Below, one piece after another: positions 1 through 64,000 of a stretch of 64,000 nucleotides of DNA. Position 1 is the first letter of the stretch, and every line of letters begins with the position of its first letter. The notes beneath the pieces were generated by a model, which was given only the letters and a program-made list of their open reading frames with translations, made no database searches and was not told where the DNA came from. Source of the DNA: Entomortierella parvispora E1425 (lineage: Eukaryota; Fungi; Mortierellomycota). The DNA is taken from NCBI GenBank assembly GCA_020891255.1, contig BQFW01000007.1:1426001-1490000 (forward strand). Reading direction: 5' to 3'. The position numbers and the translations under genes were made by a program.

Positions 1-1569
1 TGGCGCACTGCAGAGCGCATCCACGGGCCACGGCCTCATCCTGGTTCAAAGTGGAAGAAAGCTCCTTTTTGAAAAAGGCCGCAATGCGCTCCTTGAGGGC
101 AGGGATACGAGTCGAGCCTCCGACAATCTCCACGGCATCGATATCATCCACAGTCATGCCTGCTCCCTCCAAAGCCTGCTGAAGAGGGGCTTCCACACGT
201 CTAATCAGGTCCTTGGCCAACTCTTCAAACTCGGCACGGGTCATCATCGAGGCGACGTCACGGTCCTCCATGATGGATTCGATGTTTAATGGAGCCTGGG
301 CGTTGGCAGAAAGGACCTTCTTCAACTTTTCGCATCCAGTCATCAGACGGATCATAGCCTTGCCGTTTGACTTGACGTCAATCTTGTACTTGTGCTGGAA
401 CTCGGCCGCAAAGTGATCCAGCAACATGCGGTCAAAATCGCGTCCTCCAAAGTGGCGATCAAAGGCGCGCGACTTTACCGTAAGCTGACCCTTGACAAAG
501 GATACAATGGAGGCCGTGTAGGTAGAATGGCCCACATCCACAAAGCAGATGTTGCGGGGTTTATCCTCGGGCAGGTCCGTCTTTGTGATACCATAGCCCA
601 GGGCAACGGCAGTCGAGTCGTTCAAGAGTCTCAGCACGTTCAAACCTGCAATCTCAGAGGCGTCCAAAACAGCGCGGCGCTGGACGTCGGTGAACCAGGA
701 AGGAATGGCAACAACACAGTCCGAGACAGGGAGCTTGGTCTCATGCGTAGCAATCTCTTTTATCTTTGTGAGATACATGGCAAAGAGTTGGACAGTGGTG
801 AAGGCCGTTTCTTGTCCTTGGTAGTTGACCTTGACGGCCAACTGGCCATTGATGTCGACCAGAGGAGCCGTGAGGTACCTTTTCTCAATCTCCTGAACCT
901 CCCGATCTGCAAAGGTGCGACCGACAATTCGCTTCAGTGACGAGACCGTGTTCTTGAAGTTTGAGATCTCTTGCGTCTTGGCCGTCTCTCCGAGATAACG
1001 TTGCTTTGGACCAAATGACACCAGGGTCTATCAGCGGGGTGGCACAGGATTCGATCTGGTTAGATTTTCTTTTTGTTGATATTGTTGTTGGGTGGGTGGT
1101 GGTGGCCCTGAACATTTTTTTTTTTTTGTTGTTGTTGTTTGGTCTTGATAACTCATGCCATGCCCGCACAGCGGTATTATGCAATCTTTCATTATTATCA
1201 TTTTTTTGCCAGGGTCCCCTTATCCCCTTGTCCTTTGAAGAAAGGTCCCCATCATGCAAAGGCTGTCCAAGCAAACAAGACGATCAAGAGTGGGGAGGAA
1301 AAGAATAAACAGAATAAACTTACGGGTGTGAATCTGTTGGAAACCTCATTGACAATAACATCAATACCGCGGTTTCTGGCCACGGCAATGACCGACTGCA
1401 GGTTTCCGAAATCAATACCTGGACAAGGGAGAGAGAAAAGAGTGAGAAAAGAAGAGGTTAGTCCAGACCTAAGTCGACGAGTGTGGGACATGGGGACTGC
1501 GAAAGTGACTATGAAACAGGCTCCAAGGCGGAGCTGGAAGGCAGACTTGAACTTACCGACAACCGACAT
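1..1569 (-). CDS. SSE1: Hsp110/Sse1-type Hsp70-family nucleotide exchange factor; 5' part only, runs off the window start
   Basis: Spliced N-terminus MSVVG|[31 protein letters not shown]|[28 protein letters not shown]. Exons 1569-1557, 1418-1324, 1027-<1 with GT-AG introns. Confidence 0.93.
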
Positions 1570-3003
1570 GGTGGTATGTGTGTGGAATGAGAAGAGGAAT
1601 GAAGGGAAGGAGAAAAGGGGGAAAAGAAGCAAGCTAGAGGTGAAACAACGCAAAGAAAGGATGCAGATGCAGGGGATGGGGGAGAATGAGGGAATGAGAG
1701 AGAAGAGAGAAAGATCAGTTCGAAAGATCACTCCTTTTTAAAAAGAAAAAAAAAAAGAGAGACAACGCGCGCGCACGGGCAGAACGAGACTTGAGCTCTG
1801 AGCCAGTGTAAGACACACTCGATCAGGAAGAAGGTGTGGGCGTTTTAGCGCATGTCGGCCTGCACGTTGCGCCAGTGACGACGAGAGGGTTCCACGAGGT
1901 TCGAATGGCTTCCATGGCCCGAGTACCCCTAGGCGTGGATGGATGGAATGCCTAGGAATGAAGACGGGACGAAAAGAGGACGAGGCGAGAGGGAAGGGGA
2001 TCCAGGGAAGGGATCCCGTCTCTCTGTCTGTCTGTTTCTTTTCTCTCTTCTGGTACCCGTCTCTCGCCCTTTCGTCTCCTCCCTCTCTCTGTCTCTCGTT
2101 TGACTTCTGACCGTGCCCGCGTCGATCCCGGGTGCCTTTCGCCTGCAAATCAGTCTACGAATCACATCACGTGCAAGACAGCTTTATTTAAGGGTGTATT
2201 CTATCAGACTCGCTGGATGATCCATGATGAGTCCGTTCGAACTTCAAAGGTGACAGCCCGTCTGGCAGCTGAGTCCTATCGTCGGACCAGCAAAAGACTC
2301 TCTGACTCGCAATTATGACTGACTCTTTCGACTGGGCGTGTCTGTCTATCATCCGTCAGTCATCTGTCTGGGATAAGCATCCGAGTCCGTTCCTTTGGAC
2401 ACCCTTTCCGTCACTGCTGCAGGGAATCGACCATCGCCGAGACAGAACGAGCAGGTTCACGCGCACGCACCGATGCCACCAAACTGTGCCTCTTTTTTTT
2501 TTTTTTTTTGTTCTTCTTCACTTCCTTCTTTCACTTTTGTCCTGTGCTGATCGCTCTCTGTGATTTAATCTTTTTCTTTCTCCCCTTGCCCTTCATTTCC
2601 TCCCCTCTTTTCTCTTTTCTTCCCATTCACACCATCCGCTGCAATCAAGAATGTCGCCCGTCTTTGCTCTGTAGGGCTGCAGAGTGATCATCGGCACCAA
2701 AGTACTCCTGTACTTCATTCTCCCACACACATACCTTTCCCCATCGCACATTCATTACACACGCGACCCATTCTCCGAGTGGCACATACGCTCGTGCACT
2801 CAGAGCACCCATTGGCTTCTTTCTCCCTTTTTTTAACAAGCACCCCAGCAACAGCAGACAACAACAGCAGCAGCAACTAAAACTACAACAGCAACAGCAG
2901 CGCTCCCACTCCTGGAACATTCCTTTTGCCTCCAGAAGCAACACCATCCCATTCCCCTCAAAAAAAAAAAGAAAAAGGTCTTAATGCATAGCGCAACACC
3001 ACC

Positions 3004-9378
<6,375 letters not shown>

Positions 9379-9860
9379 GGCGTCATTTGCGCCGAGAATG
9401 CCTCTTTCGCTTTCTCGCTTTTATGTTTCTTGCTTCGCCAGTAATAAAGAGTTTTTATAAGTTCCTCTGGGTGCACTGTGTAGAGGGCGAGAAAGTTTGA
9501 AGGGTACATCCAAGGAGGATTGAAAACGTCGCGCTTTTCTTGGAATGTACTCAGTTGATCGTTTCCCTGGAAGGGAGGTTGGGTCCAAGTCGAGTGATGA
9601 GGGCGTCCGTTGATTTGGACGTCGAGAATGATATGTGCAACGGAGCCCTGTGCAATTTCTCAGGGGAAGGAAGATCGAGCGATATGCAGGTCCTCCCGAC
9701 TGGCAATTGTTCGTGCGTGTGGATTGTCCCGGCCCTCCCAAGGTTAAGTTCATCCAAGAGCCCGGCGCTGCTCTTCTCACATGTCTTCATCTTTCCTTTT
9801 TCGCATCCCTTCATCCTTTCACTCATTTACTTTTCTTTCATTCTTCCACATCTCTCTTGA

Positions 9861-11735
9861 ATGGCGTCCCCTGAGCCGCTCCATCCACTTTGCATGGCTG
9901 CCGCCCAAGACGGCACTGTCTATGCAGTAGCTTTGGCCTACTGGGACGTTTACAGATATACGGTCAGCCGTGATCCAGATTACCTTGTCGCCCTCAAAGG
10001 CTCAAGCTTTTCCAATCTTGCTGAGGACATGGTGTGGGTGCCTCTTACCGCCACGTCTCGAATGAATACCAACATCATGGCTGATCAGAAATACTATCAT
10101 CTCTGTGCCGTATCGGACGACCAAACACAATTCATCCTTCATACCAAGCCAGCAGACAATTGGGTCTGGGACAGATACCCTCGCACATTCTCGACCCGCA
10201 TTATTCTATCAGGGCCACATAGCAACAACACAGTGAACCCCACAATGATAATGACTGTGGACTGGCCCAACGTTACCGCAAACCAAGTAGTATATCCATG
10301 GGCGATGGCTTCCGTTCAGGACCTAGCATCGGCCAATACCACAGATGATTCGTCCATCTCTTCAACAACAACGCCTCTGTTTGCAGAATGGGTCCGATTT
10401 TCTACCAATTTCCATGGCGCAGATTGCATGCAATCCATCAGCGGTGCCTTCTCGCAATTGCCCCGCCCCGTTTATTTTGTAAGTCGTGACACAATGCTTG
10501 CCAACTCGTACCCTTGGCCGCCTTCAGCACTGATGTTAACCCCCTAGTTTTCAAAGGAAGGGGCGATCGCAGGGGGGCCTGATCTTATCTTTTCCGCTAT
10601 GACTGTCTATGAGAAAACGATCTATGTTCTATTATCTACGCCACAGACGGCCCTCTTGGTGACACCTTTCACGTCCTTCAATTCATCATCACCTACTCCC
10701 TTTCCGCCGTCACTGACAAGCACCCAGAAGATCGTGATCCAAAACATAACGGCTTGCGATTCCCAGTCTACTGCAATGACTGTTCAAGGATCCGTGGCAT
10801 ATATTGTCTGTATTTCCTCAGTAAGATATATACTCCAATGTCCTTTTTGAGAAGACCTTCTCTTACTTGCTCATTCTTGCGTCTAATACAATCCCGACAA
10901 AAAACATATGCTCTTGGCAACACAGCTATATCCCGCACCATGTTTTATCCAAGTGAACATTCTAACAGGATCTATAAGTCAGGTCCGGATTACATTCGCC
11001 AACAAAGCCATTGCTAAAAAGAACTGGATGGATGAAACCATGACCCCTTCTCTTGTAGCTGTTTCGAATCAGTCCTTCATTTATACCGATAGCCTGGAGT
11101 TGCCAAGACTGTACTACAGCATCGATATGAATGGAAACATGGACAACTATACCTTGGGAAACGTTCAATTGTTCTCGAGTAACAATTTGAATCCAGACTG
11201 GTGGAATTCTCCGCTGACTCTTTCTACCGCTTCCTCGGTAATGGTATCTATTTTAACTTTCCTCTTGGCCGTACTCTTGATCTGGGCGTATGAAAAACTC
11301 CTGAAGCGACGAAGGAGTACATGGATTGATGACGCAGATGTCCCTGGGTCCAAGGTGGCGGAGGAAATGGACGACGAAGCTTTCTGGGCCTATCAAAGGG
11401 ATGAGCAAGTGCGAGTTCGGCATCGTGATGTCCAAAAGGAAAGCAGCTCTGGTCGCTCACCCGACCAGAATCCACTAGCACCCCACGCGAATGTCTTTGT
11501 GTCTTCACCATTTGAAACATCGTACACCACAACAGCAGTGGCCAGTTCTCGGGATTTCTTGAGAGAGCGTCACTCTGGCCCTTTGCGAGAGCAGCTTGGG
11601 CTTTCAAACCACCCAAGGCCGAACGTAGTCACTACCATCCCAGATGAGGAGTCTGACGATCTGTCCTCCTTCAGACTTCCTTCAGCACCAGTAGAACCTT
11701 CAGCTCCAGAACTGCCTACCTTGTACCACTGTTGA
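9861..11735 (+). CDS. Uncharacterised single-pass membrane protein, HPRPN family copy 1 (~566 aa)
   Basis: Exons 9861-10478, 10548-10820, 10926-11735, all phase 0. TM SVMVSILTFLLAVLLIWAY followed by KRRR; C-terminal LGLSNHPRPNVVTTIPD; three paralogs in the window. Confidence 0.85.
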
Positions 11736-12122
11736 ATATACCTTCAGGTTTGCTCTCATCGACTTACAAAAAAAAAAAAAAAAAAAAAAACAGGGCTGAA
11801 GTGTTGCAAACTTGCAAGCGCGTCAAGTTCACTGGAGCCCTGTCGGTAACTGCATCGATGTGCATGTACCTGTTTGTTGTCCATGAACCCCTGTCGCCCT
11901 CGTGGGCTGTTCTGTGTCCGTCGGATGTTCCACATCCAAGACTGCAGCCCAAGAGAGCCCGCCACTGCGCCCATATACATCTTCTTCGGGGGAAGAAAAC
12001 ACAGAAAAGTCTCTTACTGACAGATCTCATCCCTCCATCCCTTTATTCATTCACTTCTCATTCACTTCCTTCTCATTCACCTCTTTTCTCTCTCTCTCTC
12101 ATCCCTCCACCCCTGTTCCTGA

Positions 12123-13946
12123 ATGACAACCCCTGAGGCACTCCACCCGCTCTGCATGACTGCTGCCCAAGACGGCACTGTCTATGCAGTGGCTTTGGCC
12201 TACTGGGCAATTTACGACTATACCACCAGCCGTTATCCAGATTACCTTGTCGCCGTCAAAGGCTCAAGCCCCTCCGGTCTTGCTCAGGACATGGTTTGGA
12301 CCCCTCTTACCGCCACGGCTCGAACGAATACCAACATCATGGCTGAAAATCAATATGACCACGTATGTGCAGTATCGGATGACCAGACACAGTTCATCAT
12401 CCATTCCAAAGCCGGAGACAAATGGCCCAGGGACAGATATCCCAGCACCTTCTCGACCCGAGTCATTCTATCAGGGCCACATAGCAACAACACTCTGAAC
12501 CCCACATTATGGACGACCCTAGACCAGCTCGACAATAATGATCTTCAACCAATAGATCCGTGGGTGATGGTTGCTGTCCAGGACCTGGCGTCTGTCAATA
12601 CTACGAATACTACGTCCACCTCATCGACAACATCGAGTCTGTTTGTCGAGTGGGTCCGGCTTTCTACCAATTACAACGGTTTAAATTACATGCAGTCCAT
12701 CCAAGGCTTCTTCTCGCAGCCGCTGTCGTCATTTGCTTTTGTAAGTGTGTGTAATGCCTGTTAACCACCAATCCCACAGTACCTCCAGTACTGACAAAAG
12801 CCCTCTAACAATCATAGGGAGGAAGTTTGGCGGCTGCATCCAGCCTTAGCTTGACCGCCATGGCTGTCCAAGGGAAAATGTTCTATGGCCTGTCCCCTTC
12901 GCCCCAGGTATCCCTCTTGGCAACACCCTTGACGTCCTTCAACTCGTCCTCATCTCCACACTTTCCTGCACAACTGACAATCACCCAAAGCATCGCGATC
13001 CAAAGTACAAGTGGCTGCGGTGCCAAGTCTTCTGCCTTGACTGTTCAAGGATCCGTGGCATATATTGTCTGTATTTCTTTGGTAAGATATATACTCCATG
13101 TCTTTTATAAGGAGACCATTGCCTACTTGCTCTTTCTCGCGTCTAACATGGCCTTGACAACATTCTCATGTCTCAATAATACAGGACTATCCCTCTCCTC
13201 CCCCAACCTTTATGACGGTTAACATTGAGAGCGGGTCTGTAACCCAGTCTCCGATTACGTATGCCAACAAAGCCATTGCTCGCAAGCAATGGAGTTACAA
13301 AGCCATGGCGCCGTCGCTAGTTGCACTTTCGGATAAATCCTTCATTTATAGCGATGGCCTGGAGTTGCCAAGACTGTACTACAGCATCGACATAAATGGG
13401 TACATGGACAACTATACCTTGGGAGACGTTCAATTGTTCTCGAGTAACAATTTGAATCCAAACTGGTGGAATTCTCCGCTGACTCTTTCTACTGCTTCGT
13501 CGGTAATGGTATCTATTTCAACTTTCCTCTTGGCCGTACTCTTGATCTGGGCGCAAGAGAAGTACCTGAGACGACGAAAGCGCACTTGGGTTGATGATGC
13601 AGACATCCCTGGTTCCAAGGTGGCCGAGGAGATGGATGAAGAGGCTTTCCGGGCCTATCAACGGGAAGAGCAAGAGCGAGTTCAACGCCATGTCGAAAAC
13701 CAAGCCAGCTTGGGTCGTTCACCCGACCGTGATGTGTACTCACCCTACGCGGATGTAACTGTGTCTTCGCAATTCGAAACATCCTATACGCCGTCGGCGT
13801 CCACTTCTCGAGATGCCTTGCGAGAATCCCACTCGGATCCTCTGGGACTTGGGCCGCTCGGGTTCTCAAGCCACCCCAGACCGAATGTAGTAACCACTAT
13901 CCCCGACGAGGAGTCCAATGATCAGGCCACTACCAGGCTTCCTTAA
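12123..13946 (+). CDS. HPRPN family copy 2 (~547 aa), tandem duplicate of copy 1
   Basis: Exons 12123-12740 (618 nt, same length as copy 1), 12818-13081, 13185-13946; same TM and LGFSSHPRPNVVTTIPD motif. Confidence 0.85.
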
Positions 13947-14453
13947 GCATCATTAGAATAGTGCGTCTCACCACCGTCAAATATACCATTGCATGAAACA
14001 GCCATCCCTTCGCTTTTGTTCTATCGCCGACGATGCAACGAACCTCAAGAATTCTACCACAGGATTGCCGACAAATATGTCACGAAGTTCGCTGTTAGAA
14101 CCACTTGAAAATAAGGCAGAGTGAAAGTCGAACTTTTTGCTTTTCTGCGTGCTCTTCAGTGAGCGCTCGGTTCCTTCCTTCACGACAGCCCAAAACAACA
14201 GCCGTTTGGATACTCTTTGACATGAGTTCTTTGCTCGAGTAAGGTTCTGTGTAACAAAAAGTCGCGACTCAGAAAAGGGGGTTTTTTTCTGTTCTTCTCG
14301 CGGGTCTCGACGACTCATTTCACATTGCACCCACCCCCACCTTTCCATTCAACGAGTCTCTCCCATAATCGGCCCTTATGGATGGCCGCGGCCCCCAATA
14401 TTGTTATTATTGCTACTACTACAGTAGTAGTAGTAGTAGTCCTCCACCAAGCT

Positions 14454-14481
14454 GGTCGGTCGGTCGGTCGGTCGGTCGGTC
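14454..14481. repeat. (GGTC)7 microsatellite
   Basis: Seen directly; abuts the GCGACCA repeat array. Confidence 0.9.
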
Positions 14482-14490
14482 GTTTGTGTT

Positions 14491-14696
14491 CGCTACTAAA
14501 AAAAGGAGAGCAATCAAATTTGCGACCATGTTTGCGACCATGTTTGCGACCATGTTTGCGACCAAGTTTCCTTTCTAGGTTTGCGACCAGCTTTCAATGC
14601 CCATTTAAGGAATAACGACCAACTTCATTTCAAACATCAAAGACTTGGTCGCGAAAACTTGGTCGCAATACTTGGTCGCTCTCTCTACTCGTAGCC
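14491..14696. mobile_element. Degenerate CACTA/EnSpm-like terminal remnant or MITE: array of direct and inverted GCGACCA motifs
   Basis: Five TTTGCGACCA copies (14519, 14531, 14543, 14555, 14580) face three ACTTGGTCGC copies (14643, 14657, 14670). The left end CGCTACTAAAAAAA resembles CACTA termini. No clean TSD. Confidence 0.45.
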
Positions 14697-15475
14697 TCAC
14701 TTGCCAATAGCTCCGCGAATATCAATGCCAGGCCAGGGTGAGGAGAGACGGCGGCATTCGATAGACCTTGTCGTTGTTCTTGCAGTTGTGGAGCTCTCTT
14801 CCCTCCGCCATGGTGTTGCTTTTAAGGGTCGTTCTCGTGTTTCAGGAAGCAAAGAAAATGGGGTGACGATGTCAGCGCCTCTGATTGCAAGGTCGCAGAG
14901 GTGGGCAACGAGGTCACTTGGCAAGAGTATCAGCGAGAGCTGCGACAGGTATTGTTTGAGCATCACATGCAGGGTATCCAGCTGGTCGACCTTCGTGGAC
15001 AAGATCAGATCTCGTTTCAAGTCATCTTAGACGTAATGTTGTCACAGTCGTCTCGATAAAGCCTCTGGCGAAAACTAGATTGAGCCATAATTCTTCAGTC
15101 CCTTTGTCCCTGCAACCTCTGCTTTCCATTGCCATTGTACCATATGAATCACAAACACGTTGAATCTTGGGGGTACAGTGGTTGCTGACAAGGGCTGGTT
15201 TCTGAAGATCGCAAAAATGAAGACGCGATGTACTTAAGGGTGTGCGTGATCCAACGCGCTTCTTTTTTTTCTTTTTTTCGTCCAGGGGCCCCCTAATGTC
15301 TGACTGATTCACCCTTTCATCTTCCTATTTATTGACATCCTTCACCCGACTCTGCTTTTGAAGACAGTTTTGCAGAACCATAGAATCAAGAAACTTGCAA
15401 ACAACATTCAGGAAACACCACACGTCCATTTTACGGCGATTATTTATTTAATTCCAACATTTAAATCTAATCACC

Positions 15476-18400
15476 ATGTCGCAAACTCCTTCGTCTGCAA
15501 GAGCGGATCCAGCTCAGGACAGCGACAAAACATCAACAGGCGATCACAATTCCCAGGCAGTCAATGACCCAAACTCAACATTACCCGACTCTGCGGTCGA
15601 CCCTGCCTCAATGACCAGCCCAACGTCGACTCGGCCACCTCCATTACACTCTGCAGCGAGCGTGCCCTTGTCAATAGTACCCACCACAGCGTCACGGAAT
15701 AATCCCCCGCCTCTGCTGAGCCCAACCTTCAGACCTGGATCGCCTGTGAACCGGAAGCGCTCAGAGGTCAAGGATGACGATATCATCTCCAGCAACGAGT
15801 ACTTTTTCCAGAACGCAAGCTCGTTTTACAGCTTGAGCGGGTCAAGTGGCACCAGGAGCGGCGGAAGTGGGGGAGGCAGCGGGAGCGGTAGCAACAGCTC
15901 CCCTTTCCCGCCTCTCAAGAAATCAAAGACCTCCCCGCCGCTTTCGCATTCCAATCTCACCGCATACAGATCCTCGAAGGAAGCGCAGGATCCTCTCTCG
16001 CCACAAACGTCGCCCATCATGGAACCATTTGAGGCATTTGAGGCATTTGATGCTATATCGACAGAAACCATCTCCACCATCAACCTGGACGCGACAGAAG
16101 CGAAAACGACGACCCCGCCTTCACTTAGCAGGAGAAGTTCAGGCAGCACTCATAAGGCAGGAACACCCCCGCTCTTACGGGCTAGGACTATGGATGAAAT
16201 CAGCCCTAGGACCCTGGATTCCTCCGTTATCGATAGCTTGTCCAAAGCGAGTACGGACGCTATTGGGAACTTGACTCTCGGTGGTGGAAGTGGACGTGCC
16301 ATCTTGCCTGAGAGAGCTATGGGAGTGATCACTAGCCGGCCCAGCAGTCGTCAGGGAAGTCCAACCGTGACAATGACCAGTCGGGAATCGACACCCATGT
16401 ACACCGATGATTTTTCAGCCCATGACAGCCCCCACCCACTCAGTCGTGTCAACAACAACAAGAGGGAACACTCTGTGACACCAAGCGAGGACACTCTGAG
16501 CTCAGAGGAAGGCTTTCGAAGGGGAAACATTCTCGACACACTCGAGGATTACAATGAGGAAGCCGATCCGGATTACGAACCTGCAGCCGACACCACAGTG
16601 GACGAAGAAGGCGACACGAGGCAGTCCTCGGTGGATCCAGACGATGAGGACAGTTTTGGAGAAATTGACGAGAACAATATTCACAATGCTCAGTTTGAAG
16701 TGGGCTTTAGTGATGACGATGGCGCCTTCTATGGTATTTTGGACGACGATGATGAGACAGTCGATCCTGCAGATATTTTCGTGGACACGGACCCTGAATG
16801 CAAGGATCGATTCACAGAGGAAGAGATTGCGGCACTGGATGAGGAAGCCAGGACAGAAGGTACGGTCGTGGATAGTTTTTTTCGGTGACATATATCTCGA
16901 TATGACGACCTGCTGACGTTTTCTGGTGGTTTACTCCTCTAATCCGATTTTTTTTATTTTTTATTCTATATTTTTCGTTTAGGCATTGCGCATATGATCC
17001 AGAAATACGTGATGACAGATATACACCCAATGAAGAAGTTGCTGCTGATGTTCTTCCCTGATACCGAGATTGTAAGTTGCGGAGCAGACTTCATCGCTAA
17101 AGACGCCGTCGTAGCCCTCCTCGGTCTAACCCTGTGCCATATGATTGATATACGTAGGTCGCTTTCCCCAAGGGCATGTCCAAAATCCAGGTGTTCGAAT
17201 ACCTCTCCAGCAAATGGCAGGAGGACTTGAGCAGACGCAAGCGCTTGGAGCATGTGCACAAACTGGAGCAAGTGATTGAGCTACTGAAGACCTCCAAGAA
17301 GATCATGGTTCTGACGGGTGCAGGAGTGTCTGTCTCTTGCGGCATCCCTGACTTTCGGTCCCCGGATGGTATTTATTCGCGACTCTCTGAATTTCAACTG
17401 CGGGATCCACAGCAGATGTTTGATCTTCGATTTTTCAGGAGGAGACCAGAGATCTTTTATTCGTTTGCAAGGGAGATCTTCCCTAGCAACTTCACGCCCT
17501 CGCCAAGTCATAACTTTATCAAGCTGCTGGAGGAGAAGGGAAAACTCTTGAGAAATTATACCCAAAACATTGACACTCTTGAGCAAAAGGCAGGAATCCA
17601 CAATATTCTGCAATGTCATGGTAAGAATGAGCCCCAGTATCATGCGTCCTGCTGAGGCAAGGAAAATATACTAACAGCAGTACATTGCCCTTTTTTAGGC
17701 TCATTTGCCACAGCGAGTTGTGTCCGCTGTCATCATCAGGTCCCAGGAGATGAGATCAAGGATGCCATTTTCAACCAACAGGTTGCCTATTGTAAGATAT
17801 GCACTGAAGGAGAAAGTGAGCCATCCATTCCTCAGACATCCAGTTTGAAGCTACCGACAGCTTCCAACAGAAACATTAGCAAACCGAGAGTCAGCTCGAG
17901 TTTGTTGGATGATAGTGACAGCAGCAGTTCTTCGGAAGACGAGCTGGATCTGAATCCACCAGCGTTGATGAAACCAGACATTGTCTTTTTTGGAGAACCC
18001 TTACCATCTGGCTTTAATGACCACTTGGAAGATGATCGGCTCGAGGTGGATCTCTTGATTGTGATTGGAAGCAGTCTGAAAGTGGCTCCTGTCAGTAATA
18101 TCATGAGTAAGTGCCGAAATATCTTGTATATTTTCGCGAAGGAATGTACCATCTTGCCGTACTCTTTTCTAACCATCTTTTTGATATTCATTCTAGTTCG
18201 CCTTCCACCAAAAGTTCCGCAAATTTTGATCAACAGGACACCAATCACCCACACGGAATTCGACGTTCAACTTTTGGGCAACTGCGACACCATTGTAGCA
18301 GAGCTCTGTCGCATGGCGGGATGGGAGCTTCATCACGAAAAATTACCCGAGGGAACCTCGAACGTCGCCAACATGGATACCAATACCAATGCGGATGGTG

Positions 18401-19785
18401 CTGGAGTCGGAGGGCGTGCCCATTGGTCCTTGGTGGAACCCAACACGTATCTCTTTGAGGGAGCAATCTTGGGCGATATTGAGTACGAGTCTAGTCAGAA
18501 AAGACAACTGACGAAATCGACCTCTGCGGGCGATGTATTGTCCTCTGGCATCAATAAGGGTCGGAAACGTGGACGGTTTGAAAACAGACGCCTTGGGGGT
18601 GCTGCCAATAGTGGTGGCGACGGCTCAAGCAGTGATGCAGATGATGAAGGAGCTTGGAGCAGTCGGAGGTATGGACGGTCTCGGGAAAGGATGGAGATGG
18701 ATCATATTCAGGCGGAAAGCGATAGTGACGACGACAAGAGTGATACCAGTCAAGCGACGATTACCAAAGGCGATTTCATTACCATTGCAGCTGAGAGTCT
18801 TGGTCCCGGTGGCAGCGGTGCTACAGGAACCTCGTGGAGCCCCTATGGCATCCCTTCGTTCAGAGTGCCGACTCCAACCTTTGGACCCAGCAGTGGACCT
18901 GCGATTGTGCTTTCGTCCTCGGCCCCAACAACTTCCTTTGGATTCGGCATCCCCAAATCTAAACCAAAGGGGACTCGGTCTGGAAACACCTCGGATCATC
19001 AAACCAAGACGACCAAGACGTCTTCTCACTTTCAGACAATCAAGGGCTTTGACATTCCAGTCTCGTCTCCCTCTCGATCTGGTCCACTGACTTTTTCGCC
19101 AGCCCCATCGCAGTCAAAACAGGAAGCTGAACCGGAATCTGCGTCTCAAATCTCGCGTTTCCAATTCTTTGAAAATTCAAACGAGCTTCCTCAAGCTATG
19201 GGCGATCCGGACGAGGACGAGGATGACGACGATCAATTCTATCAGCACATCGAGCTCGAGCTCCAAGAGGATGACGATCAACAAGATGAGCTGTACGATA
19301 CACCAAAGGGTGAAGCGGAGGACCCGCACGAGCCGCAGAGAGCAGAACCCATGAGCGAATCGGACAATGTGTATATGTCAGGACATGGCGAGGATCCTCA
19401 GTCATCCTTCCGTACCGGACAGTCCCTTGCGCTACCTGAAGAAGACATGAGGATGCCATCGCCATCGCCATCACCGCAACAAGAAGACCAAGGAGATTCT
19501 GGCCCAAACAGTGGCGACATTGATGATGAGACTTTTCAAGATGCAGAGGAAGATCTGGATGGAGATACGACTCTCAACTTTAGCTTTGCGAGGTCAGGAC
19601 CTTCGAATTCTTTTGGGCAGCGCGGCAATTCACGGGTGCAAGAGAACCAATCGCTGTCGTACGCTCTATCATCACCCTCTCAGTCGTTCATTGAAGCGTT
19701 TATGAATGAGGATTCTCCTCCGCCTCCGTTTTCCTTGACGCAAAGTCATCAGTACCAGCAGCAAAGTCCTCCCGACCAAGAGTAG
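15476..19785 (+). CDS. SIR2: Class I sirtuin (Sir2/Hst1-like NAD+-dependent deacetylase) with long low-complexity N- and C-terminal extensions
   Basis: Motifs VLTGAGVSVSCGIPDFRS, RNYTQNIDTLE, QCHG|SFATASC, KPDIVFFGE, IGSSLKVAPVS, PQILINR. Introns include 16860-16982 and 18107-18196. Confidence 0.93.
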
Positions 19786-20181
19786 AAATGGCTCAAGGAG
19801 AAATGTAATAATTGTAATATTTATATCCATCTGCAACCGTAGAAGGGCTTGCCAATAAAGGAGATGGCAGAAACGCGTGCTTTTCACTTTGCATAGAGCC
19901 AACAACATGAGGGATTTTTTTTTCAATCCTTTTGGGCGTGGTTTGTGGGGGAGAGGGGATGACTGGCGTGGAGGAGGGTGCAAAGCCCAATTTTTCCTTT
20001 TGAAAAAGGCCCGTGGCAGGGGGGTCACAGGCACACGGAAAAATTGCTCGGGTCAGTTAAGGACCGAAAGGCATGGCAACGTTTTTTTTTATTTTTTTTT
20101 ATTTTAATGAACACGATTTACTATTGTAACAAATAAAGATAAAAGAACAGGTCTAAAGTACAGGGAGATGGTGGAGGATCC

Positions 20182-21699
20182 TCAGTTGGTCTCAATGGTA
20201 GTCTGGACAGTCAAAAAGTCGACTGCCCGGGTATGATTTTGCAATGCAGTTTGCTGTTGTTGCTGCGGCTGTTGTTGTTGTTGTTGGCGAAGGAGGTGGC
20301 GACGAGTGCGGCAAAGGGTCTCTTCCGGTGAAGCCTCGTCCTCCTCGCTTGCTGAGGTCGAGATCACGGACAAGGATGTAGACATGAGGTCATCGTACTC
20401 TGGCAAATCCCTGCAATACTGGGGTGGACTCTGGTCCGAGTCATAAAGAGGCAAAGGGGGCATGGGCTCGCCCTCGGTCAAGAACATGGGTCGATCCACG
20501 CTGGGCTCACACCAATCCAGTCCCTCACATGTCCGGTTATCGCACGAGGGCAAAGTCCTGATCACGATGGGAAAGTCAAAGTTGTGGCTCTCGGTCTTCA
20601 AGAAGAAGCGCTCGTTCCAGATCGAGACCTGGACAGAATAAGTGATCTTGAGCGCACTGGACGATTCGGTAGTCGGAGGGGTGATCTTTGGGATGGGGAG
20701 CACCAGACTGAATTCGCCCTTGGGGATCGATTTTCGCTCGTAATGACAGATCACTTCGTCCTCCTTGTAGGTGGTCTCGTTGATCCTGGCTCGGATATGT
20801 CGGGTGAGCGAGAACTGACAACGGTCAATGGCTGCAGCCGCCGTCAGTTTCACATGGACCTGTCCTCCTGGGGTCAGATCGGGTCGAGAAAGCAAGAGGG
20901 CGGTCCCCATCTTGGGGCAAGACTCCTGGATCGGTCCATGTTCCAGTCCTGGGGCTGAGAGAGGCATAAAGTTGATGGTTTTGGCCTTGGACTGCCATTT
21001 GGAGAGTCCATTGGGGCGTCGGTAGTAGGCTGTCAAGGTGTACTGGTTCTTAAGCCAAGGGTGATCAAACGAAGCTGGCAAGTTCTTGTCCGGCAATTGC
21101 ACCGTGAAAGGAAAGATGTGGTTTCCAGCCGGCAGCACTCCCCATTGGTCCTCTGGCAGGGCCTCCCGGGATCCCCAGAGAGTCATGGCCACACTAAAGA
21201 GTCGTCGCATATGATGATCCAGATGATCCTGCTGTTTTGAGCTAGGGTAGTTGGATTCGCCTCTAAAGACAATCTTGAGGGCTGGCAAGGTCATGGGCTT
21301 GTCCAAATGGAGATAGACGACGCCGTGGATGAGATCGCCGGGGTAAAAGATAGGGGAGGAGCTCTTGCACTCGCCATTGTGGGCAATCTCGATTTTGAAC
21401 AGCTTGGGCATTGGACTGGAAACTACAGCTAACGGGGAGACGGGTCGGTCCTGTGGAGGGTTCGTTGCGGGAGTGAACGAGGACGAAGGCACAGAAGTAG
21501 GGGAAGAGTGCTGAGGATTATCGTCTTGAAGAGAGTGGTTGTTGTTATGGCTAAAGTTGGAACGGATGCTGCTCAGGCTTCTGCGGTGCTGAGGGCCCTG
21601 TTCAGGCAGGGGTTCTGCCATGGAGTGGGTATGTGCGTGGGTGTGGAGTGGCTCCTGGGAAGGAAAGTTGTCAGGTAATGGTATTGATGGGTCAGCCAT
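20182..21699 (-). CDS. Alpha-arrestin-like (ART family) protein, 505 aa, intronless
   Basis: Arrestin-N signatures FYPGDLIHGVVYL...LKIVFRGE...GNHIFPFTVQLP...LPASF...QYTL; C-terminal PPQY and LPEY motifs. Start set at MADPS because the upstream ORF extension is a CT-rich UTR. Confidence 0.85.
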   Translation of the reverse strand: MADPSIPLPDNFPSQEPLHTHAHTHSMAEPLPEQGPQHRRSLSSIRSNFSHNNNHSLQDDNPQHSSPTSVPSSSFTPATNPPQDRPVSPLAVVSSPMPKLFKIEIAHNGECKSSSPIFYPGDLIHGVVYLHLDKPMTLPALKIVFRGESNYPSSKQQDHLDHHMRRLFSVAMTLWGSREALPEDQWGVLPAGNHIFPFTVQLPDKNLPASFDHPWLKNQYTLTAYYRRPNGLSKWQSKAKTINFMPLSAPGLEHGPIQESCPKMGTALLLSRPDLTPGGQVHVKLTAAAAIDRCQFSLTRHIRARINETTYKEDEVICHYERKSIPKGEFSLVLPIPKITPPTTESSSALKITYSVQVSIWNERFFLKTESHNFDFPIVIRTLPSCDNRTCEGLDWCEPSVDRPMFLTEGEPMPPLPLYDSDQSPPQYCRDLPEYDDLMSTSLSVISTSASEEDEASPEETLCRTRRHLLRQQQQQQPQQQQQTALQNHTRAVDFLTVQTTIETN

Positions 21700-24502
21700 G
21701 GTGAGTCTATGCGTGGGGTAAAGAACGGATATTGATGAGGAGAAGTAGAAGAGGGGAGGAGAGACAGAAAAGTACAGCTGAAGAGAGGAAGAAGAAGGAG
21801 AAGAGAAGAAGAAGAGAGTGAAGAGGAAGGAGACGAAGGAGAAGAACAACAGAAGGAATAGAAGGAACAGACGAACCCTGTTCAAACGAATGAATGAAAA
21901 AATTAAAAAAAAATAAAAATCTTTTTTTTTTTTTTTCCTTCACCGCTGCACACCCGCTACCCGCTTGTCACCGCTGGACCACCCGCACGCTTTGTGACAT
22001 CAGAAACAACTCAGACAAACTCAAAAAGGGAACACCGAATCGGTGCGCCCGGTCTGTGTCTCTTTGCTTTCTCTCGCTCTGCTGCTCTCTCTCGCCCTCT
22101 CTTGCTCTCCCATCCCATCGTCATGGGTCGAGTGTTCTGTGGGCTGCATCGGCTTCTTCTCTCCACCCCTCCCTCCTGTCTCTCTCCCCTTGCCCCACCC
22201 CTTGGCTGCAACGTTGCTGCCATGCGCTCGTTGGCTCCATCTTTCTCATTTTGTTCTCGACATGTCTCTCCCGGGAACAAGGTCCTCCGGGCTGCCGTGG
22301 GTACATTTCTTTTTCCTCTTGTTTTCTGTCTCTTTTGCCCAAACCAAAAAATGAGGAGAGAGGGCTCTTCAACTCTTTTTTTTTAATGTTTTGCCGCCCC
22401 ACTTTCACTCCTGTCAAAGTGTTTGCCTTTGTTGTTGTTTATTGTCATGTCATCCAAAAACATGAGAAAGCGCCGATACAACACAGAGCATGGGTACCCC
22501 TATACTCTATATCGTATCCCCCAGAGGTACGTCAACCTTTGACCCTGCCCCCTCTCCTACCATTCGTGGTCGTTGCTCCCATCTCCAATTGATCTCGTTC
22601 TGACCCCTCTCCACTACACACGCCTCTGTCTGGTCTCTCTTCACCGCGACAGGAATTCAAGAGTTTTTTTTTTCTCTCCTCCTCTCTCCTTCTTATATGC
22701 AACGTACTGTTCTTTTCTGCACCTCGAAAGGGAGCAGTAATCCAGCAGCGATAACCAGGCTATCTTTTTTTTTTCTGTTCAAATAGACGCGATAGAAGAA
22801 GGTTGAGGGGTATGATAAGATGGATAGCGATGATCTTTGACGCCAGACGCCCTCTTTTGTTGTTGCCTGATCTTCTATGTACCTTTTCGCCTTTTGGTAC
22901 AAGGGTCACTCTTTTGCAACACCAACATCACAAAATGACCGTGCAGAGTTGCGGAGTGACAATGAAGTCTGGATAATCCCCAAAGGGACAGTGCAGGGGG
23001 GTGGAAACAATCGAGGACATCGATGACAACAACAGCAACAACAAAAACAGCAATTGTAGCAACCACAGAAATTGGTCCTTCTGACCCCATTGTTGATTTT
23101 TGTGGAGAAAGAAGAATGGGGACGAGGTCAACGCGAAGGGATGATGAGAATACCAACGACAACAAGAACAAACAATTGTGGGGAAAATAATATCGACAAA
23201 AAGACAAACAACCAAAGGAATGGTGGTGGACTCGCGCTGAAGCAAAATTCTCTTTTTCTGAAAATGCATGAATGAAAATAATAAATTCTGTTGTGGAATT
23301 GAAAAGGCTGCATTGACCACCGTGCGGCCAAAGAAAATACAAGCGACAGCTGAAATGAGTGTGGGAAGAAAAGACGACTTTGAGAAAAAGTCAAATTGTT
23401 GCGAGCAGGTGGAAATTGGCGACCGAGAAGGCCTTGGACCTTCAAAGATGTAAAACAATAATAATATTGCGGGGAAACACAAGCCCAGAGGCAGAAGAGC
23501 TGGGCGATGGTGAGCAATGGCGACGGTTTCTTGCAGAAAGAGCAGCTTCTTACCTGCGGAGAAGAAAATGTGGAGGTGTTCAGAGGAACTTTTAGGCAGA
23601 CAATACGAGGCAAAGAAGGTTTTGAACAAAGCCTGACCTTCGGATGCCTCGGCCCCGTCTGGTTTGTTGGTCATGAGCATTCATGGCAAATTACCTCCAA
23701 ATTTGGCCAATCAGCGGCGAGGGGGGTGTTGGTGGCAACCATCACATGACCGCAAAGTCCAGAGGCATCAAGCCGTTGGATTTCTCAGAGGTCCGTGAGC
23801 CATTCTTCGACTGTTCTCTCGTCCCTTGCCTCCTTCCATCCTCTTTTTTTTCTTTCTTGCCCATCCCACCCGCCTACTCTACCCACGCATCTCCACGTTT
23901 GATCACCTCGATATCTGTATTCCCGAGTCCCCTGTACCTGACTCCCTTTCTCCCTGCCTCCCTGCCTCCGTGCTCATCCTCCGTTCACCAAAATGCCACA
24001 GCTACTGCTAGCAGTACCGCTAGGGAGAACATGGTTCGGTACACGGTATTGGAAGACACCTTCCCTGATGGATTTGCCCGTTGAACTAGAGGTATATTCA
24101 TACTTCGCACCCCATCCTACTTTTTGGTGGAAAGCAACACTCCTATCCGATACATCATTTTTCGTGCGCTCTCGCGTGCCTTTTTTCACACTCCGAGAAG
24201 GAATGAGGGCTGATGCGACTGTAGATGAAGAAACAGGAGGAATGCAGGAGTTGAAGCATGCAGAAAGAGCTCAAATGGATGGAGAAGACCCATTGTACTT
24301 TGTCATCGTAGACGGCAAGTTGAATTTTTTTTTGGAAGAGGTCTAGACGTCGCTCTGCGCAACAACAAACAGCATATCAACAACATCGGTAAACCGATAA
24401 TCGGATTGTCATCCATCATCTTGACGGCTAAATCACCCAGTCGGTCTTCCCCACTCTTTCCCTGGCGCCAGACAAACCCAAAGCAAGGCGCAGTGCAACC
24501 GA

Positions 24503-26123
24503 ATGATGATTATGGTTTTATCCAAACCTCGTTGGGTAACTGGTGGGATGGAACAAAGTCATACTCACTCACCCACTGTTGTCTCTATCTCTCTGATAAC
24601 AGTATATCCCCTATCCGGAGCTGGAGGCAAGGTTCACAAAACTCAACAAGATCGCCCAACGCGTGTATCCCACTCCACGGCCCAATATTATCGCCCTTGT
24701 TCTTTTCAGTTGCCTCTTTGTTGCCGCGGCAGTGGGTGTGGCTCGAGCTGGACGATCAAGCGCGCCTTCATTGTCAGCATTCCAGATCATGGCTCAGAGT
24801 GCCTGCTTTATTCTCCCAGTACTGATCATCCTTTGGATCCGTCTCCGGAAAGATTCAAATGTCAAAGCCAGAAAACTGGTAACACCTGTTCAGGCCACTC
24901 TGGTGTTGTTTTTCTCAGCCAATTGCTCTGGACAAAAGCATGATCGCTAACAGTGCCTTTTTTTTTAACTCGACCTCCAGTTCAAGCGAAGATCCCTAAA
25001 GCTTCTTAGGACATGGACATCTCAGGATTCTGTCACTCATGCCATGCAATGGAAGCTCAGGCAACGCCCAAGGAGCTTGGTTAACCAATGGACCCTAGAA
25101 GGACTACCCCAGCAGGAACAAATAGAGCTGGATCAACATCACCATCAGCGTGAACTTCAGCAGGACGACGATCGGGGATCGATTGAGGTTCAAGAGACAG
25201 GAAATGGAGACCCTGATGTGCCCTCAGATCAAACAGCAGTAGCGGCCTTGCCGACAAACGTCGATCCAACTGTTACGTTACCGAGGAGGACAGCCGATGT
25301 GTACAGCGCGCTAAGGAGCCCCATCTCCATTAGCGCCCCACCGCCGGCTATCGTTTTGATGATGACACCATCGCAGCTACAACAAGAACAAAGTCAATTG
25401 CAGCCCTCTCCAGACTCCCACCAAGTCCAATCCTCGTCTGCAGTCATAGCAACATCTAATCTGGCAGCAAGGCCAGCACCGGATCACCGTTCCACTTGGG
25501 AACCCTGGAAGGATCTCTTCAAGGATCTGTCCTGCTGCGCTTTCTTTTTCCGGGAAGCAAAGGTTTGGGTGATTGAGATCTCGATCCGAGAAGGGGTTGC
25601 AGACGAGTACGCACTCCCAGTCCCCAGTCCAGTCTATTGCGATTATCGACTACCAGAGTACGATGTTGTCATGGGATTGCAATCAGCGGGAACGATGACT
25701 GTGGCTGGATTGTCCGCCGGGGTGACTCCTTCGACGCGCTATGTGGGGCAACCCCCAGCTTATGAAAGCGACTCTGATGATGACTCGGGCAACGATGAGG
25801 ATGCAGACATGGATGATGAGGACCACGATGACGATAGCACTCATACAACGACGGAATCTTCAGTATCATCGCTTCCACAAGAACAACTGCAGCAGCTACA
25901 ACAGTCACATCAGGCTGTGGAAATGACATCCATTGGCGGCGGGTCTGTGATTGTGGAGATGACTTCCATGACAACTGTCGCCTCCTCGACAACCCTGGCC
26001 TCTTCGCTTCCAGCTAAGAATAGCAAGGATGAAGAGGTGGACCCCGATAATTCAAGCAAGGATCCTCGGACGACGGGCAGCAGCAGCCACGGTGGTGGCA
26101 AACGACAAGGGATCGAGGAGTGA
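24503..26123 (+). CDS. Uncharacterised 2-TM membrane protein with PY motifs; 5' end uncertain, may extend to 23993 or 24031
   Basis: Exons 24503-24535, 24603-24878, 24981-26123 splice in phase 0 (SKPRW|YIPYPELEARFTKLN; ARKL|FKRRS). Two hydrophobic helices; LPEY and PPAY motifs in the tail. Confidence 0.7.
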
Positions 26124-27182
26124 TTGTGCGATTGTACTTTAGTCATTTGACACCAAATATACCCATTTTCATTATTTGCCAAAGAGTTTGCCGCGAAAAG
26201 AAAAAAAACAAGGAGAAGGACGGAAATGGGAACAGGCACATGCGATCACGAACCCGCAGATATGCATTCCCGGCAAGCAGATGCTTTTTGTTCATTGTGG
26301 CACCATCGTGTTCGTTGAGACAAACAGCTGTCTTTCGAGCACCCCTCGCGAATGTGAATCCAGGTCGCGTGGTGCGGAGCGGTGTGTTTGTGATCTTGAT
26401 GGCTGTTGGGGTTGCCAGCGATATTGCGAAGAGGAAGGGGCACATGTTCCCCTCGAGGTCACATTGTCTGAGAAAAAAACATATTTTCCCTCCATTTCTG
26501 GAGTTGACCTGTGAGGTGGCGCCTGGTTGGCTACCGACATGGACATATCTTGAGATTGAGGACAGGGCAGAGAGCAGAAGCAGTTGGCGGAGTGGCAATG
26601 ATGAGGAGCTGATGGGAACGAACAGGAGAAGCATGGGTGGACAGACGACCTAAGGGAAAGGTTGTGGGATGGAGCAAAACCATAATTCTGACTCGAAATG
26701 GATCGATGCGATAAAAAAATATCTGGTCGCCCTTTGGGCACAGCATGCATGCAAGCAGGCAGGCAGGCAGGCAGGCATGCACATGTGTCAAGCCAGCAAG
26801 CATGACCCTAATTCTGTGGCCTTTGATTCCGGTTGCTGTGCCATACTTGACCTTCAGTCTGTCTGTCTGGCACCAATTGCAGTCAACGACCTTGCTGCCG
26901 CACCGCGATAAGGTCACTATATTTTGGCCTCGTTGTGAGGTCTGTTTCGTGGTTTCACTCTTTCTTTTTTCCCTTCTCTACGTTCTTCACTTTCACTCTC
27001 TTTCTCTTTCTCTTCTCCACTTGTCCCTTCTTCTTTCTCTCCGCTCTCCTTCTCATTCCTCTTGATTCGCTTACTGGTTGCTATTCCTCGAAGCTTAACC
27101 CATCGTCGCATTCGCATTCCCTCTCTTCCTCCTCATTCTTCTTCCTCCCTTCCTTCGCTGCTGTTTGCAATCGCACCTTACC

Positions 27183-30100
27183 ATGGTTCTCCACACCGCA
27201 CTCTTCTGGCTCGCCAACCAGGGAGCCTCTACAGCTTCAACGCTAGTCGATAATGCCGAGTCTCCTCTGAACATCTATTCCAATATCGCAGGCTCACTCT
27301 CGATCCTTTGCTGGTTCATCGTCTTCACTCCGTAAGTTCCTTTTTTTTTTTATTGTTATTATTTTCCTTTTTGTTTTGTTTTGAACCGTCTTCAAAACAA
27401 AAAGAGTGAACTACACCAGAGTAGAAACTCTTGGGATTGTGCATTTCAGATCATGAGGATCTCGAGATGGAATCAATCTGAACCCAATGATCGTTTGATC
27501 AAATCCCTTGTTCTTTGCCACCAAAAAAAAGTGAGGGTGAAAAATTGCTCCTGCTCCAGGAGTGTGCACACACCCCCTAGAACGGACGACGGCATCTTTA
27601 CAAGGAATGAAATACGAGCAAAGGGTGGGGGGAAGTGGTCGGGTTGTGTGTTTTCTCCTTCATTTTTTTTTTTACTTGTGTTGGATCATCAGGGGCCACT
27701 GAACCTGCTTGACACGATAGTGGTCAAGCAGGGCATTGTGGGTTAGACTTGGAACACTGAGGGGTGCAAAGCAGTAGACGGACATTTGGCCCCTGTCGAG
27801 TGGGGGAAGCTGCAAGGGCAAGACTTTTGGCTCTGGGAAGGGTTGATGCAATTGAACAGGTGTTTCCAAGGGTGCACAAAAAGGAGATCGACCCACACAC
27901 ATGAATGAATGGAGCTAGACACGAGATGATACGGGAACGACATCCACGGATGCACAGGACAGGCAGTGGCAAAGGAGATCCCGAACAGCAGGAACTGGAT
28001 CAAGATCAGTCAGTGAACCCACGACTTTTCCTCCTCAGGGAATTCTCTTTCCCTGACGGAAGAGACAGTATGTCACAGCTGCTGCGGGCCAAGTGCAAAG
28101 ACAACGAGCATGGCAAGGGCGACGATGTCATCTGGTGCAGACAGGACAGGACCAAAAAAGACGAACCTTGTTTGGCATTGTACTCACGAGGACTGATGGG
28201 CACCAACAGAAGGCCGCCATCTTCCCTCGCTTTTTGGCTGTCTTCAATACCGAATCAGGCGGGGATTGGGTTCGACGGTGTCGAAAACTGACTTTTTTTT
28301 TTTTTCTTTTTACCTTTCTTTTTCCTTTTGATAATCTGGAAGGGAAGCAGAGCGGGCACAGAGGGATCCCTGGCTATCGTGTGGTGCAGTCACTGCTGGT
28401 CATGGTTGCACAACACACACAGGGGCACATGGGGCGGGCGCCTCCAGGGCCAACGGTCGAGAGCACTTGTGTTGGAAGACCAGAAACTAACTTGCTTTCC
28501 GTTCTGACATGCCTTCTCACCTAGTCAATTTTGGATCAACTACAAGCGTCAGTCTGGAGAGTCCCTGTCATTAGTCTTCCTATATATCTGGCTGGCCGGC
28601 GACATCATGAACCTGGTCGGCGCCATCATGGAAAACCTGTTGCTCACTATGGTACGTGATATATGGGCTGAAAGGGACCCTCGCTCTCTTCTCTGACTGT
28701 GGGAATGGATTTGCATGTACAGTACAAGTGCAGAGCTATCGGCCGGGACTCGAGGGCTGTGATCGAGTCGCCGCGCGCGCTTTCCTTTTCTGTGCCCAGC
28801 TGCCGCTCGTACGACCACACCAAACCACCTCAGCGATCTTGTTGGCTAATCCTTGTCCCTTTGTTGTTCTTGCTTGCGAACCAATAGCGTATTCTGGCCT
28901 GGTACTATACCATTGCCGATGTAAGTTTGTCTCCAACCCCATGACTTTGTGTGAATTCCATGGGATTGAAAAGAGCCTGCGTTACTGACAACACCATGCT
29001 CTTTTTTGAAAACTAGATTGCCCTGATTGCCCAAATCTTCTACTACCGCAGGACGTCTGTCAAGGCTAGCTTTGAGTCCGTCATCACCCACGCAAGCCCC
29101 GAGAGTATCACTCACTCTCCTTCGCCTGCCCATGGCGAGAATGCCCCTCTCATGGCTGGCTCTTCTTCCCACAACTACTCCAGTGTGGCTGCCTCTGAGC
29201 ATGTCCATGAGAATGAGCATGACCGCGTGATTCACAAGGCTGCCATGGTCGCCAACGCTACGGCTGCCGCCTCTGCCCAGCATGATGATCATACTCTTGA
29301 AGGTGCCCTTTCAGGAGATCGTCATCACCTGCGTCGCCCGTCAACTCACTCGACCATGACCTCAGCTTCAGGGCGCTACCGCTCCAAGGTGACTCGTCGT
29401 CGCAAGCTCATTCGCAAGGCCCTTATGATTGTCTTCCCCATTGTCTCAGTGGCGTTCTTGATCTGGGCTTACCAAGATTGGCTCCAATGCACCATCGGTC
29501 ATGGCGAGGACTCTGATGAGGGATCCCGATGTGGACGCGGTGGCGGTCATGGAAAGCTTCCTCCTTCGCCTCGTCCACCCACTGGAGATGAAGACAGTGA
29601 TTTGATGTCGGTCATGATGGGAGGAAAGAAACACAAGAAGCACCAACCCGAGGAGGACAAGACTGGATTCTACTACACTGTTCTACCATTGCTTCTTGGA
29701 TGGGGAAGTGCCGTCCTTTACCTCGGATCGCGTATTCCTCAGATTTACAAGAACTGGAGACTCAAGTCCTGTGAGGGATTGTCGATCATGATGTTCATGT
29801 TTTCGGTGTTTGGCAACATCTTCTATGTCGCCTCGGTCTTTTTGAACTCTATTGATCTTGACTATCTTATCAAGACCATGCCCTGGTGGTTGGGTTCTGG
29901 TGGTACCTTGGTCTTTGACTTTACCGTACGTGACCGCTAGTTTGTGTGTTGGCCATTTTTTTGTTCTATTGATGTTCATCGCAACTGATCCTGGTATTGC
30001 CGCTTTGTTGTTCCCTCCACAGATCTTTTTCCAATTCTATATCTACCGTCACAACCAGCCATTGACTGAGGCTCTCAAGGAGGCAGCAGCAACTGGCGAG

Positions 30101-30241
30101 CTGGATGAGAATGCCTTGTTGGCCACAGCAGATTCGGACGACGACGAGGCAGCCATCTTGCGTGAGGGCGAAGATTCAGATTCATCCTCGACCACTTTGA
30201 GCCAGAACAACAAGACCACAGATGCCACTGCTCGTGTATGA
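27183..30241 (+). CDS. PQ-loop repeat transporter (Ypq/PQLC2-like vacuolar basic amino acid exporter)
   Basis: PQ loop 1 CWFIVFTP|QFWINYKRQSGESLSLVFLYIWLAGD; PQ loop 2 LYLGSRIPQIYKNWRLKSCEGLS. First intron 27332-28524. Confidence 0.9.
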
Positions 30242-30600
30242 AGCATTCCTTGAGTATTGCATCTCTTTTTTTCCCCATGTCGTTCGGTTTCTTTCGTCAC
30301 CCTTGTTTTATTTTGGTTTTCCTTTTTCTTCTGTTCTGTTTGCTGTCTCTTTTTCTTCCTTTTTCAGTTTATATCTACCTGTACCATATGAGAGTCTTTT
30401 GGGAAGAGAACAAAAAAAACGTGAACGTAGTCATCAGAGAGAGTTTATTAGGTTGTTCTTTTCCGCCCTTTTTTTACATCTCTCTTTTACACTCTGACAC
30501 GTTTTGCTATATCCACGTCTCTTCTTTGTTTCCATTGCTGCTCAATAAACCGTATCCGCAATCCGAACAATATATCTCGTGTTGTTACTATGAACTAGCG

Positions 30601-32564
30601 TTACTCCCCGGGTATTGTTGTTACAACATTTGGTCTAGGATGGTTAGAAAGCTGAAGAGACTCTAGCCCTTGTGCAGCAAGGAATGGACTGGAACGATCA
30701 GATAAATCAACGGCATCAATATCGCTAGAGCTCCCCCCGAGACGGTTGCCCCTCATTCTCAGCACTTGTCCTGCGGAATGCGGGGAAGAAGACGGTGAGA
30801 GAATGTCCGGTTCTAGCAGTGCCAGATCCTTTTGTTGAGCGCGCTGGTAGTCATGAAAGTTCACCGCATCCGTGTCGTCTACCACTTTCGAATCCGGAAT
30901 ATCCCTGATGTCCACCCCTCTACGCGTCCATTTTCTCTCTTTTGCTTCCTGAATCCAAATCAAGTACAGCCCCAAAAATAAGGCGGCAAGAGTAACAAAG
31001 ACAGAGGCCACGCTCGACAGCGTCAGGGAGTTGGTCGTCAGCATCCGGTTTTGGTTCTCGCTTGAGAAAAATGGAATGCCATCCACCCACTGAGAGACCA
31101 CTTGACCAGAACCGATGTCAATGAAGTAGAGTAGACTTGGATCATTGCAACTATAGTGGTATATCAGCGTATACTGGTCAAGGAAGCGGAGAGTGGCTTG
31201 AGTATGTTGGAACTGACTTGGCATAGTCAAGTCCACTTTGGACAGGTCCTGCTGGATCGATACTTGGTGCGTCGTATTGGTCAATGTATTAAAAGTGGCC
31301 AAGGTCGCAGTACCAGAGTCCTCCTAGTGACCATTTATTTGTGACAGAAGAAAAAAAAAAGAAAAAAAAGTCAGTAATGCGATTGTCAATTGTAGTCGCA
31401 GTCAGCTCTTCTCTGTCTTCTGGTTCTCTTGCCACCCTTCCCTCCTTCCTCCTTCGTCCTTCCCTTCTCTTAGCGCTACTTACATTACAATAAACATAGA
31501 CGCTAGAGTTATCAACAGTCATTGCTGACCCCAGAGTACAGCTCATATTTGATAGAATATTCCAGGCTCCTATGGAGTTTTGTGCTGGCTGTTCAAAGGT
31601 GGTGTTATACCTCAGCGGTATCGAGTAGAGTACCTGCTGGTTCATGTTCGAATTGTACAAGCCGTAGAGTGTTTGGTTGTAAATGGCAAAGATTTCAAAA
31701 TAGACAGTGCTGTTCTCTCCCGGAAAAAAGCTCTGTAGCGGCGAGAATTTGATCGAGGGGTGGGTCATGAATAAAAAAAGGAAGAATGGGCGGATGGAAG
31801 GATGGATGAAAGAGGAATGTAGATAGACAGTTCCAACAGAGTTAGTCTAGTACCAAGACAGATAGAGAGTGATAGCAGCAGATACACCTCCTCCAAAGAC
31901 TTACAACGCGAGGGCCATCCGTTGCTTGGCTCGGGAGTGACCCATTGACGGTCTGGGCATACAAGAATGAGGGAGGTAGACTGTCTCCAGTATTCATTTG
32001 TGTAAAGTGGACCCATTCTTTGTTCGGTTGTGGAAGATTGACGATGGTGCTGTTGATGTTGGTGTCATTGATGCTGGGGCTCTCGACCAAATCCTGGACA
32101 GAGACCACGACGTAGGGATCAGAAATAGTTGACCACAATGTCCTGTTCTTCCGCTCGTCCAGGACCATCTGGATTGGCTGAAACCCGTCCTCGTTTTCGT
32201 TCTCGCCCAGGGGTACTTGGATGGAAAAGAGCTGTGCAACGGATTTATAAGCGTAATCCGTGGGGACAACATGAAGGATAAACGTTGCGTAGTCTGGTGA
32301 GATCGCACAGGCGTAGTTGTATCCATTATTGGGGAATATATTGACGGCCATCCTCTCGATTGCAGCCGCTGCAGACCAATCCACACTGTAGATTGAAGTA
32401 GGGTAGTTGGTATACCCTAGGTATTGACCTTGGAGCACAACAAAGAAATCTGGGTTGGGGTCCACCCCGATCTCGGCTTCCCAATAGGCAAAAGTAGCAA
32501 GGTAGATAGTGCCATTGGGTGCTGTTGTCATACACAGCGGTATAATGGGCATAGGATCCGCCAT
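30601..32564 (-). CDS. HPRPN family copy 3 (~543 aa)
   Basis: Exons 32564-31905 (660 nt), 31732-31484, 31323-30601, phase 0. N-terminus MADPMPIIPLCMTTAPNGTIYLATFAYW; TM; ends LQLSNHPRPNVVTTIPGE. Confidence 0.85.
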
Positions 32565-33365
32565 AGATAATATTATGTATTATTAATGAGAACTGAGGAG
32601 GGAAGAAGGAAACAGAAAAGGGAGCAAGGGAGTAAGGGACAAAAGATGGCGGATGTCTGAATGGAAGACAACATGATGTCCATGTGCGCCAATGGTGACA
32701 TGTTGATTTCGTGGAAAACAAGTTGCTTCCGGTGGGCTCACGGCCACAAGAGTGTCTCCGCCCACACTTCTGAAAAAGTATGAATGACTTCCGAATGAGA
32801 ACCCCACTTTGGCGTTGTTGCTGACATAGACTATCTTCCAAGTCCAACAGCAGCATCCTATGGAGAAACACAAAGACGACTTGTGAGTCGTTCCTTCATT
32901 GTCAAATCATCACCATCATGGCTCTCTGTCATTTTAAATCATGGAAATGCCAACAGCAATTGACGCGTCATTTCCAAGTTTCAAGATAAACCGGTTTAAG
33001 ATATACAAGCCTCGACGATCAAGGGAGGGGGTGATACCAATATCCACTCTGTAGGATCGTCCGCAATGGTTGTCACGACGTTCGGTCTAGGGTGACTTGA
33101 GAATTGGGGGAACTCTAACTCTCGTTCAAAAATGGAAAGGGCCTGAGCGATATGATAAATCCACAGCCGGACACTGGCGTTCTCAAACGTGTAGACCTAG
33201 AGTGACCATTGGTCCTACATGCGGTGAGGTGCAAAGAGGAATTGAGCCGCTACGGGGTCCAAATTGTGTCCTCTCTTTCATCTTTGCTATTACACCTTTA
33301 CACAAGTAGCGACATGTTGACACTTTGGCAGATGTTGTTTTTATTCCGGTAGATGCAGATGAGAG

Positions 33366-35309
33366 TTATTCCTCAAGATCATCTGCAATGGTTGTTACGA
33401 TATTTGGTCTCGGATGGCTAGAGAACTGGAGAGAAGCTAAGCTTTGGTCATAAAGGTAGGGACTCGAGACACCAGACCTATCCATAGTGTCGTCATCTCT
33501 CAGTCCACTTGCTCTCAGGAGGGATGTCCTAGAGCCCCAACTGGTCTGTTCTCCAGCAGTCAGCATCTGAGGCAATGATTGTGGTGATTGTGGTGAGGAG
33601 CGTGTGTTGGATTCAGACCCTGTAGAACGATGCTGCTGTGGTTGCTGACGTTCCATCTCCTCCTGGTGAGCGCGTTGATGAGCTTCGAAGGTCACCTCGT
33701 TCGTAGTATCTGCCAATTTGGATCCAGGTATATCATCAAAGTCGATCCAAAGGCGATACCTCCGTTTGTCTCTGACACCCTGACCCCAGATCACGAACAG
33801 GCCCATGATAAGGGCACCCAGGGTGATCAAGATGGACTCCCAAGTCGCCAGGGTGATGGATCTTGCTGTCATATTCCTGTTTGGATTACTGCCAGAGAAC
33901 GTAGGGATCTGGTCGATCATCAGGGATTTCAACTCTCCAGTGTGAGTGTCAATAGAGAAGAGAGATGTAGGCTGCAGCCAGCTGATATGGTAGATCAAGA
34001 GTCCGTCATTCACGATGTGGAGGGAGCTCGTATAATCTCCGCCAACCCTGTGAAGAGTCCAATCTACCTTGGATATATCCACCTTCACTGGGATCTTCGT
34101 GGTAATGTTGGTGGAGGTATCGATCCGAACAAGCGTTGTGTCATCATCATATTGTATCTACAAATCCAAAGAAAATCAAGCTGCTTGGTGAGCGTCCATC
34201 GCAGTGATAGACCTTTTCCAGTACAGCTCAGGAGTCTTACCCCAGTGGTGCAGAGAGCATACAAAACGGAATCTTTCACTGCGATTGATGCGTGGAATCC
34301 GCAGTAGGATTGGAGTTCAGAGGGAAGGGACCATGTCCGAGTGTTCTCTAAAGGCGCCTCCAACATCTGTGAAGATGAAGTGTTGTACCTCAATGTAGTC
34401 GAGGATATTGTGCTCTCGTTGTTGTGATACAAGCCGTACAGTGTGTTCCCTTGGAATGCAAAGGAGCTTAGGTGCAGATACCCCTCCGAAGGGTCCGGTC
34501 TCTATAGAGGCGAAAGAATGAAGGATCGAACAAATGCGTGAAGTGAGGAGATGGAGGGAATAGTTATGGATGGTTAGATTGTTGCCGAAGTAGGCACCTT
34601 GTCCAAGATCCATGTCATCTTTTGTCGATTCACAAATAGATATACCAGAAGATATCCATCCATTAGCTGACTTGGAAAGGACGCCTTGAGCGACTGAGAG
34701 TAGGAAAAAGAAATATCGCGGGCGAGGGTGGGTTGCGAGATATGAATCCAATCTCCATAGGGCTGATGACCCGGCTCTGATCCAACGTTGATGTGTGCAC
34801 TGGGGTCCGCCGCCACAGCCTGGACAGAGATCATGGTCCATGGCGGATGATAGACACTTTTCTCATTCATATCAATCGAGTTTCGAAAAAAGCCCTTTTG
34901 TAGATCGTCCAGTGCGAGTTGAATCTGTCTATAACCATTATCTGTGCCATTGACCTCGTCCAAAAGAACTTGAATGGAAAAAAGCTGAGGGACATCAATG
35001 TTTGAAGTAAACAAAGGTTTAACATGAACCATGAACTTCTTTTGGTCCGGGGTTACCGCGCAGTTGTAAATGTAGGTAGGCTTCATTGGGAGAGAGGTTG
35101 ACGTATCCTCGTTTGGCCAGACCCTTGGACTCCCACTTGAGATCCTGAAGCTGCCCGCCATTGGGAACCGAGCCTTTGACGACGACAAAGTAATCTGGAT
35201 CGGGACTGACCCCGATGTCGTTTTCCCAGTAAGCAAGTGCGGCAGCGTAGAGAGTACCATCATCGGCTGCAATCAAACACAGGGGTTCCAAAGGCTTCGG
35301 ATCTGACAT
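33366..35309 (-). pseudogene. HPRPN family copy 4, frameshifted by a 4-bp tandem duplication in exon 1
   Basis: Exons 35309-34646 (664 nt = 660+4), 34501-34241, 34157-33366. Minus-strand CTACCTAC at 35079-35072 shifts the frame to a stop at 35019; removing 4 nt restores NEAYIYNCAVTPD. Confidence 0.8.
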
Positions 35310-35819
35310 GAAAATACTGCAGGTGGTCCGTTTGAAGAGAGGAATGAGGAAATGAGGAGAGTGAATGAGGCGAATGAGAGAACGAAAGAAAAGAAAAAAA
35401 AAAAGAAAGATAGATTCTTCCAAAGACACCTTATCCAGGAAATCACTCATCTGGGCGGGGCTCTCAAAGCCGCTTTTGCCCCGGGTCGGTCTGAACTGGG
35501 TAGAGCGCACACAAGGTGGCCAATATGAGCATTGCACAGAGTTCTTCATTTGGAGCTGCTCGTTGCAGGGTGGAAGACAACAGCCCTCACTCGGGTCCTG
35601 CATGTCTTCCGCGTCGGGAAACCACAGCCCTGGTCCCTGGTTTGTAAACTGATCGCCCCTCGGTTCTGGATACCGTCATCGCTCCAGCACTCAAATATTG
35701 TGATTGTTGTTCTGACCCACCTTCCTAGCCATGGTCCCATCGATATCTTGAACTTTTCCGTGGCTTAGGACAGCAAGGTCATGTGACCCAATCGGAACCA
35801 AACCAACAACAGGTTACGG

Positions 35820-36630
35820 GAGGTATTCATTTTAGGTATCACCCCCCAGGTATCAGCCAGGTATCATGATACCTGTGACGTCATACCGTTGCATTGAAGT
35901 TTGCTGCCACGTGACACACGTGACTGATCCCGATATACTGTATCCCTTTCCTCCAAATACATCTGCATCTCGCCTCACATCTTCCACCTCCATTGCTGCC
36001 TCTCAAGAACCCCTATCCAATTCATTACCTTCTCGTTCTCGATCGTTATCGTTGTCTAGTACGGGCTCATGGTCTCCTCCACACAGTCCCGCTGAACCAA
36101 TTGGTCTTTATAACTCCCTGTCATCTGGATCGGACGATGAAGACTTCCGCGAAGAGGCTAATACTGTTACTCCAAGCACAAACAAGAGAGCGAGGAGAAC
36201 CATTCCTTTTGGCTTGACTGTGGATAATGTTGCAGCGTTTGGAAGATTACCGACGTGTGGCGCGTGCGAATCAGTACTTGAAAGGAATGAGCAGCGTTTT
36301 ATTTTGAAAGTCAAGACAAGCGAGGAGCGCGGCTTTAGTAGTGTAATCTCTTATCACTTCGCCGATGCCTGCATTCAAAAACTGGATGATCAATGGAGAG
36401 CTGAGGCACAGAACTACCTAGCAGCTTTAGAGTAGGAATTCGAACAATAAAAAAAAAAAAAAAAAAAAAACGCGAGCCACACGCGGACTGGACGCGGTGA
36501 AGCCTCGGACGCGGTGAGGCGGATAAAATGACTGGTCATGTGATGAATTCGTTCCATTCCACGGTATGACGTCACAGGTATCATGATACCTGGCTGATAC
36601 CTTGGGGATGATACCTAAATCTCAAGCCTC
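35820..36630. mobile_element. Non-autonomous Mutator-like (MULE) DNA transposon, 811 bp, carrying an ORF
   Basis: TIRs 35820-35889 and 36561-36630 match at 62/70 positions (57/59 in the inner part), with GAGG...CCTC termini. Flanks CAGGTTACGG (35810-35819) and CAAGTTACGG (36631-36640) form a 10-bp TSD with 1 mismatch. Confidence 0.82.
35866..36435 (+). CDS. 189-aa ORF inside the MULE with a C-terminal PARP-type zinc-finger-like motif
   Basis: CGAC-x29-HFADAC, a Ser-rich linker, acidic DDEDF and basic KRARR. The only ATG lies inside the left TIR; A22 at 36449-36470 follows the stop. Confidence 0.5.
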   Translation: MIPVTSYRCIEVCCHVTHVTDPDILYPFPPNTSASRLTSSTSIAASQEPLSNSLPSRSRSLSLSSTGSWSPPHSPAEPIGLYNSLSSGSDDEDFREEANTVTPSTNKRARRTIPFGLTVDNVAAFGRLPTCGACESVLERNEQRFILKVKTSEERGFSSVISYHFADACIQKLDDQWRAEAQNYLAALE

Positions 36631-36988
36631 CAAGTTACGGTGTGGGGCCGGCCATCAACAGTGCTGGCGCACTCACGTGATATACAGAAATCATTTAAGA
36701 GAAGAAGAGAGGCTGCAAAGCTTTCCTCTCTCTTTCCTCTCTCTTTCCTCTATCCCTTCACCTCCTTCACCTCCAACACAGCCCTTCACTCCCTCCCCTC
36801 TGATCAGCAAACTCCTGTAAGGATTGCAGATAACCGTTTGTCTTATCCTATCAAGATTAGTCAACAGAAGAAAAAATTTTCTGCTGTTGAATCGAACCTG
36901 ATCAGTGTTGACATTCGCGCGATCTGCAATCTCGAGATTCGGGAGATCTGACCCAGAGAGACTTCTTGATATCTCGCAAGCTACTATG

Positions 36989-37285
36989 GTAAGTTACTTG
37001 CTGTCTCGTCCATCAATGGATTGAATTGATCCCATCCTGTCGTCTGCTTTTTTCTTCCTCTCCTTGTTTGTTGGCTTTGTAAACATGATGATCACACGCT
37101 TCATGCTACTTTAAACCCAGCTCAATTCGAATCTATATAATGAGATTACGCGTCTTTACACTGAACCCCTTACATTTGCCAACAACAATGAGAGAGAAAG
37201 AAGAATGAGCCAGAGACAGCGCTGATTTGGTTTCATCTATCACTGAAGATTGTGTCTGACCCTTTTTTCTTTATTTTTTTCTCAG
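36989..37285 (+). other. Intron of a probable non-coding snoRNA host transcript
   Basis: GTAAGT donor at 36989, CTGAC branch site, long U-rich tract and CAG acceptor ending 37285. Flanking exons give no substantial ORF. Confidence 0.6.
37078..37174 (+). ncRNA. Box C/D snoRNA, snR71/U29-like, predicted guide for the LSU rRNA A equivalent to yeast Am2946
   Basis: C box ATGATGA 37085-37091; 13-nt antisense TAAACCCAGCTCA (37112-37124) to conserved LSU UGAGCUGGGUUUA; D' TCGA 37127-37130; C'-like ATGAGA; D box CTGA 37161-37164; terminal stem TGTAA/TTACA. Confidence 0.8.
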
Positions 37286-37705
37286 ATTTCTAGAAGGTAC
37301 ATCTGCCCACTGACATGTTTGAATGAAAAAAAACAAATAAATGAACCACACGTATACCCCAATTTTTTTTTTTCTTTGGCAGTTCTCTGCGATATGGCAA
37401 TGATTATATGAGGCATGAAATGTGCGATGCAGGGGGGATTAATTGATCAGACAGAGTGGCTTCGTGGAACATGGAGGACCCTGATCTACTCATGTTGCTG
37501 TGCTTTTCAAGTACAAGATCAATTGGCCGGACTACGAGAGCGAGAGATATTTAGCAATAGGTTTTATTCTTCTATCCGATCGCTCAACAGCGAGCGATCG
37601 TTTTGGTGTTGTGATATCATCGCTGCTTGTTCGCAAGTTTTGTAGAGGGGTGTGTTTGTTTCGATGTATGAGATGTTATTTTTGTTTGTTTTTTTTTCGT
37701 CCGCT

Positions 37706-38598
37706 TTAAGCACGAGCACCGCGCTTCTCGACCATAACTTCATCAGAAGCGTCAACGCCCAAAGCCTCCAAAAGACCATCATGGGGGTAGGTGCGGGGGG
37801 TGAAGTGAGCCTCGGGCTGGGTCTCGACCAACAAGTAGCCAATTCCAAGGAAAAAAGCAGCAGCGGTCAAAAGGCGCTTGACACCCAATGCGGCGGGGAA
37901 ATCCCAGACATCAGGGGACCAAATGTTCAACACCTCATCCTCCTCAGGGACCTAAAGTCATACAACGTCCGGTGAATGGATAGAAAATATTAGCAGCCGT
38001 TCAATTGCCATGCAGAATGTCCAAGAGTCGACCTGTTCCGAGTTCCTTGCTTCCAATAAAGTTGTAAATCGCCCTATACGCGAGATCTTTCTTGGTTTGA
38101 TGAACATAGGTTTGATCCGGACAAGAAGTCAAGCTCCATGCCACGAAGATATCTCTGTGGAGTAATTGCATATCGTTTCGAGATTACTATCTCTCTCATA
38201 ACGTCCCCAGAGTGCTTCCGAAGGTCGAGTCGCGTGGCGTGTCCATGATGCATCCCGATTTTTCCGTGTTGTGAAATAATCCGAACTCAAGAACTGATTG
38301 ATGGTCAGCAACAATTTACCGTCTCGCCAAAGTTACGGCGATCCTGTCTGTCCCAGTATCCAGCGGAGGCGGTGGCATCACGCCACTGCTGGTTGTACAT
38401 TGGCATGTTGGGGTAAGAGCCAATCTGGGTTTCGCCGGTGATCTTGTCTCCGGGCAAAAAGCCAGTGGCATCTCCGGGGATGGCCGGGTCGGCCTTGTTG
38501 TGAAGGGCACGGATGGCAGCAGAGGGAGTGGAGCGGCTGGCAACACGAGTGGCTGCCAAGGCGGCCGTTCTGGCGAGAGGCCGGGTAGCAGGGAGCAT
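37706..38598 (-). CDS. NDUFB8: NADH:ubiquinone oxidoreductase subunit NDUFB8 (ASHI)
   Basis: Presequence-like N-terminus, then GSYPNMP...QWRD...YWDRQDRRNFGET|VPEEDEVLNIWSPDV and a single TM. Exons 38598-38320, 37951-37706. Confidence 0.88.
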
Positions 38599-38925
38599 GA
38601 CTGATGGAGGATGGGGGAGTGGAGAGATGGATGGATGCAAGCGATTCAGGTGCCACATGCGATGTAAGAAGAGAGCTCCGAAGATGTGCACGAAATGCTC
38701 ACCGAATGAAAAAAATCGCAAGTGTTAACTTTGCCACCACTAAATTAAAAAAGTGGCTTTCAAAACACACAACGGACGCGACGCGCTGGCTGTTGGTGTT
38801 GTTGGCCACCAACTTGGCCCTGTCTCCTTTTCTTCTTTTTGCCCTTCCTCCATTCTTCTCTCCATCATCACACTTCTTCTCTTTTCATCCCAACCCTTTC
38901 CGCCCCATCACCTTCCATCCCCAGC

Positions 38926-40384
38926 ATGTCCAGTAAGTCGACTCGCTCGAATGTGCTCGGGTCAGCTTGACTCGCCACTTGCACTGAGCCTGAACCTGGA
39001 GTAATGACTCTCATTCCTTTGCATCATTCTCTTCATTACTCAATTAGACTTCAGACCTTACAGCAATGCCGGTCAAGGCACAGGTTACATGCAGGACAGC
39101 TTCGGTGCTGACTCTGCTGCCCCTATGAAGGTAAGAAAAATAGCCGGGAAGGAATAGAGGCTACGAGCACAGGCTCTGTTTCGCTGTTGTAGAAGTAGGG
39201 ACACTTTCTCACTCTTTTCCACCTTTACAAATAGAGAGCAAACAACCACAGTCTTCGCCCCGTCACGATCAAGCAACTCTTGAGTGTTGGTCAAACGCAA
39301 TCAGATGGAGACATGACCTTGGATGGACGTGATCTTGGTCAGGTACGAGTCCCGAAATGTTTAAACTGACGTCCTTTGCTTTCATCTATCATCGCTCACT
39401 ATTGAATGTTCTGTTCATCGGGTGTTTACTTGTGGTTACTCATTTACTCTTCTTTTATGGGATAGGTGGTTTTTATTGCCGTCGTCAGATTGATTAGTGC
39501 TCAGTCAACACACACCACATACACTGTCGAGGATGGCACTGGCCAAATTGAATTGAAAAAGTTTGCGAGCGATGACGAGGATGCTGTGGAGCAGAGCTCA
39601 ATCATGTGAGTTTGGAACTAGAGCGGGGACCAACCTGTCTATTGGATACGACCGGGATATCATTCAGTTGAGAGACCTGTAGATCTAACAAGCCACTTTT
39701 ATCGTCTTGCTTTCACCGATGCTTTATTTAGCCAGGGATCATATGTCAAGGTCGTTGGTAACCTGAAAGAGTTCCAGCAGCGCTTCAGCATCACTGTGCA
39801 CGTTATTCGCCCTATTCAGGATATGAACGAGCTCACTTACCACAACCTCGAGGTGATGCTTGTTCATGCTAGCTTGACAAGATCTAAGGTACGACTGATT
39901 GTTTGTTTTTTTTGTATAAAAAAAGGTCAAATTGTTGCGTAAAAGTTACTAAACATTTTCCACATTTATTAGATTGGCAGCGGAACTGGATCTAACGTAG
40001 GAGTCGGTGGACTTGTCGGAATGGCTGGAATGGTTGGAACTTCGGTCCCAGGAAACATGTATGGAAAGTCGATCGATGATCAGATCAGCGAGTACGTGGG
40101 CAACCACCCTGAAGGAAAGACGAATGGAGTGCACCGTCGCGACATCACCAGCAAGTTTGCTGCGCAAATGGGTGGCGCACCTGCAGTGGAGTATGTGTTG
40201 AAGAGAAACCCTGAGCAGGACAGGCAACAATGAGCCTCATAACTTCTTGGAGTATGTTCTAACAGACTCGTTCGTATGCTTTTTTTGTTTTCTCTACTTC
40301 ATTAGGACGAAGCTCAGGCAATTAATCGAGGATGGATTCATGTTCTCTGCTGGAGACGACGACCATTTGATGGTCGCCCAGTAA
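38926..40384 (+). CDS. RFA2: Replication protein A 32-kDa subunit
   Basis: Spliced OB fold SLRPVTIKQLL...YTVEDGTGQIE...YVKVVGNLKEF...IQDMNELTYHNLE; C-terminal winged helix LRQLIEDGFMFSAGDDDH. Seven exons. Confidence 0.92.
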
Positions 40385-40845
40385 AAGGCATCTGCTTTGA
40401 AGTTTGAACAGAGCATTTGCATTTGTTGTTTGATTGCCGAGGACCTCAGCTGAACAGAAAAATAAAATAACCGCCATTGTACTGTATTGAATATTTTTTT
40501 TTTCTTTTTCAAAAGAATGGTTTATTAAAGCTGCTAATAAAGTGAGGTGACATTACTATTTGATGATACTGATACAAGAATATTACAGAAAAAGAAAGGA
40601 TTTGCCACGTAAGAGTTGTTTGGTTATGGTACAGGAAGAAGGTATCCAAGACTGGGCGACCGGCGCCGACAGATCCAGAGCCCTTCAAAACAAGGGAAAA
40701 AAGAACAAAAAAGAAGAATATAGAAATCATACATGCGCGTCAAGCAACCGTTTCTCCTCTCAAACCAGTCCTTGAGTCTCCATAACCTCTGCTCAGGGCA
40801 AGAAGAAAAGGAAGGAAAGGTTAGGATCGATGGAGGGAGAGTTGT

Positions 40846-43800
40846 TTAAGGATGAGTGATCTCGGAATCGTCTTGGGTAGTGTCGTTGTTCTGGTCCTTG
40901 CAGCCATTGTCGTTGGCTTGGGCCTCCTGTGGGGCCGCGGATGGAGTTGACGAAGCTGAGGTTCGGGAGTGGCGGGTCATGACGACGGGTCGGCCACCCA
41001 AGAACAACAGCACCGGTTCAGAATCCTCCTCCGTACGGCCAGTCTGAACTCCAGCCCGCTCGACGGCCTCCCGGAGAAGTGTCCGGGTGCCGTCCTCCCC
41101 CTGGCTGACGCAGTCTCGACCGACTACCTCAGCCTCGTCGCCGCTCCCACGGGCGACTACCACCTCGTTGCACGAGGAGGCCTCGGCAAGGAGGCTTACG
41201 TGCTGGAGGGGGTGGTTGCGAGTGGCAACTACGACGGGAGGGTCTCCCTGATGGCCAAGAACGTCGACCGCAGTCGTGTCCCTAACGTTCAGTAGAGAAC
41301 CCGGGGGATGGCTGCTTACGTCCATCAGGCCCGTTGCTTGGATGTTGTTTCGCAGTATCCCAGAGCTGCCCCGGAGGGGCATCGTTTGGGTGTCGCTCTT
41401 CGTCGAGGGCAATAGTGTTTGTAGTTCTACCACCTCGCGCAAAGGCCCAATATTCGGGCGTCTGGTGGCAAGATCATGGATCTTGGAAGAGGAGGAGGAC
41501 GCATTGGCGCCAAAGTCCTCCCATTCAAAGTCCATCCTCTGATGGTGGTCGCTTGTCTTCGTGGTCGAAACCTTGCCGTGGGTGGTTGTATCCAAAGAAG
41601 AAGAGTCCTCAGACCAGACCAGGGCCCTGCTGCCGTGGTTGTTGATCTCGGCAGAACTCAAAAGGTCCACCATGGACTTGAGGCCCAGGCGTTGAGCCAG
41701 GGCCAGAGCCGAAAGTCCGTTCTTGTCACGAAGCTTCAAGTCAACGCCACGTAGAATCAAGTCCCGAACCAGGGATTCATATTGTAGTGCGACCGAGAGG
41801 TGTAGCATCGTGTGGCCAGTCTCGTTCGTGATATCAAGACCCTCCTTGGACTTCATCACGATGGGGGACGACGTCGAGGAGACCATAGAATCGTCTACGA
41901 GCTTGAACGATTCTAGGACCATCTTCTCCAGGTTAGAGAACGATACAGGCTTGGGCATCGGGGTCGATGACGAGGAAGCACTGGTAGAAGAGTACGTGCC
42001 CTCCAAGAGGTCGTTCCAGAGGGTAAACTCGTTGGCGCGGCTCAAGACCGAGTCCAAGGGTCCATCGAGACGGGCCGAGATGGACATCAAACGCTGCAGA
42101 GCCAACTTGATGAGCTCTTTCTCGTTATCGTCCACATAGGTGTACGAGGCTTGGGCAGGGACAGTGGTTGGAACGGTGGTGTGCAAGGCAAAGACAGAAA
42201 CAGTCTCGGCCTTGGCTGCCGCGGGGGTGAAGCACTCGAGCATGTGGTCGCGCTGAGGGATAATGGGCACAAAGGTCTGACCAAAGCAGACATACATCAT
42301 CTCTCCGACAGTGAATCCGGAACCATGGATAGTGACCAAGGTTCCTCCTCGTGTGGGACCAGAGCTGGGCGTCAAGTGGGTAATGGCAGCTGTTTGAGGC
42401 TCTTGATGCTGAGGCTGGATCTGCTGCTGGACTTGGTGCTGAGGAGAGGGAGTTTCCTCAGTCAACTCAGGAAAGAGAGATATCATTGGGTCGGGAGGGG
42501 CGTGAGACATGTAAGATACGTCAGGACTACTGTCCATGAAGTCATCTAAATCGCGCTGGGACGGATAGTCGATGGGCGAGTTCAACTGCGACCCTGGAGG
42601 AGTAGGGAACTGATGCTGAGGTCTTGATCCCAAGGGACTTCCAGATTCGGATCGCTCTGATCGCTCACGTTTGGATTTGGACGTTGAAGATTTGACAACA
42701 TTACGAGGACTGGAAGAAGCGCGTTGCAGTTTTTGTTGCTTCTTCAGCTCTTGCTGCTGCAGCTTCAGTTGCAGCTGCTCGGCCTTGGCAGCGGCCTTGG
42801 CAGCAGCGGCGGCGGCTCTGGACGCGATTCTGTTCTTGTTTTGATGGTAGAACATCAACGGCAAGGTGACATGGGACGCGATGGAAGCATCCGACAAGGA
42901 ATCGAATCGAATCACGAACCCCTCCTTCTCCTTCTTGTGCCCACAGTAGCAGTTGACCTTGAACTGGATGTTGGCGACACCCGAACGGAAGCTGATCAAT
43001 GCATCCCCATCCTCGGTGCGGTGCAACTCGGGCAACAAATGCAAGATCTATGGGAGAAGAAAAACATGTCCTCGGTCAAGATTGGTATTGCTCAATTGAC
43101 AACAAAAAAAAAAAAAAAAAAAAAAGAAACTCGCAACTTACACGACTCTCAGTCTGCTCCAACTTGGCAGACATGCGCTTGGCACAGCGCAAACAGGCCT
43201 CGGTCTCCTCCTGCCAGTTATTAGAGGGGCACTGGAGGATGGTGGAGAGGTTCAAAATGTTCTTTGTCGCCATTTCTTCCTCAGACATGACCTTGTCAGC
43301 CTGGGCAAAGAACAAGTCCTTGGGCAAACGAGCGTAGTCGTAGGTCTTGAGCACCGAACCGTCTTCCTGACTGACGATCGAGAGTTCGACATAGATGATG
43401 GTCTCAATACGAAGTCGATCCTCGATCTGGGTGGGGACATACTCCTGGAGCTCCTTCTTGAAGACATGAGTCTTCACATTCAAACGATGCGAGGTCGCGG
43501 GCTTGGAGTAGCTGCTTTACAGAGTGATGAAGAGGAGCGAGTTTTAGGGCCTGTGCTGATCTGAGCCAGATATCGTCCAAGGATTACCTCTCCAGGGAGC
43601 CATCGACAGAGTACAGCTGAGCGCTGTTCCACTCCGGGGTGGCAAGCTGAGCCTTGCGCGAGTCGCCCATGCGGATGGCGGAAGACTAATTTTTTTTTTT
43701 TTTTTTTTTTTGGCACACAGGAGAAAAAAAGTGTCCGGTCAGCTCAGCTCTCAAAGAAGCTCGGAAAGGAAAGGACGCTTTAATCGTCTGCTGGTGTATC

Positions 43801-43922
43801 GTTGCGTAGCGTTCCACTGTTGTTACCTCCTGCTGGTGGATGAAGGTGGACTCGAAGGATCCATGGTTAAGACCCATGGTCAAGTGAATGGCGGGGTTAG
43901 CGGTAGAAGAGTATGGAGGCAT
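40846..43922 (-). CDS. Spt23/Mga2-like transcription factor (IPT/TIG domain plus ankyrin repeats); no TM anchor in the read-through C-terminus
   Basis: IPT AITHLTPSSGPTRGGTLVTIHGSGF...LECFTP; ankyrin GHTMLHLSVAL...DKNGLSALALA; N-terminal LRIETII and CLRC motifs. Upstream exons joined by GT-AG introns. Confidence 0.8.
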
Positions 43923-46900
43923 GGTTGGAGTGTGGTTGGAAGTTGCTTAAGTGTTTGGAGGGTGCGTTTGTTGGGTTGCTTTTGGCGTGTAGCTAGCGAG
44001 GTTGCGATGCAGATGCAGAGTGGAGGTAATTGGGGATGGGAAGGATGGGATTGGGATCAGATATCCATTCAGAAGCCGATGAGGGGAGAGATTGTAGGTA
44101 GGGATGAAGCGGATGCAGCAAAGAAGGCAAAGAAGGAAAGAAAGAGAAAGAGAGAAAGGCACTGAAGAAGGTATCCGCTGTCATCCTGCTCCCGCGCTCT
44201 GGCTGCATGCGCCCAAACCGATTGGAGCAACTTTTGGCTGTTTTTCATGGCCAGCAGACATGAGCCCTCTCGAGGCCCAATCGTCGTTCCTGGGTTGAAT
44301 TGGGGTCGTCCCTGTGCCCGACAGAGTTGCGAAGGGAGCGGGTTTTCATCTTGATTTTTTTGCTCCAATTGATCACGTACACGCGGGCATTCACGTACAC
44401 ACATTTGTGGCTCCCATGGCCCAGTCACACACACGCCGCCGCGCTTTTTTGCACATGAAGATAGGAAGATAGGGGCAGGATGGTTGGTTCTTCATACTCA
44501 TATTGTTCGGATGCTGTACCCCAGCCCGTCTCTAGGAGTGAGGGAGCGCACCCATCATCTCTCTTACAAGGAACCAGCTGGGGAGCAAGCCTGTGGAAGC
44601 TGGCACCCGGGGAAACGAGTATCCTGTTCTGTGCCAAAATAGAAATAGGCCAATAGGCCAGCCACTCAGCCCTGCAGTGTGACCAATGGAATGCCCTGCC
44701 GCAGCACAAAGTGGTCCGTGCGACGACGACAGGGGTTGGACTTTCAAAAAAAGTCACAATGCGAGCGCTTCCTGGCGACCTTGGAAGGGCCACCGGAAGA
44801 CATGGGTGTGGTCGTCAGCACCATTCAAAGGATGTGCACATTGCTATGGGGGCTCTGCAGACAGTTGCGATTAGGTCGTCTCTAGAGTGAAAATGTATTT
44901 TGATGAAGGTGGTGTTACCATTTTCTCCTTGATACCCTGGCGCGTCATTCATAGAAAGCGTGTCTGAGGAATGGCAAAGGGGAGGATCTCAATGCTTAGG
45001 CAATCTGTTTCGTACGCCTGTTTTGCGACGCGCACATCACGTAAGCGCATCTCTGTCAACTTTTGGCACAGCTCGCGTTTTTTTGGGCGTCTCCTCCTGG
45101 CAAACGAGTTGCCCTCTGTCGACGACCTTTTTTTTCGTTTTCCATTTGCTCTCTTTATTTTTCGGGGGTTCTTTCTTTCTTGGGCCCTTGGCAAGTAACG
45201 TCACTTTGCTCTCATAGATACAGTTTCACCTTAACGGTGATCAGCAGGAACTGTTGGAATGTTAGGGAGTAGAGACAAGCTGACATGAGCAAAAAAATGA
45301 ACAACGTAGGTTCAGGACTCTTTTTTGTTTTGTTTCCCAGGAGGAAGGAACTGATTTAGTCTGAAAGGAACAAACAAGCAACAACGACGTTTGGGTATCC
45401 CTCTTTCCATCTTGGGCAATTCTTCTTTCTGTCTATCCTTCTTTTTCGCACTGACCGACCCCAAAAAAAAAAAAAGAAAAACCTAGAAGAAACGCGATCT
45501 TGACGCGATCTTTGGTCTTGTCCTAGTCAACGTGTTCAGAGTAGATGCCGAAAAAAGAACCATTAGTCGGATCTGCTCGGGGAAATGTTTTGGTGTGTAA
45601 CGACGTGAACAAGCTTGTGTTCCGTGTTCGCCCAAAGGCCCTCGCCCTTCATGCACGTCGGTTTGTTGTCCAATGGGTCCAAGGTCAACTCATTGCGGGA
45701 TACATTGATAAAGAAATGGGGGCATCGCACGGCATGCACACTCTATCTCTGTCTCTTTCGCCTCCTCCCTCCCTCCCTCCCCCTCTTCTCTCTCTTCTCT
45801 CTCTCTCTCTCTGTCTCCCCCTCTCCCTCCCTTTCGTTATCACTATCTTTTTGGTACTCAATCGGTAGATCCCCGTTGTAGCTCTGGAAAAATCGTGAAA
45901 CTCGAAAGGATCATCAGTGTTTGTGGACACAACATTATTCTTTTACAGTCCACTCTTTTGTTAGTTCATCAACAACAATAAATCTTAGGAGGGAGATGCG
46001 GAAGAAGGGTGCAAGACCCTCACACAAAGTGGCACGTTTGAAACGCTTTGATCGTCCCTTTGCTTTCGCCCTCTGAAAAAAAAAAATAAAAAATTCGGTT
46101 GCATGAAATATGGGTAGAAGGAAGGAAGGAGAGAGGGGTGGGAGGAAAGGAGCAGAAGAAGGAGGAAATGAGACGGACGGTCGGACAAAAGATGTGTAAG
46201 AAATAGACGAATATCTGGCTCTAGTGAAGACCAAATATCCTCGGAGAGAAGCGGCGAGTAGAAGACAACAACCATCATGAGACAGAGGAGGTGTCATCTC
46301 GGCGGCGAGCAGCTCCTCCTCCATTCTACGTGCATCCTCGTTTGAGAGTTGAAGCTGGAGTTCTTTTTATGGTAGCAAATGAGGTTATTACTCGTCCATG
46401 AGTCCACCTTTCGCGCTCTATCGCAATTTAGACCCCGTGCGATCTGTGGATCCCTGCCTCCCTCCGTTTTTTTTTTTTTTTTTTTTTTTTTTTTGTTGTC
46501 TTATTTCTACTCTGTGTCCGGATGGTGGGCCTTCTTTCTGCACCCGACGTACCGGATTTTGCAGATCTCCAGTGGGTCAAAACACACAAGTCGCTCAACG
46601 AAAGTCAATTACGTCGCATTCAGTCGTTTGATTCACCGCGGTACGAGTTCAGTACGTCTGAGTGGACCCTAGAAATATGGATTGTCACTCTGTCTGTACT
46701 CTGATGGATAGAGCCAGTCCATCAAGGCGTTCATGGCGTATGAGCGTGCGAGTGCTCTGCATCTTCTTGGAACGGCAACCACAGATCTTCACCATATCTG
46801 TGAGAATTTGGGAGGTTGTTATCTGGGGAAACATCAACAACATGATGAGGAGACAGATGCAGGCTGTGTGCAATGGAGGAGACAATAGAAGAGTGAACGA

Positions 46901-47570
46901 CGCCCTTGACAAACATAACGCGACCATATGCACTCTTCTCTATTTTTTTTTTTTTTTTTTGTGAATGTGCGTGTGTGTTGACTTTCTAAAGACACGACTC
47001 AACTCCTCTCTTTCTTCCCCGCCCCCCAAAGTCCTGAATTCCTAATTGAAGACAGGCCTCCGTCTTCCCGAATACAGCGCGTTAGTTCCCTGGTCACCGT
47101 CTCCTTTTCTTGTGAAGACCTTTTTTTCTCTCTGTTTGTCTACTCCTGTCCTGAGAAGAGATTGAAATGTTCAAGACGTCCATCAAAACACAAATACCTT
47201 CTTCAGGGAGACAGGACGAGGAGGAGGCGGAAGAAGAAGAATAAGAACAAGACAACACCGCTGCTTGTAAGTGCACGGCTCGAAAACCATGGCCACAAAG
47301 CGTTGTATTGTGTGGCAACTCTTTTCGTATCACTGGCAGGCTATTTTATTCAGTTGAGAAGGTAGTCGATCACACTCAATCTAAGGGGTGGATCCTCAAA
47401 AAAAAAAAAAAAATGGATGCATCCAGAACGACGGGTCTTCAATTTCTCTGCACGATTGCATGCATGGTGACTAAGGATGGGCCTCTTTTCCCAGCTCCCT
47501 CCCTCTCGTGGGTGAGAGAATCCAGTTCACACAGACCGCAAACACCAGCAATTTATCTATCATTTCTCTC

Positions 47571-47601
<31 letters not shown>

Positions 47602-49871
47602 AGGACGCAAAGAGATGCAGAAAAATGACCGCTGAATACTCACTGCCCTTTCGGTCTTGCAACAATATTTGTCCAACCATGGCCCAGCGAGCCGATTGAT
47701 TTGTTTGAATTGAAATTGATTGAGGAGAACATGTTTTCTACCGTCCATTACAACAAAAAAAAACTCGGTTGCTTGAGAGGAGAAGGGGAAGAAAAGAGGG
47801 GTGCGGGTTTACAGAGGACAAAAAACACAACAAACAACAGACAGGGCAGTTGTCTTGTTCGAACAGCACTTTTTTCTCTGATCTTCCGGCGAGGACGTGC
47901 AGTTCGACGGACGATGGATCAAAGGAGGTTCTCTGCAGATTATCCACTGGAGTGAGGAACTTGAGATACCTTGCATGCACCGTACGATCTCCCTCTCAAA
48001 AGGGACATGGAGATTCAAGACGCGGCGAGATGGTCGTCGTGTTTGTCTTGATGGCACAGGGCGACAAACACAGTGTTGATGCAGGAAAAGAGGACGAGAG
48101 CTGGGCGGTGGATGGTCCATGCTCCCATTCAATCAAGATGCTCAGTATTATTTCAGTTCTTACTCCACTGTGCAGTAAGTTTCCGTGCAGCATTTGAAAA
48201 AAACACAAAGAGAGCGCTCCTCTCCATGCTTTACTTCGGCAGTTTTTTCGACACTTTTTTTTTCTCTCACTTTTATCTGTCTTTTGCTCTCCTCTGTCTT
48301 TCCTCCCTGTTTCTCTCTCTTTCTTTCTCTTTCTCTGCTCGCCGGCGACTCTTATTCTCTTTGCCCTACAGCGAGGCACTCTCACTTCACCATCCTGCTG
48401 CTCGTCTACAAGTAATTGTCGTTGTTGTTGTGTCTGCTCCTATCATTTTGAGTGGTGTGTGGTTGGTTGAAGTTAGGACAACAATTCAATTTTTGTTTTT
48501 TGTTTCCAGGAACAAACAGAGAGTTCTGTGACCAGGTTACCGGTTTTCCTTCAGATCGCCCTCTTTTCTATCGGTTGTTGTCTCCCTTCTCACTCTGTCC
48601 CATCCCTCATCCCTGCCCCTCCTCCTACCGAGCACTGATTCCTAACTTGGCCCCCGTTCCCATTCCAACCAGAGTCCTCAACGTCAAGGCCAAGAGTCCT
48701 GGTGAATCCTTTCTTGTTCCTGCTTCTTCTCTTCATCTCTCTCTTTCCCACTCTTTCTCTCTCTTCCATTTCACATTTTCAGCCTCGATATCAGCCTCGA
48801 TATCAGCCTCTCTTCTCCGCATCTGCCCAGACTGGCATCATTGTGTTTACGCCCCAAAGCTTATCGCGCTGTAAGTTTCTTCTCTCTCTCCCTTCTTTCA
48901 CTCTCTCTCATTCTCGCTCTCATACGATCTCTACCCATCGTCCATCTTCTACTCTCGTGTCCCCGTCTCCTCCGTCACATCAATCTGCCCTTCGTCCTTC
49001 ACCCATGGACCTATCCATGGCTCACGGTCAATCACGCTCCAGCTCGAGCTATCGCGCCCCCTTAGACCGTTTTGACTAGGATCTATCCTGTGGTTCTCTG
49101 TCTGCAGAAACTCGCTCAGAAAAAAAAAAAAAAAAGCACACACCACAACGCGCTCACTGGGTTTGATTGCTACTCGTCTCCTTTCTCCGTTTCCCCATTG
49201 AATATCAGCAGACTCCACAGGAAACTGAGAGAAGAGAGAGCGGTTTCTCCCTGCCTTCGCACGCACTCCTCCATCCTCCTCCCTCTCTGTAGGAGGTTTA
49301 TATTGTTCTTTGTCATCAGCCTGCTGACTTGAACCTATTTTTGAACGTTGTTCGTGATTCTGGTTTACAGTACTTCCACAGCAAACCCCTGATCTTGAAC
49401 CAGCTTCTTTGGCATACCATCGTCAATTTCTTTTCAAAACCAGGCAAGTGAATTATCCGAACTAAAAAAAAAGTTTGTAACCCGTTTCTACCTTCAGGTG
49501 TGAACATGGAAGCGAAAGAGAGCAACGCAACACACGAGGAGGTAGAGTCCCGCTTTTAACACGCTCAGTCATTCTTTTGATTTCATGCCTCAACTAGACT
49601 CGACTGTCCTTTTCCTCTGTCCAACAAACACCCGCAGGCCTGCCCCGTGCGACGATACCTGCACAACAGGTGCAAGCTCCCGAGACATATCTGCGAGGAT
49701 CAGCATTGCTTTTTCAGCCTAATACACATCCCCTGGAATTTGGTTGAAGAAGGGGAAAAAAAGAGAGAGAGAGCGAGCGTGCGTGCGTGAGTGAAAACGT
49801 TCCTGCGGTGTCGCGTCAGGGTTTTCCCCCCCCTCTGTAAAACACATCAAAACACTCGCCTGCCAAGTACT

Positions 49872-52800
49872 ATGTCCCAATCGCGCACTTTACACCCGCC
49901 ATTGTCGTCGTCCCCAACACTGCCTCCTCCACTGTCGCAAGAGCAATCCTCATTTTTACACAGAACAGCAACAACAATTGCTCCAACCACAGTAATTACA
50001 ACCACAATCACTCGAGGAACGGCACCAACAGCGGCAGCGGTTACAGCGGAAATACGCACAGCTCCCAATTCTGCTACAACTGTAACCACAGCAGAGAACC
50101 AGCAGTTCGTGTCCTTGCGCCCTTATTCGGTGACCCCTTCCGCCCCTCCTCCCCCTTCTGGTGCAACCGCCCCACAGGAACATTTTCTTGCTCATCTTCA
50201 TCCTTTGGTGCTCCAACAACAGCAGGAACATCTTCTGAACCAACAACAGACCGCTGGCGCTCCTCCCTCACCCCCTCTTCTTTCAACCCCCCTTCCCCTC
50301 TCTTCATTCTCGAGGTCTTTGTCTTCATCTAACTCTGTTCTGGCGACCGTTGCTGCATCTGTCCCTGGCTCTTCAGGACTCCCCCTTCCTTCCTCGACCA
50401 ACGCGTTGTCAGGCCCAAGGGTCTCGACCTCTTGTTATTCTTCCCCTTCCCCTTCCCCGTCCTCGGCCATGGCCACGACTACAATCACATCCTTGGCCCC
50501 ACCCTCTCTATCCTCCTTCATCTCCGTGATGGATCATTCCATCAACTTTGAGGATCCAACCGGACAATACCAGCAGCAACTATTACAACTACACCAACAT
50601 CAGCAGCAACATCAGCAGTTGCAGACTGACCCGACAACTAGCCCTTTGGCCTTGCCCACGTCCACGATGACTGGTCCTGCCTCGTCTGGTTCGCACATGG
50701 AAGGCTACGCACCCATGACTCTCCCCTCGAGCTCTGTTCCCCCTCTTTCCTCTTCTTCATCGTCATCTTTGCCTCTCTCCACTACCACCATCACTGCCTC
50801 CACACTCTTGACCTGCAGTTCCGCCTCCTCGTCCTCCCCCCCCTCTTCCTCGACGATTCCATCTTCTTCATCCTCCCAAGTTGTCTCGGCACCTCTCTCT
50901 GACCCTGCTCCATACCATCTCTATCAACGCACTCGGTCACAGACATCCTCCGAGAATGAGTCGATGGGTTCATTAACAGCGACGCTTCACTCTGCAAGGA
51001 GTCCCTTCCCGTTTTTGACAACCACCACCGCCATGAAAACGATCCCCACAACCGCAACCACACGACCAGCTGTTAAATCGGCAGCCACTACTTTCACGAC
51101 CACAGCCACAGTCTCCTCCTCACCGTTACCCTCACCCTCTATCCTTTCTACCACTTCCAACACTCCTACGACCACTACCACCATGGGCACTACTCTTCCC
51201 TTAACAGCTACCAATGGCTTCTCGACGGGTGAGCACACCATGTCCCAGTCAAATCTTGACTCTTTCACGCACTCACCCATCGCGTCGGGCTACCCTTCAC
51301 ATCAACAACACCTGCAGCAGACACCATCAATTGCATCTCAACAACAACAACAACAACAACAACAACAGCAGCAGCAGCAGCAGCTCCATCCTCTCCTTTT
51401 TCAAGGCCCAGGATCACTCCTCCAGCTCCCTGGCGATAGCAACATCAACAGCAATAGTCACCCAAAAAGCAGTAATGACAGCAGTGATTTGTTCCTGGAA
51501 ATGCAACAGCTGCAGGCCCAGGACCAAGAGTATTTGGACATCCTCCACGCTTCGGCCGCGACGAGTCAAGCGACCATGGCCGTCGCTGCTGCTGCCGGTA
51601 CATCCACTTTGTCTTCGACCCCGACCTCCTCTTCCTCCTCCTCTCCTGCTGTCTGTCCTCCTGCCCATTTCCCTTCTTCCTCCTCACCTTCGTCATTATC
51701 ATCACCCACATCGACCACTACTGCACCTACGTCTGCTCAGGACCTACAGCTCCTGCAGCAACGCCAACAACGGTACTTGGTATTCCAGCAACAGCAGAGT
51801 CAACTTCGGCAAATCCAGTATCAACAGCAGCAGCAACAGCAGCTTCACCTGCAACAACAACAGCAAACATTGTCGACCTCCTCTTCCTCTCGGTCACGCA
51901 AATCCCTCCCATTTCAACTCCAACTTCATCAGCAACAGCAGCAACTCCATTTGGCTCAACTCTCTTCTGTGGGTCCTTTCCCTCTGGCGAGTCCAATGAA
52001 CGAAGCTCCAAAGTCATTCTATCGATCGGCGCCTGTTCCTTACCCGATTGCAACCTCTCGGCTCTTGCCAACGGCTGGAGCTAACGGCACAACGGCGGTC
52101 ACAGCAACCACCACGGCGACGTCCTCTTCGTCCACGTCTCCCTCTTCTGGGGCCATTTTGACGCCTCTCTCTGGCAATAGCAACGGCAATGGTAATAGCA
52201 ATAGCAATGGTGGTGGTCGTGGCGCACCCTTGCTGTTGACGCCTGTGAATGTAAGTTCCTCTACGATGATCTCTCCTCAGGAGCTGACAATGCTCCCATT
52301 TGAGTTTCATGCCTCTGACACTCACCCCATTCTGGTACGACGGTCGGAACCACCTCACTCGTCTGTTTTCTTGTTCTTTTATCTTGGTCCTTTGTCACCC
52401 TCGTTCTCCTCCTTCTTATCTATATCCTCCTTTCAGGCACCTACGGACTTTGTTTCAACTACAGCTGCGCCGTTCCCGCTGCAGCCACAGATGACCACCC
52501 CCTCGGGTTCAAAGACAACGGATCTGAGAATGATGACGATGATCTCAAAGCCTCCTCCGTTGCCGAGCCCATCTCTGCATCACCCCGGTGGTGGTGGTGC
52601 TGGCGGTGGTGGTGTTGGTGTTGGCGGTGGTGGTGGCCCCTTGTCGTTGATGTTATCCGACACAATGACACTATCGACTCCCTCCTCGGCCCTGCAGACT
52701 CCGTCGCCCCTGGGAATGACCTCGCGCGGCACATCTGGGTTTCCGTTCCCGTACCCCAATCTAATGCAGCAGCAGCAGCAGCAGCAACAACAACAGCAAC

Positions 52801-55346
52801 AACAACAGCAACAGCAACATCATCAGGGCGGTATGATGCAAGAGGTTAGTCCCTTGGTCACGACCTCGACGGGTCTCGATATCTCCTCGATGATGCCCTC
52901 GTTCTTGGAGAGTCAGGTCCCTCCCTCTGGTCTGTCGGCTTCAAGACCACCCCTGTCGTCGCCCTTCTCTGCCGTCGCGTCGACGGGTCCTTTGGGGGGT
53001 GCTCCCTTGGGAGAGAGAACAGTGGTGCGATCAAAGTCGCTGAACTTTTCCCCACTCATGAACAGTCGCGTGCGGTCCATCTCCGAGTCGACCGAGGTGA
53101 GCTCAATCTACCAACAGCACCAGAACCAATACCACCATCCTCAGTTGCAGCAACAGCAGCAACAGCAGCAACAGCAACAACATCCGTTCCAAAACTTTTA
53201 CCAACAGGCAAACTACCACGGCCAAAGTGGTCAAGGTGGTCAAGGTGGTCAAGCGACCGGTGAGCTTCTCAAGAGAGGTACGCAAAGCTTATTTTTTTTT
53301 CTTTTCTTGTGAGTGAATAGCTGACTGACAATGTAAAGCATGCTCACCTTGTTCACCTTGTTCACCCTCATACGCTGCTCGTTTCTATGGCTATGGTCCT
53401 CTTTTCTCTTCTAGGAATGAAGAGATCCGCATCAGTCGCCGGGTTGACGAACGCCCTGATCTCGTCGTCTCTCCTGGCCATGCACGCACCTTCAGCCCCT
53501 TCGCCTCTCTCGTCCACGTCCACGTCCCCTTCCATCATGAGCGTGCCCTCTCGCTCCAGTCCTGACCTTGTCTTGACCAAGGACGCGTCCTCGTTTGCGC
53601 CTGCTCCTTCCTCCTCGTCTTCCTCCACTTCTTCTTCGTCGTCCACTACATCCTCCTCTTCTACCTCCAATTCAACCTCTGCCTCCTCCGTCTCGTCGTC
53701 ATCCGCATCCGCTCCTTCCTCTTTGATCACGACTACCTCCATGTCCAGCGCTGCTGTTTCTTCAACAGCAGCAGACATGCCAGTCTCTCATCGAAACGAA
53801 AGTGTGGACGGGATGATGATCACTTCGGTCGCTGACGACGCAGCCTCCCACCCTTCGAAACGAAGTCGACTCGTCTCCATGTCAATTTCGGGGCCAACGA
53901 CGCCGTTGTTGGCACCCAGAGGAGGAGGAGGAGATGGAGGGTCGCCCACAATGGCAAAGGCGCTGCAGCAGCATCAACAGCAGCAGCAAGCATACGAGCA
54001 AGGGATGATGATGGCCATGATGATGGACCATCAGGTTGCATTACAACAGCAGCAGCAACAACAGCAGCAACAACAACAAGAGTCTTTTATGAACTCTGAG
54101 TATTGGACAGACATTAGTCTGGAAGAGAATGGGCTGAACAATAGCGGTACAGTGTCTTCCACGAATGGTGACGGTAGCGCAACTGGAGCAGTTCCTCCTC
54201 CTTCTACCACCGCGGCCACATCCACAAGCTCTGCTCCTGCTCCTGGCGCCATTGCCGTGGTCACGAATACTGGAGCTGCAGCTGTCCCGACAGGCATCCG
54301 ACGGAGACGCTCCAAGGCCCAGAAAAACAAAGATGCAACCACAGTTTTGATCTCGCAGCAACCACCGCCTCCGTTGTTGCCGCCACAAGGTCTAATGATG
54401 TCTGGTCTGCCTTCAACAGGCTCAAGAACCCCGACCATGCCCACACCGATAACACCGCTGCATTTCCCTGATTACCGGTATCTACCCTTGCAACAGCAAC
54501 AATCAAAAGACCAACAACAACAACAACAACAACAGCAGCAGCAACAACACCCGCAACAGCAGATGCATTACCATCATGCACTTGCGACCCCAACATCTGC
54601 CGGTCCATTCTCTCCCTTTTTCTTTGGGGGTCGTGGTGGCCAACACGAGCGGATATTGTCTACTAATTCCCAAGATTCCAAAGGAGGAAACAATGCCAAC
54701 TGTACACCTCATCTGCGAAGTCTGAGCAACAACAGCGGCGTCGTTCATGACCACTCCCCTTTGGCTTTCCAGGCCGAAGTTCCCGGGAGCTATTTTATCA
54801 AAGCTGAGACGGCCAGAGGTACAAACCTTCAACATCAACCTTCTCAGCCACATCAGCATCAACTCTCTCGTCGCGTCTCGCGAGACGATGTCACGATGGA
54901 GGAGCGACAAGCCGATGACAGATGTTCGGTGACGGCAGAGTCGACGTCTTTTGCCTCTCCTGCCACGACCACGGTCCGTGAGGCCTCTCTTGCCAGCAGT
55001 GGGGAGGAGAAGAAAGAGGAAATGGCAGGAAGTGCCTCCAAAGATCAGGCCGACCATGAAGAGGAGGAGAATGAAGAGGACCCTGAAAACGAAGACGAGG
55101 ACGAGGACGAGTCGTCACCGGGTCGTTGCCCTGACTGTGGAAAGGATTTCAATTCAAGAGGATTGTTGAGGTCCCATATCGTGAGCCACTCAGAGGACCG
55201 TCCATTTGCGTGTACAGAGTGCAATGGCTCCAAGAGTTATAAGCGGAACCATGACTTGCTCCGCCACAAACGGGAAAAACATAACTTGGATGGCCAAGCC
55301 CCTCCCTCGCGTGGTAGTGGACGCCACCACCATAATCAGATCCAGC

Positions 55347-55409
<63 letters not shown>

Positions 55410-55855
55410 AACAGCAGCAACAGCACTTGCACCTACAGCAACAGCAAAGCATGCAGCAACATCATCACCATCAACAGCAGCAGCAACAGCAGCAGCAGCA
55501 GCAAATGATCTTGACCTCTCAGGCACCTACTTTGGCCAGTCAGTCTGGAGGATCCATAATGTCAATGTCGAGCCAAGAGTTGCAAATGTTTGCCGCGAAC
55601 GCCAACAGCAACCACAACAATGGCAGTTCTCTTCTTCACCATCCCCTTTCACACCACCCACAGGCCCAAGCCATGGTTCATTCCACTAGTCCGTTTGGGA
55701 TGACGAATATGTCTGGAAGTCAATTTGGTCCGCTGGCAGTTGTGCCTCAGCAACAACAACAGCAACAACTGCAGCAGCAGCAGCAGCAACAACTTCTTCA
55801 ACATCAACATCAGCAACAGCTTCATTCCTTGTATTATCACACCCCACCTTCGTAA
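49872..55855 (+). CDS. Large (~1,910 aa) Q/S/T-rich transcription factor with two C-terminal C2H2 zinc fingers
   Basis: CPDCGKDFNSRGLLRSHIVSH-SEDRPF-ACTECNGSKSYKRNHDLLRHKREKH. Introns 52335-52436 and 53278-53414; many CAG/CAA tracts. Confidence 0.85.
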
Positions 55856-56161
55856 ACACTCTTGTCATTTTCAATCCGTCTCTTTCTTGTACCATTTGTT
55901 GTCCCCCTCCTTTTTTTTTCCTTGCTTCTTTTCTTTCTTTCTAATTTACTCTCTTTTTTTTTTGCCCTTTCAATGCTAATATTCACCTTGTTTCGACATG
56001 GTCTCTAAATAAAAATCAACCTGATCGCTGACAGAGATCTTGAGGGTAACATTGGTGTAAATATTTTATTTCGGCATAAAAAAAAGAGGATGGGGTGGGG
56101 AGACAAATTACAAAAAAAAAAAAGAAGAGCTAGGGTGTGTGTTTGGCTAGGTCAAGGAATT

Positions 56162-59100
56162 TTAAGCTGCCTTCTTGTTGATCGAGTCCAAGGAAGCAAC
56201 GGTCCGTCCGAGCTCATTGCCGGGGGTCAAGTAGGAGATATCATCCCAAGGATGTCTGTACAATCCCTGCTTGAGTCTCTTCTGGTCCAAGAAGTGGCCA
56301 ATGAAACCAATGGTGCGTCCGAGGACAAAGAGACCGTTCAGAGTACCAATCTTGATGTACTCCTCAGCCTCCTCGCGCGTGAATGCGTTCGAGTTTCTCA
56401 ACAGATCCACAAACAAGATGCCGATCGCACCATCAACGTTCAAAATCAAGTTGTCCTTCTTGGACGTCGTGATGGTCTCGACAGCCAAGGCGTAATCCAA
56501 GACGGGGGTCGAGGGGAAGTGCTTCTTGGCGTAGTTCTTGATAATCTCCACACGCAAATCGGGGTTGGTTCTCGACTTGATCTTGTGGCCGATACCGAGA
56601 ATCAGCTTGTTTTGCTTGCGCATCGAAGAGACAAACTCGCGGGGGGAAAGCGACTTGTCGTAGGCCGACGAGAACTGCTCAGCGGCTCCGTCCAAGGCAC
56701 CTCCGAAACGATCACCAATGGTCAAAAGACCGGCGCAGAGGGAAGAGACGAGGTCCTTTCCAGCACGGGCAGTGACGATGGTGTTGTGGGCGCCAGAGAC
56801 AGCAGGACCGTGATCAGCGGTGAGCATGAGAACCATCTCGATAAACTTGCAGGCATAGTCAGGAAGGCGACGCTTGAACCACAAGAGCGAGAGAACACCT
56901 CCGATACCAATGTCCTCCTTGAAGACATCCGAGATACGCATACCAGCATACAACAATTCCTGTCCACGGTCATCACAGATCGTCGACACAAATGAGGCAG
57001 GTTTGCGGACAAGACCCAACTCCTGGGCCCAGGAATAATCAATGGGGATCTTGGGCGTTTCGGGCTCGGGACGGACTTGGATCACACCCTTCTTGACCAA
57101 GGTTTGGTAGGTCTGGCTCAGGACCAAAGGCAGCTTCTCAAACGTCTCGGGGACGATCACACCAGCAGCACGGAGAGCCCTGTTCTTCGCATCGGCAGTC
57201 TCCAAGTCAGACTGGGCCAAAGCACCAGCGTGTCCAAACTGAACTTCAGTGGCAAACATCTTGGCGCAAGTACCAATGCACCAGGCAATGACGGGCTTGC
57301 GGATGGTACCGTTCTTGATTGCCTCACAGACCTTGTACTCCTCAACGCCTCCGACCTCTCCCAAGAGAACGAGCATCTTGCAGCCGGGGTCCTTCTCATA
57401 GCGCAACAAATGATCGATAAAGGTCGATCCGGGGTAACGGTCGCCTCCGATAGCAACACCCTCATAAACACCATCCGTAGTGCGCGAGATAATGTTGTTC
57501 AACTCGTTGGACATGCCTCCAGACTTGGAGACATAGGCCACGGATCCAGCACGGTACAACTTGGAAGAGACAATGTTATCCATCATACCACCGGTGTTTC
57601 CAATCTTGAAGCAACCGGGCTTGATACCACCGACGGTGGCTGGTCCAATGACCAAAACATTTCTCTCCTTGGCCTCCCACAAGATCTGGCGAGCGCGACG
57701 CTCTGGGACACCCTCAGCGATGATGGAAATAGTGCGAATCTGCTTCGAGTGCTTGAAGATCTCCTTGGTCGAGTCATAGACGGAACGGCAAGAGGCAAAG
57801 TTGACGACAGTGTCGACCTCGGGGTACTTGGCCACAGCCTCATCCAAGGAAGTGAAAACGGGCAAGAGGGTCTCCTTGGTACCCCAGTAAAACTTTTGGA
57901 CATGAGCTCCTCCAAAGGGATAGACCATGGCTGCAACGGAGGGAACCTCGCGCTTGCAAATGAAATCAAAATCGAGCATTCCCTGGACAGCACGAGGCTG
58001 CATACCATAGATGAAGGAGCGGGTGTGGGCGGTGAAGGGGGTGTTCTCGTCATGGCCGTTGTTCTCAGAGTCTGCGCCAGACTGGTCCTGGAAGTAGGTC
58101 ATGCGGTCCTCCATAGGAGGGGGAGATGAAGCACGGGAGCCGGCGTTCAAGGGAGTGTTGTTACCCAAGAGCTGATCCTGGAGCAAGTTGCCAGATGACT
58201 GAGGGGTGTTGGGGGTGGCAGCGCCGGACTGGTCCAAGCCCGAGGTTTTTCCAGTCAAGGCCAAAGGCACAATCTCGGTGATGTGAGTCTCGGGTCCAAA
58301 GACCTGGATTTCCACGCCAAGGGTCTCACCCAACTGACGCATGGATCGAAGACCCTCCTGGTAGTTGGGGCCTCCACGACGAACAAAAATTCGGACCTTG
58401 TGAGCAATCAAAGGCTGCTTGAACTCGGTCAAGGCGCGAACAATGCCCTTGAAGGTCGAAGCAACGTTGGTAAAGTTGGCAATGCCACCTCCAATGATCA
58501 AGACCTTTCCGAGAGGGTGAGGGACAGCAGAGCGAGTCATGAGGTCCAAGATCGTCTTGGCGTACTCATAAGTCTGTGTCTCTGTGGGTGCTCCAGAGTA
58601 TTCTCCATAGTTGGCGAGTTCATTCGCCTGTCCGAGGGCAGCAATGGCATCACTAAAAATGATTTTTACAAAATTAAGTCGATTTAGTCATCAAAAAATG
58701 GATATGCATTGCAATGCGAACTTCAATCCACCAATTTTCTTAAGTGAACATTACCTGTAAACAACAGAGGCTCCACCGCCAGCGACCATGGTCCAGATAC
58801 GGCCATCCTTGTTCAAGATGGTAAGCTTGAGCGAAGCACCAGTCTTGGAATCCAATTCCTGAACATAAGCCTCCTCCTTGGTCAATTCACGACCAAAGGG
58901 AGCAGGGAAATCCATGGGTGGTCCAGCATCCACACCCTGAGCGCCAGCGGCAACCAATCCAATGTTCTGGGGAGCACGAGCAAAGGCCCACTTGGGACCA
59001 GCCTCAAATTCAGCAGTCTGATCAACCTTGGCAGCGAGATCGAGGTAGTAGACCTGAGCAGGGTGCTCAGGGGTAGGGTCCAAGACAACCAATGGGTTGA

Positions 59101-59883
59101 TCTCCAGATAAGTGAAGTGAAGATCGATATAGACGGCGTAAAGGCGGGCAATGAAATCCACCAATACGTCGTGCTTAGCCTCAGGGACGTGAGTCAACAA
59201 GGTTGTCTGGATCGAGGCTGGGGTAGGGAAAGAGTCGCTGACCTTGACCTGAAGCTTGAGGGCCTTGGCATCAACATCACCAACCTCAATTCCTCCCTCG
59301 TGAGTGAAAAGGATGTTGTCTCCATCGCGGTCCGAGTTGATGCAGATGTAGTATTCAGTGTTGGCGGGGTGGGGGATGAAAGGCTCGACCAAGAAAGTCT
59401 TGAGGACACCTGCGACAGAGTCGACCTACAACACCATGAAACAGAGAGTCGTTCTGTTAGCACCTCTGTGCCCAATCCAGTACTTCATACATATATCAAC
59501 AGACACTCTGTACATACGACGACATCCTTGCCAGCATGGGCGGTGATCCAGGTGCGAACTTCAGGCCAGTCAGCATTCAACAACAACAGGCCACTCTTGC
59601 CACGGCGCTTGATCAGTTGATCGGGCTTGGCGACCAACTTTGTGGTCAACAACCAAGGGTGGATCTGCTCCATGCGATCGAGCAAGACCTGAACGTGTTG
59701 GGCAAAGACAGCCTTGTCAGAGTTCAAGAATGCAGTGTCGATCGCCACATGGGCCAGACGCGTCGCAGGCTGCACAAACTTGGATCCAGAAGCAGAGGTG
59801 CCAGTGGCGGGGACAGGCGTGCGCAGCAGCCAATGGGCCAGCAACAGCTTTCCGTCGTACTCGCGAACAGCCTTGGCAGACAT
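56162..59883 (-). CDS. ACL1: ATP-citrate lyase, single polypeptide with fused beta and alpha regions
   Basis: [36 protein letters not shown]|[35 protein letters not shown]. Exons 59883-59518, 59425-58755, 58652-56162. Confidence 0.96.
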
Positions 59884-60461
59884 GGTTGTGAGGAGGGGTT
59901 ATGTACAGGGAGGGGAGGGAAGGAAACAAAGAAAAAGAAAGAAAGAAAAGACCTTGTGCGCTTTTATGCCTGCAATCCTGCTTTTCAGTGATATTTGGTT
60001 CTAATGCGATGATGAAAGAGAACACAAAGTTAATACTTGCGTCGACAATGGGAGGCATAGAAACAAAAAAGGAGGTCCTTCTGTCCCGTCCTGTTCTGTC
60101 CTGTTTGCAGACATGGGCAATGGAGCCCAGCGTCAAACTTTGGGCAGAGTGCTGATCAGCTCAAGGATTGTGCACAAGAGCGTCAGGCACAAATGACATT
60201 GTGCACCGCGTGGAGTCAATGCATTTGCACCAGAGCAAATAACGCCATTCCTCATTGTCAGCACGGCCCGGGACAAACCGGGAAGGGAATAGGCCTAAAA
60301 AAATAGAGCCGTGAAAGGGTCGAGGAAGGATGGCAAGAGAGCGAGACCAGAAGACTTCTGTCGAGAACGAAGGAGCGGTTCATCACTTTGCCTGTGTATT
60401 ATTTTTTTCCCACAGGTGCATGCGCTGCGGGCAGGGCGAATGTGAAGACAAAAGGGCAAGC

Positions 60462-60501
60462 AAGGAAGGAAGGAAGGAAGGAAGGAAGGAAGGAAGGAAG
60501 G
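60462..60501. repeat. (AAGG)10 microsatellite upstream of ACL
   Basis: Seen directly. Confidence 0.9.
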
Positions 60502-60775
60502 GGAGAGGGAGCGGCAGTGGATGGGTTACCTTGAAGTCTCGACTGTTGGGGTAGAGCAGAGCAAAGCAAGGAACGACAAGATAGCAGGAGTTGGATAAAG
60601 AACGAAAGAAGGCACGGCGGCGACGAGGCGGGTGTTTGCTGACTTGCCAGCCGGGGTTGAAGGCGATTCGATTCCCTTGTGTGTGAGAGCTGTGAGGAGA
60701 GAAGGGAAGTGAAAGGGGAATAGACAGTCACCGTGCCTTGGATCACGTGGAGCCATCGTCATGGCGCCAACGCGC

Positions 60776-60806
<31 letters not shown>

Positions 60807-61860
60807 ATTGCACAAAGGACAAGGACAACCACCAATGAGCTACGACACTACAGGACCACAACGCGGGATAGAGGCGACTCACTGGACACTGGACAAAAGG
60901 TACCGTAGAGCATCCTTTTTATTTTCTGCTCCTCTCCTTCTCTTTCTCATGGAAGCGCGATAATGATTACAATTACTTCAAGTAATCTGAGCCATGACCA
61001 ACAAAGAACCAGCATACGCCTCAAAGGAAAAAGAAGCACAGTGTCCTCAACCTCGCGTCTGCTTCAAGAGTCATTTCATCGGTGGAGAATGGCAGACTCG
61101 GACCGCAGTGTTGTGAGATTTTTGACGGGTGGTTTCAGAGTTTCTCCAATCTATCGCCCAAAGACCCATGCTCTGCGTGCAAAGAGACGGGCGTGTTGCA
61201 AACCCCCCTCATTTTTCACCTCAACGAAAAGGAGTCGGTGGTGGCCACGTCCATCATTCTCTTTCAGGCATCTTGGCTTTGATGATATTCTGGAGACTCC
61301 CACTCGTTTCTCTCCTTGTGGTGAGTCTTTGCCATTGTCCTAAGAAATGCTCTCGCAGGCATTGGGTCTAGAGGAATCTGTCTTTGCTCTTCTTTTTCCT
61401 GAGGCGGTTCAGTTGGGCCTCTCCCTGTTTCTTATGCACTGATATCAACAGGCACCGAATGAATCGCAAACTTTCCTACCTCTTCCATATCGTACGCACA
61501 GAGCTGAACTGGCCTCTCAGAGAGTTTCTAATCCTCTTTTACATCTCATCGAATATCCAACCTAGGTAATTGGATCAGCAAGATATACTGTAGTTGACAA
61601 TAATGATCTTTCATAATAAACCCAAGGATCCCATGAAATATAAAGGTTTTCTGTTCTTTAATGATTGCTAAAAGTAAAGGGGGGGTGGTAGACCTGACCG
61701 AGTCAGGTCCTTGTATATGATGCAGGAAATGGATCTTAAGTGGACCCAAACGTTCTAGTGTGGTGGTTGTTGTTTTGGCGAGATCGAGTCGATATCCGCC
61801 GATCGCCGATCATCGATCATAGCCCGGAGAAGAAGAGAGGGGGAAGAAGAGGCGGTGCTT

Positions 61861-62313
61861 TTACTTCTTCTTCTTACCACCCTTGCCGGACGCTTGTGGT
61901 GTAGCCTGGGCAATCTGCTTGGCAGTCAATGCCTTTCTGTCCACATCACCGCCATCAGCAAAGTCGAGGTCACCGAATCCATCCATGGCACCAAACTTCT
62001 TTGCGAATTTGGAAAGCTGACCAGAGTCGTCGCTGGAGGCATTGCCTCTCAGCTCTGGGTTCCAAAGAGGATGGTTACGGGTGTCACGGGTCAAGCGGAT
62101 CTGGGGACGGGGGCTGGGTGTCCGGAGGGTGAAGGTCGCACCGTTGGAGAGGACGATGGTCTGGTCAAAGAGTTCCGGGGTCCGGGAGACATAGTCTGAG
62201 GACGTTGCTGAGGACGATGTCGAGGAGGACTTGTGACGGAGGGTGACGAAAGAAGAAGGAGCGATGCGGGTGGCCCTTGAGAGGGGGGCCATTGACCGTG
62301 TGAGGAGGGACAT
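61861..62313 (-). CDS. MRPL36: Mitochondrial ribosomal protein bL31m
   Basis: IVLSNGATF...SPRPQIRLTRDTRNHPLWNP after an R/S-rich presequence. Confidence 0.85.
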   Translation of the reverse strand: MSLLTRSMAPLSRATRIAPSSFVTLRHKSSSTSSSATSSDYVSRTPELFDQTIVLSNGATFTLRTPSPRPQIRLTRDTRNHPLWNPELRGNASSDDSGQLSKFAKKFGAMDGFGDLDFADGGDVDRKALTAKQIAQATPQASGKGGKKKK

Positions 62314-62612
62314 GGTGCTGTGTGAGAATGGAGCGATGGACACTGAGGGGAAGGAAAGAAAAAGGAGGACTGGCAGGTGAGTAGTTTTGAATGAATGACC
62401 TTCAATGTCAATGGAATGAGCCTCCAGCAAGGTACAGAGGACCTTCCCCCCGAGTGTTGTTGTTGGTCAAGCTCAGCCACGAATCTGAGGAGTCACGTGA
62501 ATCTTCAATAGATATCACGTGATATACAAAAAAGCCCTATTTTTTAGTATGGCGAGAACCTTGCATTCGCATCATTATACCCAGGTTCACGACAACTTCA
62601 GCATCTTCAACA

Positions 62613-63368
62613 ATGGCAACTTTTACCCCTGCACCCTCTGCCGCGCCCCGCCTCAAGGTTTACAGACAGACTCATGTGAACCCCATTGGCATGTCTGCCA
62701 CGGTCCAGGTCACTGTCATGGACGCGTCTTACTGGGTCTGGATATCTGTCAGGACCCAAGGAGAAATCACGGACGAGGTAGAACTGCATCAGGTCACGCC
62801 CGAAGAACTGCGTCAAGGCGGTCGGGACGCAACGCGTGCCTTTGGAGATGTATCCATCTCCATGCCCCCAACAAAGTTTCAAAAGGTATTACCCAGGAGG
62901 AAGCAAGAAAGAAAGAAAGAAAAAAAAAAGGGATCACATCGATTGTCAGTCTGCAAACAAAATGTCCGAAGTGCTGATCCTTGAGGCTATCATTGTAGGT
63001 CCCTGCATGCGTCAACTTGATCGGAAACAGAATCGACGAGACCTCTCTTCGGATGGCAATGCGCTTCGGTAAGTTCCTTCCGCCTGGTCTTTCCTCTGGA
63101 TCTTTTATCCCTAGATTAACCGTGAAATGTCTTTACATATCCAAATGCCAACGCCTCCTTCTTAACAACGGATTCATCTTTCTTGAACTCTATAGCTATG
63201 AGGTTCAAGCGCCAGTTCATTGTCAATCTCGACGCCGAAAACCCACAACAAAACGAGATGGCATGTGCTTATGGAGAAAAAAAGGCCCTTGATATGATTA
63301 CAAAGATTGAGGCATTAGAATCATCATCATCATCAGCAGCAACAACAACAGCCGGCAGCGAACAATAA
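62613..63368 (+). CDS. Probable proteasome assembly chaperone 4 (PAC4/PSMG4-like)
   Basis: Three exons: VQVTVMDASYWVWIS...FGDVSISMP, then SLRMAMRF|AMRFKRQFIVNLD, matching the PAC4-family pattern as I recall it. Confidence 0.7.
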
Positions 63369-63431
63369 AGTCGTGGAAAATATCAAATTCGTCGAGCGAA
63401 AAAGATATTTTATTTACAATCCAAAAATTCT

Positions 63432-64000
63432 TTACAAAGAGTTCTTGACAGCAGAGGCGCGCTTGGCCATCTTCATGTTGGACTTGAAGCCCATCAATCC
63501 ACCACCCCAAGCCTTGCGAGCAGTCTCGTTCTTCTCAGTGTAGTTGGACTTGATGGCAGAGATCAAGGAGGCGAGCTCAGCCTTGTCCTCGGCCTTGGTC
63601 TCGGTGAAAGCCAAAGCGGTGGCGGTCTTCTTGTGAACAACAGTTCCGAGACGGGCCTTGCCCTTGACAATGCAGTATGGGATACCCATCTTGCGGCAAA
63701 GAGCGGGCAACCAGACAACAACCTCAATGGGGTCAACATCGTCAGCAATGACGACGAGGGAAGCCTTCTTGGCCTCAACCAAAGCGGTGATGTGGTTGAT
63801 ACCGTACTTGACGACGAAGGGCTTCTTGGACTCGGCCTTCTCACCCTTCTCGACCTGAGCGGCGGCAGCAGCGGTCAAACGCTCCTTCTTCTCGACGCGG
63901 GTCTCGGGGCGGTACTTGTTGACGAGCTTGAACAACTGGGTGGCAGTGTTCTTGTCCAAGACCTGGGTGAACTGGTTCAAAGCTGGGGGAACCTTGAGAC
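63432..64000 (-). CDS. RPL8: 60S ribosomal protein eL8 (L7a); 3' part only
   Basis: [17 protein letters not shown]...KYRPET...VKYGINHIT...[33 protein letters not shown]. Confidence 0.96.

Follow-up and report, generated by a model that had tools for sequence, protein, structure and literature searches.

A Mortierellaceae-restricted family of predicted beta-propeller membrane proteins encoded by two tandem gene pairs in Entomortierella parvispora

Fungi of the Mortierellaceae are very common in soil, harbour endobacteria and live in association with plants, and to our knowledge almost nothing is known of how they sense their surroundings. On contig BQFW01000007 of Entomortierella parvispora E1425 four paralogous genes are arranged as two tandem pairs on opposite strands, which raises the question of what kind of protein they encode and on which side of a membrane its largest domain resides. 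In the 64,000-nucleotide stretch analysed here (the window), the original prediction took these genes for a family of recognition receptors, in which a variable, glycosylated propeller ectodomain is joined to a constant signalling tail; as a whole its observations are partly confirmed and its interpretation is partly supported. The best explanation of our data is that the locus holds three intact members and one freshly frameshifted member of a propeller membrane family confined to Mortierellaceae, a reading which, taken in full with the topology and mechanism developed below, we give an even chance of being correct.

Gene models and alignment agree on four homologous three-exon copies that start at 9861 and 12123 on the plus strand and at 32564 and 35309 on the minus strand, as had been proposed. 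Copy 1 (EMPS_05232; 9861..11735, plus strand; exons 9861-10478, 10548-10820 and 10926-11735) encodes 566 aa in our homology-based model, whereas the GenBank model, which begins at Met12 and omits 33 aa of exon 2, encodes 522 aa. Copy 2 (12123..13946, plus strand; exons 12123-12740, 12818-13081 and 13185-13946) encodes 547 aa, matching in length the unnamed GenBank gene. On the minus strand, copy 3 (EMPS_05238; 30601..32564; exons 32564-31905, 31732-31484 and 31323-30601) encodes a protein of 543 aa identical to GJJ72880.1, and copy 4 (EMPS_05239; 33366..35309) has exons 35309-34646, 34501-34241 and 34157-33366. The two introns of each gene are phase 0 with GT..AG borders and fall at corresponding places in the alignment of all four copies, so that the shared exon structure holds throughout, except that exon 1 of copy 4 (664 nt) is out of frame. 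The genes had been described as unannotated, whereas GenBank calls all four as hypothetical proteins (522, 547, 543 and 556 aa), and thus they are already annotated as genes, without a function. Nor is the family limited to four members, as three further copies are present in the same genome on BQFW01000013, giving a copy number of ∼7 per genome. Within the window, tblastn finds no further full copy, only a 40-codon relic of another copy's tail (…FPQFSSHPRPNVVTTIADDPTEW) at 33047..33167 on the minus strand, between copy 4 and copy 3. The cluster is surrounded by housekeeping genes and is syntenic with that of another genus.

The frame of copy 4 is shifted by a 4-bp tandem duplication in exon 1 (35073..35080; CCTACCTA on the minus strand), downstream of which a stop follows codon 96, and in a second strain (run X3) four letters are missing at the site of the duplication. 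The RNA evidence is for copies 3 and 4 only and comes from a single axenic condition, that of endobacterium-cured mycelium (PMC8759367). Copy 4 is transcribed and spliced exactly at the modelled junctions, as indicated by a spliced RNA contig (depth 100) that confirms introns 34502-34645 and 34158-34240, while copy 3 is weakly represented, by a single unspliced contig at a depth of 7.7.

The family is restricted to Mortierellaceae. A profile search of 1.84 billion protein representatives, extending the comparison beyond this genome, returned 19 matches, and all those with a named source are from Mortierellaceae; the family has been maintained at two loci and in two or more genera. This exhaustive profile search found the family, whereas word-based protein searches with exon 1 of copy 1, full-length copy 3 or the family alignment recovered only the query and one fragment. 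In the literature we found the genome announcement and nothing on the present family. Previously uncharacterised, it consists of predicted single-pass membrane proteins in which no Pfam domain is recognised: Pfam profiles run against the exons (E up to 1) and against seven full-length members (E up to 10) gave only sub-threshold chance matches, and the family profile had no match among PDB sequences, in line with the earlier statement that no named family could be recognised. In particular, the exons and full-length members have no match to Kelch (same thresholds) or Fungal_lectin, and none was found to the Ldl_recept_b repeats of LDL-receptor YWTD propellers or to the sialidase/neuraminidase profiles. 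Language-model leads to Kelch scored 0.78-0.80, under the tool's threshold of 0.9.

The fold of the head is clearer from structure prediction. The AlphaFold2 model of copy 3 (pLDDT 72, pTM 0.69) places 25 strands in residues 9-382 as a six-bladed propeller of four-stranded blades, and the model of a distant paralogue, P0012 (pLDDT 70), has the same layout. The two models agree with each other and with the proposed beta-propeller ectodomain, and every structure neighbour is a six-bladed propeller, with the six-bladed fungal lectins AAL and AofleA among the best matches. Following the head, each copy has a single hydrophobic segment (copy 1 aa 398-417, 11226..11285 on the plus strand; copy 2 aa 397-415; copy 3 aa 409-427, modelled as a helix at 408-439; copy 4 aa 417-435) and a basic cluster, KLLKRRR in copy 1, as had been predicted; the tail beyond the membrane helix contains conserved linear motifs. 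Across the nine family members in which conservation was counted, the KD19 of the membrane segment is 1.96-2.88. We are highly confident of the overall architecture, a protein of ∼550 aa composed of a six-bladed propeller, one membrane helix and a tail.

On which side of the membrane the propeller lies is a separate question. In all nine members the 15 residues that follow the helix contain 3-8 K/R, whereas 0-2 precede it, and by the positive-inside rule a basic cluster C-terminal to the helix places the tail in the cytosol. The N-terminal motif noted earlier (M-x-x-P-x-P-[LI]-x-P-L-C...[DN]-G-T-x-Y...Y-W) is present, and the four Cys of the original prediction are indeed invariant (9/9) and are the sole Cys in five of the nine members. 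One N-x-S/T site is likewise invariant in 9/9. These four Cys and the single conserved sequon point to an exoplasmic head, although overall sequon density is near chance. Many sequons had been reported, and copy 3 does contain 11; however, the nine members together have 64 against 47 expected from composition in a shuffle control, an excess that is only slight and a density near the expectation, and some members carry sequons in the tail. Sequon counts were dropped as topology evidence after this control, and only the invariant site was kept. Taken together, these features suggest that the propeller is probably exoplasmic (at the cell surface or in a lumen) and that the tail is cytoplasmic.

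A surface location, as we infer it, is challenged by the finding that not one of the nine members has a signal peptide, as judged from KD windows, the modelled N-terminus and upstream stops. None of the nine has a long enough hydrophobic stretch in its first 30 residues, in which the best 10-residue KD is 0.8-1.7 and the best 8-residue windows (1.2-2.1) are located inside the first propeller strand. The initiating Met is only 3-10 residues ahead of this strand, which is modelled with high confidence, and in copies 1-3 in-frame stops are found just upstream of the ATG. It is unusual for an N-terminal domain of 400 aa to cross the membrane without a signal peptide. In an alternative, Sec12-like layout the propeller would stay in the cytosol and the protein would be a scaffold anchored by its helix to an organelle or to the plasma membrane, with the C-terminal 115-150 aa luminal or extracellular. 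We consider this arrangement unlikely, as the K/R cluster C-terminal to the helix in 9/9 members, the invariant Cys and the invariant N-x-S/T site all speak against it, the tail, with its acidic and basic residues, its disorder and its motifs, resembles cytoplasmic tails, and the structure match to Sec12 is no better than that to dozens of unrelated propellers.

Two motifs stand out in the tail. The first, W-[IV]-D-x-x-D-[IV]-P-G-S-K-[VL]-A-E-E, is found at 11322..11366 (plus strand) in copy 1, 13587-13631 in copy 2, 30874-30918 in copy 3 and 33705-33749 in copy 4, and the second, L-x-[LF]-S-[SN]-H-P-R-P-N-[VI]-V-T-T-I, at 11595..11639 (plus strand), 13857-13901, 30613-30657 and 33387-33431, respectively. 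Their cores, common to the nine members, are a juxtamembrane W-x-D-x-x-D-I-P-G-S-K and a C-terminal S-x-H-P-R-P-N-V-V-T-T-I, both of which are invariant among members that are otherwise only 24-30% identical; for motif 2, dN/dS between copies 1 and 2 is 0.055. Motif 2 is also found, in some cases in duplicate, in Mortierella proteins that do not align over the rest of their length. P0018 and P0020 were considered as distant full-length members, an idea that was dropped as hhalign of the family against P0020 aligned the C-terminal motif only.

The expected contrast of a conserved tail with a much more divergent ectodomain did not hold. Amino acid identities of head and tail are 65 versus 66% (copies 1 and 2), 37 versus 41% (copies 3 and 4) and 28 versus 34% (copies 1 and 3), and with just the two short motifs highly conserved, the remaining tail is 12-20% identical between the pairs and more divergent than the head. 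Nor do the dN/dS values reveal a variable head on a constant tail: the value for the head is 0.43, and at this resolution nothing points to diversifying selection. This value is for copies 1 and 2, as dS is saturated in all other comparisons and no head dN/dS is given for the other pairs.

The proposed birth-and-death evolution, by duplication, conversion and pseudogenisation, is supported. Copies 1 and 2 share a likely gene-conversion tract (11080..11290, plus strand) that spans the last blade and the membrane helix, with a nucleotide identity of 95-97% versus ∼75% overall, and a dS of 0.12-0.16 versus 0.5-0.9 elsewhere. A second tract of high identity (10756..10845, plus strand; 90-92%) spans the end of exon 2 and part of intron 2, and thus protein-level selection does not explain it. 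The tree indicates lineage-specific duplications. In a metagenome relative (contig L007), the copy 3 orthologue is decayed, with three frame breaks, and a relic lies upstream of it at the same relative place as in E1425. The frameshifted copy 4 and the decayed copy 3 orthologue show that an individual copy can be dispensed with.

Tandem paralogues with divergent heads and birth-and-death evolution would be expected of innate recognition or allorecognition receptors whose heads are diversified by selection towards bacteria, host or non-self. The endobacteria carried by the host fungus (PMC8759367) and the fungal lectins among the best structure matches also fit this proposal. Nevertheless, we regard it as very unlikely given the head dN/dS and a head no more divergent than the tail, and also given the low copy number (only ∼7 per genome), the position of the cluster amid housekeeping genes with synteny across genera, the expression of copy 4 without bacteria (PMC8759367) and the absence of a lectin family signature in Pfam searches. 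That the family is instead decaying and redundant, with no present specific role and with conservation owed to recent duplication and conversion and not to function, is highly improbable, since against the frameshift of copy 4 in strain E1425, the broken frame of the L007 orthologue, the tail relic, the barely expressed copy 3 and the conversion tracts stand paralogues that, although saturated at synonymous sites, have preserved their reading frames together with the four Cys, the sequon and the two tail motifs, a dN/dS of 0.06-0.45, and persistence at two loci and in two or more genera.

In the preferred reading, that of an exoplasmic propeller on a cytoplasmic tail, the six-bladed beta-propeller takes up the N-terminal ∼395 aa and is followed by a single membrane helix and then by 115-150 aa of disordered tail. 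The four invariant Cys may form two disulfides that stabilise the head, which would carry at least one conserved N-glycan and could bind a ligand or a wall component, and the two invariant tail motifs may serve to bring in conserved cytosolic partners, either for signalling or for sorting. The family itself would change by local tandem duplication, conversion between neighbours and loss of copies. A role in reception or adhesion is proposed tentatively, at somewhat less than even probability. A bolder picture is that Mortierellaceae have a surface-receptor system of their own, in which propeller receptors placed at the membrane without a signal peptide all feed one lineage-specific cytosolic pathway via a C-terminal docking motif common to them all (F-S-S-H-P-R-P-N-V-V-T-T-I), which other Mortierella membrane proteins carry as well, in some cases in two copies; this we consider distinctly unlikely.

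The interest of the family is that of a compact, clade-restricted and receptor-shaped set of proteins with a well-defined fold prediction, in which two sharply conserved tail motifs offer possible handles for cytosolic partners. The absent signal peptide on a probably exoplasmic propeller of 400 aa would be an oddity of membrane-protein biogenesis, and if the propeller is cytosolic instead, the family would represent a new membrane-anchored scaffold. Under either topology the gain is moderate, the architecture being familiar.

Among known systems, the fungal fucose lectins of Aleuria aurantia (AAL) and Arthrobotrys (AofleA) of the Fungal_lectin family share 8-10% identity with the Mortierellaceae proteins without a Pfam match, and unlike these they are soluble, with neither membrane helix nor tail; as structure matches they are no better than viral attachment heads, Kelch, NHL or sialidases. 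Paramyxovirus attachment heads and sialidases (5-9% identity) resemble the family in fold only and have the reverse orientation, that is, type II with the propeller C-terminal to the anchor. In Sec12, the ER membrane guanine-nucleotide exchange factor, the propeller is cytosolic and seven-bladed-like and has no sequence similarity to the family, whose charge distribution, Cys pattern and invariant sequon point to the opposite topology. Pro-neuregulin-1 and the yeast proteins Opy2 and Fus1 have a large exoplasmic N-terminal domain without a cleaved signal peptide, and so share the topology proposed here, in which the head is outside, a signal peptide is absent and the helix is followed by basic residues, although their N-terminal domains are far smaller than a propeller of 400 aa and they have no homology to the family.

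Four paralogous genes were modelled by reading both strands and building splice models of the window, which maps to roughly 1,426,001-1,490,000 of BQFW01000007.1. Copy 1 (exons 9861-10478, 10548-10820 and 10926-11735; 566 aa) and copy 2 (12123-12740, 12818-13081 and 13185-13946; 547 aa) lie on the plus strand, and copy 3 (32564-31905, 31732-31484 and 31323-30601; 543 aa) and copy 4 (35309-34646, 34501-34241 and 34157-33366; exon 1 out of frame) on the minus strand. All eight introns are GT..AG, phase 0 and at equivalent positions in the alignment, and the same three-exon, phase-0 structure is found in the distant paralogue P0012 and two further copies. A tblastn search of the window with the four proteins returned no fifth full copy but did return a tail relic of 40 codons at 33047-33167 (-), between copies 4 and 3. 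A run of ∼22 A lies at 11769-11790 on the genomic plus strand, 35 nt past the copy 1 stop codon. The family had been described as unannotated; the genes are in fact already called in GenBank, and are therefore annotated, though merely as hypothetical proteins (entries GJJ72874, EMPS_05232; GJJ72880, EMPS_05238; GJJ72881, EMPS_05239). Copy 2 is present there as a 547-aa gene, our copy 3 model is identical to GJJ72880 at every residue, and copy 4 (556 aa) is called from an ATG further downstream, within the shifted frame. GenBank starts copy 1 (GJJ72874, 522 aa; window 9861-10820) at Met12 and, through a later acceptor, drops 33 aa that correspond to a blade strand in every other copy; unless RNA reveals alternative splicing, this model therefore looks mispredicted.

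No Pfam family scored above threshold for the exons or full-length members, Kelch profiles gave no match to the family, and no solved structure matched the family profile in sequence. The AlphaFold2 model of copy 3, obtained with a family alignment of 21 rows (pLDDT 72, pTM 0.69), places 25 strands in residues 9-382 as six four-stranded blades and a closing strand, followed by a long helix (408-439), a short helix (456-471) and a disordered remainder; the model of P0012 has the same layout. In an alignment of nine full-length members (copies 1-4, P0012, three Gryganskiella copies and one E. parvispora copy from a second locus), the invariant Cys columns number exactly four and account for every Cys residue in five of the members; a single sequon, [FY]-N-x-[ST], encoded by exon 2, is likewise invariant. 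All nine begin M-x(1-4)-P-[LI]-x-P-[LF]-C, and all retain two tail motifs, the juxtamembrane W-x-D-x-x-D-I-P-G-S-K (motif 1) and the C-terminal S-x-H-P-R-P-N-V-V-T-T-I (motif 2). The anatomy of the original prediction largely holds.

The expectation of a variable head joined to a constant tail is not borne out, as head and tail identities are 65 and 66% for copies 1 and 2, 37 and 41% for copies 3 and 4, and 28 and 34% for copies 1 and 3. The most divergent part is the mid-tail (12-20% between pairs), and in the copy 3 orthologue on metagenome contig L007 divergence is about equal (head 46-61% across exon pieces, tail 58%). For copies 1 and 2, the one pair in which dS is not saturated, dN/dS is 0.43 in the head, 0.22 in the whole tail and 0.055 in motif 2. 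Rather than being a constant module, the tail therefore forms a variable linker with two constrained short motifs. Motif 2 is modular: the sequence F-S-S-H-P-R-P-N-[IV]-V also occurs once or twice in other Mortierella proteins (P0018 and P0020 of Mortierella sp., P0019 of M. hygrophila), and in hhalign this motif is the only part that aligns with the family, which fits a short signal, for docking or sorting, that several proteins share. An immune-type role is unsupported by anything measurable here.

Sequencing run X2, from the genome's own sample and listed as ‘DNA?’, is clearly RNA, as indicated by spliced contigs and by a contig ending in poly(A) and adapter; its source was mycelium cured of its endobacterium and grown on plain medium (PMC8759367). 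A 1769-nt contig (depth 100) omits exactly 34158-34240 and 34502-34645, the two modelled introns of copy 4, which is therefore transcribed and spliced as modelled. This contig has zero differences from the genome, so the extra bases in copy 4 exon 1 are genuine in E1425 rather than a Nanopore artefact. The reading frame breaks at a tandem CCTACCTA (35080-35073, minus strand). In a second strain (run X3, ∼94% identical), the indels listed include a loss of four letters exactly at this break, which taken by itself would give an in-frame exon 1 of 660 nt. Copy 3 is represented in X2 by a single weak unspliced contig (depth 7.7); in E1425 the intact copy 3 is hence barely expressed and the frameshifted copy 4 well expressed.

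A profile from the four exon-3 translations, searched against 1.84 billion representative proteins, gave only 19 matches, the top three being the window's own E. parvispora E1425 genes GJJ72874, GJJ72880 and GJJ72881. The same genome carries three further copies in a second cluster, L004 (BQFW01000013.1: 1648548-1670250; locus coordinates 7333-9029, 10001-11703 and 19281-21127), the first of which is apparently partly merged into an adjoining gene model with a CFA20 domain. The Gryganskiella protein KAG0048172.1 (1355 aa) is two tandem family genes fused in annotation, the second beginning at residue 645 with the N-terminal motif of the family.

Between the two pairs lie a SIR2-domain gene (15476-19785, +), which copies 1 and 2 adjoin, an arrestin-domain gene (20185-21885, -) and a PQ-loop gene (29152-29937, +). 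In Gryganskiella cystojenkinii a SIR2 gene is flanked by two family copies, and the locus is therefore older than the split between these genera. The neighbours are ordinary (these three, a protein kinase next to a tRNA anticodon-binding domain gene, SPT23/MGA2 and ATP-citrate lyase), with no sign among them of a specialised or subtelomeric compartment.

Identity between the exons of copies 1 and 2 is ∼75% overall, but 95-97% over 11080-11290 (dS 0.12-0.16, versus 0.5-0.9 elsewhere); a second tract, 10756-10845, extends into intron 2 at 90-92% identity. Both are best read as gene conversion. The family tree has two clades, with copies 1 and 2 as sisters, copy 4 grouped with a metagenome sequence and copy 3 outside that group, and the Gryganskiella copies as lineage-specific duplicates. 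The L007 orthologue of copy 3 is syntenic, adjoins the same PQ-loop gene, carries three 1-nt frame breaks that are the same in three assemblies, and retains the upstream tail relic (L007:124-237). The two relics share ∼74% amino-acid identity, lying ∼480 nt upstream of copy 3 and of its orthologue in surrounding DNA of only ∼50% identity; the relic is either old or still constrained. Birth-and-death evolution with duplication, conversion and pseudogenisation, as originally proposed, is well supported by the conversion tracts, the lineage-specific duplicates, the decayed L007 copy and the relic.

The head probably lies outside the membrane and the tail inside. All nine members have 3-8 K/R just after the helix and 0-2 before it, and both the Cys pattern, which fits an oxidising compartment, and the invariant sequon point the same way. 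Against this topology, all nine members lack a signal peptide, the N-terminus is a confidently modelled propeller strand, and in copies 1-3 in-frame stops immediately precede the ATG; moreover, the sequons total 64, barely above the 47 expected from shuffling, and some tails carry them too. A cytosolic propeller like that of Sec12 is nevertheless unlikely. The missing signal peptide is the one odd feature of a real, small, clade-restricted family that otherwise follows a familiar receptor-like plan.

What the first reader, a model, noticed from the sequence alone, without database searches (positions are those of the whole stretch)
35810..36640. Pack-MULE-like element with 70-bp TIRs and a 10-bp TSD
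Seen: 62/70 TIR identity, GAGG...CCTC ends, and flanking CAGGTTACGG / CAAGTTACGG. Established: long TIRs with a 9-11-bp TSD are diagnostic of Mutator elements, and non-autonomous copies carrying host gene fragments (Pack-MULEs) are well known in plants. Here the 671-bp interior has no transposase but holds a protein-like ORF. That makes it a candidate gene-capturing MULE in an early-diverging fungus, inserted between a receptor-like gene and a snoRNA host.
Basis: partly seen in the sequence, partly recalled or inferred. Interest (0 to 1): 0.75.

Follow-up and report, generated by a model that had tools for sequence, protein, structure and literature searches.

The report
Solo mini-Mutator transposon keeping a zinc finger
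This is a real but solitary, old, non-autonomous Mutator-type jumping gene in the soil fungus Entomortierella parvispora; its small open reading frame is not a captured host gene but the leftover DNA-break-type (PARP-like) zinc-finger tail of the transposase of its own transposon lineage.

Summary
Arms 35831-35898 and 36552-36619 form a 68-nt, 93% inverted repeat. It is the only inverted repeat of 35 nt or more in the 64-kb window that is not made largely of a homopolymer run. The ends are GAGG...CCTC and the flanks are CAGGTTACGG/CAAGTTACGG.

The Mutator reading is supported. In the same genome, two large young transposon families (A, 9.3 kb; B, 8.7 kb) and one small sibling element have perfect 9-bp target duplications. 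All share the terminal signature G-R-G-K, five variable bases, [G/C]ATTT.

The Pack-MULE (host gene capture) reading is not supported:
- ORF residues about 100-188 form a PARP-type zinc finger, 29-41% identical to the C-terminal domain of the family A/B transposases and their metagenomic relatives.
- Those transposases combine a GCM/WRKY-like finger, an IS256/Mutator-like DDE core, a USP-like domain (by eye only) and this finger.
- Residues 1-99 match nothing, and no parental host gene exists in the genome.

At least two other small element lineages here have the same layout: TIR, small zinc-finger ORF, homopolymer run, TIR. The element is single-copy with no partner sharing its TIRs, so it is most likely an immobile deletion-derivative relic. 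Earlier notes of this scan had already seen the large family on other DNA.

The parts
35810..35819 (.). left target-site duplication CAGGTTACGG
   Evidence: Read directly. It matches 36631-36640 at 9/10; P about 3e-5 at a fixed register.
35820..35898 (+). Left TIR. The terminal 11 nt are GAGGTATTCAT. A 68-nt arm follows with four GGTATCA units, the palindrome CAGGTATCATGATACCTG and TGACGTCA.
   Evidence: The terminal signature G-R-G-K-N5-[GC]ATTT is shared with families A and B and with L039.
35866..36435 (+). 189-codon ORF. Its only ATG lies in the TIR palindrome. Residues 1-99 are Ser/Pro-rich and match nothing.
   Evidence: The ORF is annotated as a protein in NCBI/UniRef for this assembly.
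36184..36420 (+). PARP-type zinc finger (residues 107-185; C-x2-C-x29-H-x4-C), homologous to the C-terminal domain of the clade's transposases
   Evidence: Alignment A1; profile against PDB gives the PARP1 fingers at E 4e-4. The AF2 model has pLDDT 83. Nearly all of the first 28 Foldseek ranks, and every row listed among them, are PARP1 or Lig3 zinc fingers. BLASTP to family A/B proteins gives E 1e-11 to 2e-16.
36446..36470 (+). AATAAA followed by a 22-nt A run, starting 11 nt after the stop codon
   Evidence: Siblings have a homopolymer run at the same place: T in L039/L040, A in L043. It is therefore not a retrocopy tail.
36471..36530 (+). subterminal ACGCGAG / GGACGCGGTGA[AG]GC repeats
   Evidence: Direct repeat D5. 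(G)ACGCG repeats lie at the same place in L043 and L039/L040.
36552..36630 (-). Right TIR. Read inward, the terminal 11 nt are GAGGCTTGAGA.
36631..36640 (.). right target-site duplication CAAGTTACGG

Best explanation
The element at 35820-36630 is a solitary, fairly old, non-autonomous member of a Mutator-superfamily clade of Mortierellaceae. The autonomous transposases of that clade combine an N-terminal GCM/WRKY-like zinc finger, an IS256/MULE-type DDE core, a USP-like cysteine-peptidase-like region (seen by eye only) and a C-terminal PARP-type zinc finger. The element has the layout of an internal-deletion derivative. It keeps both ends and the last ~90 recognisable codons of the transposase gene (the zinc finger), the stop codon, the homopolymer run and the 3' subterminal repeats. 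It has lost the catalytic part. An ATG inside the left TIR happens to open the frame. Shown: the TIRs, the TSD, the shared termini, the homology and fold of the domain, single-copy status, and the lack of a host parent. Inferred: the element arrived by cut-and-paste using a transposase supplied in trans. That transposase came from a lineage with no full-length copy left in this genome, so the element is now immobile. Whether the ORF is expressed is unknown. If it is, it would make a small protein that binds DNA ends or nicks.
For: TIR and TSD.
Single copy: BLAST of the whole element and a 30-mer pattern with up to 3 mismatches find only the element itself.
Domain in the genome: it recurs at about 20 loci. 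Nine lie at the C-terminus of the transposase ORFs of family A (5 copies) and family B (4 copies).
Families A and B: perfect 9-bp TSDs (ATAAAAAAC, ACAGTTTAT, ATATATCAG) and TIRs of 74-155 nt.
Small sibling L039: perfect 9-bp TSD CAAACAAAC.
Termini in register: GAGGTATTCATTT and GAGGCTTGAGATTT (ours); GGGTCACACGATTT and GGGTGTATAGATTT (A); GGGTATATCGAATTT (B); GAGTGAACAGATTT and GGGTAGACACATTT (L039).
Transposase class: the A2 profile hits the mouse GCM1 DNA-binding domain at E 3e-6. D, D, C..H and E (in TNAQE) are invariant across 10 homologues. The AF2 core is closest to the ISCth4 (IS256 family) transposase at E 1e-6, against Hermes at 1e-2.
PARP-type finger. UniRef independently names family-A fragments 'PARP-type domain-containing protein'.
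The domain is always C-terminal in 200 representative proteins, which include full-length transposases of 855-1376 aa.
All seven residues invariant in the alignment (two Cys, one His, P, G, P, R) are intact in our ORF, as is the fourth zinc ligand.
Against: No autonomous element with these TIRs exists in the genome, and no second copy does, so transposition is inferred only from the TSD.
Pfam MULE (PF10551) does not hit the family A/B transposases. Their Mutator assignment rests on fold, motifs, TSD and the GCM finger.
The ORF is intact although the TIRs have diverged by about 7%, and its start codon sits in the TIR. A second small lineage (L039) shows the same. This may mean the ORF is kept for a function rather than being a passive remnant.
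The deletion junction cannot be mapped, because residues 1-99 match nothing once composition is corrected for.
Confidence: 0.75

Rival explanations
1. Kept, functional mini-gene. The small zinc-finger ORF is expressed from the TIR or the upstream flank. It is maintained either by the host (domestication) or by the element lineage. In the second case it would act as a trans regulator or competitor of the clade's transposases, much as truncated P-element repressors do.
For: The ORF is intact, with all zinc ligands and invariant residues. The same TIR-ORF-homopolymer-TIR layout recurs in at least two other lineages with unrelated TIR sequences. These are L039/L040, and L043, whose termini and TSD could not be fixed. 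In L039 the ORF also starts at an ATG in the TIR. Within the L039 family the zinc-finger codons show dN/dS of 0.15: 12 synonymous against 7 non-synonymous changes, Fisher p 8e-5. Coding identity is 93% while the adjacent non-coding end is about 75% identical. All six small-element ORFs of the genome fall in one group of the domain tree (SH-aLRT 94, quick tree).
Against: L039 and L041 do not share a 5' junction. Their low dN/dS may therefore date from when the sequence was still part of working transposases. Two of the four L039-family copies are disrupted. The tree group also holds long transposase-linked proteins (P0016 cluster with 1215-aa members; P0003), so independent deletions are equally compatible. 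No expression data were available. L043's frame has no ATG ahead of the finger.
Confidence: 0.2
2. True Pack-MULE: the interior is a fragment of a host gene picked up by a Mutator element.
For: It is a non-autonomous MULE with a coding-looking interior. Residues 1-99 are of unknown origin.
Against: Neither DNA nor protein searches of the whole genome find a parental copy. The only conserved part is homologous to the transposase C-terminus of the same clade. No long protein carrying the domain shows any other recognisable host-type family; only a weak GCM match appeared.
Confidence: 0.04
3. The structure is not a transposon. It is a local inverted duplication, or a retrocopy (note the AATAAA and A run) sitting between chance repeats.
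For: The element is single-copy. An A22 run follows the stop codon.
Against: The direct repeat matches 9/10 and abuts both ends exactly. The termini follow the clade's signature. Siblings carry a T run on the coding strand at the same place, so the run is not a poly(A) tail.
Confidence: 0.02

Closest known systems
Non-autonomous Mutator-like elements (internal-deletion derivatives such as the maize Mu elements relative to MuDR)
   Same: Long TIRs, a 9-10-bp TSD, a GAG/GGG terminus, no transposase, dependence on a transposase supplied in trans, and TIRs that may carry transcription or translation start signals.
   Different: It is single-copy with no autonomous partner in the genome. It keeps an open reading frame for the transposase's C-terminal zinc finger, beginning at an ATG inside the TIR.
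Pack-MULEs of plants
   Same: A small MULE with a coding-looking interior.
   Different: The interior is transposase-derived, not host-derived, and no parental gene exists.
The GCM/WRKY-DDE-USP-like-zfPARP Mutator elements of this genome (families A and B)
   Same: The same C-terminal PARP-type finger (29-38% identity), the same terminal signature and the same TSD class.
   Different: Families A and B are 8.7-9.3 kb, young (copies 98-99.9% identical) and carry the full transposase. Our element is 811 bp. Its finger belongs to the sister group of the domain tree, whose full-length members were seen only in metagenomes.
PARP-type zinc fingers (PF00645; PARP1 F1/F2, DNA ligase III)
   Same: The fold, and the motif pattern [A/V]-x-x-G-x-x-P-x-C-x-x-C ... 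R ... Y/F-H ... C. These fingers bind DNA nicks and ends.
   Different: The ligand spacing is H-x4-C rather than H-x2-C. The score is below Pfam's threshold. The domain sits at the end of a transposase or stands alone in a mini-transposon. I found no paper pairing zf-PARP with transposable elements in the searchable library.

Membership tests
Mutator superfamily, non-autonomous element | Target-site duplication of 8-11 bp (usually 9) | tested here: met
   The 10-bp flanks match at 9/10 (or 8/9). P is about 3e-5 at the register fixed by the termini.
Mutator superfamily, non-autonomous element | Long terminal inverted repeats | tested here: met
   A 68-nt arm at 93%, plus 11-nt termini.
Mutator superfamily, non-autonomous element | Termini related to those of elements that encode a Mutator transposase | tested here: met
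   The signature G-R-G-K-N5-[GC]ATTT is shared with families A and B and with L039. The TIR bodies are otherwise unrelated.
Mutator superfamily, non-autonomous element | Evidence of mobility: several copies, an empty site, or a partner with the same TIRs | tested here: not met
   The element is single-copy and no partner exists in the genome. An empty site in other strains cannot be tested with these tools.
Pack-MULE | Interior derived from a host (non-transposon) gene with an identifiable parental copy | tested here: not met
   There is no other DNA or protein match in the genome. The conserved part is homologous to transposase C-termini.
Mutator/MULE transposase (for the large relatives A and B) | DDE RNase-H-like core of the IS256/MULE type with a C/DxxH motif | tested here: met
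   D, D, C..H and E are invariant. The five best Foldseek matches are ISCth4 (IS256) at E 1e-6, well ahead of Hermes and the integrases.
Mutator/MULE transposase (for the large relatives A and B) | Match to Pfam MULE (PF10551) or Transposase_mut (PF00872) | tested here: not met
   There is no hit at the threshold; one homologue reaches E 0.15 for PF00872. None of the 39 PF10551 loci of the genome lies in family A or B.
Mutator/MULE transposase (for the large relatives A and B) | N-terminal WRKY/GCM1-type zinc finger | tested here: met
   The A2 profile hits mouse GCM1 (1odh) at E 3e-6 and WRKY weakly. Pfam GCM reaches E 7e-5 in one homologue.
zf-PARP (PF00645) | PARP-type zinc-finger fold with CCHC ligands | tested here: met
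   The AF2 model has pLDDT 83. Nearly all of the first 28 Foldseek ranks, and every row listed among them, are PARP1 Zn1/Zn2 or the Lig3 finger, with probability 0.9-1.0. The ligands are C-x2-C-x29-H-x4-C.
zf-PARP (PF00645) | Score above Pfam's gathering threshold | tested here: not met
   Our ORF has no hit. Three relatives reach E 0.024. The A1 profile against PDB gives PARP1 at E 4e-4.

The most novel reading that the evidence does not exclude
The small elements may not be accidental deletion products. They could be a persistent lineage of 'mini-MULEs' whose only gene is a PARP-type zinc-finger protein translated from a start codon built into the TIR. That protein would bind transposon ends or the breaks made during excision. 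It would then act in trans on the clade's transposases, as a helper, hitch-hiker or repressor.
Probability: 0.15. Interest if true: 0.65.

Novelty: new member of a known kind. Interest (0 to 1): 0.33.

Why it matters
The result corrects a tempting claim. It would have been the first gene-capturing Pack-MULE in an early-diverging fungus, and it is instead a transposase-derived remnant. It also adds a small piece to a Mutator clade of Mortierellaceae whose transposase carries a DNA-break-type zinc finger and which I did not find in the searchable literature. The finger survives on its own in several miniature elements. That gives a simple handle for testing what the domain does, for example whether it binds TIR DNA, nicks or hairpins. 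As a single immobile relic, the element matters little to the genome.

Tried and rejected
1. Siblings with the same TIR. Whole-element BLAST and a 30-mer with up to 3 mismatches found only the element itself.
2. Pfam on the ORF found nothing. The word-based protein search found only the ORF itself.
3. Harbinger link. A DDE_Tnp_4 ORF lies beside one family-A copy, but it is outside the element's boundary and absent from other copies.
4. Haemagglutinin matches of the family-B protein in PDB (E about 1e-3 to 1). I rejected them as chance, because profile and fold searches both give PARP fingers.
5. Retrocopy reading of the AATAAA and A run. Rejected because siblings carry a T run at the same position.
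6. snoRNA neighbour. Rfam gives no hit.
7. Large partners for the sibling families L039 and L043. None were found.
The alignment was too diverse for the search for related loci. The single-protein metagenome scan returned only a contig-edge fragment.
The left halves of most A/B copies were therefore placed by coordinates and short loci only.
10. The TSD of L043 and of L040 could not be established.

Full report
**Observation**

Arms 35831-35898 and 36552-36619 are 68 nt long and 93% complementary. The element's ends are GAGG (35820) and CCTC (36630). They abut CAGGTTACGG (35810-35819) and CAAGTTACGG (36631-36640). Across the whole 64-kb window this is the only inverted repeat of 35 nt or more that is not made largely of a homopolymer run. 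Each arm holds four GGTATCA units, the perfect palindrome CAGGTATCATGATACCTG and a TGACGTCA site. The interior has one long ORF, 35866-36435 (189 codons). Its only methionine codon lies in the TIR palindrome. The stop codon is followed by AATAAA, a 22-nt A run and GGACGCGGTGA-type repeats.

The outer 11 nt of the two ends agree only at GAGG. That looked like decay until the relatives were read.

**Where the window comes from**

The window is contig 7 (1,426,001-1,490,000) of a 38.9-Mb, 20-contig assembly. Proteins of the large relatives are GenBank entries of Entomortierella parvispora, on contigs of exactly the lengths seen here. The genome paper reports 38.66 Mb in 19 contigs at 49.4% GC (PMC8759367).

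**Copy number**

BLAST of the whole element, and a 30-nt core of the TIR with up to three mismatches, find only the element itself. There are no siblings with other cargo and no autonomous partner with these TIRs.

**The ORF is not host cargo**

Pfam finds nothing in the ORF, and the word-indexed protein search finds only the ORF itself. A six-frame search of the genome finds about 20 loci related to residues ~100-188.

Nine of these loci are the C-terminal ends of the long ORFs of two young repeat families.
- Family A has 5 copies of about 9.3 kb, 98-99.9% identical, for example C13:288316-297669.
- Family B has 4 copies of 8.66 kb, 99.8-99.9% identical, for example C6:30395-39056, which is L027 396-9057.
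- BLASTP of our ORF against these proteins gives 29-38% identity over 77-80 residues, with E from 1e-11 to 2e-16.

With composition correction, the similarity to every relative is confined to roughly residues 98-188. One weaker hit reaches back to residue 75. The first 99 Ser/Pro-rich residues and the interior DNA match nothing else in the genome. A Pack-MULE requires an identifiable host parent, and none exists.

**What the domain is**

An alignment of eight genomic copies (A1) has seven invariant residues: P, G, P, C, C, R and H. The pattern is [V/I]-[A/S]-x-x-G-x-x-P-x-C-x-x-C...R...[Y/F/C]-H-x4-C.

Four lines of evidence point to a PARP-type zinc finger.
- As a profile, its best matches among solved structures are the PARP1 fingers F1 and F2 (E 4e-4).
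- Three members touch Pfam zf-PARP weakly (E 0.024).
- An AlphaFold model of our copy has pLDDT 83. Nearly all of its first 28 Foldseek ranks in the PDB, and every row listed among them, are PARP1 Zn1/Zn2 or the DNA ligase III finger, with probability 0.9-1.0.
- The Atlas's own model has zf-PARP neighbours, and UniRef calls family-A fragments 'PARP-type domain-containing protein'.

The assignment is solid at fold level and weak at sequence level. The last ligand spacing is H-x4-C, whereas PARP1 has H-x2-C.

**What the large relatives are**

An exhaustive profile search finds 200 representative proteins with this domain, always at the C-terminus. The long ones (855-1376 aa) align with family B over their whole length.

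Their architecture, from N- to C-terminus, is as follows.
- A cysteine/histidine-rich domain whose profile hits the mouse GCM1 DNA-binding domain (E 3e-6) and WRKY weakly.
- A core with invariant D, D, C..H and E (in TNAQE).
- A region with USP/UCH-like Cys and His boxes. I read this by eye and did not test it.
- The PARP-type finger.

Pfam's MULE models do not hit them, and none of the genome's 39 PF10551 loci lies in family A or B. However, an AlphaFold model of the core (pLDDT 78) is closest to the IS256-family ISCth4 transposase (five chains, E from 1e-6 to 1e-4). It is far from hAT Hermes (E 1e-2) and the retroviral integrases. IS256 is the prokaryotic branch of the Mutator superfamily; that statement rests on established knowledge.

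Both families make perfect 9-bp target duplications: ATAAAAAAC and ACAGTTTAT in two family-A copies, and ATATATCAG in family B. I therefore accept them as divergent Mutator elements. Earlier notes of this scan reached the same reading on other DNA, and I tested it independently here.

**Link between our element and that clade**

Read inward and in register, the termini are:
- ours: GAGGTATTCATTT and GAGGCTTGAGATTT
- family A: GGGTCACACGATTT and GGGTGTATAGATTT
- family B: GGGTATATCGAATTT
- small sibling L039: GAGTGAACAGATTT and GGGTAGACACATTT

All follow G-R-G-K, five variable bases, then [G/C]ATTT; family B has one extra base before the ATTT. In family A, in L039 and in ours, the variable bases differ between the two ends of one element. 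The 'degenerate' outer 11 nt are thus a family trait. This fixes the true ends, and with them the register of the TSD (chance of 9 or more matches in 10 is 3e-5).

The 3' TIRs of ours, L043 and L039/L040 also share an invariant TGAC[G/T]TCA (alignment A3). It could be the binding site of the WRKY/GCM-type finger or a promoter element. That is speculation.

**Sibling mini-elements**

At least two other small lineages in the genome have the same layout.
- L039 (C1, 610 bp) has about 72-nt TIRs and a perfect 9-bp TSD, CAAACAAAC. Its 137-codon ORF also starts at an ATG in the TIR. It has three relatives, of which L040 also carries 105-nt TIRs.
- L043 (C1, 807 bp) has 115-nt TIRs. Its termini and TSD could not be fixed.
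- Two further small ORFs (L041, L042) have no detectable TIRs.

In the TIR-flanked elements the ORF reads towards one TIR. It ends in the zinc finger and is followed by a homopolymer run and (G)ACGCG repeats. The run is A in ours and L043 and T in L039/L040, so it is not a poly(A) tail. None has a large partner with its own TIRs.

In a quick tree of the domain, all six small-element ORFs fall in one group (SH-aLRT 94). That group also contains metagenomic proteins belonging to full-length transposases: the P0016 cluster with 1215-aa members that align with family B over 1016 residues, and P0003 as sister of the L039 family. Families A and B sit in the sister group. The tree is short (94 columns), only the quick search finished, and our sequence has a long branch.

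The simplest reading is that the small elements derive from a second lineage of the clade that has left no full-length copy in this genome. The closest relative of our finger is a partial Mortierella alpina protein, 41% identical over 87 residues.

**Relic or kept gene**

Three things argue for function.
- Our ORF is intact and keeps every invariant residue.
- Two lineages start the frame in the TIR.
- In the L039 family the finger codons show dN/dS of 0.15 (12 synonymous against 7 non-synonymous differences, Fisher p 8e-5). Coding identity is 93%, against about 75% in the adjacent non-coding end.

Four things argue against.
- L039 and L041 do not share a 5' junction, so the constraint may date from when the sequence was part of a working transposase.
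- Two of the four L039-family copies are disrupted.
- L043 has no ATG ahead of the finger.
- No expression data were available.

With about 3.5% divergence per arm, an open 189-codon frame is not improbable by chance. My rough estimate is about 0.4, and this is inference. I therefore favour a passive deletion-derivative relic (0.75) and give about 0.2 to a kept, expressed zinc-finger gene.

**Mechanism**

Shown: the structure, its homology and its insertion signature.

Inferred:
- A Mutator transposase of the clade, supplied in trans, once cut the element at the GRG termini and pasted it with a staggered 9-10-bp cut.
- Loss of that transposase lineage left the element stranded.
- If made, the 189-residue protein would bind DNA nicks or ends, as PARP-type fingers do. 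It could compete with, or assist, the related transposases.

**Comparison and novelty**

This is a new member of a known kind, a non-autonomous MULE. It is not a Pack-MULE. The unusual aspects belong to the clade: a transposase with a PARP-type finger and a USP-like region, and miniature derivatives that keep only the finger. I found no paper linking zf-PARP with transposable elements in the searchable library. That is absence in that library only.

**Limits**

- The metagenome scan was unproductive.
- No other Mortierellaceae genomes could be searched, so empty sites, orthologues and the autonomous parent remain untested.
- The neighbouring 'receptor-like gene' and 'snoRNA host' were not confirmed.

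Noticed in passing
L027 396-9057 (G000:C6:30395-39056); also C4:1005133-1013793, C4:1259296-1267963, C16:48007-56674: Family B is an 8.66-kb Mutator-type element in four copies that are 99.8-99.9% identical. It has ~155-bp TIRs and the 9-bp TSD ATATATCAG. Its 934-codon ORF combines a DDE core, USP-like Cys/His boxes and the PARP-type finger. The GCM-like exon lies just upstream (L027 5456-5809), in another frame.
   Followed up: partly
G000:C13:288316-297669 (L051 from 1492, L030 up to 6884) and four more copies on C5, C7, C10, C11: Family A is a ~9.3-kb relative with five copies and perfect 9-bp TSDs. Its two termini differ at positions 5-9. Some copies differ by a 172-bp indel (L030 2710-2881).
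   Followed up: partly
G000:C11:713408-714030, and single matches on C6, C10, C16, C18, C7: Short matches to the outer ~50 nt of family B's TIR occur here, including an inverted pair ~620 bp apart. They are probably MITE-like derivatives of family B.
   Followed up: no
G000:C5:1349193-1349275 and C5:1357059-1357093: One L043-type TIR appears split by about 7.8 kb of inserted DNA: query positions 666-748 and 749-783 lie 7.8 kb apart.
   Followed up: no
L026 6392-7426 (G000:C11:16391-17425): A PIF/Harbinger-type DDE_Tnp_4 ORF (E 6.5e-11) lies directly beside one family-A copy. Its matched part lies outside that element's boundary.
   Followed up: partly
window 36552-36619; L043 3518-3632; L039 3592-3663; L040 6336-6440: The 3' TIRs of four otherwise unrelated small elements share an invariant TGAC[G/T]TCA. 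It is a W-box/CRE-like core and could be a transposase-binding or promoter motif.
   Followed up: no
window 46454-46497 / 47577-47620 and 43690-43728: Long T and A homopolymer runs (25-30 nt) form apparent inverted pairs 1-4 kb apart. Such runs are common in this genome's intergenic DNA and explain the weaker 'inverted repeats' reported for the window.
   Followed up: no
Raw ORFs next to the element have no Pfam domain.
   Followed up: partly
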